Part shown: positions 1-64,000 of the stretch, piece after piece | Position numbering within the stretch: position 1 is the first letter of the stretch | How the letters are laid out: each line of letters opens with the position of its first letter | Program-made: the position numbers and the translations under genes | Notes under the pieces: model-generated | Database searches by the model: none | Told to the model about the DNA's origin: nothing | The model's input: the letters and a program-made list of their open reading frames with translations, nothing else | Assembly (NCBI GenBank): GCA_963714975.1 | Contig: CAVQQD010000002.1 | Location: forward strand, 1,024,001 to 1,088,000 | Direction of reading: 5' to 3' | From: an uncultured Gammaproteobacteria bacterium | GTDB taxonomy: Bacteria > Pseudomonadota > Gammaproteobacteria > JAURND01 | DNA length: 64,000 nt

Positions 1-1989
1 TACAAATTGTACTGGCAAGCCACTACCTCCTCCAGGCAATGGCGGGCGTTGGAAGGCCGCTCCCTTAATACCCGCAATGCTATCTAGCATTTTTTGTGCG
101 ATTGGGGTCATTTCCATCGCCGTGCGCTTGCGCAGATCCCAAGTCTTCAGGCCGTCACCCACCAAAGCAGTATTAAAGCCATTTAACCCCACTAAGGTAA
201 AAGTCCGATCCGTTTCAGGAAAGGATAGGAAGCGCTTGGTGACTTCTCTGGCATAAAGTTGGGTCTGACCTAGATTCGCATTCGGTGCAGCCGTGATTTG
301 GGTAATTAGAATACCCTGATCCTCGATGGGTGCTAGTTCTGATTTTGCTGTGCTATATAAAAAATAAATGCTAAGCAAAATTACGATGGCGAACACGACG
401 GTGACGGGAAGATAATCTAAAGACCGATGTAAATAACGTTCATAGACGGTACGTAGCTTATGAAACTGATGATCAATATAGGTCACCAAGCGCTGCGAGG
501 ATTGTTTTTGCTGCGCTGGCTTGAGTAATTTCGAACACATCATGGGCGAAAGGGTTAAGGCGACAACGGCCGAAATCGCCACTGCACCTGCTAAAGTAAA
601 AGCAAACTCAGTGAACAAGGCACCGGTGAGTCCCCCCATAAAACCAATCGGCACATAAACGGCAATTAATACCACAGAAATCGCAATAATTGGGTTCGCT
701 AATTCCCGAGCCCCTTGGAGCGCTGCTTCGATAGGCGACATCCCAGCACCGATATGGCGATCAATATTTTCGACTACAATAATCGCGTCATCGACCACTA
801 AACCAATCGCTAATACAAAGGCTAGTAGAGTTAATAAATTAATTGTGTAACCAAACAATAACATGATAAAAAAAGCACCCACTAAAGACAGCGGAATAGC
901 AATAGCAGGAATACTCACCGAACGAATCGACCCTAAAAAAAGAAAAATCACTGCTGCTACAATAAGCAGCGCTTCCACTAAAGAGCCTATAACTTCGTGA
1001 ATTGAGCTGTTCACATAGGCAGATGCGTCATAGACGATTTTCGCCTTTAAGCCTTGGGGTAATTGCTGCTCAATTGCGGGAAACATCGTCCGTATTTCTT
1101 GAATCACATTTAATAAATTGGCTTTAGGAGCAACCTTAATGCCAATATAAACAGCTGATTGGTTGTTGTAACTGACTTCGGTATTATAATTTTCTGCACC
1201 GAGACTGACAGTGGCGACATCTTTTAAGCGCACGATGGCGCCATTTTGGGCTTTGATAATTAAGTTACGAAATTCCTCCACACTGTGTAAGTCAGTGCTG
1301 GCATTTAGATTGACGGTAATCAACCGACCATCGGTGCGCCCAGCGGCTGAAACCAAGGCATTGGCGCCTAAGACTGAATAAATATCTTGTGCTGTCACCC
1401 CAAACGCCGCTAATTTCACAGGGTCTAACCAAGCGCGCAAGGCAAATAATTTTTGTCCAAGTATCTCCGCTTGTTGCACACCCTCGATAGCCTGTAACTT
1501 GGGTTGTACTACCCGCACTAAATAGTCGGTTACTTGATTATTTTTCAATACCGTGCTGTAAAAGCCCATATACAAAGAATCAATGGTTTCACCGACAGCG
1601 ACTGTGATCACTGGTAGTTGGGAATTTTTGGGCAATTGATTGAGCACGGCATTGACTTTGGTATTTATATTGCTCACCGCAATATTGGAATCATAATTAA
1701 GCAGCAGATTGACTTGAATTGTACTGGTATTTTGATTGCTGGTAGAGGTCATATAGTCGATACCATTGGCTTGGGCAATCGAATTTTCTAATGGAGTGGT
1801 CAGAAAGCCAGCTACCGTTTGCGGGTCTGCTCCATAATAAGTGGTAGAAACAGTCACTACCGCATTTTCGGTATAGGGAAATTGACGAACACTCAGCAAA
1901 CCCAGTGAACGTAGGCCGAGCGCTAAAATCAACAAACTGACCACTGTGGCTAGCACCGGGCGGCGAATGAAAATATCGGTTATTTTCAT
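1..1989 (-). CDS. RND efflux permease (AcrB/MexF family), 3' end outside the window
   Basis: Manual translation from ATG 1989 gives MKITDIFIRRPVLATVVSLLILALGLRSLG...; the IGLVVDDAIIVVEN motif is present; ATGA overlap with the adaptor gene stop. Missing from the ORF track because it is truncated. Confidence 0.95.
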   Translation of the reverse strand, partial: MKITDIFIRRPVLATVVSLLILALGLRSLGLLSVRQFPYTENAVVTVSTTYYGADPQTVAGFLTTPLENSIAQANGIDYMTSTSNQNTSTIQVNLLLNYDSNIAVSNINTKVNAVLNQLPKNSQLPVITVAVGETIDSLYMGFYSTVLKNNQVTDYLVRVVQPKLQAIEGVQQAEILGQKLFALRAWLDPVKLAAFGVTAQDIYSVLGANALVSAAGRTDGRLITVNLNASTDLHSVEEFRNLIIKAQNGAIVRLKDVATVSLGAENYNTEVSYNNQSAVYIGIKVAPKANLLNVIQEIRTMFPAIEQQLPQGLKAKIVYDASAYVNSSIHEVIGSLVEALLIVAAVIFLFLGSIRSVSIPAIAIPLSLVGAFFIMLLFGYTINLLTLLAFVLAIGLVVDDAIIVVENIDRHIGAGMSPIEAALQGARELANPIIAISVVLIAVYVPIGFMGGLTGALFTEFAFTLAGAVAISAVVALTLSPMMCSKLLKPAQQKQSSQRLVTYIDHQFHKLRTVYERYLHRSLDYLPVTVVFAIVILLSIYFLYSTAKSELAPIEDQGILITQITAAPNANLGQTQLYAREVTKRFLSFPETDRTFTLVGLNGFNTALVGDGLKTWDLRKRTAMEMTPIAQKMLDSIAGIKGAAFQRPPLPGGGSGLPVQFV

Positions 1990-3176
1990 GACTGCTTCGC
2001 TCCGGACTTGGAATTTTCACTAGAAGCTTCGCTAATGCTCACCGCTGAACCATTTCTGAGCTTAAGCTGACCCGCGGTGACCACCCGGTCTCCTGGTTTC
2101 AGTCCGCGCAAAATGGCGGTTTGTTCATCTCGAGTTTCGCCAACAGTGACGAAAGTTTGGGTCACTATCCACTTGGCCTTTCCATTAACTTCCCTCTCGG
2201 CATTACTCCTTCTCCCCTTGTGGGAGAAGGTGGCCGCAGGCCGGATGAGAGGTGAAGATTTCACTACATAGATTATTTCACCATAGGAATTAAAGCTGAC
2301 AGCCGTTTGTGGCACAGTCAAATAGGTTTGCGGCTTGCCAGTAGTAATAGTAACTGGCGCAAACATACCCGGTTTCAGTTCATATTTAGGATTAGGGAGA
2401 GTTGCTTCTATTTCCACATTACGCGTGGCAGTTTCTACCATGGGTTCAATCGTAGTAATTTTTCCCCGAAAAACTTTGTTAGGCACGCTGTCTGCTGCTA
2501 GGGTTACATTCTGTCCTACTGCTAATTTTTCCAGCATTTGCTGTGGTAAATAAAAATCGACATAAATGGGATCAAAGGATTGTAAATTGACAATCTTATC
2601 TCCTGGATTCAGATATTGGCCTGGATTGACCGCATTGACGCCTAAGCGCCCGCTAAAAGGAGCGCGAATAATTTTTTTATTTACCGTGGCTAGTTGCTGT
2701 GCTACTTGAGCTTGGGTGCTTTTTAAATTTGCAGTGTCGGTATCCAACACGGCTTTACTAACAGCTTGAATGGCATACTGAGCTTTGTCGCGGTTGTAAT
2801 TAATTTCCGCTAAAGTGGCCTGAGCTTGTAAGGAATGTAGCAAGGCAACATCAGTATCGATATTAAGTTCAACCAGTAATTCACCCTGTTTTACCTCAGC
2901 GCCTGGTTTAAAGTAAATGGTGCGGACCATGCCGGCTAATTCAGTAGTCACATTCACACCACGAATAGCCCGAACACTACCCACGGCCTTGAGGGTGGGC
3001 TGCCATTGGGTGTAGTGCGCTATTGCAGTTTCAACCGCAATCGGTTTTCCTGCTGCAGCTGCAGCAGCTCGGCCAGCAATATAGCCCGCAATGGCCTTAT
3101 AAATGAAAATAACGGTGAACAATGCTCCTAAACAAAGGAGCATTAACATCATCCTTTTTTTGATCCGCTCTTCCAA
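1986..3176 (-). CDS. RND efflux periplasmic adaptor (MFP) with an in-frame palindromic repeat insertion
   Basis: N-terminal TM, IRAPFSGRLG and GDRVVTAGQLKL motifs; lies between the outer-membrane factor and the permease. Confidence 0.95.
   Translation of the reverse strand: MEERIKKRMMLMLLCLGALFTVIFIYKAIAGYIAGRAAAAAAGKPIAVETAIAHYTQWQPTLKAVGSVRAIRGVNVTTELAGMVRTIYFKPGAEVKQGELLVELNIDTDVALLHSLQAQATLAEINYNRDKAQYAIQAVSKAVLDTDTANLKSTQAQVAQQLATVNKKIIRAPFSGRLGVNAVNPGQYLNPGDKIVNLQSFDPIYVDFYLPQQMLEKLAVGQNVTLAADSVPNKVFRGKITTIEPMVETATRNVEIEATLPNPKYELKPGMFAPVTITTGKPQTYLTVPQTAVSFNSYGEIIYVVKSSPLIRPAATFSHKGRRSNAEREVNGKAKWIVTQTFVTVGETRDEQTAILRGLKPGDRVVTAGQLKLRNGSAVSISEASSENSKSGAKQS
2208..2254. repeat. Family-A palindromic repeat inside the MFP coding sequence
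   Basis: ccttctccccttgtgggagaaggtggccgcaggccggatgagagg is nearly identical to the intergenic copy at 23738-23783; translated as PLIRPAATFSHKGRR. Confidence 0.92.
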
Positions 3177-3188
3177 AGCTGAAAATCC

Positions 3189-4721
3189 TTATATAAAATC
3201 TCCAATGATTTTTTCTAGCCCGCCTGCTTTTATTTCCGAGGGAGGTAACAAGGGCCGATTCCACCAACCACCGCCTAAGGCTTGAAATAAAGCAGCAGTA
3301 TCGATATAACGCTGCGCTTGGGCTTGAATTCTGGCAATCTTAGCTCTTTGGTATTGTAACTCAGCTAATAATAAGGTGGGATAATTGATTGCTCCCAAGG
3401 TAAATTGCTTACGACTAATATCCAAGCTCTTATAAGCGGATGCTTCAGCCTGGGCTTGCGCGCGCAATTCATAAGCATCCATTTCCACAGCACGCAAACT
3501 ATCGGCAACATTTTGAAATGCTTGCAGCACGGTTTGTTGGTATTGCGCGGCCGCTTGTTGATAGGCGGCAATAGCCGCCCGCCGTTGCGCAGAAAGCGTG
3601 CCCGCATCGAATAGAGTCTGCAACATTTGGAACATATAATTCCAATAGGTTGTGCGCTCCCGGAATAGATTCTTGAGTTGGGTCGCCTCAGTACCATACA
3701 CAGCGGTTAGAGTAAATTGTGGCAACATATTCGCGGTGGCCACGCCAATCTGGGCGTTGGCGGCATGCATTAGCGCTTCAGCTGCCTGTACGTCGGGCCG
3801 TTGCCGCACTAATGCCGAAGGAATGCTTAAGGGCAAGTGCCGAGGTAAATGCAGCTGATTCAAATCGAAATAAGGAATGCAGCTTTCACTGGGTAATTGA
3901 CCAATTAATGCCGCCAAAGCATTGCGCGTCTGGGTGAGGTTTTTCTCAAGGGGTGGCAGCATGGCGATGGTTTGCGCTAATAAGGTTTCTTGGGAATAAA
4001 CATCCGCTCCTGAAGCGCCCCCTAAGCTAAATTGGCCTTTAATAATTTTGAGCGTTTTTTCTTCGGCTTTGATCAATTCATGGGTCGCTTGAATTTGGGC
4101 CCGCAAAGAAGCTTCAGTGATAGCTGTGGTGACAATGTTTGCGGTTAAATTTAAATAAGTGGCTTCAAGTTCAAATTGTTGGAAATCCACCTGAGCGCCT
4201 AATGCCTCAAGCTGTCGCCGTATGCCACCGAATACATCGAAGGTGTAGCTCACATTAATTGCGGCATTAAAAAGGTTAAATTCAGTGGGTGCGACAGTGC
4301 TTTGACCTATCGTAGCCCCAGTAAAACGTTGTTTGCCAGCATTTGATTGCCCTGTTACCAAAGGCAGTAACATCCCCACCTCAGCGCGCAAATTTTCTTG
4401 CGCCACTCTTAATGCCGCTCGTGCCGCGGCAATAGTAGGATTATTGATAATTCCTTGTTCAATTAAAGCATTTAAGTCGGGTGAATGGAACAAGGCCCAC
4501 CATTGAGCTGGGATATCTTGGCAAGGGACAAAATATTGCGCCTGCCCACCAGGGGAGGCTGCGGTGGTGGTTTTGCGGGGTAATGGGGTTTCGGTATAGC
4601 GTTGCGGCTGAGGAGCTGGAGGCGGATGAAAGTTTGGCCCCGCCATACAACCGGCGATAAAGAGCACGAAAAAGAAGAGAAATTCAATGATTAGACCGCG
4701 GAATAAAGATTTTAAGTACAT
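3189..4721 (-). CDS. Efflux outer-membrane lipoprotein (NodT/OprM/TolC family)
   Basis: Lipobox FIAGC, RPDVQAAE motif, C-terminal LFQALGGGWW. Confidence 0.95.
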   Translation of the reverse strand: MYLKSLFRGLIIEFLFFFVLFIAGCMAGPNFHPPPAPQPQRYTETPLPRKTTTAASPGGQAQYFVPCQDIPAQWWALFHSPDLNALIEQGIINNPTIAAARAALRVAQENLRAEVGMLLPLVTGQSNAGKQRFTGATIGQSTVAPTEFNLFNAAINVSYTFDVFGGIRRQLEALGAQVDFQQFELEATYLNLTANIVTTAITEASLRAQIQATHELIKAEEKTLKIIKGQFSLGGASGADVYSQETLLAQTIAMLPPLEKNLTQTRNALAALIGQLPSESCIPYFDLNQLHLPRHLPLSIPSALVRQRPDVQAAEALMHAANAQIGVATANMLPQFTLTAVYGTEATQLKNLFRERTTYWNYMFQMLQTLFDAGTLSAQRRAAIAAYQQAAAQYQQTVLQAFQNVADSLRAVEMDAYELRAQAQAEASAYKSLDISRKQFTLGAINYPTLLLAELQYQRAKIARIQAQAQRYIDTAALFQALGGGWWNRPLLPPSEIKAGGLEKIIGDFI

Positions 4722-4828
4722 TCCTTGTAGACCCCTGAATCAAACCAAGGCCAAGTGTACCAAAAATGTTTACACAATAAAATTCTAGACATACAATTTC
4801 GCTGGTTAAAAGATTAATAATGAGGAAC

Positions 4829-5103
4829 ATGTCTATGACAAAGCGAGATGAGCTGAAATGTAATGCTTTTGGAGCTGCGACGGTTGGCGCAATGTTGCTT
4901 AGGGTTTGCAGCGACTGTTTGAGCTTTATGCTGGGACCATTCCGATGCGAAATGCTGGTTTGGGTTGTGGAATAACTTTAGGTGGGCTTGCGGTGCTTGC
5001 TTTCCTGGTAGCCCTGAGATTTTGGGTTGCCAATTTACGTGAGCAGCCTGATCCGCAAGATAAGTCTCTCCGCAAGCTTTTAGCTAAGGGATTTGGTTGC
5101 TAG
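4829..5103 (+). pseudogene. Small membrane protein, apparently frameshifted near 4900
   Basis: SD gagga plus ATG 4829 gives MSMTKRDELKCNAFGAATVGAMLL...; a second frame (4906-5103) continues with a TM helix. Confidence 0.35.
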
Positions 5104-5139
5104 ACCCTCTGTAGGGGAAAAAAATAATTTCCCCCCCAC

Positions 5140-5231
5140 TCTCCGTCATCCCTCGCTTCGCTCGGGATGACGGAGAGCCAAGCTCCTCGGGATGACGGAG
5201 AGCCTAACCTCCCTTTTCCAAAGGGAGGGAT
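5140..5231. repeat. Family-B (gtcatccc..cgcttcgctcgggatgac) and family-D (cctcccttt..aaagggagg) palindromes
   Basis: ctctccgtcatccc-tcgcttcgctc-gggatgacggagag hairpin, a partial second copy, then cctcccttttccaaagggagg. Confidence 0.8.
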
Positions 5232-5267
5232 TATTTAATCTAGGGAAGACAAGTCAAGGGCGCAGGG

Positions 5268-5846
5268 ATGAAACACATCGACAAAAAAACTAGCATTATT
5301 ATTTCCATTCTTTTTCCAGTGCTGATTGTAGCCTGGAACTTAGGCTTTGATCTTGGAGTTTTCGGTACTGTGTTGTATCGAAACTTAATGAATGCCTGGA
5401 TCTTTGTCACCGCCACTTTGATCACGACAGTTTACTTAAAGTGGCGCCACAAAATTTATGTCAATTTTTTTAGTTTTTTTCTGATCTTTCTTGGTACGTT
5501 ATGGCCTTTACTTGATTTTTTAGATCAACACGCTGAAAGCGACATTATCCATTATATGGTGGTAGCCTATTATGGCATTATGGCAATCTCCCTGGGATAT
5601 ACGCTCTATGTGTTTTTAAAATTGATTAAATATGACATCTTTGAACCACTGACCAAAACGCACTTAGTATTTGTTATTATCAGTGTTTTGGCCGTGGGCT
5701 TTTCTGGGTATCAATTGGGTTCACATCATTATCTTTTTCTAGCCTGTGGGCATTTTAGAATAAGCGGCGAGTTTATCCCCCCCAATTGTTATAAACACCC
5801 TTCTCATAATTTTCCTACCTTTTACCGCAAGGCATGGAAAAGTTGA
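5268..5846 (+). CDS. Hypothetical integral membrane protein (about 5 TM)
   Basis: 192-aa ORF with several hydrophobic helices. Confidence 0.8.
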   Translation: MKHIDKKTSIIISILFPVLIVAWNLGFDLGVFGTVLYRNLMNAWIFVTATLITTVYLKWRHKIYVNFFSFFLIFLGTLWPLLDFLDQHAESDIIHYMVVAYYGIMAISLGYTLYVFLKLIKYDIFEPLTKTHLVFVIISVLAVGFSGYQLGSHHYLFLACGHFRISGEFIPPNCYKHPSHNFPTFYRKAWKS

Positions 5847-5903
5847 AGTAATCAACCAAACCTCATAGAATCATGATCCCTTCATAGCCTAAGAGATGAA
5901 AAT

Positions 5904-7574
5904 ATGGCGCAATATATTTATACGATGCAAGATGTGGGCAAAATAGTCCCGCCTAAACGAGAAATTCTAAAAAAAATCTGGTTGTCATTTTATCCAGGAG
6001 CCAAAATTGGGGTATTAGGCTTCAATGGCTCAGGTAAATCCACATTGCTAAAAATCATGGCTGGTGTCGATAAAGATTACGAAGGTAAGGCATTTCCCCT
6101 CTCTGGAACTAAAATTGGCTATTTACACCAAGAACCGCAACTCGATCCTAAGAAAACGGTGCGAGGAAATATTGAAGAAGGCATGGGGGAAGAACTGAAA
6201 TTACTTGAACGCTTTGATGAAATTAGTCTGCGTTTCGCCGAGCCAATGAGTGAAGAAGAAATGACCCAATTATTGGATGAACAAGGGGAATTACAACAAA
6301 AAATTGACGCAGCTGGACTTTGGGAACTAGGCCACAAATTAGAAATTGCCGCAGATGCGTTGCGCTTGCCTCCCTGGGATGCCGAGGTCAGCAAACTCTC
6401 CGGGGGTGAACGACGTCGCGTGGCATTATGTCGTTTGTTACTTTCAAAGCCTGACATGCTCTTACTGGACGAACCGACTAATCACTTAGATGCTGAAAGT
6501 GTGGCCTGGCTGGAACGATTTCTCCATGATTACTCGGGTACGGTGGTCGCAGTAACTCATGATCGCTATTTTCTCGACAATGTGGCTGGCTGGATTTTGG
6601 AATTGGATCGAGGTGCGGGTATTCCCTATGAGGGAAATTATTCTGCCTGGTTAGAACAAAAAGAAAAACGTCTAGAACAAGAGCATCGCCAGAAAGAAGC
6701 CCATGCTAAATCCCTGCAAGCCGAATTAGAATGGGTTCGCAGTAACCCCAAGGGCCGCCAAGCTAAAAGTAAAGCCCGTCTTGCTCGCTTTGAAGAAATG
6801 AATTCTCGCGAATTTCAAAAACGCTCTGAAACGCAAGAGTTATATATCCCACCCGGTCCACGCTTAGGTAGTTTAGTTATTGAAGTCGAAAATTTGAGTA
6901 AAAAATTTGCTGATCGTTTATTATTTGAAAACTTGAGTTTTAATATGCCTCAAGGGGCTGTGGTTGGCATTATCGGTCCTAATGGCGCTGGAAAATCTAC
7001 CTTGTTTAAACTCCTGGTCAATCAAGAACAACCCGATAGTGGCAGCATTCGTCTCGGTGAAACTGTGCGATTAGCCTATGTGGATCAAAGCCGTGATTCT
7101 TTAGATGGGACTAAAACGGTGTGGCAAGAAATATCCAATGGTCAGGACTTATTAACCATCAATGACTATCAAATTCCTTCTCGCAATTATGTTGGGCGAT
7201 TTAATTTTAAAGGACCCGATCAGCAAAAATTCATTAAAGATCTTTCTGGCGGTGAACGCAATCGAGTGCATTTGGCAAAATTATTAAGCAGCGGCGGCAA
7301 TGTGTTATTGCTCGATGAACCCACCAATGATCTTGATGTGGAAACTCTCCGCGCCTTAGAGGAGGCGATTTTAAGTTTCCCAGGTAACGTGATGGTTATC
7401 TCTCACGACCGCTGGTTTTTAGATCGAATTTCTACTCACATTCTTGCTTTTGAAGAAGATAGCACTGTGACTTTCTTTGCCGGGAATTACACGGAATATG
7501 AACAAGATCGAATCCGGCGCTTAGGTGAGCAAGCCAAGCAACCGCATAGGGTGAAGTATAAGAAGCTGAAATAA
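5904..7574 (+). CDS. ettA: Energy-dependent translational throttle protein EttA (ABC-F)
   Basis: MAQYIYTM start, two Walker A and LSGGE domains, [19 protein letters not shown] linker. Confidence 0.97.
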
Positions 7575-7587
7575 CTTAGGACACAAT

Positions 7588-7704
7588 CCCTTCTCCCCTT
7601 GGGGAGAAGGTGCCGAAGGCGGATGAGAGTCTTTGCAATGGCTTTCAGCGTTTTGAAACACCCTCTCCCGCCTTCGGCACTCTCTCCCGCAAGCGGGAGA
7701 GTGG
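7588..7704. repeat. Inverted doublet of family-A repeats between convergent genes (possible bidirectional terminator)
   Basis: cccttctccccttggggagaaggtgccgaaggcggatgag ... ccgccttcggcactctctcccgcaagcgggagag. Confidence 0.88.
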
Positions 7705-7751
7705 ATTTCCGTGCCACACCACTCTCTTAATTTGGGAGTCATCTAGTTACA

Positions 7752-7973
7752 TTAAAGAAACACCTCTTCTAAGGTGGAAGCCTCAAAAATACGCTCACCC
7801 CACAACAATAAAGTTTCAGCACTTGCCTGTTGAATTCGCGCAAGATAATTAGCAGGTATATGAAGGAAACGACGCTGTAATTGGCGAATTAATAGCTTAG
7901 ATTCACCTTGCTGTATACCTTGTTTGATCCCCTTTTCAATACCAAGTCTCTCTGGAGTAGTAATATATCTCAT
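7752..7973 (-). CDS. Putative intragenic small C-terminal protein (RpnS-like), 73 aa
   Basis: In-frame ATG 7973 preceded by GAGGAGG (7982-7988) at an 8-nt spacing. Confidence 0.55.
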   Translation of the reverse strand: MRYITTPERLGIEKGIKQGIQQGESKLLIRQLQRRFLHIPANYLARIQQASAETLLLWGERIFEASTLEEVFL

Positions 7974-8714
7974 CTGTTTTTCCTCCTCGATGTTTTTTAT
8001 TGTTTGATTGTATATTGGTTCTTGCTCTTTCGGAAGAGCAATAAGCCAATCGATCAGAGTAAATAATTGAATAATATCGCGTTTAGTATAACCCTTTTTA
8101 TACAACTGACGAGTCAAAGCAGTCTTGGCATGTAAACGCGCTTCGCTATCCTGCCGTGTTTTCAGTGCCACTAATTGTGCCAATATCACCATGGCAAAAC
8201 GATTGTTCATGGCTTCTAGTTCTTGCCAGCGCTTTTGATAATCCAATATTTTTATAACTAAATAACGCACTTCCTGATAGGTTCCAAAACATGCTTCACG
8301 GTAATAATCAGTGCGCCAATCTGGATCGTTATCAATTAAAATAGCAATGCTAACAACGGGTAGATTCCAAAAATCAGAAATTCGATACCGATAAATCATC
8401 ATCCGACGCGGTAAGTTTCCTCTCTTAGGATCCCTTTCAACCTCAAGGTGACACAATATTAAAGTTTGTTTTCCATTTTTTCCATGGACTTTGATTAATT
8501 TATCTGCAATGCAATTACCAATTGCCGCATGACGTGTTATTTTACTTAATTCTTTATCAAGTGATTCCCAATTTTTGGACCAATCGATTTGCGTGGCAAT
8601 ATCCGGCAAGCAAAATTCCATAAAATCACGAAAATATAATCCTAAACCGTATTTCCAAGGACGATCAAAATCAGCCCGGGTATTCTTGTTTTTTGTTTTT
8701 AGCTCATGAGTCAT
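7752..8714 (-). CDS. Rpn-like PD-(D/E)XK nuclease/putative transposase with DUF4351-type C-terminus, copy 1
   Basis: DFDRPWK...IDW...LDKEL, ADKL...HLEV motifs; MRYITTPERLGIEKGIKQG repeat; LIRQLQRRF...LEEVF tail. Confidence 0.85.
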   Translation of the reverse strand: MTHELKTKNKNTRADFDRPWKYGLGLYFRDFMEFCLPDIATQIDWSKNWESLDKELSKITRHAAIGNCIADKLIKVHGKNGKQTLILCHLEVERDPKRGNLPRRMMIYRYRISDFWNLPVVSIAILIDNDPDWRTDYYREACFGTYQEVRYLVIKILDYQKRWQELEAMNNRFAMVILAQLVALKTRQDSEARLHAKTALTRQLYKKGYTKRDIIQLFTLIDWLIALPKEQEPIYNQTIKNIEEEKQMRYITTPERLGIEKGIKQGIQQGESKLLIRQLQRRFLHIPANYLARIQQASAETLLLWGERIFEASTLEEVFL

Positions 8715-8772
8715 GAACTCATATTAAAAGAAACAGCGGAATGCACAATACCGTAGTCCCGGAGTTTTTATA

Positions 8773-8809
8773 CCTTCTCCCCTTTTGGGGAGAAGGTGCC
8801 GAAGGCGGA
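8773..8809. repeat. Truncated family-A repeat at a deletion junction
   Basis: ccttctccccttttggggagaaggtgccgaaggcgga is fused directly to the duplicated module at 8810. Confidence 0.85.
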
Positions 8810-8825
8810 CGCTACCCTTGCCACT

Positions 8826-9029
8826 TTATCGACCCAACCTCACTCTTCTCCTCTCACATCCCAAATCGCCACAAAATGCTGTCCTACCACCCCACAATGG
8901 CTGCGAGGATTTAAAGCAGACAACATTCTGATTTGACAATGGAAATACCACGAACGATTGACACGTGAGAGAAAAATAATTGAAGCTGTTTTGCACGGAC
9001 GCAAGATGCGTTAAACTGACTGCAGCCAT
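8826..9029 (-). CDS. 67-aa small protein under putative antisense control, copy 1
   Basis: SD AGGAG then ATG 9029 (MAAVSLTHLASVQNSF...); same length and frame in both copies; sigma70-like promoter upstream. Confidence 0.5.
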   Translation of the reverse strand: MAAVSLTHLASVQNSFNYFSLTCQSFVVFPLSNQNVVCFKSSQPLWGGRTAFCGDLGCERRRVRLGR

Positions 9030-9098
9030 GGTGAATCTCCTTCTTAGATTCCAGTGGTTAGCGTGTGGCCAGGTGTTAGTGCACCTACCACACGCGCC
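9024..9098 (+). ncRNA. SymR-like cis-antisense RNA, copy 1
   Basis: -10 TAAACT (9012-9017) lies antisense to codons 5-6; the predicted RNA covers the ATG and SD and ends in hairpin gcgtgtgg..ggtg-ttagtg-cacc..ccacacgc. Confidence 0.55.
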
Positions 9099-9099
9099 T

Positions 9100-9128
9100 A
9101 TTATCATTAGTTTATTTTAAGCTGGCAA
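9100..9128 (-). promoter_or_regulatory. sigma70-like promoter TTGCCA-N17-GATAAT (also present in copy 2)
   Basis: -35 at 9128-9123 and -10 at 9105-9100, 17-bp spacer. Confidence 0.6.
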
Positions 9129-9173
9129 CTGTTTTTTTAAAAAATGTAACTCTCCAGAGGTCATCTAGTTACA

Positions 9174-9431
9174 TTAAAGAAACACTTCTTCTAAGGTGGA
9201 AACCTCAAAAATACGCTCACCCCACAACAATAAAGTTTCGGCACTTGCCTGTTGAATTCGCGCAAGATAATTAGCAGGTACATGGAGGAAACGACGCTGT
9301 AATTGGCGAATTAATAGATTAGATTCACCCCGCTGTATACCTTTCTTTATGCCTTTCTTTATGCCTTTCTGTATACCTTGTTTGATCCCCTGTTCAATGC
9401 CAAGTCTTTCTGGAGTAGTAATATATCTCAT
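9174..9431 (-). CDS. Putative intragenic RpnS-like protein, 85 aa
   Basis: In-frame ATG 9431 preceded by GAGGAG (9441-9446). Confidence 0.55.
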   Translation of the reverse strand: MRYITTPERLGIEQGIKQGIQKGIKKGIKKGIQRGESNLLIRQLQRRFLHVPANYLARIQQASAETLLLWGERIFEVSTLEEVFL

Positions 9432-10172
9432 GTGTTGTTTCTCCTCGATGTTTTTTATTGATTGATTGTATATTGGCTCTTGCTCTTTGGGAAGAGCAAT
9501 AAGCCAATCGATCAGAGTAAATAATTGCATAATATCGCGTTTAGTATAACCCTTTTTATACAACTGACGAGTCAAAGCAGTCTTGGCATGTAAACGCGCT
9601 TCGCTATTCTGCTGTGTTTTCAGTGCCACTAATTGTGCTAATATCACCGTGGCAAAACGATTGTTCATCACCTCAAGCTCTTGCCAACGCGTTTGATAAT
9701 CCAATATTTTTATAGCTAAATAACGCACTTCCTGATAGGTTCCAAAACATGCTTCACGGTAATAATCAGTGCGCCAATCTGGATCGTTATCAATTAAAAT
9801 AGCAATGCTAACAACGGGTAGATTCCAAAAATCAGAAATTCGATACCGATAAATCATCATCCGACGCGGTAAGTTTCCTCTCTTAGGATCCCTTTCAACC
9901 TCAAGGTGACACAATATTAAAGTTTGTTTTCCATTTTTTCCATGGACTTTGATTAATTTATCTGCAATGCAATTACCAATTGCGGCATGGCGTGTTATTT
10001 TATTTAATTCTTTATCGAGTGATTCCCAATTTTTGGACCAATCGATTTGCGTGGCAATATCCGGCAAGCAAAATTCCATAAAATCACGAAAATATAATCC
10101 TAAACCGTATTTCCAAGGACGATCAAAATCAGCCCGGGTATTCTTGTTTTTTGTTTTTAGCTCATGAGTCAT
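9174..10172 (-). CDS. Rpn-like nuclease with DUF4351-type C-terminus, copy 2
   Basis: Near-identical to 7752-8714; 12 extra residues from expansion of the GIxx repeat. Confidence 0.85.
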   Translation of the reverse strand: MTHELKTKNKNTRADFDRPWKYGLGLYFRDFMEFCLPDIATQIDWSKNWESLDKELNKITRHAAIGNCIADKLIKVHGKNGKQTLILCHLEVERDPKRGNLPRRMMIYRYRISDFWNLPVVSIAILIDNDPDWRTDYYREACFGTYQEVRYLAIKILDYQTRWQELEVMNNRFATVILAQLVALKTQQNSEARLHAKTALTRQLYKKGYTKRDIMQLFTLIDWLIALPKEQEPIYNQSIKNIEEKQHMRYITTPERLGIEQGIKQGIQKGIKKGIKKGIQRGESNLLIRQLQRRFLHVPANYLARIQQASAETLLLWGERIFEVSTLEEVFL

Positions 10173-10229
10173 GAACCCATATTAAAAGAAACAGAGGAAC
10201 GCACAATACCGTAGTCCCAGAGTTTTTAT

Positions 10230-10370
10230 CCCTTCTCCCCTTGGGGAGAAGGTGCCCCTTCGACAGGCTCAGGGCAGGCTGGCGGATGAGGGTGTTTAAA
10301 ATAGCTTAAAGCTACAACAGGACACCCTCATCCGGCCTGCGGCCACCTTCTCCCGCAAGCGGGAGAGGGG
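10230..10370. repeat. Inverted family-A doublet with a nested cccttcgacaggctcagggc motif
   Basis: Paralogous to 7588-7704, including the flank gatttccgtgccac(a)ccactctc. Confidence 0.88.
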
Positions 10371-10426
10371 ATTTCCGTGCCACCCACTCTCCTGCAGCAA
10401 TCCCTGCGGAAAAAGGGATTTGCAAG

Positions 10427-10828
10427 CTACTCCCAAAAATCCGTCTGCCCTTTTTGCACTCCTGCTAATAACCTCGCGCACAATTCATCGGTAAAAGGCT
10501 TATCAAACAGGCCATTGAGTTTTAGTGCCTTGGCTCGCGTATAACAGCTTTCCTCATGCACGGCATGGGCGGACAAGATGACAATCGGCACGTTCGCATT
10601 GCCACTTAAATGCTTACGCATAAGTTGGGCCAGATCGAGGCCATAGTAATCCGGGAGTCCAAGATCAAGTAAGACCAGGTCATAACGATTGGAAAATAAT
10701 TGAATGGCTTGGGTGCCATTCATAGCTAAATCGACTTGGCAGTTTGCTGCAGTGAAAATAGATTCGGCCGCTTTACTGGCCATTTTGTTATCCTCAACGG
10801 CGAGGACTCTGAATTGCTTGGTATTCAT
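10427..10828 (-). CDS. Single-domain response regulator (CheY-like receiver)
   Basis: VLAVEDN, LLDLGLPD, ILSAH and FDKPF receiver motifs. Confidence 0.92.
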   Translation of the reverse strand: MNTKQFRVLAVEDNKMASKAAESIFTAANCQVDLAMNGTQAIQLFSNRYDLVLLDLGLPDYYGLDLAQLMRKHLSGNANVPIVILSAHAVHEESCYTRAKALKLNGLFDKPFTDELCARLLAGVQKGQTDFWE

Positions 10829-10964
10829 GATGGTTTGCTCCTATTGTTATCGTTAAAATGGATTCATCAAACCAAGAAATCTTAAGGAGTAATAGTGGCA
10901 GAGATTAAAGAGATGACAGGGCAGGAAATCAAATCGCTGCCCCGCCACCGCTACCCCTGCCACT

Positions 10965-11168
10965 TTATCGACCCAACCTCACTAGCCTCCTCCCACATCC
11001 CAAATCGCCACAAAATGCTGCCCTACCACCCCACAATGGCTGCGAGGATTTAAAGCAGACAACATTCTGATTTGACAATGGAAATACCACGAACGATTGA
11101 CACGTGAGAGAAAAATAATTGAAGCTGTTTTGCACGGACGCAAGATGCGTTAAACTGACTGCAGCCAT
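10965..11168 (-). CDS. 67-aa small protein under putative antisense control, copy 2
   Basis: SD AGGAG then ATG 11168; differs from copy 1 by 3 residues. Confidence 0.5.
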   Translation of the reverse strand: MAAVSLTHLASVQNSFNYFSLTCQSFVVFPLSNQNVVCFKSSQPLWGGRAAFCGDLGCGRRLVRLGR

Positions 11169-11237
11169 GGTGAATCTCCTTGTTAGATTCCAGTGGTTAG
11201 CGTGTGGACCAGGTGTTGGAGCACCTACCACACGCGC
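11163..11237 (+). ncRNA. SymR-like cis-antisense RNA, copy 2
   Basis: TAAACT at 11151-11156; same two hairpins as copy 1 with changed loops. Confidence 0.55.
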
Positions 11238-11295
11238 CTATTATCATCAGTTTATTTTAATCTGGCAACTGCTTTTTAAAAAAAATTACTATCAC

Positions 11296-12249
11296 ATGTT
11301 AGCAACAGACAAAATTTTTCCAGTAGTTATTTTATGCACCTCAGGATTTGGCTTACTTGCTCCCCAGCTTTTTCTTTGGGCAAAACCCCATATTCCAGTT
11401 TTTTTAGGAATCATTATGTTTGCCATTGGCTTAACTTTAGAAGCTGGTGATTTTAAACAAACATGGAATTTACGTGCGCAAATAGTCATCATCATTATTT
11501 TAAAATATGCATTACTGCCAATGGTAGCCTTTTGTTTGGCAAAATTATTTGGATTAACTACAGAACAATATTTGGGTCTATTAATAGTGGCTAGCTGCCC
11601 AGGAGGAACTGCTGCTGCTGTTATGACCTACCTAGCCCGGGCGAATACCGCGTTAACTGTGGTACTAACTTTTTTATCCACAATAATCTCTCCTTTGATG
11701 ACACCATTGCTTATATTTTTGTTTGTTCACCAAGAAATTATAGTGCCATGGCAAAATATGATGAACACTATCTTCTGGGTCATGTTTTTCCCGTTGATGG
11801 ATGGCCTAATCCTCAGAAAAATAATAGGCACGAAAATAGGGGCTATTAAATCGTTCTTACCTATCCTGGCTATGCTATGTATCGCAATTATCATTGGCTG
11901 TGTCATTGCCCTTAACCGTCAAATGCTATTAGCACTTCCTGTGGCTGCAGGAGCAGCGGTGTTAAGCACCCATCTCTGCGGCTTAATTTTGGGCTATCTA
12001 ATAGCTAAATACATTTTTTGCTGGCACAAAAGTAATTGCCAAGCTACAGCATTTGAATTTGGTATGCAAGATTCTGGAATGGCGGTAATGCTAGCAACGA
12101 AATTTTTTAGTAATGCAGTGGCATTATGTGCTAGCTTGTATAGTCTCATCCAGAATCTATTAGGACCCATAGTCGCACGGTATTTTTCAATGCATAACAA
12201 TAAAGTAGGTTCGGCTTATCCCTTCTCCCGTAAGCGGAAGAAGGGATAA
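11296..12249 (+). CDS. Bile acid:sodium symporter (BASS) family transporter
   Basis: LGIIMFAIGLTL, SCPGGTAA and EFGMQDSG motifs; start placed at ATG 11296. Confidence 0.92.
   Translation: MLATDKIFPVVILCTSGFGLLAPQLFLWAKPHIPVFLGIIMFAIGLTLEAGDFKQTWNLRAQIVIIIILKYALLPMVAFCLAKLFGLTTEQYLGLLIVASCPGGTAAAVMTYLARANTALTVVLTFLSTIISPLMTPLLIFLFVHQEIIVPWQNMMNTIFWVMFFPLMDGLILRKIIGTKIGAIKSFLPILAMLCIAIIIGCVIALNRQMLLALPVAAGAAVLSTHLCGLILGYLIAKYIFCWHKSNCQATAFEFGMQDSGMAVMLATKFFSNAVALCASLYSLIQNLLGPIVARYFSMHNNKVGSAYPFSRKRKKG
12219..12245. repeat. Family-A hairpin overlapping the BASS 3' end
   Basis: cccttctcccgtaagcggaagaaggg encodes PFSRKRKKG before the stop. Confidence 0.75.
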
Positions 12250-12294
12250 TCAACGGCAGCAGGAAATCGCATGGTAATGGAGAGCTCGAAAGCC

Positions 12295-14004
12295 TCAATG
12301 CCGCTTAAAAACAAATAAATATCCTTCCACTGGTTGCTGTTTTTGGCTGCGTAAAATAACTTCTTCCGTACGTTCAATGCTAAACCCGTGTCGCTCAGCT
12401 AACTCTTCCACATAGCGACGATTATGGGCAAAGCGGGCACTGGGTTGCAAAATAAAGGAAGATTCGTAAGTTTTTTCAACGGTAAGCGCGAATAGTCCTT
12501 GTTGGCGCAATGCTTGGTGTGCTAAATGAAAAGTACAGTCTAATTCTCCTACATAACCCAAAACATCTCCGGCTAACACGAGATCCAAATTTTGATATTT
12601 CTTCAATGCATCTTCAATATCCATCTTTTTTAATTCGTCGTACAGTTGTTTTTGTGCTGCTGCAGTCAGCATGTTGTCAGATAAATCAATGCCAATTAAT
12701 TGTTTTGCTAGCCCGCGAAAAGCAGCTCCGCACAATCCAGTGCCGCAACCTAAATCTAAAATGGTTAATTCAGCTTTTCGCGTCAATAGGGTTTCGGTCA
12801 CTGCTTTAAACAGTAATTGAGGCACTTGATAGTGTAAATATTCTTGCAAATGTTGATCAAAATGAGGGGCATATTGATCAAATAAGTGTTCAATATATTC
12901 TTTTGGTGCAGTAGTAGGGCCTGACTTTTGTGCAATGGCTGCCAATATATACATAATTTCAGGATCTTCTGGTTTTAATGCCAATGCTTGTTCGTAATGG
13001 AAAGCCGCTTGACTTAAATCTTCTTTTTTTAGATACACTGCCCCTAGATTAAGATGAGCATTAAAATATTTCGGTTCTAGACGTAACGCTTCTTTTAGAT
13101 ACTGGATCGCATCATCATGCCGATCTTGATAGAAGTAAATCACTCCCAAATTATAAAAAGTATCTAAATCAGGTTGGATCTCTAATAACTGTAAATAACA
13201 CTGCAGCGCTGCATCTGGCTTGCGTTGCACTAAATACAGTGCACCCAGATTATGTAATGCCTCGGTATGTTTCGGCTCTAATTTTAAAGCTTCTTGATAA
13301 TGATCAATGGCTTGTTCGGCTTGATCTTGTTGAGTCAAGGCCACTGCTAATTGATGATGTATCTCCGAGAGATGGGGATCGATTGCTAATCGTGCTCGAT
13401 AATGCTCAACCGCTTCGGCCGGGCGGCCCTGCTGTAATAATAATTGTCCCAGATGTGCTAGTGCTTGCTCATGTTGTGGCTCGTGCTGCAAAGCTTTTTC
13501 TAAGGCAGCAATGGCTTCAGTATATTTGGATTGTGAAGTCAATGCCGAGCTCAAATTAAAATGAGCATCCGCATAGTCAGGTTTTAATTCTATTGCCCGA
13601 CGATAATACTTTTCAGCTAAGCCATATTGTCTTTGCTTATGATATAAAATACCCATATTATTATTTACAGCAGAAGATTCAGGTTGAATTTCTAGGGCTT
13701 TTTCGAAATGCGCAACGGCTTGCTTGGTATGTCCTAAATGCCTTTGAATATTCCCCATGCTGTTATGAAAAGTAGCTGATTCAGGCTGTAATTTTAAGGC
13801 TAAATTTAACCATGATTCTGCTAATTCAAATTTTCCTTGTTGGCCTGAGGCAATACCCAGCAAATGCAGTACATCGGCCCTCTTGGGATCTTGTTTACGT
13901 ATTTTTTTATAGAGCTGCTCAGCCTGCTCAAAATCACCGCCTTGGTGTAATTGAATTGCTTGCTGCAATAAATCATCGGCTGAAAAATCAGGACTTTTTT
14001 TCAT
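12295..14004 (-). CDS. TPR-repeat protein fused to a C-terminal class I SAM methyltransferase
   Basis: About 10 TPR-like repeats, then LFDQYA..FD, LDLGCGTG and GIDLS motifs. Confidence 0.93.
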   Translation of the reverse strand: MKKSPDFSADDLLQQAIQLHQGGDFEQAEQLYKKIRKQDPKRADVLHLLGIASGQQGKFELAESWLNLALKLQPESATFHNSMGNIQRHLGHTKQAVAHFEKALEIQPESSAVNNNMGILYHKQRQYGLAEKYYRRAIELKPDYADAHFNLSSALTSQSKYTEAIAALEKALQHEPQHEQALAHLGQLLLQQGRPAEAVEHYRARLAIDPHLSEIHHQLAVALTQQDQAEQAIDHYQEALKLEPKHTEALHNLGALYLVQRKPDAALQCYLQLLEIQPDLDTFYNLGVIYFYQDRHDDAIQYLKEALRLEPKYFNAHLNLGAVYLKKEDLSQAAFHYEQALALKPEDPEIMYILAAIAQKSGPTTAPKEYIEHLFDQYAPHFDQHLQEYLHYQVPQLLFKAVTETLLTRKAELTILDLGCGTGLCGAAFRGLAKQLIGIDLSDNMLTAAAQKQLYDELKKMDIEDALKKYQNLDLVLAGDVLGYVGELDCTFHLAHQALRQQGLFALTVEKTYESSFILQPSARFAHNRRYVEELAERHGFSIERTEEVILRSQKQQPVEGYLFVFKRH

Positions 14005-14032
14005 ACTTCACACCTTAATTAAAGTAAAAAAT

Positions 14033-15013
14033 TTACGTCCCTGCCTTTATAGCTCGGCTTAATTGATAGGTTGCCATTGCATACATCTTACTTCCATTAT
14101 ACTTACGAATTACAGTAAAATTGTGAAAGGTAATCCAGTATTCCATACCCTCTTTTCCTTCTAATGGCAATACGCCAAGTAATGCACCTTTAGGAACTTT
14201 GCCAGTAGGTACAAGACCATAATGATGCAATTCCTGCACAGTAAATCGAGTCTTGCCTGCTTCACTGGCTAATAGCTTATGACGAGGATTGATGATTTTA
14301 GCTCGCATAGCAATGGGCTGTTTTGCCCGCCAACCCTTGGCTTGCAAATAATTACCAATACTGTAAATAGCATCCGGCTTGCTGTGGAACAAATTACTTT
14401 TTTGGCTCGAATTGATTGCAACGGCATAACTACGGTAACTACTGGGCATAAATTGTGCCATTCCCAAGCCCCCATCATAAGAACTCTTAATATGGAGAGG
14501 ATCCCAGTTTTGGTCACGACATAGTAATAAAAATTGGGTCAGTTCATTGCGAAAATAGTCGCGGCGCCGTGGAGAAAAGAAGGCAAAGGTAGTTAAGGCA
14601 TTCAGTGCTTCATAATGGCCCTGATTACGGCTGTAGTTGCTCTCCATCCCTAATATGGCAACAATAACGTTAGGTGGCACACCATATTTTTTTTCAGCCC
14701 GTGCCAAAGTTCGAGCGTTTTCTTGCTTAAATTCGCTGCCTTGATGAATACGTAAGGGGGTGATACGGGTTTCTTGATAGACATACCAGGGCATAGGCTG
14801 TTTTATACGAGCCACCTGTTGCATTTTTGCAATAATTTCGGGATTAAAAAGCACATGATGATACCAGGCATGTAATTGCGCTATATCAAAATCATATTTC
14901 TCACTTACTTCCTTGAGGTAACGATCCACTTCAGGCGCATGATTTAAATCGAGTGCCAAGGAAGTTGTCGCAGACAAAAGGAAAACCACGAGTAAAAGAA
15001 ATTTCTTCATCAA
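14033..15013 (-). CDS. mltB: Lytic murein transglycosylase B
   Basis: AILGMES, QFMPSSY and NFTVIRKYNGS motifs; downstream of rodA. Confidence 0.9.
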   Translation of the reverse strand: MMKKFLLLVVFLLSATTSLALDLNHAPEVDRYLKEVSEKYDFDIAQLHAWYHHVLFNPEIIAKMQQVARIKQPMPWYVYQETRITPLRIHQGSEFKQENARTLARAEKKYGVPPNVIVAILGMESNYSRNQGHYEALNALTTFAFFSPRRRDYFRNELTQFLLLCRDQNWDPLHIKSSYDGGLGMAQFMPSSYRSYAVAINSSQKSNLFHSKPDAIYSIGNYLQAKGWRAKQPIAMRAKIINPRHKLLASEAGKTRFTVQELHHYGLVPTGKVPKGALLGVLPLEGKEGMEYWITFHNFTVIRKYNGSKMYAMATYQLSRAIKAGT

Positions 15014-15015
15014 TC

Positions 15016-16161
15016 TTATCGTCTAAGTAATTTTCTATGGGTATGAATCGCCATAATAATACCAAACCCTGCCATAATCGTCACCATAGAGGTTCCGCCA
15101 TAGCTAATTAGCGGTAGTGGTAAACCTACCACCGGTAAAATACCCGTGACCATCCCCATATTGACAAAAAAGGACAGAAAGAAAGTAAGGCTTAAACTTC
15201 CTGCTAATAATCGAGAAAATGTGTCCTGAGCCTGAGTGGCAATATGCAAGCCACGTAAGGCAATAAAGGTTAACATCAGAATTAACAGGATACTGCCCAC
15301 AAAACCCAACTCTTCACCTACTACTCCAAAAATAAAATCGGTGGCATGTTCCGGTAAAAATTGCAAATGTGACTGCGTTCCATGTAAATACCCTTTGCCA
15401 AAAATTCCGCCTGAGCCAATGGCAATTTTAGATTGAATAATATGGTAACCAGCTCCCAGCGGATCACGCTCAGGATCAAGAAAAGTCAGCACTCGTTGTT
15501 GCTGATACTCATGTAAGAAATGCCACAATACCGGCGCACAAACCCCTGCAATTACAATAAAAGCAAATATGCTGCGCCAGCGCATCCCTGATAAGAAAAA
15601 CACCCAAACTCCGGTAAATAAAATAACCAGGGCAGTTCCTAAATCGGGTTGTTTTGCCGTTAAACCCACTGGGACTAATAGCAATAGCCCACATATCAAT
15701 AAGGGGATTAATTGAGGGGGCAAAGGTTTTTTATCTAAAAACCAGGCTAACATCATAGGCATAGCTAACTTCATAATTTCGGAAGGCTGAAAACGAAAAA
15801 TTCCCAAGTTAAGCCAACGTTGCGCCCCCTTTCCGGTATGACCAATAATTAACACTGCGACTAGCATTAACACTCCCAACGTAAACACCCAGGGAGCCCA
15901 TTGGTAATAGCGTTGTGGTGGTATCTGAGCAAAACAAAGCATCACTCCAAGGGCGAGGCATACCCATAACATTTGTCGCCCCAATAAAACTAAACTTTGG
16001 TTGTCGGCACTATATAGAATTAATAAGCCGATAAATAATACTAATGCAATCCCCAAAAACAGCGACGGATCAATATGAAATTTTTCCCAAAAGCTACGTG
16101 CTAAGCGATTTGAAGAACGCGTAGGTCTTAGGCTATAAAAAAAATAATTAATGAATTTCAT
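15016..16161 (-). CDS. rodA: Rod shape-determining protein RodA
   Basis: GAQRW, QPSEIMK, QPDLGT and PEHATDFIF motifs; adjacent to mrdA. Confidence 0.96.
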   Translation of the reverse strand: MKFINYFFYSLRPTRSSNRLARSFWEKFHIDPSLFLGIALVLFIGLLILYSADNQSLVLLGRQMLWVCLALGVMLCFAQIPPQRYYQWAPWVFTLGVLMLVAVLIIGHTGKGAQRWLNLGIFRFQPSEIMKLAMPMMLAWFLDKKPLPPQLIPLLICGLLLLVPVGLTAKQPDLGTALVILFTGVWVFFLSGMRWRSIFAFIVIAGVCAPVLWHFLHEYQQQRVLTFLDPERDPLGAGYHIIQSKIAIGSGGIFGKGYLHGTQSHLQFLPEHATDFIFGVVGEELGFVGSILLILMLTFIALRGLHIATQAQDTFSRLLAGSLSLTFFLSFFVNMGMVTGILPVVGLPLPLISYGGTSMVTIMAGFGIIMAIHTHRKLLRR

Positions 16162-16207
16162 TGGTAAGTCTCAGTGAATCAAATCCCATTCCCATTTCCT
16201 TATGCCC

Positions 16208-16260
16208 TGGATCCCGGCATCCATGCCGGGACGACGACAGGAACCGGGACGACGACAGGG
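16208..16260. repeat. Family-C palindrome (ggatcccggcatccatgccgggacgac) with a duplicated tail
   Basis: cccggcatccatgccggg hairpin followed by ccgggacgacgacagg twice. Confidence 0.8.
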
Positions 16261-16261
16261 A

Positions 16262-18214
16262 TTAGTCTCCTCCTGTCCCCTCTTCAGGTTGCTCTACCCA
16301 GGGTAGCTTTTTCAGCTCCGATTGTTCTGCAGTCATAGCCGTATTTCCTGTAGTTGCTATTGGCGCCTGGGTTTGTCCATGAGTTGGCAGGAAATAATAT
16401 TGCAAAAGCTGCCGAGCGACAACGACTGCCTGGTGAGGATGATGCTCTACCAGTACCGCAATCGCAATTTGCGGATCTTCCACCGGAGCAAAGGCAATAA
16501 ACCACGCATGGCTACGATATTTGCTTGGCATGGAAGGACTATCCTCATCACCATAGGCGCTGGGCCGATAGACTTGAGCCGTCCCAGTTTTACCCGCTGC
16601 CGAAAAGGAGCTACCGTTACTGAGTGAATGAGCAGTGCCACGTGGGCTCTCCACCACATCACGCATCGCAGCAATGACCAAATCCCAATTCTTCGCGTCA
16701 TTTAGCTTCACTTGCGGTCGGGTAATAGGTTTAACCATTGCCAGCTGACCGGTCGGTTTTTGAATTTTCAGTAAAAAGCGCGGTTGATAACGAACCCCAT
16801 GATTTGCCATCCCTGAAACTGCAGAGGCCATTTGTAAAGGAGTCACCAAGGTAAAGCCCTGCCCGGTGCCGACATTGATCGTGTCGCCGCCATACCAGCC
16901 CTGTCCTAAAGCCGCTCTTTTCCATACCGGGGAAGGTACCACGCCCCCCAGTTCTTCTTTAACATCCAGTCCAGTCGGGTTTCCCAAACCAAACCGATTT
17001 AATATATCACTCATCCGATTAATACCCATTTTATTAGCTAGAGTATTAAAAAAGGTATCACAGGATTGCACAATCGCTTTGTGCACATCCACAATTCCAT
17101 GCCCCCCTTTTTTGTAATTCCAGTCTTTCCACACTCGACTCACTCCAGCCAAAGCAAACCAGCCTGGATCCCGAATTTTAAATGTCGGGGTGATAACTCC
17201 GGTATCTAAGCCCTGCAAACCAAAAAAAGGCTTTACCGTTGAACCTGGGGGATAAAGGCCCCGCAACGCCCGATTATACAAGGGACGCTTTGGATCTTCG
17301 CGTAACGCTTTGTACTCTTGGTTAGTCACTCCGCGCACAAACATATTAGGATCATAGCGAGGGTTACTGACAAAAGCTAATACCTCTCCAGTCGTGGGTT
17401 TAATGGCTACCACTGCCCCTTGATCTTCCCCTAAAAAGCCTTCTGCCGCCTTTTGTAATTGGCTATCGAGAGAAAGATATAAATTATTTCCTGCCATGGG
17501 CGGAATATACTTTACGGTGCGGATGATACGACCATTCGCATCGGTTTCTACTTGTTTGTAACCTACCTTACCATGCAATTGATTCTCATAAAATTTTTCA
17601 ACACCGAGCTTCCCAATGTAGTCAGTAGCCGCATAATTCGCAAGATCTACCTGAGTAAGTTCTTGTTCATTGATGCGACCCACATAACCTAAGGCACTGA
17701 CCATGGTATCGCTCTGCGGATAATTACGAATTAACCGGGCGGTTACTTGAAATCCAGGAAACCGAAATTGGTTTAAGTAAAAACGTGCCACTTCCTCTTC
17801 AGTCAATTTAAGTTTCAGGGTAATCCCTTCGGAGTGGCGTTTTTGTTTTAATGCTTTGTTAAACTGCTGCAGATCCTCTGGAGTGATAACAATGATCTTG
17901 CCAATTTCAATCAATGAGGCTTTAAAATAAGGCACTCGATCCGGAACTACATCAAGACTAAAGACCGGGACATTTTCAGCTAAAAGTACGCCATTTCGGT
18001 CGTAGATTAAGCCTCGACTGGGATCAATAGGAATCAAAGTGAGCTGATTTTCATCGGATAAAGTAATGAATAATTGGTGTTGGTACATTTGCAAGTACGC
18101 TAAGCGACCAATTAGCAGCCCTAGCAATAAAACAATAAAAACCAAGGCGATAATGACTCGCTTATGAAAAAGATGAGTTTCTGCAAGGTAATTTTTTAAA
18201 GAAAGCCGAGACAT
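16262..18214 (-). CDS. mrdA: Penicillin-binding protein 2
   Basis: SxxK (STVK), SCD and KTGT motifs; N-terminal TM. Confidence 0.97.
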   Translation of the reverse strand: MSRLSLKNYLAETHLFHKRVIIALVFIVLLLGLLIGRLAYLQMYQHQLFITLSDENQLTLIPIDPSRGLIYDRNGVLLAENVPVFSLDVVPDRVPYFKASLIEIGKIIVITPEDLQQFNKALKQKRHSEGITLKLKLTEEEVARFYLNQFRFPGFQVTARLIRNYPQSDTMVSALGYVGRINEQELTQVDLANYAATDYIGKLGVEKFYENQLHGKVGYKQVETDANGRIIRTVKYIPPMAGNNLYLSLDSQLQKAAEGFLGEDQGAVVAIKPTTGEVLAFVSNPRYDPNMFVRGVTNQEYKALREDPKRPLYNRALRGLYPPGSTVKPFFGLQGLDTGVITPTFKIRDPGWFALAGVSRVWKDWNYKKGGHGIVDVHKAIVQSCDTFFNTLANKMGINRMSDILNRFGLGNPTGLDVKEELGGVVPSPVWKRAALGQGWYGGDTINVGTGQGFTLVTPLQMASAVSGMANHGVRYQPRFLLKIQKPTGQLAMVKPITRPQVKLNDAKNWDLVIAAMRDVVESPRGTAHSLSNGSSFSAAGKTGTAQVYRPSAYGDEDSPSMPSKYRSHAWFIAFAPVEDPQIAIAVLVEHHPHQAVVVARQLLQYYFLPTHGQTQAPIATTGNTAMTAEQSELKKLPWVEQPEEGTGGD

Positions 18215-18224
18215 ACGTATCCAT

Positions 18225-18539
18225 TTATGTCCATAATTTTTCTAAGCCGTAAAAACTCCGTGTTTCAGCTAGCATGATGTGGACCACAGCATCGCCCAAA
18301 TCTACTAAAATCCAATCACCATATTGCTGTCCCTCAACTCCTATGGGCATTATACCCCGGATCTTGCTTTGAGTAACAAGATGTTCAGCAATGGATTTGG
18401 TATGACGCGATGAAGTACCGGTGCAAACCACCATCGCATCAGTGATACTAGTGATAGCACTGACGTTCAGTACCACAATTTCCCGAGCCTTCATATCTTC
18501 TAGGGTGTCAACGATAAATTTTAATAATACTGATTGCAT
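18225..18539 (-). CDS. rsfS: Ribosome silencing factor RsfS
   Basis: TGTSSRH, WILVDLGDAVVH and FYGLEKLW motifs. Confidence 0.95.
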   Translation of the reverse strand: MQSVLLKFIVDTLEDMKAREIVVLNVSAITSITDAMVVCTGTSSRHTKSIAEHLVTQSKIRGIMPIGVEGQQYGDWILVDLGDAVVHIMLAETRSFYGLEKLWT

Positions 18540-18577
18540 AAGCCTCGTCTGCGATAAAGTCGGTTTCGCTTCCTGTG

Positions 18578-18608
18578 CCGTGGATCCCTGCTTCTTGCAG
18601 GGACGACA
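18578..18608. repeat. Family-C palindrome
   Basis: ggatccctgcttcttgcagggacgac. Confidence 0.7.
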
Positions 18609-18611
18609 TCC

Positions 18612-19373
18612 CTAACTATATAAATTCGTTTGTCCAATATAATCCCACACTTTTGGAGATAAATTATAACGAACAGCAGTATTCTTTTGACATATCTGAT
18701 AACGAACATCAGTAGCAGAAATTGCTAAAGGAATAATGGGCAGGAAAAAAATACACCCCGCAGCCTGTTGATGCAACTGCTGATAATCAAGTACCTGATG
18801 ACGGCTTACCCAAGCTTGCATGTCAGCTCCGATGAGATCCCTCGCTTCGCTCGGGATGACAGGCATGGCGCTCGGGATGACAGGCATGGCGCTCGGGATG
18901 ACAGGCATGGCGCTCGGGATGGCATGTATGTCATCCCGAGCGAAGCGAGGGATCTCATCGAAGGAAACTGGTCTTGAACTAACCACCAAATGGGCAAAAT
19001 CTAAAATGCGCCGCCACTCATACCACTGATCCATTTGCTGCAATTGATCCACCCCGATGATAAAACATAATGGGGTGTCATCCTCTTCTGCCCGAATCGC
19101 CATCAAACTATCAATCGTATAGGAAATATCATTTTCAGCATAAATTTCCCGTTCATCTACCTGTAAATGCGGATGATCCTCTATCGCAAGTCTCACCATG
19201 GCCAAGCGCTGTTCTGGGCTAGCCAACGGCATGTCGCGTAGATTAGGAATTCCAGTGGGTAACAGACGCACGGCTTGCAGTTGCAAGCCATGATAAACCG
19301 ACAAAGCCATATGTAAATGCCCTAAATGGATCGGGTCAAAGGTACCACCTAATAAGCCTATCGGAGAAGACAT
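18612..19373 (-). CDS. nadD: Nicotinate-nucleotide adenylyltransferase with an in-frame repeat insertion
   Basis: GGTFDPIHLGH, SYTIDSL and ISATDVR motifs; downstream of holA. Confidence 0.95.
   Translation of the reverse strand: MSSPIGLLGGTFDPIHLGHLHMALSVYHGLQLQAVRLLPTGIPNLRDMPLASPEQRLAMVRLAIEDHPHLQVDEREIYAENDISYTIDSLMAIRAEEDDTPLCFIIGVDQLQQMDQWYEWRRILDFAHLVVSSRPVSFDEIPRFARDDIHAIPSAMPVIPSAMPVIPSAMPVIPSEARDLIGADMQAWVSRHQVLDYQQLHQQAAGCIFFLPIIPLAISATDVRYQICQKNTAVRYNLSPKVWDYIGQTNLYS
18830..18960. repeat. Family-B element inside nadD: 32-bp inverted arms enclosing three 21-bp tandem units
   Basis: Arms at 18830-18861 and 18929-18960; unit ggcatggcgctcgggatgaca x3. Confidence 0.95.
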
Positions 19374-20404
19374 GTTGTTTTACCTGCTAATAATAAGGTT
19401 AAATCCATAAAACCATTCCATACATTCCCAGAAATGGCGCCCTTAATGATCTGGTCAAGGGTTCCTGCAGATTCTAAAGCCGCATAGAGCGCCTCTAAGG
19501 AATGCTTTTGCACAGCGCGGCTCACTAAAGCTTGGCGTTTTTCCCATACCCCTTGAGCACGCACTGCCTGCCCGATGGGCTGGCCTTGCGTGTTTAGGCG
19601 TTTGATTGCGATTAGCTGACGTAACTCTTTAACAAATACCCAAAGTAGCAAAGTCGGCTCAATCCCTTTACCCTGTAATACCGCCAACCGACGTAAGGCC
19701 GGTAGCTCGCTGCCTTGCAGCACTGCTTCGATCCAATCAAATACTTCATAATGGGCGTTATTTTCAGTGACTTCCTGAACCTGGGCCAAACTTAGCGACT
19801 CCCCCGTTGTCCTGGCAAGGGCATGAGGCGGATAAAGCAGGGCTAGCTTCTCAATGGCTTGTGCTGTCGCTAACAAATTGCCCCAAGTATGCTCAATGAG
19901 AAACTGAACTCCTTGTCGCTCTACTGCTAAACCCAATTTTTTAAGTCGCTGAAGGACCCAAGAAGTCATTTGAGCAGGCGGTATCGGCCAAATAGGCACC
20001 CAGACTCCCGCTTTCTCTATTGCCTTTACCCAGGAACTACGCTGAGCTTGAGCATCTAATTTCCCAGCAATCATAATCACTATCTTGCTAGGATTGGGCT
20101 TCTTAAGTATCTGCAATATGCTCTGCGTTCCTTCCTCACTCAATTTTAACAAAGCTAAATGCAAAATTAGGCTTTGTTTATCGGCAAATATCGACATATT
20201 TTGATAGGCCTGACGAAATATTGCCCAATCAAACCCCGAAGCTACAGTAAACCGTAATCGTTCACTGTATCCTAATGTCTCAATGGTTTGATAAAGCATA
20301 ACACAAGCTTCTTGCACTAATAAGCTTTCATCCCCAGTGACTAAATAAATCGGAGCAATCGTGTGTTGGAAATGAGCCACAAGCTGATCACAAGCTAGTT
20401 TCAT
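19358..20404 (-). CDS. holA: DNA polymerase III delta subunit
   Basis: YLVTGDESLL and GNLLATAQAIEKL motifs; lptE-holA-nadD synteny. Confidence 0.93.
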   Translation of the reverse strand: MKLACDQLVAHFQHTIAPIYLVTGDESLLVQEACVMLYQTIETLGYSERLRFTVASGFDWAIFRQAYQNMSIFADKQSLILHLALLKLSEEGTQSILQILKKPNPSKIVIMIAGKLDAQAQRSSWVKAIEKAGVWVPIWPIPPAQMTSWVLQRLKKLGLAVERQGVQFLIEHTWGNLLATAQAIEKLALLYPPHALARTTGESLSLAQVQEVTENNAHYEVFDWIEAVLQGSELPALRRLAVLQGKGIEPTLLLWVFVKELRQLIAIKRLNTQGQPIGQAVRAQGVWEKRQALVSRAVQKHSLEALYAALESAGTLDQIIKGAISGNVWNGFMDLTLLLAGKTTCLLR

Positions 20405-20949
20405 GAATGTGAACCTGAAGTAGCCTGCAACACTTGTTGTGAGCTTAAGCGATCAAACATTTGATTGATCAGATCCCGCCGCAGTTCTTGTTCTAATAGG
20501 GATAATTGATTGTTGGTCGTCAATAATTGGTTAGCGCTTAAGCTGATCGTTCGGGTAGCGGTCAAGCTCCGTGGGCTGAGCAAAACTTTATCTTTAGAAT
20601 CTCTAAGCTCAAAGGTTACGGTGAGACTCACCACATAAATTCTGGCCTGATTACTCGCACCGACCGTAGTATTAGAAATCATCTCTACGGGTTTAGAGAG
20701 CAATAATCTAATGGGCGCCTGAATGGGTTGGTCTAGCAAGGTCACTCCGGCAGCATGGAGGGAACGCTTCAAAGCAAGTGCCAATGGATCTGCTGGAACC
20801 TCTGCCTCTAAGTAAATGACACGCAAAGCCACCGGCAGCTCGTCTTGGCTGCGCAATTTAAAGGCGCAGGCAGTCAAACTGCTGATCAACAGCAAGCATC
20901 CGACTAGCCCTAAAAAGTACCGTAAGCATTTTTGCATAGCAACTCTCAT
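20401..20949 (-). CDS. lptE: LPS-assembly lipoprotein LptE
   Basis: Lipobox LTAC-AFKLR; upstream of holA; start is ATG 20949 or 20937. Confidence 0.88.
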   Translation of the reverse strand: MRVAMQKCLRYFLGLVGCLLLISSLTACAFKLRSQDELPVALRVIYLEAEVPADPLALALKRSLHAAGVTLLDQPIQAPIRLLLSKPVEMISNTTVGASNQARIYVVSLTVTFELRDSKDKVLLSPRSLTATRTISLSANQLLTTNNQLSLLEQELRRDLINQMFDRLSSQQVLQATSGSHS

Positions 20950-20951
20950 GA

Positions 20952-21170
20952 TTGTGCCCCACCAGCCACGGGGTCCTGCCGCGCGGGCAACCCGCCGTGC
21001 TCGCACGCTGCGCGCGGCGTTGTTGCTCCACGCGTCACCCCTTCGGCTTGTGCTGATCGATGCGAGTTGCCGATAGCATAGCATCAAGGGCAGCGCATTC
21101 ACAATTCCCGCTCTGCAGCGACAGGACCCGTCGGGGAACAAGGCTTCAGCGGGAATTGTGGACAACGCAA
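20952..21170. other. GC-rich (about 64%) structured intergenic element
   Basis: Nested long-range inverted repeats plus a 13-bp perfect IR cacaattcccgct/agcgggaattgtg. Confidence 0.6.
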
Positions 21171-21283
21171 TAGTTATTGGTGTTCTTTAGTAAATTAATG
21201 CTAGAATAACCTTAAACAATTGTTAGCAATTGTCATTTAACAGAATCTATCCACACAAAATCTCTCAATGGAGGCATTGTTTT

Positions 21284-21976
21284 ATGGAATTAGACGTAAT
21301 TAGTAACCCTGCAATAGCAGATTTTCAGGCTGTCCGTGTTGCCAGAGGTAAAAGGCTAAAATTAGCTCGTAAAATGGCCGGGCTCACTCGGGAAGAAGTA
21401 GAGGAAAAATACAGCATCAGCGCTAGCACTATCCAGTCTTGGGAGGCTGCTAAAGCAGGTGGGTTAACCGAGAAAGGAGCCCAGCGCGCCATTACAGTGC
21501 TTAGGCAAGAAGGCATCTGGTGCACTACCGATTGGCTTATGTATGGCCTAGGAGAAGGTCCTCAGCCGACAGGTTCTCAGTTTCACCAAATACAAGAGAG
21601 CTTTACCACCTACTCAGACCTTCCAGAGGAAAAGGCGATTCTGAAGGAACTAGACAAATTTAAAAGCCTAAATGAAGACAGCATTGATTTTGTTGTCAAT
21701 GATGACGCCATGCTGCCTCACTATCGCCTAGGTGACTATGTTGCTGGCAAGCGCAAGATGGGCGATGGGATCAAACAATTAATTGGTTTAGATTGCATTG
21801 TTGAAATAGGTGCAGATAAAGTGCTGCGTCGACTTAAACCAGGCTCGCAGGAGGGTACCTATACCTTACTGAGCGTTAATCCCAACACTCAGTTAACAAC
21901 TCCGACACTTTATGAGCAAAAAGTAATAAGCGCTGCCCAGGTTATTTGGTTACGGCGGCCAGATATAACTCCATGA
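21284..21976 (+). CDS. XRE-family HTH regulator with S24-like C-terminal domain
   Basis: GKRLKLARKMAGLTR...STIQSWE HTH; DDAMLPHYRLGDYV; SD ggagg before ATG 21284. Confidence 0.85.
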   Translation: MELDVISNPAIADFQAVRVARGKRLKLARKMAGLTREEVEEKYSISASTIQSWEAAKAGGLTEKGAQRAITVLRQEGIWCTTDWLMYGLGEGPQPTGSQFHQIQESFTTYSDLPEEKAILKELDKFKSLNEDSIDFVVNDDAMLPHYRLGDYVAGKRKMGDGIKQLIGLDCIVEIGADKVLRRLKPGSQEGTYTLLSVNPNTQLTTPTLYEQKVISAAQVIWLRRPDITP

Positions 21977-22983
21977 TGGGTATCTGGTGGGCTGAATTAG
22001 GATGTATGCTAATCATCATCCTAGCTGCTTCCCAAATATTTACTAATGCAGTGGAGTATTTAGGCCAGCATTTTAGGCTATCGGCGGGAGTAGTAGGCTC
22101 ATTGTTTGCTGCTGTCGCCACAGCCTTGCCGGAAACGACCGTTCCAGTTATCGCCATCCTTGCTGGCGGCCACAATCAACAGGTCAATGAAGAAATCAGC
22201 ATGGGAGCTATTCTAGGGGCCCCACTGATGCTCTCGACTATATCCATTTTTCTAATGACGCTAGCCGCGTTAAAACCAAGGGGCTTGGGTGGGCGTGTCA
22301 CTCCGGAAAAAAGTGGATTGATCCGCGATCTTAATTTTTTCGTGCTAGCATTTTTCCTTGCTGGGATCGCGATGGTGATTCCTCGAACTTTTTTTTATTG
22401 GCGTGCAATACTATGTCTTAGCTTGCTCGGTTTATATATCCTCTATGCTTTATTAACGATTAAGGCTTCAAAACAACTGGTTCTGGATGGCCATGGCGTT
22501 GCACCAGGACGTGCCCTGCTGCTTACAAAAATGGGCCTGCCTTTGAACCTTCTTAGCATCTTTGCCCAACTTACCCTCGGACTTGCACTGCTGATTGTCG
22601 GCGCCAAAGGTTTTATTTATGGCGTCGAAGCAATCTCAACAGCCCTGAATGTCTCCGCATTGATATTATCTCTGCTGATTGTTCCCATTGCGACCGAATT
22701 ACCCGAGAAAGTAAACAGCATTTTTTGGATACGCCAACAAAAAGATACGCTCGCCGTGGGTAATATTACTGGTGCCATGGTGTTCCAAGGGTGTTTATTG
22801 ACAGCGCTAGGAATTTGGTTCACTCCCTGGGAACCTAGTTCCGCCGCAATAACCGCAATTATAATTTCATTCCTAGCCGCCGTATGGCTGAGATTAAATG
22901 CCAAAGCCCACGGCATTTCTCTGCTTAGTTTGTTGGTTCACGGCGTTTTTTATTTGCTTTATCTTGGAATTGTCTTGAGGTAA
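21973..22983 (+). CDS. Sodium:calcium antiporter (CaCA family)
   Basis: Alpha repeats ATALPE and ATELPE, GNITGA. Confidence 0.92.
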   Translation: MMGIWWAELGCMLIIILAASQIFTNAVEYLGQHFRLSAGVVGSLFAAVATALPETTVPVIAILAGGHNQQVNEEISMGAILGAPLMLSTISIFLMTLAALKPRGLGGRVTPEKSGLIRDLNFFVLAFFLAGIAMVIPRTFFYWRAILCLSLLGLYILYALLTIKASKQLVLDGHGVAPGRALLLTKMGLPLNLLSIFAQLTLGLALLIVGAKGFIYGVEAISTALNVSALILSLLIVPIATELPEKVNSIFWIRQQKDTLAVGNITGAMVFQGCLLTALGIWFTPWEPSSAAITAIIISFLAAVWLRLNAKAHGISLLSLLVHGVFYLLYLGIVLR

Positions 22984-22989
22984 TTGCTA

Positions 22990-23733
22990 ATGAGTCACCC
23001 AAAGGTAATACTTATTACCGGTGCAGCCAGACGCATAGGAGCAAGTATCGCCCGATTACTCCATGCGCATGGCATGAATATTATTATTCATTATCGCCGT
23101 TCAGAAGCAGCTGCACTCAGCCTATGTGCCAAATTAAATCAACGGCGTCCCGATTCAGCCATTGCGGTGTACGGAGACTTAGCTAGCCAACAAGACTTGC
23201 CGCAAATTATTGAAACAGCCGTCCAAGCTTGGGGTTACTTAGATGTCTTAATCAATAATGCCTCAGCATTTTTTGCCACACCCGTTGACCAAACCAACGA
23301 AGCGCATTGGGATGAACTAGTAAATACCAATCTAAAAGCACCCTTTTTTCTAGCCCAAGCAGCCACCCCTTGGTTAAAACAACGCCGTGGTAGCATAATC
23401 AATATTGTGGATATTCATGCAGAAAAACCGTTGAAAAATTATCCTGTCTATTCTGTCAGCAAAGCAGGTTTGTTAGGACTCACTTTAGCGCTAGCCAAAG
23501 AATTAGCCCCTGAAATTCGTGTCAATGGAATTTCTCCCGGCACTGTTGATTGGCCGGAAAATCAAAATGCCTTGCCTGCTGATTTAAAGGCAGAGATTTT
23601 ATCGCGCATTGCACTAAACCACGCTGGACAAGCTACTGATGTCGCAAAAGCGGCGTTATTTTTTGTCGAAGCCGCCGACTATATTACTGGGCAAATTCTT
23701 GCCGTTGATGGCGGACGATTATTAAATTGCTAA
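22990..23733 (+). CDS. folM: Pteridine reductase (FolM-like SDR)
   Basis: TGAARRIG, NNAS and YSVSK motifs; folB nearby. Confidence 0.88.
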   Translation: MSHPKVILITGAARRIGASIARLLHAHGMNIIIHYRRSEAAALSLCAKLNQRRPDSAIAVYGDLASQQDLPQIIETAVQAWGYLDVLINNASAFFATPVDQTNEAHWDELVNTNLKAPFFLAQAATPWLKQRRGSIINIVDIHAEKPLKNYPVYSVSKAGLLGLTLALAKELAPEIRVNGISPGTVDWPENQNALPADLKAEILSRIALNHAGQATDVAKAALFFVEAADYITGQILAVDGGRLLNC

Positions 23734-23737
23734 AGAT

Positions 23738-23783
23738 CCCTTCTCCCCTCGGGGAGAAGGTGGCCGTAGGCCGGATGAGGGTG
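23738..23783. repeat. Family-A repeat
   Basis: cccttctcccctcggggagaaggtggccgtaggccggatgagggtg. Confidence 0.9.
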
Positions 23784-23800
23784 TTCGGTTTGGTTTGAGG

Positions 23801-23833
23801 ATTAATAGAACGTTAAGATTAACAGGTTAATAT
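23801..23833 (+). promoter_or_regulatory. PmrA-type box, TTAA-N7-TTAA-N11-TAATAT
   Basis: aTTAAtagaacgTTAAgattaacaggtTAATAT. Confidence 0.6.
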
Positions 23834-23866
23834 AATGTCTTTCTTAATGCATAAGTATCGATAAAT

Positions 23867-25546
23867 ATGTTTAAAAGAACTCCACGCTGGTGGTTATATT
23901 GGATCTTTAGTGGGTTATTAGTCTTTGGCGCAGCCGTATTGATCGGTTTTGCCCCCTTCCTTGGTGGAGGATCTTTAATACCTTTATTATTGCCCTCCTT
24001 CGCGATGAGTGCATTTCAACTAAAATTAGCCATTGGTTTAGGAATGACAATAGGTGGCATTGGCCTGCTCCATTTTTCTTGGCGGGGTGGTGAAAAAGCT
24101 CATATCATCACCTCCGGGTTAGCATTTATAGCAACCGCTCTGGCAATTTCTCCCTTACTTTTCACCTCATCCCCTTTAATGGCAATTCCGATTATTTTGA
24201 CCAGCTTTGGGTTACTTCATATAGCAAGGGGAATTTACCAGCGGATAAATGCCATTAAACGTCTAAAAAATATAGCTGCGAAAAAGGTAATATTTGGCTC
24301 AAACGAAGAACTTGTGCCAGAAACAAAATCTGAGGTTAGTTCGAAAAAATCAGTTATCTCCAACCTCTCTGAATTGGCTAAAGCATTGGAATCCTCTCCT
24401 GACATTGAAGAACTTGATTTATCAAATGTTGCTATAAAAGAAAAAAAAGGAAAAAGTTCCTTGCAAATCCTGTTGCAGCAAATTTATCAGACTCCTTTTC
24501 CCAAGCTCAAAAAACTCAATTTAAGTAATCACTCAACTGAAGTGCAACACGAATCCCTAGATAACTATTTGATAGCGTGGGAAATGCAAAGCAACTTGGG
24601 GATCCTACTTAGGAATTGCCCTCAGTTAGAAGAGCTTACCCTGAATAACTGCCGTTTAACTGATGATAAAGTAGTAGGTATCTTAGGGATTTTCCCAAAA
24701 AATTTACCACTCATGAGATTGAACCTACAAAATAATTCATTAGATGAGCTTTTTCTGGGCAAAGAATTTTTCTTAACAGGTGGAAATATTTTTGAGCAAT
24801 TTAGGAAGAAACGTAGCTTGAGTCTTTCTCCACTTATTATAGATGTTTCAGGCAATCCCATTTCACCTCAAACAAAAAGTTGTCTTTATATTAAACAAGA
24901 CCCATCCATTGCTCCAGAAGAGGATAAATCAGAGAATACTCCCACAGACGAAAATTCACCCATTAAATTATTTTCTCAGCTCACAGATTCTCTCAAACAA
25001 GGAAAACTAAGTATCATTCAGCGGGATCAATCGTTGCCACGGCGTTTTTCGCATAAGAAATGGTTATTGTACTTATACAGTCCTCCAGGAAGCATACATG
25101 TACATGTTTATATCGAAGGTGTTCGAAAAAATGGACAGACAGTGCAAAGCTTCATGGATTTAGATGGGGTTGGAAAAGTTGCCGTACGTAATGATTCTTT
25201 GGCTAAAGAAGACGCGTTGCACTCTACCTCAGAACATATCGCTTTAGCAGCAGAAATAGATGCTCAAATAGGTGAGAATATTCTTAAAGAGAACGTTACT
25301 TCTCATGAAAAATCCTATAATTTTTGCTTCTTTTCATCAGTAGCAACGCACTTAATTTCCCACCTAACAGAATATAGTCCAAAAACATGGAAAAGGCATA
25401 ATTGTCTTACTTGGGCTATCGCCGCCCTGGAGAAGCAGGGTATTCCTTTACCTCAAACTGATAGTGTTCTGCCTAATTCTGTAGTGCAAGCGGTGTTAGA
25501 AAATGAAATGGAGGGAATAGTGCCAAAAATTACATTAAGGACCTAG
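23867..25546 (+). CDS. Orphan protein with N-terminal TMs and leucine-rich repeats; candidate secreted effector
   Basis: IEELDLSN, LKKLNLSN, LEELTLNNCRL, LMRLNLQNNSL and IIDVSGNPI LRR units. Confidence 0.8.
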   Translation: MFKRTPRWWLYWIFSGLLVFGAAVLIGFAPFLGGGSLIPLLLPSFAMSAFQLKLAIGLGMTIGGIGLLHFSWRGGEKAHIITSGLAFIATALAISPLLFTSSPLMAIPIILTSFGLLHIARGIYQRINAIKRLKNIAAKKVIFGSNEELVPETKSEVSSKKSVISNLSELAKALESSPDIEELDLSNVAIKEKKGKSSLQILLQQIYQTPFPKLKKLNLSNHSTEVQHESLDNYLIAWEMQSNLGILLRNCPQLEELTLNNCRLTDDKVVGILGIFPKNLPLMRLNLQNNSLDELFLGKEFFLTGGNIFEQFRKKRSLSLSPLIIDVSGNPISPQTKSCLYIKQDPSIAPEEDKSENTPTDENSPIKLFSQLTDSLKQGKLSIIQRDQSLPRRFSHKKWLLYLYSPPGSIHVHVYIEGVRKNGQTVQSFMDLDGVGKVAVRNDSLAKEDALHSTSEHIALAAEIDAQIGENILKENVTSHEKSYNFCFFSSVATHLISHLTEYSPKTWKRHNCLTWAIAALEKQGIPLPQTDSVLPNSVVQAVLENEMEGIVPKITLRT

Positions 25547-25901
25547 TAGTTTCGACTATAACTCCCACATGATCCACGGGAATATCCCGAGGAAATTTAT
25601 TGAGCTGTAGCTTAATTTTCTCGATAGGGAATTCTTGTAGAAGCTGATTCACTAAATAATTGGCCAAAGACTCTATTAAAAAAAATTGCTTTTGTTGCGA
25701 CCAATATTGGATTCGCTCCACTACAGCGGCATAATTAATAGTCCCCTCAATTTTATCAATATCCGCCGAAAAAAAACGCGCTAATTCAATTTGTAGATCG
25801 AGGGAAATTTTTTGTTTACGTAAACGTTCCTCAGGATAAGTACCTATGACTACCTCTAAATGTAAGCCAGAAATTATAATAGTGTTGATCAAAGACGACA
25901 T
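25530..25901 (-). CDS. folB: Dihydroneopterin aldolase
   Basis: IGTYPEER, TINYAAV and LIESLA motifs. Confidence 0.92.
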   Translation of the reverse strand: MSSLINTIIISGLHLEVVIGTYPEERLRKQKISLDLQIELARFFSADIDKIEGTINYAAVVERIQYWSQQKQFFLIESLANYLVNQLLQEFPIEKIKLQLNKFPRDIPVDHVGVIVETTRSLM

Positions 25902-26671
25902 TACGATTTAACCCCAACACCTTGATTAAGCAATTGCAAGGCTATGATAAAAAACCCAACTAAGCAAGCCAACAAAATAACCACAGATAAAGTTACGTTG
26001 ACTTCAGAAACTCCTAGCATTCCATAACGGAAAATATTAATAAAATAAAGGATCGGATTAAGATAGGCAATTTCCTTCCAAAAACCTGACAATGAATTCA
26101 CGGAGAAAAAAACTCCTCCTAGGTAGGTCAAGGGAGTTAAAATATAAACAGGAACAACAGCGATCGCATCAAATTTTTTTGCAAATAAGGCGTTAATAAA
26201 TCCAGCCGTAGAAAATACTGCAGCTGCTAGGAAGGTCGCTAAACAGAGGTAACCTAGGTGGTAGACTGATAAATGGGTAAAAAATGATGCTGTCACTGCC
26301 ACTACAAAGCCAACAATAAGGGCTCGCGCGATTCCTCCCACAATATAGCCCAACAAAATTAAATAATTAGGCAGAGGTGAGACTAAAACTTCTTCAATAT
26401 TTTTTAAGAATTTTGCCATAAAAAAAGAAGTGGATACATTTGCATAAGCATTACTAATCACTGACATCATAATAAGACCAGGAGCAATAAACTGAACGTA
26501 CGAGAATCCTTCCATTGAGCCAATCCGTGAACCCACTAATTGACCAAAAATAAGAAAATATAACGCTGTAGTAATTGCTGGAGGTAAAATAGTTTGCAAC
26601 CAAATAACTGTAAAACGACGAATCTCTTGCCGCACAACCGCTAAAAAGCCATACCAATAATTAGTTTGCAT
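25901..26671 (-). CDS. yadH: ABC-2 transporter permease (YadH-like)
   Basis: WLQTILPP, FIAPGLIMMSVI and PLTYLGGVFFS motifs. Confidence 0.9.
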   Translation of the reverse strand: MQTNYWYGFLAVVRQEIRRFTVIWLQTILPPAITTALYFLIFGQLVGSRIGSMEGFSYVQFIAPGLIMMSVISNAYANVSTSFFMAKFLKNIEEVLVSPLPNYLILLGYIVGGIARALIVGFVVAVTASFFTHLSVYHLGYLCLATFLAAAVFSTAGFINALFAKKFDAIAVVPVYILTPLTYLGGVFFSVNSLSGFWKEIAYLNPILYFINIFRYGMLGVSEVNVTLSVVILLACLVGFFIIALQLLNQGVGVKS

Positions 26672-27593
26672 CACCCCTTCCTTCTTTCTCAGCAATTATT
26701 CGCATAAACAGTTCTTCCAAGCGATTGCGTTTATTCCGCATTCGGTTAATCGTAATCGATTCATCTTTTAATAGCTTAAATAAATCAGTTAATTTTTGCG
26801 AAGGGCTTAAATCCACCTCTAAGGTTTTTTCGTCGACCCATCGGCTAGTGAATTCTTTCAGGTCTGGTGCTGTTTGCAGCGAATTTTGCAAATATAAAAC
26901 AACCGTTTCACTTTGCAAGCGGTTGAGGAAAAATTTCATCTGCGTGCTTTCAATGATCTCGCCATGATTAATAATAGCGATATGTCGACATAAGTTTTCA
27001 GCTTCCTCAAGATAATGCGTAGTTAGGATAATGGTTATGCCTTGTTGATTGATTTTACGCAGGAACGCCCAAATTATTTGCCGCATCTCGATATCAACGC
27101 CAGCCGTGGGTTCATCTAAAATAAGTAGTTTAGGCTCATGTACCAGAGCACGAGCAATCATTAAACGGCGCTTCATGCCCCCCGATAAAATTCTACTTTG
27201 TTGGTGCCGCTTTTCCCACAGTCCCAATGCTTTTAAGTATTTTTCAGCTTGCTGCTTAGCAAGCTTCGGTGATAGCCCATAAAAGCCAGCTTGGCTAGCG
27301 ACAATATCGTAGACAGTTTCAAAAAATGAAAAATTGAATTCTTGAGGAACAACCCCTAGGTAGGACTTTGCTTGCTCAGGCCTGCTGAATAAGTCTTTAT
27401 CAAAAATTAATACGCTACCATTGCCTTTGTTGACTAAGGTACTGATGATTCCAATCAAGGTCGTCTTGCCAGCGCCATTTGGGCCAAGCAAGGCAAAAAA
27501 ATCACCCTCTTGAACCTCAAGATTGATGTCTTTTAAGGCCTGAGACCCATTTTTATAGGTTTTCTCAAGGTTTTTAATGGAGAGTGCTAGCAT
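26661..27593 (-). CDS. yadG: ABC transporter ATP-binding protein (YadG-like)
   Basis: GPNGAGKTT, LSGGMKRR, LDEPTAGVD and NRLEELF motifs. Confidence 0.92.
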   Translation of the reverse strand: MLALSIKNLEKTYKNGSQALKDINLEVQEGDFFALLGPNGAGKTTLIGIISTLVNKGNGSVLIFDKDLFSRPEQAKSYLGVVPQEFNFSFFETVYDIVASQAGFYGLSPKLAKQQAEKYLKALGLWEKRHQQSRILSGGMKRRLMIARALVHEPKLLILDEPTAGVDIEMRQIIWAFLRKINQQGITIILTTHYLEEAENLCRHIAIINHGEIIESTQMKFFLNRLQSETVVLYLQNSLQTAPDLKEFTSRWVDEKTLEVDLSPSQKLTDLFKLLKDESITINRMRNKRNRLEELFMRIIAEKEGRGDAN

Positions 27594-27627
27594 GAATCAA
27601 TACTCCCCTCTCCTATTTTAGAATTTT

Positions 27628-27736
27628 ACCCTTTGGAAACGGGGGATTAAGGGGAATTTAAAGAGCTTAAGCGCTAATATTGCCTATAAAAAAACCCCCT
27701 ACCCCCCTTTTTCAAAGGGGGGATTTCGAGGGGATC
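27628..27736. repeat. Family-D hairpin pair (cccc-ttt..aaa-gggg)
   Basis: cccctttggaaacggggg and cccccctttttcaaaggggggg. Confidence 0.7.
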
Positions 27737-27750
27737 CTGTCACAAGGCTA

Positions 27751-27945
27751 TTACGCTCTATTGTTGCCTTTACAAGAAAACAAGTACTTGATCAATGCAC
27801 CAGCACCAAGAACTGGGATCATGATTTCAATAAATCGTGAGACATAAAAAAGATCAGCCAAACGTTCTTGTGGTAAGACCGTCACGGCAATAGCCATGAT
27901 CACTGCAACTATAAGAACTATAATGGCCCATATTATCCGACACAT
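27751..27945 (-). CDS. Small two-TM hypothetical protein
   Basis: 64-aa ORF with SD aggag and two hydrophobic helices. Confidence 0.7.
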   Translation of the reverse strand: MCRIIWAIIVLIVAVIMAIAVTVLPQERLADLFYVSRFIEIMIPVLGAGALIKYLFSCKGNNRA

Positions 27946-28072
27946 AGTTTAGTACTCCTTTTCCTTCGTTAAAATTAAGGCAACCGTTAAGTCACCTCGC
28001 TCAATTTCATTTATTCGTAACCATTCAGCACAGGATAGTTTTTGCCAACTTTAGCAATGTGGTGAATAGTTA

Positions 28073-28666
28073 CTATTCTACAATACCAGTCTGTTTCTCT
28101 CGTATCTCATCGATCTCCTTACAATCAATGCATAGCGTAGCAGTGGGACGGACTTGCAATCGCAATAATCCTATTTCAGCACCACATTTTTCACAGTAAC
28201 CATAATCGCCCTGTTTAATGCGTGATAAGGCTCTTTCAATCTTGATAATTAGCCTATGCTCCATTTCCCGGGCCTGCCACTCTATTTTATGTTCTTCTTC
28301 CAGCGCTGCCCGATCCAAGAGATCAGGTAAATTGTTGGGATCTTCTTGCATATGAGCGACGGTCGCATTGCGTTCTTTAGCTAATTGGTCATTCCATGCA
28401 TTCAAACTATCTCGGAAATAATCCAGTTGTCGCTTATTCATGTAGTCTTCCCCTCCTTGCTGCTCATAAGCGGGAAAGCTCGCAGGCCCTACAGATGCAG
28501 CTCGCTTAGGCTGAGCGAGAACAGAGGATGTTTTTATTGGCTTTTTTTCTACAGATTTGGTCTTGGACACGGTCTTTTTCACAGCGCTCTTTTTAATGAC
28601 TTTAATGTCACTCTTCTTTTTAACTGCACTAGAAGTTTTTTTTGGTGCTTTTTTTTGCGTCTTCAT
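28073..28666 (-). CDS. dksA: RNA polymerase-binding factor DksA with Lys-rich N-terminal extension
   Basis: PDLLDRA coiled-coil tip; CEKC...CIDC zinc finger. Confidence 0.93.
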   Translation of the reverse strand: MKTQKKAPKKTSSAVKKKSDIKVIKKSAVKKTVSKTKSVEKKPIKTSSVLAQPKRAASVGPASFPAYEQQGGEDYMNKRQLDYFRDSLNAWNDQLAKERNATVAHMQEDPNNLPDLLDRAALEEEHKIEWQAREMEHRLIIKIERALSRIKQGDYGYCEKCGAEIGLLRLQVRPTATLCIDCKEIDEIREKQTGIVE

Positions 28667-28811
28667 TTCGTTTCTTCCCTCGTTCGTAATTCGGCTTCTT
28701 TGCCTATACAGCAGTGACTACTACCCCATGGACTGCTGACCTGGCTATAATATAGCTTCTTTTTATTAATTGCGAAAGTTTTTCCCGCAATCCAGTAAGG
28801 TCTTGTCACAA

Positions 28812-29645
28812 TTAAAATTTAAGTAGCCATTCTCCCCGAAACACGCGTTCCGTAGGACCGGTCATCCAAATAGGTCCCCCAGGTGACCATCGAATGACGA
28901 GTATGCCTCCTTTGAGCTGAACTTGAACTTCTTGATCCACCAATCCTTTACGCCCAGCAAACGCGACAGCGGCACAAGCACCACTGCCACAGGCTAGAGT
29001 TTCCCCCGCTCCTCGTTCATATACGCGTAATCGTACATTTTGTCTATCAACAAGCTGTAAAAAATTAACATTGACTCCCTGAGGGAAACGAGGATGTTTC
29101 CCTAACTTCGGACCCCAAAGTTTCACGGGAGCTTTATTAATATCCTCAACAAGAATGACCGCATGCGGATTACCTACATTAACAACGCCAATTTCTAACT
29201 CGAGATCATCTAGGCTAATTAAGTGGGAATCGGTATTTTCAGCAGATAAAAAAGGAATATCTTTCGAATCAAATAAGGGTACCCCCATATTCACTGCCAC
29301 ATATTGGTTATCAGTTGCAGAAACCTCAAGATTACGAAATTTTGTCCCCAAAACCACCTGTTCTTTATGGGTCAGCCCAGAATCCCAGAGGAATCTTGCC
29401 ACACAACGAGCACCATTACCACACTGTTCTACTTCTGTACCATCACAATTAAAAATCCGAAATTCAAAGTCAACTTCAGGATGTTTGGCGGGTTCCACAA
29501 TCAGTAGCTGGTCAAATCCAATACCAAAGTGCCTATTTGCCATCGATTGAACTAAATCAGGAGTCAAGTTTATGGGGTGTCGAATGGCATCGATAACAAC
29601 AAAATCATTACCTAAGCCTTGCATTTTGGTAAATGGTATTGACAT
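28812..29645 (-). CDS. dapF: Diaminopimelate epimerase
   Basis: KMQGLGNDF, QCGNGARC and ERGAGETLACGSG motifs. Confidence 0.97.
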   Translation of the reverse strand: MSIPFTKMQGLGNDFVVIDAIRHPINLTPDLVQSMANRHFGIGFDQLLIVEPAKHPEVDFEFRIFNCDGTEVEQCGNGARCVARFLWDSGLTHKEQVVLGTKFRNLEVSATDNQYVAVNMGVPLFDSKDIPFLSAENTDSHLISLDDLELEIGVVNVGNPHAVILVEDINKAPVKLWGPKLGKHPRFPQGVNVNFLQLVDRQNVRLRVYERGAGETLACGSGACAAVAFAGRKGLVDQEVQVQLKGGILVIRWSPGGPIWMTGPTERVFRGEWLLKF

Positions 29646-29666
29646 AACAAGATCTCCTGGTGAGGT

Positions 29667-30914
29667 TCATCCTAGTAATGCTTCTTGAGAAAACAATTCA
29701 TGCCACTCCTCTCGGCGACGTATTAAGTAAGCTTCCTTTTTATCCACTAAGACTTCAGCCGGTCGTCGCCTAGAGTTATAATTAGAAGCCATCGTAAACC
29801 CATAAGCTCCAGCAGTACGTATCGCTAACAAATCCCCCGCCGCTATCGCTAACTGTCGCCCTTTGCCGAGAAAATCTGCTGTCTCACAGACTGGACCGAC
29901 TACATCATAAACACCCACGGGCACATCCGTACGTGTTTTCACCGGGAGAATGGTTTGTTCTGCCTGATATAAAGCAGGCCGTAAAAAATCATTCATAGCC
30001 GCATCGACCACAGCAAAATTTTTATGACCGGTATGCTTTAAATATTCCACTTGAGTCACTAAAATTCCAGCATTAGCAGCAATAGCGCGACCTGGCTCAA
30101 AAATGAGTTCCACCGGATCAGACCCCAGGTGCTTTAACAAGGCAGCAGCATATTCTTCGGGTGAGGGAGGAGTCTCCGCCAAATAACATACCCCCAAACC
30201 GCCCCCTAAGTCGATGTGGCTTAGCTGAATCTCACAATTTTGCAATTGCGTATAGAGTTCATAAATCCGCGCAAAAGCTTCTAGAAAAGGAGTTAAATCC
30301 GTCAACTGAGACCCAATATGACAAGCAATACCCACAGCGCGCAAGTGGGAAGAACTGTTTATTTTCTGATAAAGTGCAATAACTTCGGCACTATCAACTC
30401 CAAACTTATTTTCCTTTAATCCGGTGGAAATATAAGGATGAGTGCGTGCATCGATATTTGGATTGACGCGGATTGCTACTGGGGCTATTTTTCCCAGCTT
30501 GACAGCAATGCTTTGAATTCTCTCGAGCTCGGCTGCTGATTCAACATTAAAACAGCTAATGCCCACCTCTAACGCTCGCTCGATTTCAGAAGCTAACTTC
30601 CCTACGCCGGAAAATATAATTTTCGCAGGCGATCCTCCCGCAGCCAAAACCCGTTCTAATTCTCCCTGTGACACGATGTCAAATCCTGAGCCCAATTTTG
30701 CTAATACTTGCAAAACAGCGATGTTTGAATTTGCCTTTACAGCATAACAAATTCGATGGGCATGACCTGCCAGCGCGGCATCAAACACTCGCCAATGCCG
30801 TTCTAGAGTAGCTCGAGAATAAATGTATAAAGGAGTGCCATAACGCGCCGCCAAATCGGCAATTGGAATATCTTCAGCAAACAATTCACCTTCACGCTGG
30901 AGGAAAAAATCCAT
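29667..30914 (-). CDS. lysA: Diaminopimelate decarboxylase
   Basis: YAVKAN, HIGSQ, EPGR and GPVCE motifs. Confidence 0.97.
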   Translation of the reverse strand: MDFFLQREGELFAEDIPIADLAARYGTPLYIYSRATLERHWRVFDAALAGHAHRICYAVKANSNIAVLQVLAKLGSGFDIVSQGELERVLAAGGSPAKIIFSGVGKLASEIERALEVGISCFNVESAAELERIQSIAVKLGKIAPVAIRVNPNIDARTHPYISTGLKENKFGVDSAEVIALYQKINSSSHLRAVGIACHIGSQLTDLTPFLEAFARIYELYTQLQNCEIQLSHIDLGGGLGVCYLAETPPSPEEYAAALLKHLGSDPVELIFEPGRAIAANAGILVTQVEYLKHTGHKNFAVVDAAMNDFLRPALYQAEQTILPVKTRTDVPVGVYDVVGPVCETADFLGKGRQLAIAAGDLLAIRTAGAYGFTMASNYNSRRRPAEVLVDKKEAYLIRRREEWHELFSQEALLG

Positions 30915-30917
30915 AAT

Positions 30918-31049
30918 TTATCTCTCCTCAGCGATGGGAACTGGCGGCGGCAATCCAGAACCTTCCGGGGGAAGATACAGCGGGCCACTTTGTCCGCAAG
31001 CCACTAAAAACAAATAAAACAAACCGATAATTGAGTGTAATAGGCGCAT
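30918..31049 (-). CDS. lptM: Small lipoprotein LptM/YifL (43 aa; below the ORF-track cutoff)
   Basis: MRLLHSIIGLFYLFLVACGQSGPLYLPP..., with the family motif CGxxGPLYLP, directly upstream of lysA-dapF. Confidence 0.88.
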   Translation of the reverse strand: MRLLHSIIGLFYLFLVACGQSGPLYLPPEGSGLPPPVPIAEER

Positions 31050-31093
31050 AATGTCGTTTATTCTATAGGAAAGTTGCGGTATCATCCAGCCTC

Positions 31094-31786
31094 ATGAGCT
31101 CCTTTTCACTTGAAACGATCATCGTTCAACCTAAGCTTCCTGCTAAAAGCAGCATTATTTGGCTGCATGGGTTAGGCGCAGATGCCAATGATTTTGTTGA
31201 CATGGTACCACAACTCTCACTAGCTGAGGATCTGGCAGTCCGTTTTATTTTCCCCCATGCCCCAGTACGGCCTGTCAGTTTAAACGCCGGAATGCGGATG
31301 CGAGCCTGGTTTGACGTGTATGGACTTACTGAACATTTTCCTCAAGATGAAATTGGCATCAACGAAACGGATAGAGGAATTAGGCAACTTATTCAGCAAG
31401 AAATCGCACAAGGCATCCCTTCCACACAAATTATTTTGGCTGGTTTTTCGCAAGGTGGCGCCGTAGCATTATATTCCGGGATCAGATGTGATTATCGTTT
31501 AGGCGGTATTTTAGGGCTATCCACCTTTTTACCCCGCAACCATGACCAGGAAAAAAATAAGCTTGAGACGAATCAGGGACTGCCCATTTTTTTAGCGCAT
31601 GGCACTCTCGATCCCGTCTTATCATTACATATTGGTCAAATTTCCAAAGAACGATTAATTGAATTAGGCTATCTGGTTGAATGGCACACTTACCTGATGG
31701 GGCACAGCGTCTGTGAGCGAGAAATTCAGGATTTATCTCATTGGGTCAAGCAAGTTCTCACTCATGAGTCGAAGCTAATTCAATGA
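31094..31786 (+). CDS. Carboxylesterase/phospholipase (alpha/beta hydrolase)
   Basis: WLHGLGAD, GFSQGG, HGTLD and MGH motifs. Confidence 0.93.
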   Translation: MSSFSLETIIVQPKLPAKSSIIWLHGLGADANDFVDMVPQLSLAEDLAVRFIFPHAPVRPVSLNAGMRMRAWFDVYGLTEHFPQDEIGINETDRGIRQLIQQEIAQGIPSTQIILAGFSQGGAVALYSGIRCDYRLGGILGLSTFLPRNHDQEKNKLETNQGLPIFLAHGTLDPVLSLHIGQISKERLIELGYLVEWHTYLMGHSVCEREIQDLSHWVKQVLTHESKLIQ

Positions 31787-32940
31787 CCAGGCAACTTCCA
31801 ACTCCAGAACCCAGTGCGCAAAATAGTTCCTTGCAACTTCAGGAACTAATTCGGCAAGCAATCAATCAACAAGGAGCTATTTCTTTTGCTCGCTATATGG
31901 AACTCTGTCTTTATGCTTCAGGACTCGGATATTATCAGGGAGGAATGCATAAGCTAGGACGCGGCGGGGACTTTACCACAGCGCCTGAAATATCTCCTTT
32001 ATTTGGCCGCTGTATTGCGCAACAAATCAGAGAAATATTAGAGCATTTAGGATCAGGCGATATTTTGGAATTTGGCGCAGGGACTGGCCAGCTTGCGATT
32101 GACATTTTACTGTCCCTAGAACAGTCTTCTACGCTGCCAACGCATTATTACATCATTGAATTAAGCGCTGATCTGCAGCAAAGGCAAAAAATCCTGATTA
32201 ACCAATCCATCCCCCACTTAGCCGATAAAGTCATTTGGCTGACGTGTTTACCCACTGAATTTAGTGGAGTAATCATCGCCAATGAAGTTTTGGATGCCAT
32301 GCCAGTGGCAAAGTTTCGTTACCAGCAGCACCAGCACTACGAATGTGCCGTGCAGGGGCAAGTGAATGCTTGGGTGGAATGCACGCAACCCCTCTCTGCT
32401 GCTGAATTAGAACAACAGCTCGATCAACTCGAGATTCGCTTCACTGAAGGCTATACATCTGAAGTAAATTGCGTTCTTCCTGGCTGGTTAGCTAGTTTAA
32501 GCCAGCTGTTAACACAAGGCCTAATTTTGCTCATTGATTATGGCTTTCCGCAGCATGAATATTATCATCCCCAGCGCAGCATGGGTACTTTGATGTGTCA
32601 CTATCAGCACCTTGCCCATGATAATTATTTCTGGTGGCCAGGGTTGCAGGATATTACTGCCCATGTCAATTTTACTGCTGTAGCCCAATCTGCTTATGAG
32701 CAAGGCCTAATGCTCGCAGGCTATACTTCACAAGCACATTTTCTTTATAGCTGTGGTTTAGAGAAAATGACCAGTTCTGTAACAAGTTCTGTGATGAAAC
32801 AATATCAAATTAGTCAACAAATTAAAAAATTAATTCTTCCTACTGAAATGGGGGAACTATTTAAAGTAATGGCACTTTGCAAAAATTTTTCCCAAGCATT
32901 ATTAGGGTTTAAATTATATGACATGCGAGGAAAACTTTGA
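31783..32940 (+). CDS. SAM-dependent methyltransferase, MidA/NDUFAF7 family
   Basis: GDFTTAPEIS, EFGAGTG, ANEVLDAMP and QDITAHVNF motifs. Confidence 0.93.
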   Translation: MTRQLPTPEPSAQNSSLQLQELIRQAINQQGAISFARYMELCLYASGLGYYQGGMHKLGRGGDFTTAPEISPLFGRCIAQQIREILEHLGSGDILEFGAGTGQLAIDILLSLEQSSTLPTHYYIIELSADLQQRQKILINQSIPHLADKVIWLTCLPTEFSGVIIANEVLDAMPVAKFRYQQHQHYECAVQGQVNAWVECTQPLSAAELEQQLDQLEIRFTEGYTSEVNCVLPGWLASLSQLLTQGLILLIDYGFPQHEYYHPQRSMGTLMCHYQHLAHDNYFWWPGLQDITAHVNFTAVAQSAYEQGLMLAGYTSQAHFLYSCGLEKMTSSVTSSVMKQYQISQQIKKLILPTEMGELFKVMALCKNFSQALLGFKLYDMRGKL

Positions 32941-33428
32941 TGGCACACACTACCATAGAAGTTTACGAAGAGAGCTTAAGATTTGAAGTGGCACATTTTA
33001 CCATTTTTTCGCCTACTTCTCGCGAACGTTTACATGGCCACAATTATCAACTCTATTTTTCGATGACAGCAACTGTGGCAGAACTTGGAATTACTTTTGA
33101 TTATGATATTTACAAACAAAAATTATGCTCTCTATGTAATTATTTAGATAAACATCTGCTATTACCGGGACAATCTCCAGTATTAACCATTCAAGAAAAA
33201 CCACCCTATTACTATGTGCATTTTCATGAAGAAGAAATGCATTTTTTAATTTCTGATTGCCTAATTTTACCAATTCGAAATATCAGTTTAGAGGAATTAT
33301 CGCGTTGGTTTTTAGAGCAATTACTTCTAGAGAAAAATAAAATCGCGACACACAATATTCAAGAGCTGGTCATTAAAGTTTCTAGCGGCCATGGTCGCAG
33401 TGCTTCTTCAAGTTGGTGCAGCTCTTAA
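32940..33428 (+). CDS. 6-carboxytetrahydropterin synthase (QueD/PTPS family)
   Basis: AHFT..ERLHGHNY motif. Confidence 0.85.
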   Translation: MAHTTIEVYEESLRFEVAHFTIFSPTSRERLHGHNYQLYFSMTATVAELGITFDYDIYKQKLCSLCNYLDKHLLLPGQSPVLTIQEKPPYYYVHFHEEEMHFLISDCLILPIRNISLEELSRWFLEQLLLEKNKIATHNIQELVIKVSSGHGRSASSSWCSS

Positions 33429-34508
33429 GCTAGCAGCAATTAATTGCACTCTCTGCTTACGCAAGGCTTGACCCAAGGCAATCCCTGATAAGCCGGACTG
33501 TATTAATGGAGCGGAATCAACTGATTTTGCTGCTGCATAGCTTTTTCGTAACCTCTCAGCCTGGCACAAATAGGATTCTGAATAAATAGCGGTGCAGGCA
33601 ATAGAAAACTGCTCGAGACGTTCTGGCCTACGAAAAGCATCCAAAGATTCAAGAAGCTTAAATAGTTCTTCTGCTGAGGAATTCAGGAGCTGCTGAAAAT
33701 GGGTTTGATAACGCGATACCAATAATGCCAATTCAGTATAATCTCGAGGAAAACGATACTGCTGGGATAACGCACTAATTTGATGCGGCGGTAAATGATG
33801 CAAATAAGCCGCTAACCGAATCTTGGCTGAGCAAGAAAGTGTTACCGCCTGTTTTAATGCAACTTCATCAACACGATTTTCCCACAATTGTGGGAATAAG
33901 ATTGCTAATGCTCCACAAGCTGTTAGAACATGAAAGAAACGGCTTGGGGTGGATTCACGCATCGCCCTTACCCACTCTTGCCAGACGCGCTCTGGAACTA
34001 GCGCATTGACCTCTCCTTGTTGTACCATTTGCTGCATTAAATACAAGGTATCGGAATGAATAGAAAAATCGGGGAAACGTGCGGCCAATCGCGCCACACG
34101 CAAAATTCGTACTGGATCTTCAACAAACGCCGCCGAGACATGGCGTAAAATCCGCTGTTCCAGATCCGCTTGCCCGCCATAAGGATCGATGAGCCCGCCT
34201 TCCATGGTTTGCGCCATCGCATTAATAGTTAAATCGCGACGTTGCAAATCTTCTTCTAAGCTCACATCGGGTGCTGCATAAAAATGAAACCCTTTATATC
34301 CCGGAGCTGTTTTACGTTCCGTACGCGCTAAGGCATATTCCTCGTGTGTCACCGGATGCAAAAATACCGGAAAATCTTTTCCAACCGGTTGGTATCCTAA
34401 CTGTAACATCAACTCTGGCGTCGCCCCGATGACCACCCAGTCGCGTTCTATAACGGGAAGTCCTAATAATTGATCTCGCACCGCCCCACCTACTAAATAA
34501 ATTTCCAA
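33408..34508 (-). CDS. cca: tRNA CCA-adding enzyme (short form, no evident HD domain)
   Basis: YLVGGAVRD, DWV, RRDLTINA and EDPVRILRVAR motifs; TTG start. Confidence 0.93.
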   Translation of the reverse strand: MEIYLVGGAVRDQLLGLPVIERDWVVIGATPELMLQLGYQPVGKDFPVFLHPVTHEEYALARTERKTAPGYKGFHFYAAPDVSLEEDLQRRDLTINAMAQTMEGGLIDPYGGQADLEQRILRHVSAAFVEDPVRILRVARLAARFPDFSIHSDTLYLMQQMVQQGEVNALVPERVWQEWVRAMRESTPSRFFHVLTACGALAILFPQLWENRVDEVALKQAVTLSCSAKIRLAAYLHHLPPHQISALSQQYRFPRDYTELALLVSRYQTHFQQLLNSSAEELFKLLESLDAFRRPERLEQFSIACTAIYSESYLCQAERLRKSYAAAKSVDSAPLIQSGLSGIALGQALRKQRVQLIAASLRAAPT

Positions 34509-34594
34509 CGAAAATCCTCAAAAATCTTTGTGACAATTCTTACCCTGAGTATTATACTCTCCTCTCCTTAAATTGATCCAGAGGAGTTCCATTA

Positions 34595-35254
34595 ATGAAG
34601 CATAGCCGATTGACATTGAACATTTTACTGAGCATCGGCTGCATTTTCGCATCTTCTTTGGCTTATGCAAAATGGTCTGTCGAAGTCGCAACGGGTATCC
34701 CTTATAATTTTCCAATGCCACTGCTAATTCAACAAGATGATGAATTAGACATTAATCTTACTGCACACTATGAAACACGCCCTTTCCAATCCCCGTTTTA
34801 TTACAATATCCGAATTGGTAAATGGCTGGGCAATAAGGCCTGGGAAGTAGAAACCATCCATCATAAAATTTACCTGAGAAATACCAATGATGAGGTGTCA
34901 CATTTTTCTATCTCGCATGGCTACAATATGTTTACCTTAAATCGGGCTTGGCTGGATACAAGAAATTTAATTTGGCGCATTGGTGGCGGGGTGATCATTG
35001 CCCATCCAGAGTCAAAGGTCCGGGGCGAAACTTTTGATGAACGTGGCGGTACTTTAAATAATGCTGGTTACTATTTAGCAGGACCCACTGCCATGGCTTC
35101 TGTAGGAAAACGTTTTTATCTCACCAAAAGTTTCTTTCTGGAATTGGAAGGCAAACTAACCGCCTCGTATGCTTATGTAAAAGTAGTGGATGGACATGCG
35201 GACGTGCCTTTAGTTGCTATACATGCTGATTTTGGCTTTGGCTATGATATTTAG
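34595..35254 (+). CDS. Putative small outer-membrane beta-barrel protein
   Basis: Signal peptide (LAYA-K), amphipathic strands, C-terminal FGFGYDI. Confidence 0.75.
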   Translation: MKHSRLTLNILLSIGCIFASSLAYAKWSVEVATGIPYNFPMPLLIQQDDELDINLTAHYETRPFQSPFYYNIRIGKWLGNKAWEVETIHHKIYLRNTNDEVSHFSISHGYNMFTLNRAWLDTRNLIWRIGGGVIIAHPESKVRGETFDERGGTLNNAGYYLAGPTAMASVGKRFYLTKSFFLELEGKLTASYAYVKVVDGHADVPLVAIHADFGFGYDI

Positions 35255-35479
35255 CTTTAAGATTGCAGACTTTATAGGTGAGGCAATGAATCCCATCCTT
35301 GCAAGTGATAATTCCTTTTCCGGCTGGCTATCCCCCTCCTTTGAGAATAAATCCGTTTAGGAAATCACTGCCTCTGTGTAGCCGACCCGTGCATTAAACA
35401 GCAGTGGTTGGTAAATGGATGCAGTCCTATTAAGGTAAATTTTGTAGGCAAGAAACCCTTTATCCTTTATTGTCGGTTC

Positions 35480-36025
35480 TTAGCTCGAGGGGCCTGGGCT
35501 ACGGAAAGCCTCTTCCTGTTCCTCTGAAAGCGTTTGGAAGGATAAACCTTGTTTTTGGCATAGTTCTCGCACTTTTTCTTTAAACTCCTGAGGAGCACGA
35601 TCTGGAATTGCAATAGTAGTACATCCGCTTGCTTTTGCCAAGGCAACCGCTGCTTCAGGATCATTAGATATAATTCTAAGTCTTACTGAACCCTCGCTAT
35701 TAGTGATAGTATCCAGGGTTGCTGAGGTTTTGCTGCCATCTGCTTTAGTAAATTCCGCTTGAAATGTTTTACCACCCGTATCAAATAAGCCTTCTGCTGA
35801 GGTAATAGCCTCATCAATATTATTACCAGGGCTTTGCCAACTCTGTGTCCTAGGCATCTCGGTAACTGTTATGTCAATAATTCCCTCAGGCAATTGGCCT
35901 GTCTGACGTAGTTCATTAAAACCATCAACCAAACTCTGCTTATTAATAACTATGGCTTTTTTCCGACGTTCTGCTTCTTCTAAATCTGCAGTTTCATCAG
36001 TACGATTACTATTCTGTTGAGACAT
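35480..36025 (-). CDS. Orphan hydrophilic protein; candidate effector
   Basis: 181 aa, SD gagg, C-terminal EEQEE block, PmrA-like box upstream. Confidence 0.75.
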   Translation of the reverse strand: MSQQNSNRTDETADLEEAERRKKAIVINKQSLVDGFNELRQTGQLPEGIIDITVTEMPRTQSWQSPGNNIDEAITSAEGLFDTGGKTFQAEFTKADGSKTSATLDTITNSEGSVRLRIISNDPEAAVALAKASGCTTIAIPDRAPQEFKEKVRELCQKQGLSFQTLSEEQEEAFRSPGPSS

Positions 36026-36059
36026 AAATATACCTCACAAATTATGGATTAGAATAATT

Positions 36060-36092
36060 AGAGTATCACTTTCATCTTAATAAAATATTAAG
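36060..36092 (-). promoter_or_regulatory. PmrA-type box, cTTAATATT-N2-aTTAA-N11-TACTCT
   Basis: Minus strand reads cTTAAtattttaTTAAgatgaaagtgaTACTCT. Confidence 0.7.
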
Positions 36093-36095
36093 AAC

Positions 36096-37656
<1,561 letters not shown>

Positions 37657-37801
37657 AAAAATTATTTAATTTAAGCAATAAAATTTTAATTTTTATCCAG
37701 AAAATGTAAACTTCTTTTATCATAATGGTATACATCGCAGGTAAAATACCATAAAATTTGCGAACAATCTTCCGTTTTGCATTATTATTAAAAGTAAGCA
37801 A

Positions 37802-37877
37802 GCTGGCATAGCTCAGTCGGTAGAGCAACTGATTTGTAATCAGTAGGTCCCCAGTTCGAGTCCGGGTGCCAGCACCA
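37802..37877 (+). tRNA. tRNA-Thr (anticodon TGT)
   Basis: 76-nt cloverleaf: GCTGGCA acceptor, CTGAT-TTGTA-ATCAG anticodon arm, GTTCGAGTC T-loop, CCA end. Confidence 0.97.
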
Positions 37878-37992
37878 ATTAAATCAATGCGTTACGATGG
37901 GTTAAAGGCTAAGAAGGCTTAAGGATGGGACAGTAGTGGGGCAGTCAAGAACAACAAACCACAATAAACAAGGAACATAATGAGGAGAAAAT

Positions 37993-38283
37993 ATGCGAAG
38001 GAAAATGTTTGCATCACTAACAATAGTCTTCCTATCCACGATCACTCTAATAGGTAATGCCTCAAATTATTCCACAGAACAGCTAACCTTCACCCAAGCT
38101 ACCGACAGCAGCTTTGCCTACAGCACACCCAAAACCACCTTAGTGGCCTTTAATCGAAACAACCCTATCCACGCAACCACATTACAGCAAAGCGGTTGCT
38201 GCTCTTGGCATCATGGCGCATGTGGCTGTGGCAGTACGGTAATCTGTTGTGATGGTAGTGCCTCTCCGACCTGTGGATGTTGA
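37993..38283 (+). CDS. Small secreted Cys-rich protein (cargo)
   Basis: Signal peptide; C-terminal GCCSWHHGACGC...CCDG...CGC; SD gagga. Confidence 0.8.
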   Translation: MRRKMFASLTIVFLSTITLIGNASNYSTEQLTFTQATDSSFAYSTPKTTLVAFNRNNPIHATTLQQSGCCSWHHGACGCGSTVICCDGSASPTCGC

Positions 38284-38377
38284 GCAAAGCTTATTTACTA
38301 TCTATCATTCATTTGTGGGTCTTGCTTACTTTCGAAAGGCAACTTTCTAAGAATTAAAAGCTCATCTGAGTGGCCTT

Positions 38378-38713
38378 ATGAAAAAAAACAAAAAAATACA
38401 AGAATTATCAGAAAGCTTGTACTGCTTGATATTCTCACCAGCTTGGTTGTCCTTTCTTATTTCAATGGGTTATCTAATCTATAAGGGATGGTTTTGGTTA
38501 AAAAATGGCTATTGGCCTTCTATTACGCTTAGAGACTCCTTAATTAGTGCAAATTTGATTAGCCCTGATTTCTATTTTTATTTGCCAACTTTCAAGGGTA
38601 TAGAGCAAGTATTAAATTCAACTTTAATCTCTTCCGCCATCTTTTTTTACCTTTGCATTTCTATAGTACTATTTTTAATCATCAATGCAATTTTAGAGAA
38701 GACTACCTTGTAA
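38378..38713 (+). CDS. Two-TM hypothetical protein (cargo)
   Basis: 111-aa AT-rich ORF with two hydrophobic segments. Confidence 0.6.
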   Translation: MKKNKKIQELSESLYCLIFSPAWLSFLISMGYLIYKGWFWLKNGYWPSITLRDSLISANLISPDFYFYLPTFKGIEQVLNSTLISSAIFFYLCISIVLFLIINAILEKTTL

Positions 38714-38912
38714 TTGAGAGAGCAAAAGTAGCTTTTATTTGCCCTTCAGTGCCCCTTAATCGCCCCTCACTAAAAATATTAAACCATAATATCTTGATTA
38801 AACTTAACTTTAAGTCAAGTTTAAACTGATTACATATCAGGTGTTGCTTCATTTGGTCATTTACTGTACAGTGCTGCCGATAACAATAATTTAACATAGG
38901 AAGCTGACTCAC

Positions 38913-39992
38913 ATGGCTAATATAGAAAAACGAGTTAACCAAAATCAGGAAATCACCTACCGCGTCAAAGTCAGATTAAAAGGCTTTCCCACCCAAACAG
39001 CTACCTTCACCCGATTGACTGATGCTCGACGATGGGCACAACAAACAGAATCAGCAATACGCGAAGGCCGACATTTTAAATCCACCGAAGCTAAAAAGCG
39101 CACCCTTTCTGAAGCTATCGAACGTTATAAAAAATCCGTCCTCCCTAATAAGCCCAAAAGTGAGTACGACCAAAGGTTGCAACTTAAGTGGTGGCAGGTA
39201 AACATCGGGCATTATGCCCTAGCCGATATCACCCCCGCACTAATTGCGGAACAACGTGATAAATTAGTCAGTTCCACTACTAAAAGAAAAAAGCCTCGCA
39301 CTCCCGCCACTATTAATCGTTATTTAGCGGCATTGAGCCATCTTTTCACCACAGCCATCAAAGAATGGGGCTGGCTAGATGAAAATCCTTTGCGAAAAGT
39401 CACCAAAATGAAAGAGCCACGGGGACGCGTACGAATTTTATCAGATGACGAACGCCAAAGATTATTAGATGCCTGCCAGAAAAGCTCAAGCCCATGGCTC
39501 TATTTGATAATAGTGCTGGCATTATCCACAGGCGCTCGTCGTATGGAGATATTGGGTTTGCGATGGGATGATGTTGATTTAAACCGCGCCATCATAACCT
39601 TGCACGAAACTAAAAATGGCGAACGCCGCATATTGCCGATCACAGGCCATGCTTTAGCTTTGCTAAAAGAACATGCCAAAGTTCGCTCTCTTCATACAGA
39701 TTTAGTTTTTCCAAGCAAAAATTTCAAAAACCCTATTGATCTGCGCACTCCTTGGGAAACAGCAGTTAAAAATGCAAGAATTGAAGATTTTCGGTTTCAT
39801 GACCTAAGGCATAGTGCCGCATCATATTTGGTAATGGATGGTGCAAGCTTGGCAGAAATTGCCGAGGTACTAGGCCATAAAACATTACAAATGGTCAAAC
39901 GATACGCACATCTATCGGAAGCACATACAGCTAAGGTGGTGGCTAGGATGAATGAGAAGATTTTTGGGGGAACAAATTATGCCAACAATTAG
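38913..39992 (+). CDS. Tyrosine recombinase/integrase
   Basis: TGARRMEI (R), TKNG (K), FHDLRH, LGH and RYAHL catalytic residues. Confidence 0.96.
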   Translation: MANIEKRVNQNQEITYRVKVRLKGFPTQTATFTRLTDARRWAQQTESAIREGRHFKSTEAKKRTLSEAIERYKKSVLPNKPKSEYDQRLQLKWWQVNIGHYALADITPALIAEQRDKLVSSTTKRKKPRTPATINRYLAALSHLFTTAIKEWGWLDENPLRKVTKMKEPRGRVRILSDDERQRLLDACQKSSSPWLYLIIVLALSTGARRMEILGLRWDDVDLNRAIITLHETKNGERRILPITGHALALLKEHAKVRSLHTDLVFPSKNFKNPIDLRTPWETAVKNARIEDFRFHDLRHSAASYLVMDGASLAEIAEVLGHKTLQMVKRYAHLSEAHTAKVVARMNEKIFGGTNYANN

Positions 39993-40749
39993 AATTAACC
40001 ATAATAGCGATGTTATTGCCTTATCAGATTTTATACAAAAATTAACAGATTTTAGAGTTAAAGAATATTTTGAAAAAACAACTAACGTTGGCACTGAGAA
40101 AGTAAAAGAAGTTAGGGAAAAAATTTCCTACGAAATTTCATCTGATCTTTGTAGCGCAATAAAAAACTATGACACACATGGTCCACAGCTCTTTCTGAGA
40201 AATAACTATACTCTAGCTCAATTAACCAGAGATGAAGTGCAATCAACTGATTTTGAAAAACTTTATGAGAATCTATTATATACCAGTGAATTGATAACGT
40301 GGTTTAAAAAATATAAAAGGGCTAACTTGGAATTTATTAGCGATAAAAATCAAGATTTGATAGAAAATAAAGTTGATAAATCAAGCGAACCAACTCAAAG
40401 TGATCCTGCAGGACACACAAAAGATCACCCCCTGTCTAGTCACATCAATAAGGATGAGAAGATTAGAAATGAGCAATTATTAAGGAGATCAGCGATTAGG
40501 AGTAATTATGACAAGCTTACTCAGGGTCAATGGCGAGGTATTTTTAATAAAGAAAAAGATAATGGTTTGGCTCAAATGGCCAAAGAATTTTCGGAAAAAA
40601 AGCCGACATATCGGCAACGTGATGTTGAAAATTGGTTGATTCAAGAAAATTACTATACTTGTCTAGAAATTGCAGATTTATCAAACCATCAACTTGTACC
40701 TAAAAACGAAGAAATTAATCACGCAAATATAGCGAACAGGCAATGGTAG
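39979..40749 (+). CDS. Hypothetical protein coupled to the integrase (possible regulator)
   Basis: ATG 39979 overlaps the integrase 3' end; AT-rich. Confidence 0.7.
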   Translation: MPTIRINHNSDVIALSDFIQKLTDFRVKEYFEKTTNVGTEKVKEVREKISYEISSDLCSAIKNYDTHGPQLFLRNNYTLAQLTRDEVQSTDFEKLYENLLYTSELITWFKKYKRANLEFISDKNQDLIENKVDKSSEPTQSDPAGHTKDHPLSSHINKDEKIRNEQLLRRSAIRSNYDKLTQGQWRGIFNKEKDNGLAQMAKEFSEKKPTYRQRDVENWLIQENYYTCLEIADLSNHQLVPKNEEINHANIANRQW

Positions 40750-59730: not shown

Positions 59731-60789
59731 CTACCTCTGCCAACTATATTTCAACCAAGCATTTGACAAGGCCTTGGCTACAGAAGCTAAAGGAAGAGCA
59801 AAAAATACGCCCCAAAAGCCCCATAGCCCACCAAATATCAACACTGCAACGATGACCGCGACCGGATGGAGTTTCATGGTTTCAGAAAATAATAGGGGGG
59901 CTAAAACATTACCATCTACTACATTGATAATTACATAAATAATAGTTAAATAAAGCAAATGGGCATCAAAACCCCACTGTACATATCCCACAATAAATAC
60001 CGGAATAGTTACCAGCACCGCCCCCATATAAGGGATAATATTAGCAATGCCAACTAATACCCCCAGCAAAATGGCATAATTAATCCCCAACAACATAAAA
60101 GCAATCGTGGTAACAAATCCAACCAAAATAATTTCAATAACTTTACCTCGGATGTAATTACCAATTTGCTGATTTACTTCGCCCCATACTTCTCGTGCCA
60201 ACCCACGTTTCTCCGGCAAAAATTGCGCAGCCCAACGCAAAATAGCATCCCGATCTTTCAACAGAAAATAAACAATTAAAGGCACCACTACCAAATAGAC
60301 CACCAACATGACTAAATTCGAGATAGTGCTAATCGAATAAGACAAAGCGCTAGTACCCAAACGGGCTATGTCTGATTGAAAGGTAGTCATCCATTTTTGG
60401 ACTTGTGCCTTAGAAATATAATCAGGATATTCTTGGGATAGTTGAATAATATAACTTTCTGCCAGCTTGATTTTATTGGGCAATTCATTAAGAAGATTGA
60501 CCAGTTGATCCCACACTAAGGGTAATAAGAAAAATAAACCTACTACTAATGCACCTAGAAATAGCAAGAATACTAAATTCGCCGCAATAAAATGAGGAAA
60601 TTTCCATCGTTCTAAACGTCTAACGGTACCATCCAGCAAATAAGCAATCACAATGCTAACAAGTACGGGCGCTAAGATATTGCCAATCAACCAGATGGCC
60701 AAAATAATAACCAATAAAATTAAGGCCAAACTTCCTAATTCTGTTCCAATAAAACGACGCTGAAACCATTGTGATAAGGATTGAATCAT
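59731..60789 (-). CDS. AI-2E family transporter (PerM-like)
   Basis: [23 protein letters not shown] and [15 protein letters not shown] motifs. Confidence 0.92.
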
Positions 60790-61217
60790 ACAATTTGCCC
60801 CAAAGCATGTAGTGTATAAGCGCTATCTACAGCATCCCGACCTTTATGCCCATGTTTACCTCCCACCCGTTCCAGTGCCTGTTGTTCATTCTCCGTCGTC
60901 AAAACACCAAAAATGACTGGAATGTTATTTTCCAAGGCAACCTTTTGACAACCATAGCTCACCTGCTGACACACATAGTCATAGTGATCCGTTTCACCGC
61001 GAATCACTGCCCCCAATGCGATCAACACATCGTAATGATTCTGCCTTGCGAGCTTTTGAGCTATTAAAGGGATTTCAATTGCGCCAGGCACTTGCAGCAC
61101 TTTTTGTGCTTGATTCCCTAATTCCTCTAAGCGTTGTAGCGCCCCCTGGAGTAACCGAGTAGTAATTTCTTCATTAAATTGACTGACTACAATAGCAATT
61201 CTTGGATGGTGAGACAT
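60786..61217 (-). CDS. ribH: 6,7-dimethyl-8-ribityllumazine synthase
   Basis: [26 protein letters not shown] and FGVLTT motifs. Confidence 0.96.
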
Positions 61218-61280
61218 AACTTAACCTATCAACTATGGGGCAAGCCCGTGGATTCATGCCACGGGCGCAGTCTAAACAAT

Positions 61281-62498
61281 TTAGCTCACTAGAGATAATA
61301 AATGACCTAATTTTTTCCGCTTAGTGCGCAGGTAATGAATATTGTCTTCCGTGGGTTCCATTTCAATCGGTTCACGATTTTCAACTTTAATTCCATAGCG
61401 TTGAATTCCTTCAATTTTATTCGGATTATTAGTGAGCAAGCGAACAGACCCCACACCTAATTGCTTGAGGATTTGCGCAGCAATACCATAATCACGCATA
61501 TCTGCGGAAAAACCCAGGGAATGATTTGCTTCAACAGTATCCAAGCCATGGTCTTGCAAGGCATAGGCTTTCACCTTATTCACTAAACCAATGCCCCTGC
61601 CCTCTTGATTCATATATAACAATATTCCCCCTTCCTGCCCAATCTTTCGCAAGGAATATTCTAATTGCCAACCACAATCACAACGCGCAGAAGCAAAAAT
61701 ATCACCGGTGATGCATTGCGAATGGACGCGTACTAAACAAGCAGTCTCTGCGTTAATTTCCCCGCGTAATAACACCAGATGCTGGGTTTCATCAATTTCG
61801 CTTTCGTACACTTTCATATGAAAAGCGCCATAGGCTTTTAAAGGTAACAAAGCAGAGGCAGTTTCCTTCACCAGCATTTCGCGGTTAATACGATAGGTAA
61901 TTAAATCGGCAACCGAAAGAATTGCCAGTCCATGGGTTTCAGCGATCTTAATTAAATCCTCACGCCGAGCCATGGAGCCATCTTCTTTTAAGATCTCACA
62001 CAAAACCGCTGCAGGTTGAAACCCCGCTAACCGTGCCAAATCTACTGAAGCCTCGGTATGACCGGCACGCACCAAAACGCCCCCCTTTACTGCACGTAAA
62101 GGAAAAACATGGCCTGGCATTGATAAATCATCGCTAGTCGTTTGTGGATCAATGGCGACTTGTATGGTTCGTGCCCGATCCTGGGCAGAAATCCCAGTGG
62201 TAATGCCTCGTTTGGCTCCAATCGAAATAGTAAAGGCGGTATTAAATTTTGAGGTATTGCGCTTTACCATGGGGGGTAACTGTAAACGATCGATGATCTC
62301 ACCATCCATGGGCAGGCAGATTAAACCACGACCGTATCGGGACATAAAGTTAATTGCCGCTGGAGTAATCTTTTCCGCAGCAATGACGAAATCACCTTCA
62401 TTTTCACGATTTTCATCATCAATAATGATGACAAACTGACCTTGGCGAAATGATTCGATGGCTTGCTCAACTGTGACGAATAAATTAGGATTTTTCAT
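61281..62498 (-). CDS. ribBA: Bifunctional DHBP synthase / GTP cyclohydrolase II
   Basis: DDENRENEGD, RAGHTEA, RVHSQCITGD..RCDC and LLTNNP motifs; ATG 62498. Confidence 0.96.
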   Translation of the reverse strand: MKNPNLFVTVEQAIESFRQGQFVIIIDDENRENEGDFVIAAEKITPAAINFMSRYGRGLICLPMDGEIIDRLQLPPMVKRNTSKFNTAFTISIGAKRGITTGISAQDRARTIQVAIDPQTTSDDLSMPGHVFPLRAVKGGVLVRAGHTEASVDLARLAGFQPAAVLCEILKEDGSMARREDLIKIAETHGLAILSVADLITYRINREMLVKETASALLPLKAYGAFHMKVYESEIDETQHLVLLRGEINAETACLVRVHSQCITGDIFASARCDCGWQLEYSLRKIGQEGGILLYMNQEGRGIGLVNKVKAYALQDHGLDTVEANHSLGFSADMRDYGIAAQILKQLGVGSVRLLTNNPNKIEGIQRYGIKVENREPIEMEPTEDNIHYLRTKRKKLGHLLSLVS

Positions 62499-63208
62499 TT
62501 TCTTACCCCCTCTCCCCAACCCTCTCCCACCTTTCCCACGTCATCCCGAGGAGCTTGTGACGAGGGATCTCCAGCAACTGGCGGAGATCCCTCGCTTCGC
62601 TCGGGATGACGGGTGCTCGAGTGGGAGAAAGGGGATTTAATTACCTTGGCTATATAGTCATATTCTACATTGACCCATTCCCCAATACCTACATACGCTA
62701 AGTTAGTTCGATCCAAAGTTTCTGGGACCAGCATAACCTCAAAACTTTCGGCATTATCATCAATTTGATTGAGTGTTAGACTAACACCGTTGATAGTAAT
62801 ACATCCTTTAGGAATGAGAAATTGGCGTGCTTCCTGACGAACTCCAGTAAATCGACAAGCAAGGAAATCATGATATTCTTCTTTATCCTCAAGCTGACAA
62901 ACTTGATCGATATGCCCCATCACAAAATGCCCATGCAAACGATCCGTTACCCGCAAGGAACGCTCTAAATGCACTGCAATCCCCACCTGCAAATTGAGCA
63001 TATGAGTCACTTTTAGGGTTTCAGGAGATACATCGCAAGTAAACTGCCCACCTTGGCAGGCGCTAACGGTTAAGCATACACCATCAACCGCAATACTTTC
63101 GCCAATTTCCAAATCAAAATAGGGACATGCGAAGGAAATTTGCTTGCCCTTTCTACGGTTTTTGATTTCAGCCACCCATCCACAATAATCAATATAGCCA
63201 GTAAACAT
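62495..63208 (-). CDS. ribC: Riboflavin synthase with a repeat-derived C-terminal extension
   Basis: MFTG start; GESIAVDGVCLTV, GHFVMGHID and VNVEYD motifs. Confidence 0.94.
   Translation of the reverse strand: MFTGYIDYCGWVAEIKNRRKGKQISFACPYFDLEIGESIAVDGVCLTVSACQGGQFTCDVSPETLKVTHMLNLQVGIAVHLERSLRVTDRLHGHFVMGHIDQVCQLEDKEEYHDFLACRFTGVRQEARQFLIPKGCITINGVSLTLNQIDDNAESFEVMLVPETLDRTNLAYVGIGEWVNVEYDYIAKVIKSPFSHSSTRHPERSEGSPPVAGDPSSQAPRDDVGKVGEGWGEGVRK
62506..62634. repeat. Composite repeat (family B nested in family A) forming the ribC 3' end
   Basis: ccctctcccac-[gtcatcccgag..gatctcc..ggagatccctcgcttcgctcgggatgac]-gtgggaga. Confidence 0.9.
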
Positions 63209-63214
63209 ACGCGC

Positions 63215-63655
63215 TCAGTCAGGTAAAAAATCTAAATTTAATGCCTTGGTAAAAGAAAAAGGGCATTTTTGCGGAAACTTGTCTTTACTCAAGCCTGTTT
63301 CAGTAGCAGCCATTAATAAAGCTTTATGATAGGCCCGATTGATTTTTTGCTGTAACTCTGGTTTTAAGCTGGGGCTGTCTTCTAATAATTCAGTGACCTC
63401 AAAGCGTTGTTCCTCAATCGTATATTTCCAACTATTACTTCGCCGTTCTGGTTGGAATTGCCATTTGAGTAAATGGGCTAATAATATAGCAAAACGATTA
63501 ATTAACTCACGCTTGTCGCTTCTACCCATGCTTTCAAGCTCCTCTGCCAAATGATCAATGTCGAGTTCAGAAAATTTCCGTTGGCGTATTAATACGGCAT
63601 TATGCAAGGTCCATTGATAGAAATCTTGATGATACTCGGACAGTTTCTTTGCCAT
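63215..63655 (-). CDS. DUF29 family protein inside the rib operon
   Basis: YHQDFYQW, LAEELESMGRS, HLLKWQFQP and PSLK motifs. Confidence 0.9.
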   Translation of the reverse strand: MAKKLSEYHQDFYQWTLHNAVLIRQRKFSELDIDHLAEELESMGRSDKRELINRFAILLAHLLKWQFQPERRSNSWKYTIEEQRFEVTELLEDSPSLKPELQQKINRAYHKALLMAATETGLSKDKFPQKCPFSFTKALNLDFLPD

Positions 63656-63686
63656 AATAAGCCCTCTTTATAAAATGAGGGTTATG

Positions 63687-64000
63687 TTACCAGAAATGTG
63701 CTTCACACACCACATCTTGGCCCATTGGCTGCCAATGCATGGTTCGAGCAGTTAAATTTAAGGCTTTAGTAAATGCAGACTGCGCCGATTGGCCCAAAAT
63801 TTTAGGAGAAAGATAAAAGAAGATGCGATGCGCTAGCTCTGCCTTCACGAATGACTGAACGCAAGTCCCACCTGCTTCTACCCATAAATCATGGGCCCCA
63901 TCTTGGCCAATAAAAGCTAATGCCGCGGCTAAATCTAAGTAATGATCTTGGGTTGGTATTGGCTGACAACGCACTCCTTTAGCCAAAAGTTGATCTAATA
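63687..64000 (-). CDS. ribD: RibD C-terminal reductase domain (5' end outside the window)
   Basis: LWVEAGG and YLSPKILG motifs; upstream of ribC. Confidence 0.88.
   Translation of the reverse strand, partial: LDQLLAKGVRCQPIPTQDHYLDLAAALAFIGQDGAHDLWVEAGGTCVQSFVKAELAHRIFFYLSPKILGQSAQSAFTKALNLTARTMHWQPMGQDVVCEAHFW

Follow-up and report, generated by a model that had tools for sequence, protein, structure and literature searches.

Several described families of bacterial palindromic repeats resemble the ones reported here. The CGTC-tagged REPs, which include RPE-4 and RPE-6 of Rickettsia and dRS3 of Neisseria, share with our repeats a tag, a short GC-rich stem, the formation of dimers and a mostly intergenic location. 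In the source paper (Di Nocera 2013, PMC3733652), in-frame intragenic copies of 8-80 aa are described for many species, with no dedicated transposase, and non-GTAG palindromic repeats are said to lack a known mobiliser. The Rickettsia palindromic elements (RPEs) also form in-frame inserts in conserved enzymes, and 85 of the 728 RPEs of R. felis lie within ORFs according to PMC1166351. They differ in that RPEs of 105-146 bp are described as long single stem-loops and in that the host of our repeats is gammaproteobacterium-like. QMITE1 and QMITE2 of Coxiella, a member of a related order, overlap gene ends and lengthen a protein C-terminus in frame, as here, but are MITEs of 150-400 bp with direct repeats (PMC5896051), whereas our elements measure 25-130 bp. 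In the REP-RAYT systems (REPtrons) a single nuclease gene lies between palindromes that have many gene-less genomic copies, an organization also found below for one of our families, although the REP-RAYT enzyme is an HUH tyrosine transposase and ours is a DUF559 protein of the Vsr/PD-(D/E)XK fold. The Caulobacter CIR and rhizobial intergenic repeats are similarly two-armed, about 110 bp long and provided with a linker.

The stretch of 64,000 nucleotides analysed here (the window) had been noted to carry three palindromic families, A, B and C, and their presence was verified at every position given. The 14 A-type pyrimidine/purine hairpins are far above the expectation from 30 dinucleotide shuffles (mean 0.77, maximum 2). 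A manual catalogue yielded 16 A/B/C loci, 10 of them intergenic (7 A with 9 arms, 1 B and 2 C) and 6 touching ORFs, so that the "more than 10 intergenic copies" of the earlier note holds when arms are counted (12) and not for loci (10). The number of families is larger than three, as hairpin families D and E are also present, the latter a sister of family A with two loci that had been missed. A scan of the window with Rfam returned a tRNA-Thr only and no repeat family. The loci are listed in Table 1.

Table 1 Palindromic repeat loci of the window.
Feature	Position	Strand	Location
Family A single arm, in frame, ~16 codons in a hypervariable loop	2205..2252	-	RND membrane-fusion protein (MFP) gene, 1986-3176
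Family B unit, 25-bp end duplication	5139..5200	-	intergenic
Family E, sister pyrimidine/purine hairpin	5203..5230	.	
Family A inward dimer, empty form	7586..7705	.	intergenic
Family A arm upstream of first Rpn-family gene	8771..8811	+	intergenic
Family A inward dimer, left arm with nested family D hairpin (10255)	10227..10372	.	intergenic
Family A hairpin over last 9-10 codons and stop	12216..12249	+	BASS gene, 11119-12249
Family C unit, CGTC tag, CCA tail, 18-bp end duplication	16207..16260	-	intergenic
Family C unit, TGTC tag, 8-bp stem, 5-nt loop, CCA tail	18585..18608	-	intergenic
Family B inverted dimer, in frame, three to four tandem 21-bp end duplications	18830..18960	-	nadD, 18612-19373
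Family A arm	23736..23783	+	intergenic
Family E sister hairpin dimer	27604..27725	.	
Family A hairpin	48236..48264	.	intergenic
Family A hairpin	51811..51838	.	intergenic
Family C inverted dimer, in frame	56971..57024	+	bioC, 56858-57706
Family A hairpin within longer palindrome, last ~25 codons	57626..57703	+	bioC
Family A hairpin	59693..59724	.	intergenic
Composite of an A-like hairpin arm and a B dimer nested within it, 43 codons at gene end	62507..62636	-	ribC, 62495-63208

We favour, with a probability of about 0.68, the reading that the window's repeats are passengers of the REP/RPE type, family A representing the ends of a DUF559 mini-element and families B and C being tagged REPs. They would thus belong to several families of small non-autonomous palindromic elements, whose insertion or copying would largely ignore genes; copies in genes would persist only where the frame is kept, in a surface loop or at the C-terminus. 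The inserts, their positions and the intact cores of the host proteins are observed, while selection against other copies and the neutrality of the added peptides, which would be tolerated passengers, are proposed.

All six overlaps with coding sequences noted previously exist and lie in open frames, but only three are internal, two are C-terminal and one, in the BASS gene, could not be confirmed as an insertion because distant homologues (31-35% identity) align to the same C-terminal end. In the other five cases the claim of new protein segments stands, since the segment is absent from homologues, and in-frame insertion into conserved proteins is what characterizes RPEs. The nadD segment spans 74 aa where 114 of 119 homologues have 34 aa (range 31-42), a net gain of 40 aa, and its flanks show a 4-bp symmetry (6 bp for the intergenic family B unit at 5139). 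Three 21-bp units in nadD, together with two 41-nt stretches that are 100% identical, are signs of what may be recent local amplification. The MFP loop is 30 aa long, the mode among homologues being 12 (64 of 119; range 5-30), which makes a gain of about 16-18 aa; loops of at least 18 aa occur in 5 of the 119, with unrelated sequence. In bioC, the internal dimer, which was identified from its fold, replaces about 7 codons by 18 (net +11 aa) immediately 5' of the SAM-binding motif, giving an N-terminal segment of 27 aa as compared with 16 in 15 of 24 homologues (maximum 20). The hairpin at the end of the same gene brings the tail to 35 aa. Of the 23 homologues in which the anchor motif is present, 22 have a tail of 8-20 aa and one carries 39 unrelated residues; 1 of the 24 is without the motif. 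The hairpin also contributes an ATG in frame (57687), ahead of the GTG (57720) at which bioD probably starts. The ribC tail, of 53 aa, is longer than in 126 of 128 homologues with the anchor motif (22 of the 150 compared are without it) and measures 14-24 aa in the 12 nearest. The ribC element stands where most of the homologues' C-terminal segment would be, and precedes a stop codon overlapping the ribBA start (ATGA).

The models available for two of these proteins bear on whether the inserts were kept for new protein functions. The bioC internal insert is modelled as a helix extension (pLDDT 83-87), and the ribC element supplies a purine-rich stretch ahead of the ribBA start, both of which would speak for such a role. 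The bioC tail is however modelled as a low-confidence loop, as is the nadD insert (pLDDT <50 at residues 140-163), which is predicted to be disordered within a protein otherwise well modelled (pLDDT of at least 90 at 166 of 253 residues, TM-score 0.92-0.93 to E. coli NadD). In addition, every insert is known from one sequence only, the signature peptides being found in 0 of 418 other fetched proteins, and for Rickettsia guanylate kinase an RPE insert is reported to be neutral or slightly harmful (PMC2229807). An adaptive role for these segments is thus considered highly improbable. It is also conceivable that the affected genes are decaying or silent, their peptides never being made or never coming under selection. 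In the same window thrA (51843-54301) is broken into four ORFs, the ribC element has replaced most of a C-terminal segment, and nadD and MFP retain fewer conserved columns than most homologues do (lower 14-16%), so that some decay is possible. On the other hand, all five affected genes are open throughout, keep their operon overlaps and retain most of the conserved columns (nadD 45/49, bioC 42/43, MFP 117/124 and ribC 31/31), all three internal inserts preserve the frame, and no repeat copy was found at the thrA breaks, which makes decay a rather improbable account of the inserts.

The reading as tolerated passengers is also in line with the distribution of the copies. Internal inserts amount to 0.053 per kb of coding DNA, compared with 1.59 intergenic loci per kb (ratio of about 0.03), and being some 30-fold rarer they are better seen as survivors of selection than as targeted invasions; a preferential invasion of genes is not supported. 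That all six overlaps are frame-compatible is correct but weakly informative, as a given frame stays open in 49-80% of shuffled elements of the same composition and frame-breaking inserts would never have been listed as open CDSs. The 3 internal inserts among 16 loci are compatible with the R. felis RPE rate (P = 0.29); counting all 6 gives an excess (P = 0.007), which however counts the tails as well and concerns a window that had been selected for this very feature. Visual inspection of the coding sites revealed no target-site duplication; host codons seem instead to have been lost there, and an empty site is not readable at the DNA level since the nearest homologues of the affected genes are only 50-62% identical. 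The finding of repeats within genes is another example of a published phenomenon: it had been presented as unusual outside Rickettsia, while intragenic REPs are on record for Opitutus (O. terrae), Sphingomonas (S. wittichii), Coxiella (C. burnetii) and others in PMC3733652. The inserts nevertheless call for caution in annotation, and offer a natural test of the tolerance of NadD, BioC and riboflavin synthase to insertion.

Families B and C were compared with the CGTC-tagged REPs, which carry an unpaired CGTC, TGTC or CCTC tag at one end, a stem of 8-9 bp, a loop of 4-5 nt and a CCA tail. Family C fits this description well: its two intergenic units have a CGTC (16207-16237) or TGTC (18585-18608) tag and stems, loops and tails of the expected type, the former with a 9-bp stem, a 4-nt loop and CCA, and with G-T in place of A-T as the first pair. 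Judged on its sequence, family C can be considered a CGTC-tagged REP. Family B has the CGTC/TGTC tag followed by AT, but its stem contains two G/A mismatches, its loop has 3 nt and its tail is CTC; it appears to be a variant, which behaves alike and falls outside the four families. Both would be copied by nick-and-repair rather than by clean transposition, as suggested by the tagged end being duplicated at three loci (with periods of 25, 18 and 21 bp) and by the host codons lost at insertion sites. Plasmid searches gave zero or weak matches for family B and only 2 weak partial matches for family C, and no nuclease gene was found beside 7 fetched B-like plasmid matches. One of the 7 (L133) looks like an integron cassette junction and was set aside as a chance match. 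Neither A nor B carries a GTAG tag, which in the window's repeats is seen only at the outer flank of the bioC dimer, and no RAYT was found among the 30 window proteins scanned.

Family A is of a different kind, with a two-part arm in which a short stem precedes a distinct pyrimidine/purine hairpin, and no CCA tail; this sets it apart from CGTC-tagged REPs as these are portrayed in the text descriptions of PMC3733652. Exact copies of its 30-mer are present in at least 114 GTDB loci with titles from at least 7 phyla (34 of the loci listed have flanks of only ~300 nt), so that the earlier view of the system as the property of one lineage is not supported. The family A arm also matched, at 80-99%, 189 plasmid records, almost all of them rhizobial. 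In one of these loci (L012), a DUF559 gene (Pfam E 4e-44; PDB 3HRL E 3e-30) lies between two inward A arms 373 nt apart, in the same manner as the empty dimers of the window bracket a spacer; in four empty dimers the gap measures 35-83 nt. In another (L033), a remnant resembling DUF559 (E 5e-4) adjoins the A match. Family A thus has terminal inverted repeats in common with a gene-bearing element, as MITEs do, while the gene between its arms is DUF559 and not a DDE transposase. DUF559 has been grouped with Vsr and 3HRL (PMC3424549).

The association was also approached from DUF559 genes collected by protein search. A hairpin was found within 220 nt of the gene in 15 of 16 loci, compared with 148 of 1600 shuffles and 20 of 220 other ORFs, by a rule that was set after viewing the flanks of these 16 loci. 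Of 6 loci fetched once the rule was fixed, 5 had a hairpin, giving 20 of 22 in total against 20 of 220 for the control ORFs; the 22 were hand-picked from 36 records, with congeners among them, and the control ORFs were drawn from different genomes. By the same rule, 10 of the 22 (6 of 16 and 4 of 6) have the gene enclosed by inverted arms. The family A profile of the window exceeded 12 bits in only 2 of the first 16 loci, the others having sister hairpins. The earlier proposal to look for a repeat-flanked DUF559 nuclease was thus right for family A. To our knowledge, DUF559 has no assigned role. No literature linking DUF559 to flanking palindromes was found, in a search that covered few subscription journals and included PMC3424549 and PMC3239194; work on nuclease-associated interspersed palindromes may already cover the link.

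The mini-element would consist of an arm, a gene for DUF559, a Vsr-like endonuclease, and an inverted arm, and the empty dimers, single arms and bare hairpins of the window would have arisen through the action in trans of a DUF559 nuclease whose gene lies elsewhere or has been lost. This agrees with the earlier statement that no cognate mobilising gene is evident in the window: its six frames gave no match to a profile built from 16 DUF559 sequences, and neither DUF559, GIY-YIG nor RAYT was found with Pfam and NCBIfam in the 30 proteins scanned, out of ~65 window genes, the rest being read by eye. A GIY-YIG motif, sought as the mark of a nuclease for families B and C, was not found in loci L001-L115. 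The architecture and the co-location are seen in the sequences of other genomes, whereas mobilisation of family A by DUF559 is inferred. The hairpins could instead be RNA elements of the host (terminators or stabilisers) spread by gene conversion and replication slippage, with DUF559 genes simply landing in them or next to them. Several bare hairpins, as at 12216 and 51811, do occupy the 3' end of a gene or the space separating two convergent genes, many REPs are argued to act on RNA in PMC3733652, and a DUF559 gene or remnant was found in only 2 of the 114 A loci among the matches listed (1 intact, 1 remnant). The inverted arms that flank DUF559 both in L012 and, by the hairpin rule, in 10 of the 22 DUF559 loci, the need for horizontal spread to explain the same 30-mer across phyla, and mid-gene inserts with no terminator role all speak against this, and we regard it as unlikely.

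The window does contain two nuclease genes of the Rpn family (DUF4351; 7752-8714 and 9174-10172, assigned by features with a score of 0.98). Each has an A arm ~56 nt upstream and the pair is flanked by two A dimers, which could suggest that they mobilise family A. The upstream arm is however part of a 1.1-kb duplication (93% identity) that also covers the Rpn gene, and zero Rpn homologues were found in the 114 A loci listed from other genomes, so that we see very little chance of the Rpn genes being the mobilisers. With DUF559 as the preferred candidate, we tentatively suggest, and hold it somewhat short of an even chance, that family A and its sister hairpins are the non-autonomous ends of a widespread and undescribed class of mini mobile elements driven by a single DUF559/Vsr-like endonuclease, and a source of peptide inserts across phyla. 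If true, the DUF559 element would be the PD-(D/E)XK counterpart of REP-RAYT. As the nuclease gene is bracketed by arms that litter genomes, a direct biochemical test is at hand; this prospect is confined to family A and its sisters and does not extend to families B and C, which are of the CGTC type.

Such elements could sit inside genes, since their arms are open in most frames, either empty, as in the window, or whole, as in a DNA methyltransferase gene (L142) that contains the entire element in frame, arms included. Among 40 long ORFs that span an A match in loci with longer flanks from other genomes, only 3 were counted, because 26 were without a Pfam family and in 11 the repeat preceded the first match. 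In-frame family A inserts are found in other phyla also, in RNase HII (L030, +43 aa), in a glycerate kinase (L068) and in a methyltransferase (L047).

The motifs of families A, B and C were recovered where the earlier note had placed them in the window (42% GC and about 88% coding). The source is probably an uncultured gammaproteobacterium allied to Legionella or Coxiella but distinct from both. The catalogue holds 16 A/B/C loci, 10 of them intergenic and six touching ORFs, and A-type hairpins were observed 14 times, compared with 0.77 in shuffles. A sister family of pyrimidine/purine hairpins occupies two loci beyond these 16. Composite loci are numerous: at ribC, B is nested within an A-like arm, and one family A locus encloses an additional hairpin. 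The two family A dimers have an arm-spacer-inverted arm layout. Counting the sister family and the nested hairpin, at least three further palindrome types were noticed (Table).

The earlier note's observation of six coding occurrences is real but overstated: three are internal, two are terminal and one, at BASS, is unconfirmed. In nadD, alignment gives a net gain of 40 aa over 114 of 119 homologues; as the element spans 44–45 codons, approximately five host codons are missing. In the NadD model the fold is kept (TM 0.92–0.93 over the E. coli chain) and the insert forms a loop of low confidence. The 16-codon arm in the membrane-fusion protein MFP, whose named matches are from Legionellaceae (54–58%), sits in a loop of 5–30 aa (mode 12, 119 homologues). 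Inside bioC, approximately seven codons are replaced by 18 (net +11), which extends a helix in the predicted structure, while its end carries 35 residues past the last motif (8–20 in 22 of 23 homologues). The end of ribC has 53 residues, compared with 14–24 among the 12 nearest homologues, and its stop overlaps the ribBA start; the element has therefore probably entered just 5′ of the native coupled stop, displacing part of the C-terminal segment. For BASS, the hairpin is confined to the last 9–10 codons, and the insertion remains a candidate because family models stop at residue 357–358 of 376 and distant homologues align through to the end. Conserved columns are mostly retained in nadD (45/49), bioC (42/43), MFP (117/124) and ribC (31/31).

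The elements are indeed open in frame, as the earlier note had stated, but this is no sign of gene targeting: at 63–69% GC, shuffled elements leave a given frame open 49–80% of the time. Internal inserts per kb reach 0.03 times the intergenic density (0.07 times with tails included). Taken together, the open shuffles and the low intragenic density give no evidence for a system aimed at genes, and the pattern is as expected when insertion is untargeted and purifying selection acts on it. The nadD element repeats a 21-bp unit that combines the tagged end with neighbouring bases, and two 41-nt stretches in it are identical. Similar end duplications occur elsewhere (Table), their length being recorded as a multiple of three only in the coding copy, and flank symmetry extends beyond the core by 4 bp at nadD and 6 bp at 5139. 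Such duplications and symmetric flanks may be the products of nicking near the hairpin, followed by template-switch repair.

Behaviour of this kind is already known outside Rickettsia. PMC3733652 describes intragenic REPs for numerous species other than Rickettsia, among them four CGTC cases in C. burnetii, and presents CGTC elements as lacking a dedicated transposase. Fusions within proteins and at their ends have been reviewed for several genera (PMC2229807, PMC3184786), a C-terminal extension by a repeat element is reported in Coxiella (PMC5896051), and 85 of 728 RPEs lie within ORFs (PMC1166351). Going by the definition in the text of PMC3733652, family C has the CGTC/TGTC tag, short stem and CCA tail of CGTC REPs, family B shares the tag but differs in stem and tail, and family A falls outside the class.

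The exact family A 30-mer occurs at no fewer than 114 GTDB loci, the matches listed covering Planctomycetota, Verrucomicrobiota, Patescibacteria, Acidobacteriota, Elusimicrobiota, Chloroflexota and Proteobacteria according to record titles; 189 plasmid records, most of them rhizobial, also match the arm. Three of 40 scanned long ORFs spanning family A have a family match that crosses the repeat or flanks it on both sides: an RNase HII from a Patescibacteria genome (+43 aa relative to the PDB chain), a glycerate kinase and a DNA methyltransferase. The ability to insert in frame thus belongs to the element and is not specific to the window's lineage as had been proposed. In one Planctomycetales MAG, A arms form tandem arrays (L014, L024 and L053), with six exact matches spaced by approximately 147 bp in L014.

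In line with the lack of a cognate mobilising gene stated earlier, the window contains no DUF559 gene. The suggested search for repeat-flanked DUF559 genes gave a positive result in other genomes: locus L012 carries a 114-aa DUF559 gene bracketed by two inward A arms, which is the layout of the window's dimers with the gene replacing the spacer, and L033 holds a DUF559 remnant. Among the matches listed, DUF559 is absent at 112 of 114 family A loci. The reverse search of plasmids with the L012 protein returned 36 records, of which 22 were fetched. A pyrimidine/purine hairpin lies within 220 nt of the gene in 15 of the first 16 loci (both sides in six), under a rule set post hoc on loci that include congeners, compared with 148 of 1600 shuffles and, among control ORFs taken from other genomes, 20 of 220. 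For loci fetched once the rule was fixed, it is found in five of six (both sides in four). The window's family A itself is strictly matched in two of the 16. In L142 (NZ_CP112876.1), a complete arm-DUF559-arm element with translated arms lies in frame within a DNA methyltransferase gene. A complete element also appears to interrupt a similar gene in L124 (CP101716.1), beside an annotated PglX fragment. Since PMC3424549 places DUF559 in a group with Vsr endonucleases and a homing endonuclease with a Vsr fold is known (PMC3239194), it is plausible by analogy that DUF559 mobilises the arms. The DUF559 element, a candidate autonomous form of family A, is what this analysis adds. A literature search of incomplete coverage found no paper on DUF559 with flanking palindromes, and related work may exist; we put the probability that DUF559 mobilises the arms and that this is so far undescribed at roughly 0.4. 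For families B and C, the searches made here found no partner gene.

Repeat loci and other features of the window
Feature	Position	Strand	Details
Family A dimers	7586; 10227		
End duplications	5161/5186; 16225/16243		25 bp; 18 bp
Further hairpin	10255-10275		Nested in A arm
Sister family (C-run/G-run)	5203-5230; 27604-27725		
Further hairpin	61244-61266		Isolated, GC-rich
Rpn region	7586-11284		Two directly repeated A dimers enclose a pair of Rpn-family genes (93% identity across 1.1 kb, upstream DNA included) and 336 bp copied from the BASS 5′ region
Large protein	23867-25546		No Pfam or NCBIfam match; hydrophobic N-terminus, leucine-rich-repeat-like stretches (by eye)
Large protein	58389-59603		No Pfam or NCBIfam match
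Integrated element	37802-43780		At tRNA-Thr
Tyrosine integrase	38913-39992		In integrated element
Bro-N gene	42765-43589		In integrated element
tRNA 3′-end repeat	43731		50 bp; RhuM-family gene follows
MITE-like palindrome	46059-46286		228 bp; perfect 53-bp terminal inverted repeats, internal hairpins; single copy in window
thrA-like gene	51843-54301	-	Aspartokinase/homoserine dehydrogenase, named from its translation; three frameshifts, four ORFs; no repeat at breaks
In-frame ATG	57687		From A element at bioC end, purine-rich leader; could lengthen BioD by 11 residues, upstream of likely GTG start at 57720
DUF29 gene	63215-63655	-	Between ribD and ribC in riboflavin operon; small hairpin upstream

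As for the other features, the thrA-like gene is either a pseudogene or an assembly error, and the Rpn region looks like a local duplication mediated by repeats. The sister C-run/G-run family of the window resembles the sequences flanking DUF559 genes in cyanobacteria and Photobacterium.

Follow-up and report, generated by a model that had tools for sequence, protein, structure and literature searches.

Ribosome occupancy of translated leader ORFs is a familiar means of controlling downstream genes (by attenuation, Rho-dependent polarity or sRNA-induced polarity), and in the antisense RNAs of plasmid copy-number control it is the loops that set specificity. In hok/sok, a type I toxin mRNA is placed under fold-back control via tac–fbi pairing. 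Fold-back control of a type I toxin mRNA is also described for aapA1/IsoA1 of H. pylori (PMC5416894). The RNA with the closest resemblance to those analysed here is SymR (RF01809), the antisense RNA of symE in E. coli K-12, which in E. coli is reported to affect mRNA decay less than translation (Kawano, Aravind and Storz, 2007; PMC1891008) and which the excerpted parts of Fozo et al. (2010; PMC2887945) and of the T1TAdb description (PMC8594479) mention in passing only. Catalogues list SymR as one antitoxin RNA of enterobacteria. We describe a wider family with the same RNA design and embedded promoter, found in an uncultured bacterial order and elsewhere in its class, which may act as a multi-copy portable start-site gate, and we infer that its targets here are signalling proteins, reached via a long translated leader, rather than toxins or mobile-element genes. 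Because a SymR-related RNA lies on the opposite strand before receiver genes, we regard the repeat as a familiar type of RNA control that appears in a new context. We lean, if only slightly, towards a reading in which the expression of receiver (REC) genes is controlled through a translated leader, and an antisense RNA of the SymR family gates that leader and probably shuts the genes off.

The window, a stretch of 64,000 nucleotides from an uncultured gammaproteobacterium, carries two repeat copies (8810–9144 and 10949–11284) that are overall 92–97% identical (97% for 8810–9068 vs 10949–11207 and 92% for 9069–9144 vs 11209–11284), in agreement with the two ~335-bp copies claimed by a preceding sequence-only reading. 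On the minus strand each copy has a strong promoter, two hairpins, an SD buried in a GAATCT/AGATTC stem, an ATG (at 9029 in copy 1 and 11168 in copy 2) and a 67-codon ORF; the leader hairpin, enclosed SD and ORF that the same reading had pointed out are thus present in both. The predicted sense promoters (TTGCCA-N17-GATAAT, minus strand, 9128–9100 for copy 1 and 11268–11240 for copy 2), likewise as claimed, are the top two promoter-like sites in 8600–11400, each with 10 of 12 matches, and the same design recurs in relatives and in every one of the genome's 10 long-leader copies.

On the plus strand, a putative antisense promoter (TTTTGC-N17-TAAACT) lies within leader-ORF codons 5–14 of copy 1 (8989–9017, −10 box at 9012–9017), and its counterpart in copy 2 occupies 11128–11156 (−10 box TAAACT at 11151–11156). 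In both copies 6 nt separate the −10 box from the start of the RNA predicted by the symR model, which bears out, at the sequence level, the earlier proposal of a ~75-nt RNA over ATG and SD. In 44 of 45 cassettes a TAnnnT box precedes the 5′ end of the RNA by 11–13 nt, lying within ORFs that vary widely in length and sequence, and T occurs at both −35 and −34 in 36 of the 45. Comparative analysis therefore supports a conserved antisense promoter embedded in the sense ORF, as for SymR, whose −10 box also stands 6–7 nt before the RNA start. No canonical terminator was recognized after the antisense RNA.

The predicted RNA of copy 1 (9024–9102, plus strand) matches the Rfam symR model with 32.9 bits (E 0.0016, 9024–9098) and our covariance model R1 with 74.7 bits, and its fold and covariation agree; that of copy 2 (11163–11242, plus strand) scores 32.3 bits (E 0.0021, 11163–11238) and 74.2 bits, respectively. 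The symR matches thus fall on the segments singled out from the letters (9024–9098 and 11163–11237), both below the Rfam gathering score of 61 bits, and a gathering-mode Rfam scan of the window lists only a tRNA. Matches cover the full model (positions 1–77) with 31–34 bits in this genome (best 34.1; the best score in the order, in relatives, is 44.8), and across the 2.56-Mb genome those with E < 1 are module copies only (three; E 1.1e-4 to 6.7e-4). The Rfam model matches five of the nine genomes of the order and, among 14 controls, E. coli alone (E ≤ 0.01). R1, built from 17 sequences of the order with E. coli excluded from the seed, in turn recovers the annotated E. coli symR exactly (L024:1336–1416; 47.8 bits, E 1.2e-8), so that the covariance models detect each other's RNAs.

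In E. coli and here alike, the RNA begins opposite the third base of codon 2 (the E. coli symE CDS ends at 4579840 and symR starts at 4579835). The predicted fold is, like that of SymR, a full-length structure of two hairpins in ~77 nt opposite the 5′ UTR, SD and first two codons, with a 5′ end complementary to the start codon and codon 2; in the RNA of copy 1, hairpin 1 lies opposite the SD and start codon and hairpin 2 opposite the 5′ leader, and the linker and 3′-hairpin sequence are common to SymR and the RNAs here. Register, reciprocal model matches and covarying stems together substantiate the symE/symR-like cis-antisense layout that had been put forward earlier, and support an RNA-family relation. 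A match to Plasmid_R1162 (RF00043) on the minus strand was rejected (25.6 bits, E 0.23, not significant); it lies on the opposite strand, and no replication function is found nearby.

Unlike the symE/symR pair, the modules here score under the Rfam gathering score, and their sense ORF is not SymE: it has no Pfam match, and a six-frame search of the whole genome with PF08845 gave a best E of 0.118, away from the modules, in keeping with the earlier remark that the ORF has no SymE/AbrB-like motif. Further differences are that the ORF here, a leader, is not conserved and has a long hairpin and a receiver gene behind it, that the genome holds 14 copies with diversified loops, and that no LexA-box-like site occurs at the modules. 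The LexA operator consensus is CTGT-N8-ACAG; with at most one mismatch allowed, none lies within 8800–11300 and 11 lie in the window, fewer than expected by chance. In open-licence PMC and bioRxiv texts we found no paper that names SymR-like RNAs, none that gives the identifier RF01809 and none that combines an antisense RNA, a leader peptide and a single-domain response regulator.

To which strand does the structure belong? In a 35-row covariation alignment fitted to the model, 98.2% of cells are paired and both partners have changed in 15 of 19 pairs, a result matched by none of 500 shuffles (slid-control alignments pair at 33–46% only); since the rows are relatives, counts across sequences overstate independence. 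The covariation whose absence would have spoken against the earlier reading is therefore there. G.U cells outnumber A.C cells by 64 to 5, which favours the antisense strand as the structured one, and the antisense strand folds more stably in all 35 sequences (mean difference 12 kcal/mol). We conclude from these comparisons that the predicted structure belongs to the antisense strand. An alternative would confine function to the sense 5′ UTR, which could serve as a thermometer, a structured leader or a site for protein binding, with no functional antisense RNA and a convergent likeness to SymR; the sense hairpins of family A are indeed nearly as stable (−24 to −26 vs −27 to −29 kcal/mol for the antisense), and the symR scores stay under the Rfam cut-off. 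The strand bias in G.U cells and stability, the fixed distance of the −10 box inside such dissimilar ORFs and the reciprocal recognition of E. coli symR make this explanation quite unlikely.

Among six close copies of the genome, variable columns are concentrated in the loops (10 of 17) compared with the stems (3 of 38) and the ORF sites (26 of 201; Fisher p 1.2e-4 for loops vs stems and 3.9e-5 for loops vs ORF), confirming the observation that differences between the RNA copies fall in loops while stems are kept. Plasmid copy-number RNAs resemble these in having conserved stems and loops that are hypervariable among paralogues, as expected if loop–loop contacts choose the partner. Hypervariable loops would give each paralogue its own cognate RNA, and it is a testable idea that loop diversification insulates paralogous antisense pairs. 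This concentration in loops also bears on whether the repeat might be a decaying remnant of a repeat or mobile element, without present function and spread by recombination near Rpn-like genes. Damaged copies do occur (A1 by REP, B3 by a tnpB-like insertion, B2 by a frameshift), and REP elements and Rpn-like genes surround the copies; against this, promoters, stems, ORF openness, stop position and long hairpin are all kept in families A and B, which are only ~62% identical, and in four other genomes, and we hold the remnant explanation to be highly improbable.

The leader ORF (minus strand; 8826–9029 in copy 1, 10965–11168 in copy 2) is kept open for 51–78 codons in 17 of 17 long leaders, with 1–8 stops in each of the other two frames and a probability of openness in shuffles of 0.06–0.20 per lineage; it stops at the foot of the long hairpin in all 15 intact leaders. 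Its peptide is not conserved. Codon-position change counts are flat (7:10:9, 18:16:16, 3:8:4, 8:10:12, 15:11:12 and 16:10:9), a third-position excess being absent from all eight comparisons, and single-base indels that distinguish B1 from B4 and G005a from G005b are compensated further downstream, such that B1 and B4 read identical nucleotides in different frames. A 19-residue window of at least 1.6 on the Kyte–Doolittle scale, and with it any membrane-helix-like segment, is absent from 16 of the 17 ORFs, and no family was assigned by Pfam, NCBIfam or PADLOC. From its sequence, the leader ORF looks translated, but its product does not look like a conserved protein or a toxin; that such a non-coding-like ORF persists solely to let ribosomes pass is a further testable idea.

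These properties weigh directly on a type I toxin–antitoxin (TA) pair, in which the 67-aa peptide would be the toxin, the SymR-like RNA would restrain it and the receiver gene would be a mere neighbour. The layout matches symE/symR, with a predicted cis-antisense RNA that covers the site of translation initiation; fold-back features of the sense RNA resemble those of type I toxin mRNAs, the ORF is open in all lineages, and the copies are multiple and dispersed. A small, usually hydrophobic toxic peptide selected as a protein is what a type I system requires, and neither the flat codon positions, the reading of shared nucleotides in two frames, the lack of a hydrophobic window nor the lack of a family suggests one here; in addition, in 8 of 10 copies one and the same gene follows at a fixed distance, and no promoter-like site intervenes. 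We thus consider a TA pair unlikely, and of the earlier proposal the new toxin payload falls away, whereas the antisense-gated leader fits. The hok/sok and aapA1/IsoA1 systems share with our modules a cis-antisense RNA over the translation start and downstream sense-RNA elements complementary to the start region; they differ in that the peptide here is neither conserved nor hydrophobic, that fold-back is only partly supported, and that the transcript here appears to continue into a regulatory gene.

That gene, in copy 2, is a regular payload. It encodes a 133-aa protein (10427–10828, minus strand) that is a single-domain receiver (PF00072, residues 8–115, 61.2 bits vs a cut-off of 30.2), and a paralogue of 133–142 aa stands 335–447 nt from the leader in 8 of the 10 long-leader copies; no promoter-like or terminator-like site was found between leader and receiver gene. 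The analysis hence supports a linkage of leader and receiver gene, and their coupling in expression is what the preferred reading would add.

Directly after the stop codon of the leader ORF (10965–10967) begins a long stable hairpin (10894–10964, minus strand; −50.6 kcal/mol in copy 2 and −42 to −74 kcal/mol across the 15 intact leaders). Within the ORF, an anti-start element (copy 1, 8888–8905, minus strand, ORF nt 125–142) is complementary to the region of the start codon. In 11 of 17 leaders the start region pairs best with codons 42–44, a duplex equalled by at most 8 of 200 shuffles; in the other six the best duplex is no better than in shuffles; an ungapped helix of 6–12 bp over the start codon, at ORF nt 132–141, can be formed in 14 of 17, in one case by a GUG start paired with CAC. 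The anti-start helix is absent from the minimum-energy fold, and an RNAalifold consensus of 12 leaders shows instead a weak 5-bp helix between the linker and the ORF end. Past the long hairpin, a 3′ element (10860–10881, minus strand) is complementary to the 5′-leader linker and SD and suggests, tentatively, a 5′–3′ closure, seen in the leaders of this genome and not in seven leaders of relatives.

We suggest that each repeat may be the head of a 410–530-nt leader of a receiver (CheY-like) gene. A sigma-70-type promoter would start the sense transcript, whose first ~75 nt would form a 5′ hairpin and a hairpin half-burying the SD, followed by the AUG, the 67-codon ORF ending at the foot of the very stable hairpin, and the receiver gene. 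The opposite promoter in ORF codons 5–14 would yield the two-hairpin SymR-family RNA of ~75–80 nt, fully complementary to 5′ UTR, SD and first two codons. Pairing with the leader via its variable loops, this RNA would keep ribosomes from entering the leader ORF, as SymR does for symE, and the ribosome-free leader would stay folded (with the anti-start helix at codons 42–47, the long hairpin and, in this genome, the 5′–3′ closure); such a message may be exposed to premature termination or decay, leaving the receiver gene off, while ribosomes translating the leader ORF as far as the stop codon at the foot of the hairpin would keep the message open. Other translated leader ORFs are alike in that the ORF is open, its stop lies at a fixed structure, the peptide drifts and a regulated gene is downstream; the leader here differs in that entry would be gated by a cis-antisense RNA, in its unusual length (67–78 codons) and in that no terminator or Rho site was identified.

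A relay, in which antisense binding would free the 3′ element to hide the receiver SD, found no support. In a simple thermodynamic test, blocking the first ~75 nt changed receiver-SD accessibility from 0.47 to 0.51, 0.20 to 0.19, 0.48 to 0.42, 0.18 to 0.18, 0.18 to 0.17, 0.40 to 0.36, 0.35 to 0.31 and 0.33 to 0.33 in eight leaders; because this shows no consistent change, the link from leader to receiver gene stands without a modelled mechanism.

Two Rpn-like genes adjoin the copies (minus strand): one of 320 aa (7752–8714) downstream of copy 1, and one of 332 aa (9174–10172) downstream of the receiver gene of copy 2. In Pfam, only their C-terminal DUF4351 scores above its threshold (33.0 and 31.7 vs 25); with TIGR01784 (NCBIfam cut-off 52.1) the 332-aa protein reaches 16.5 bits and the 320-aa protein gives no match. 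Copy 1 is a leader truncated inside its 3′ hairpin and fused, before the Rpn-like gene, to a REP-type palindrome (8773–8810) that replaces its 3′ part, the junction 8810/8811 lying in the 5′ arm of the long hairpin. Matches to miRNA families in Rfam at 7585–7703 were likewise attributed to a REP palindrome.

The association of long leaders with Rpn-like genes is real, six of nine Rpn-like loci lying less than 1 kb from a long-leader copy, and it invites the idea of a defence cassette in which the antisense module gates Rpn-like nuclease genes, perhaps with the receiver as a first layer. Rpn proteins are reported as toxic anti-phage nucleases (bioRxiv 10.1101/2023.05.02.539157), the promoter of copy 1 now faces an Rpn-like gene, and in genome G008 an Rpn-like gene is flanked by two cassette copies. 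Since copy 1 is truncated and REP-fused, gating of rpn rests on one rearranged copy, a one-off among 10; moreover, five of the 10 leaders have no Rpn-like gene within 39 kb, the 254 nt that separate receiver gene and rpn in the window are taken up by REP palindromes, relatives carry the leader design before unrelated genes, the genes miss the Rpn family cut-off, and PADLOC returned only a weak 'putative invertase' match to the C-terminus of an Rpn-like protein and weak receiver matches, with no defence family at useful scores for the receiver gene or the ORF. We judge a defence cassette to be very unlikely. Of what the sequence-only reading had supposed downstream, gating of the receiver gene retains a regular basis, gating of rpn does not, and the two-layer defence cassette is not upheld; as a whole, neither a toxin nor a defence cassette is a likely reading of the repeat.

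The genome contains 14 such RNA genes, of which 10 head long leaders and eight of these precede REC genes; the order contains 34 copies in five of nine genomes, and elsewhere in the class, among 149 genomes of other families, R1 detects cassettes in 12, ahead of many different first genes. The comparison with relatives proposed at the outset succeeded in part: BLASTN of the 341-bp module was blank in the eight other genomes of the family, and covariance models alone located relatives. No match to a two-motif pattern of the leader turned up in a metagenome scan. Standard annotation pipelines miss these RNA genes and leader ORFs.

We tentatively raise, as a less probable extension, that the repeat represents an undescribed portable riboregulatory unit, amplified with Rpn-like genes, in which a SymR-family RNA whose loops are specific to each paralogue, a long leader ORF whose translation is required although the peptide is meaningless, and internal copies of the antisense sequence competing for the start region would together form a switch for signalling genes. 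The internal copies in question are the anti-start element and, in this genome, the 3′ closure element, and the genes switched in this genome would be the eight receiver genes.

In relatives, the first genes after the cassette have no family in Pfam or NCBIfam, and RHH-like genes occur upstream of cassette copies. In sister genera the leader design precedes a protein of ~255 aa, followed by an ORF that is PAS-like by eye.

The analyses presented here demonstrate that the window carries two real copies of one repeat, as the sequence-only reading had proposed: 8810–9068 and 10949–11207 are 97% identical, and 9069–9144 and 11209–11284 are 92% identical. TTGCCA-N17-GATAAT is present on the minus strand of each, and the sense promoters assigned to copies 1 and 2 proved to be the top two promoter-like sites within 8600–11400. 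Downstream lie a 5' hairpin and a second hairpin (GAATCT/AGATTC) containing the Shine–Dalgarno site (SD), followed in both copies by an ATG (9029; 11168) and a 67-codon ORF; on the plus strand, TAAACT (9012–9017; 11151–11156) stands 6 nt ahead of the first base of a full-length match to the Rfam symR model. The source genome (2.56 Mb, three contigs) holds six full copies of this family (family A, 89–100% identity); in five of them the leader continues through a long hairpin and a spacer to a single-domain receiver gene of 133 aa. The homology of copy 1 ends at 8810/8811, within the 5' arm of the long hairpin, where a REP-type palindrome and sequence from upstream of an Rpn-like gene take over; the repeat is evidently a gene leader, and copy 1 a stump. 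A diverged family B (four copies, ~62% identical to family A over the ORF) precedes a 142-aa-class receiver gene in three cases and is cut by a tnpB-like insertion in the fourth, and a receiver paralogue lies 335–447 nt from the RNA gene at eight of the ten long leaders. On the minus strand, a simple scan of the interval from the copy 2 leader to its receiver gene picked up nothing resembling a promoter or terminator.

Long, GC-rich REP-type palindromes (7585–7703, 8773–8810 and 10190–10420) are the source of false Rfam hits to miRNA families (34 bits, E 3.7e-4), and one of them occupies the place of the 3' portion of leader copy 1. Next to copy 2 lies a transporter gene of the bile-acid/sodium symporter family (11296–12249, plus strand; PF01758, 119 bits); its annotation gives it a long ORF from 11119, overlapping the predicted antisense RNA, and this start is probably wrong. 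The spacers of copies A5 and A6 have an extra ~100-nt palindromic insert between long hairpin and receiver gene, and at the A5 locus (L005, C3:640935–641225) the receiver gene is followed by a short ORF, GIY-YIG-like by eye, and by Rpn-like fragments.

The proposed likeness to E. coli symR held in that the Rfam model matches both copies over its full length (copy 1, 9024–9098, 32.9 bits, E 0.0016; copy 2, 11163–11238, 32.3 bits, E 0.0021), but not at the level of the gathering score of 61 bits, and a gathering-mode scan of the window reported nothing except a tRNA. Across the whole genome, matches with E < 1 are module copies only (34.1, 32.3 and 31.0 bits). The order comprises nine species-level genomes in one GTDB family, of which five have matches at E ≤ 0.01 (best 44.8 bits); among 14 control genomes, E. 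coli alone matches at this threshold. Moreover, R1, a covariance model that we built from 17 sequences of the order without the E. coli sequence, finds 34 copies in five of the nine genomes (14 in the source genome and 7, 6, 4 and 3 in the others) and matches the annotated E. coli K-12 symR, starting at its first base, with 47.8 bits (E 1.2e-8 over 105 kb). The E. coli coordinates (end of the symE CDS at 4579840, symR start at 4579835) put the 5' end of the RNA across from the third base of codon 2, and the RNAs here keep exactly that register. The aligned RNAs have in common with E. coli symR a 5' AGYCAU, the linker UGUGRUUAGYG, a 3' CGCGC and the loop-proximal part of hairpin 2. We class the predicted antisense RNA as a new SymR-type RNA that scores below the family threshold. 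Kawano et al. (PMC1891008) found that SymR affects translation more than mRNA level.

In agreement with the earlier view that the stems are kept, 98.2% of cells are standard pairs and 15 of 19 pairs have changed on both sides in an alignment of 34 copies plus E. coli symR, although the rows are relatives and the alignment is fitted to the model, so that these statistics overstate independence. None of 500 shuffles reached the observed pairing values, and slid controls pair at 33–46%. That the repeat is functionless we regard as the least probable of the readings weighed here. A leader structured for the sense strand only is improbable too, if less so: it is argued against by the predicted antisense RNA being more stable than its complement in all 35 sequences (mean difference 12 kcal/mol, but just 3–7 kcal/mol in family A), and the modelled pairs contain 64 G.U against 5 A.C cells. 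In 44 of 45 cassettes (RNA gene plus sense start region) a TAnnnT box precedes the RNA 5' end by 11–13 nt; a T-rich -35 region lies another 17 nt upstream. This box is kept within first ORFs of widely differing length and sequence, and the likeness of their first codons (M-A-x-x-S/T-L) arises because the box is conserved inside them. The one cassette without it (G002 L033:393–474, also L020, in a relative) has inserted DNA exactly at the start codon.

The 67-codon ORF has no family in Pfam, NCBIfam or PADLOC, and SymE is absent from the whole source genome. Substitutions are distributed evenly across codon positions 1:2:3 in eight comparisons: within family A (7:10:9), A1 vs B1 over the first 45 codons (18:16:16), B1 vs B2 (3:8:4), B1 vs B4 (16:10:9), A1 vs A6 (2:9:4) and, between leaders of relatives, G002a vs G002b (8:10:12), G005a vs G005b (15:11:12) and G005c vs G005d (10:15:14). 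A 1-nt deletion at ORF nt 54 and a 1-nt insertion at nt 102 separate B1 from B4, so that conserved nucleotides spanning 16 codons have a different reading frame in each; G005a and G005b show compensated shifts of the same kind. Both the even substitutions and the compensated frameshifts speak against the module being a type I toxin, which we hold to be unlikely, though the least so of the alternatives. In 16 of 17 ORFs no 19-residue window exceeds 1.6 on the Kyte–Doolittle scale. The ATG (or GTG) frame is nevertheless open for 51–78 codons in all 17 long leaders (five genomes), against one to eight stops in each of the other two frames; under dinucleotide-preserving shuffles P(open) is 0.06–0.20 per lineage. 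Its stop falls in or just ahead of the 5' arm of the long hairpin (-42 to -74 kcal/mol) in all 15 intact leaders. Our reading is that the ORF is kept for being translated, not for its product.

Considering a potential mechanism, we hold one model to be the most likely, with moderate confidence: an antisense RNA of the SymR family keeps ribosomes from entering a translated leader, and receiver expression needs leader translation. The RNA would be made from the plus strand and then occlude ribosome entry on the leader; without leader translation, the receiver gene would not be expressed. From the making of the RNA onward, these steps are inferred. The region around the start codon has its complement in an element at ORF codons 42–47. 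In 11 of 17 leaders this element gives the best duplex (equalled by ≤8 of 200 shuffles), and in the other six it pairs at chance level. An ungapped 6–12-bp helix over the start codon lies at ORF nt 132–141 in 14 of 17 leaders and has the support of paired changes (AUCAUG/CAUGAU vs AUUAUG/CAUAAU; a GUG start with CAC); it is absent from minimum-energy folds. In source-genome leaders, the linker and SD near the 5' end could pair with a complementary element that directly follows the long hairpin (family A, four of five copies, z -0.7 to -2.4; family B, z -3.6, -3.9 and -0.8), but it was not found in seven relatives, and a thermodynamic test of a relay from the leader 5' end to the receiver SD was negative. 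Across the six family-A copies, variation affects 10 of 17 hairpin-loop columns but only 3 of 38 in the stems and 26 of 201 sites in the ORF, as would be expected if the choice of partner depended on the loops. The proposed system is a novel form of cis-antisense start-site control, set apart by its long translated leader that resembles non-coding sequence, its receiver payload and its multi-copy family with diversified loops. Within the open-access PMC and bioRxiv literature, we found no paper on SymR-like RNAs or RF01809, and none joining antisense RNA, leader peptide and single-domain response regulator.

The two flanking Rpn-like genes pass a single Pfam model, C-terminal DUF4351, and miss TIGR01784 (16.5 bits, cut-off 52.1). 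By tblastn their family has nine loci in the source genome; six have a long-leader copy less than 1 kb away (A1, A2, A5 with two fragments, A6 and B4), and in the relative G008 an Rpn-like gene lies between two cassette copies. The association is real, though several cases descend from one leader–receiver–rpn unit. A defence cassette gating rpn, as suggested earlier, is nonetheless quite unlikely, ranking between the sense-only and functionless readings, given that five of the ten leaders have no Rpn-like gene within 39 kb. We read the proximity as probable co-amplification or recombination nearby, rather than shown co-regulation.

In a sample of the class with one genome per family, R1 matches 14 of 151 genomes, including 12 of 149 from other families (32–57 bits), an outcome that fits a portable cassette. 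Class-wide, the cassette precedes many different first ORFs, and several cassettes adjoin genes judged by eye as integrase-, RHH- or antitoxin-like. A metagenome search with one exact leader pattern gave no further relatives. In the source genome, three more cassettes (C2:66589–66666, C2:117635–117711 and C2:568462–568540; L055, L053 and L054) each head a conserved 152-aa ORF, for whose 153-aa look-alike in G003 Pfam gave no family; a fourth (C1:80780–80858) precedes a disrupted copy of a ~96-aa gene and has an RHH-like gene on its upstream side. The family-B leader at C1:103938–104024 (L009) is cut inside its ORF by an IS200/IS605-type tnpB-like ORF, and no receiver gene follows this leader. 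Sister genera share the long-leader design (L038 and L043 in G002, L039 in G003, L042 and L049 in G005), namely cassette, ~70-codon non-conserved ORF and long hairpin, ahead of a ~255-aa protein (no NCBIfam match for the one copy searched) and then an ORF that is PAS-like by eye. The commonest payload in relatives is a two-gene unit encoding a ~96-aa protein, helical-looking by eye, and then a ~101-aa protein (L026, L025, L031 and L029, in G003, G005 and G002), with a 73–80-aa RHH-like gene upstream, a layout reminiscent of mobile-element control regions.
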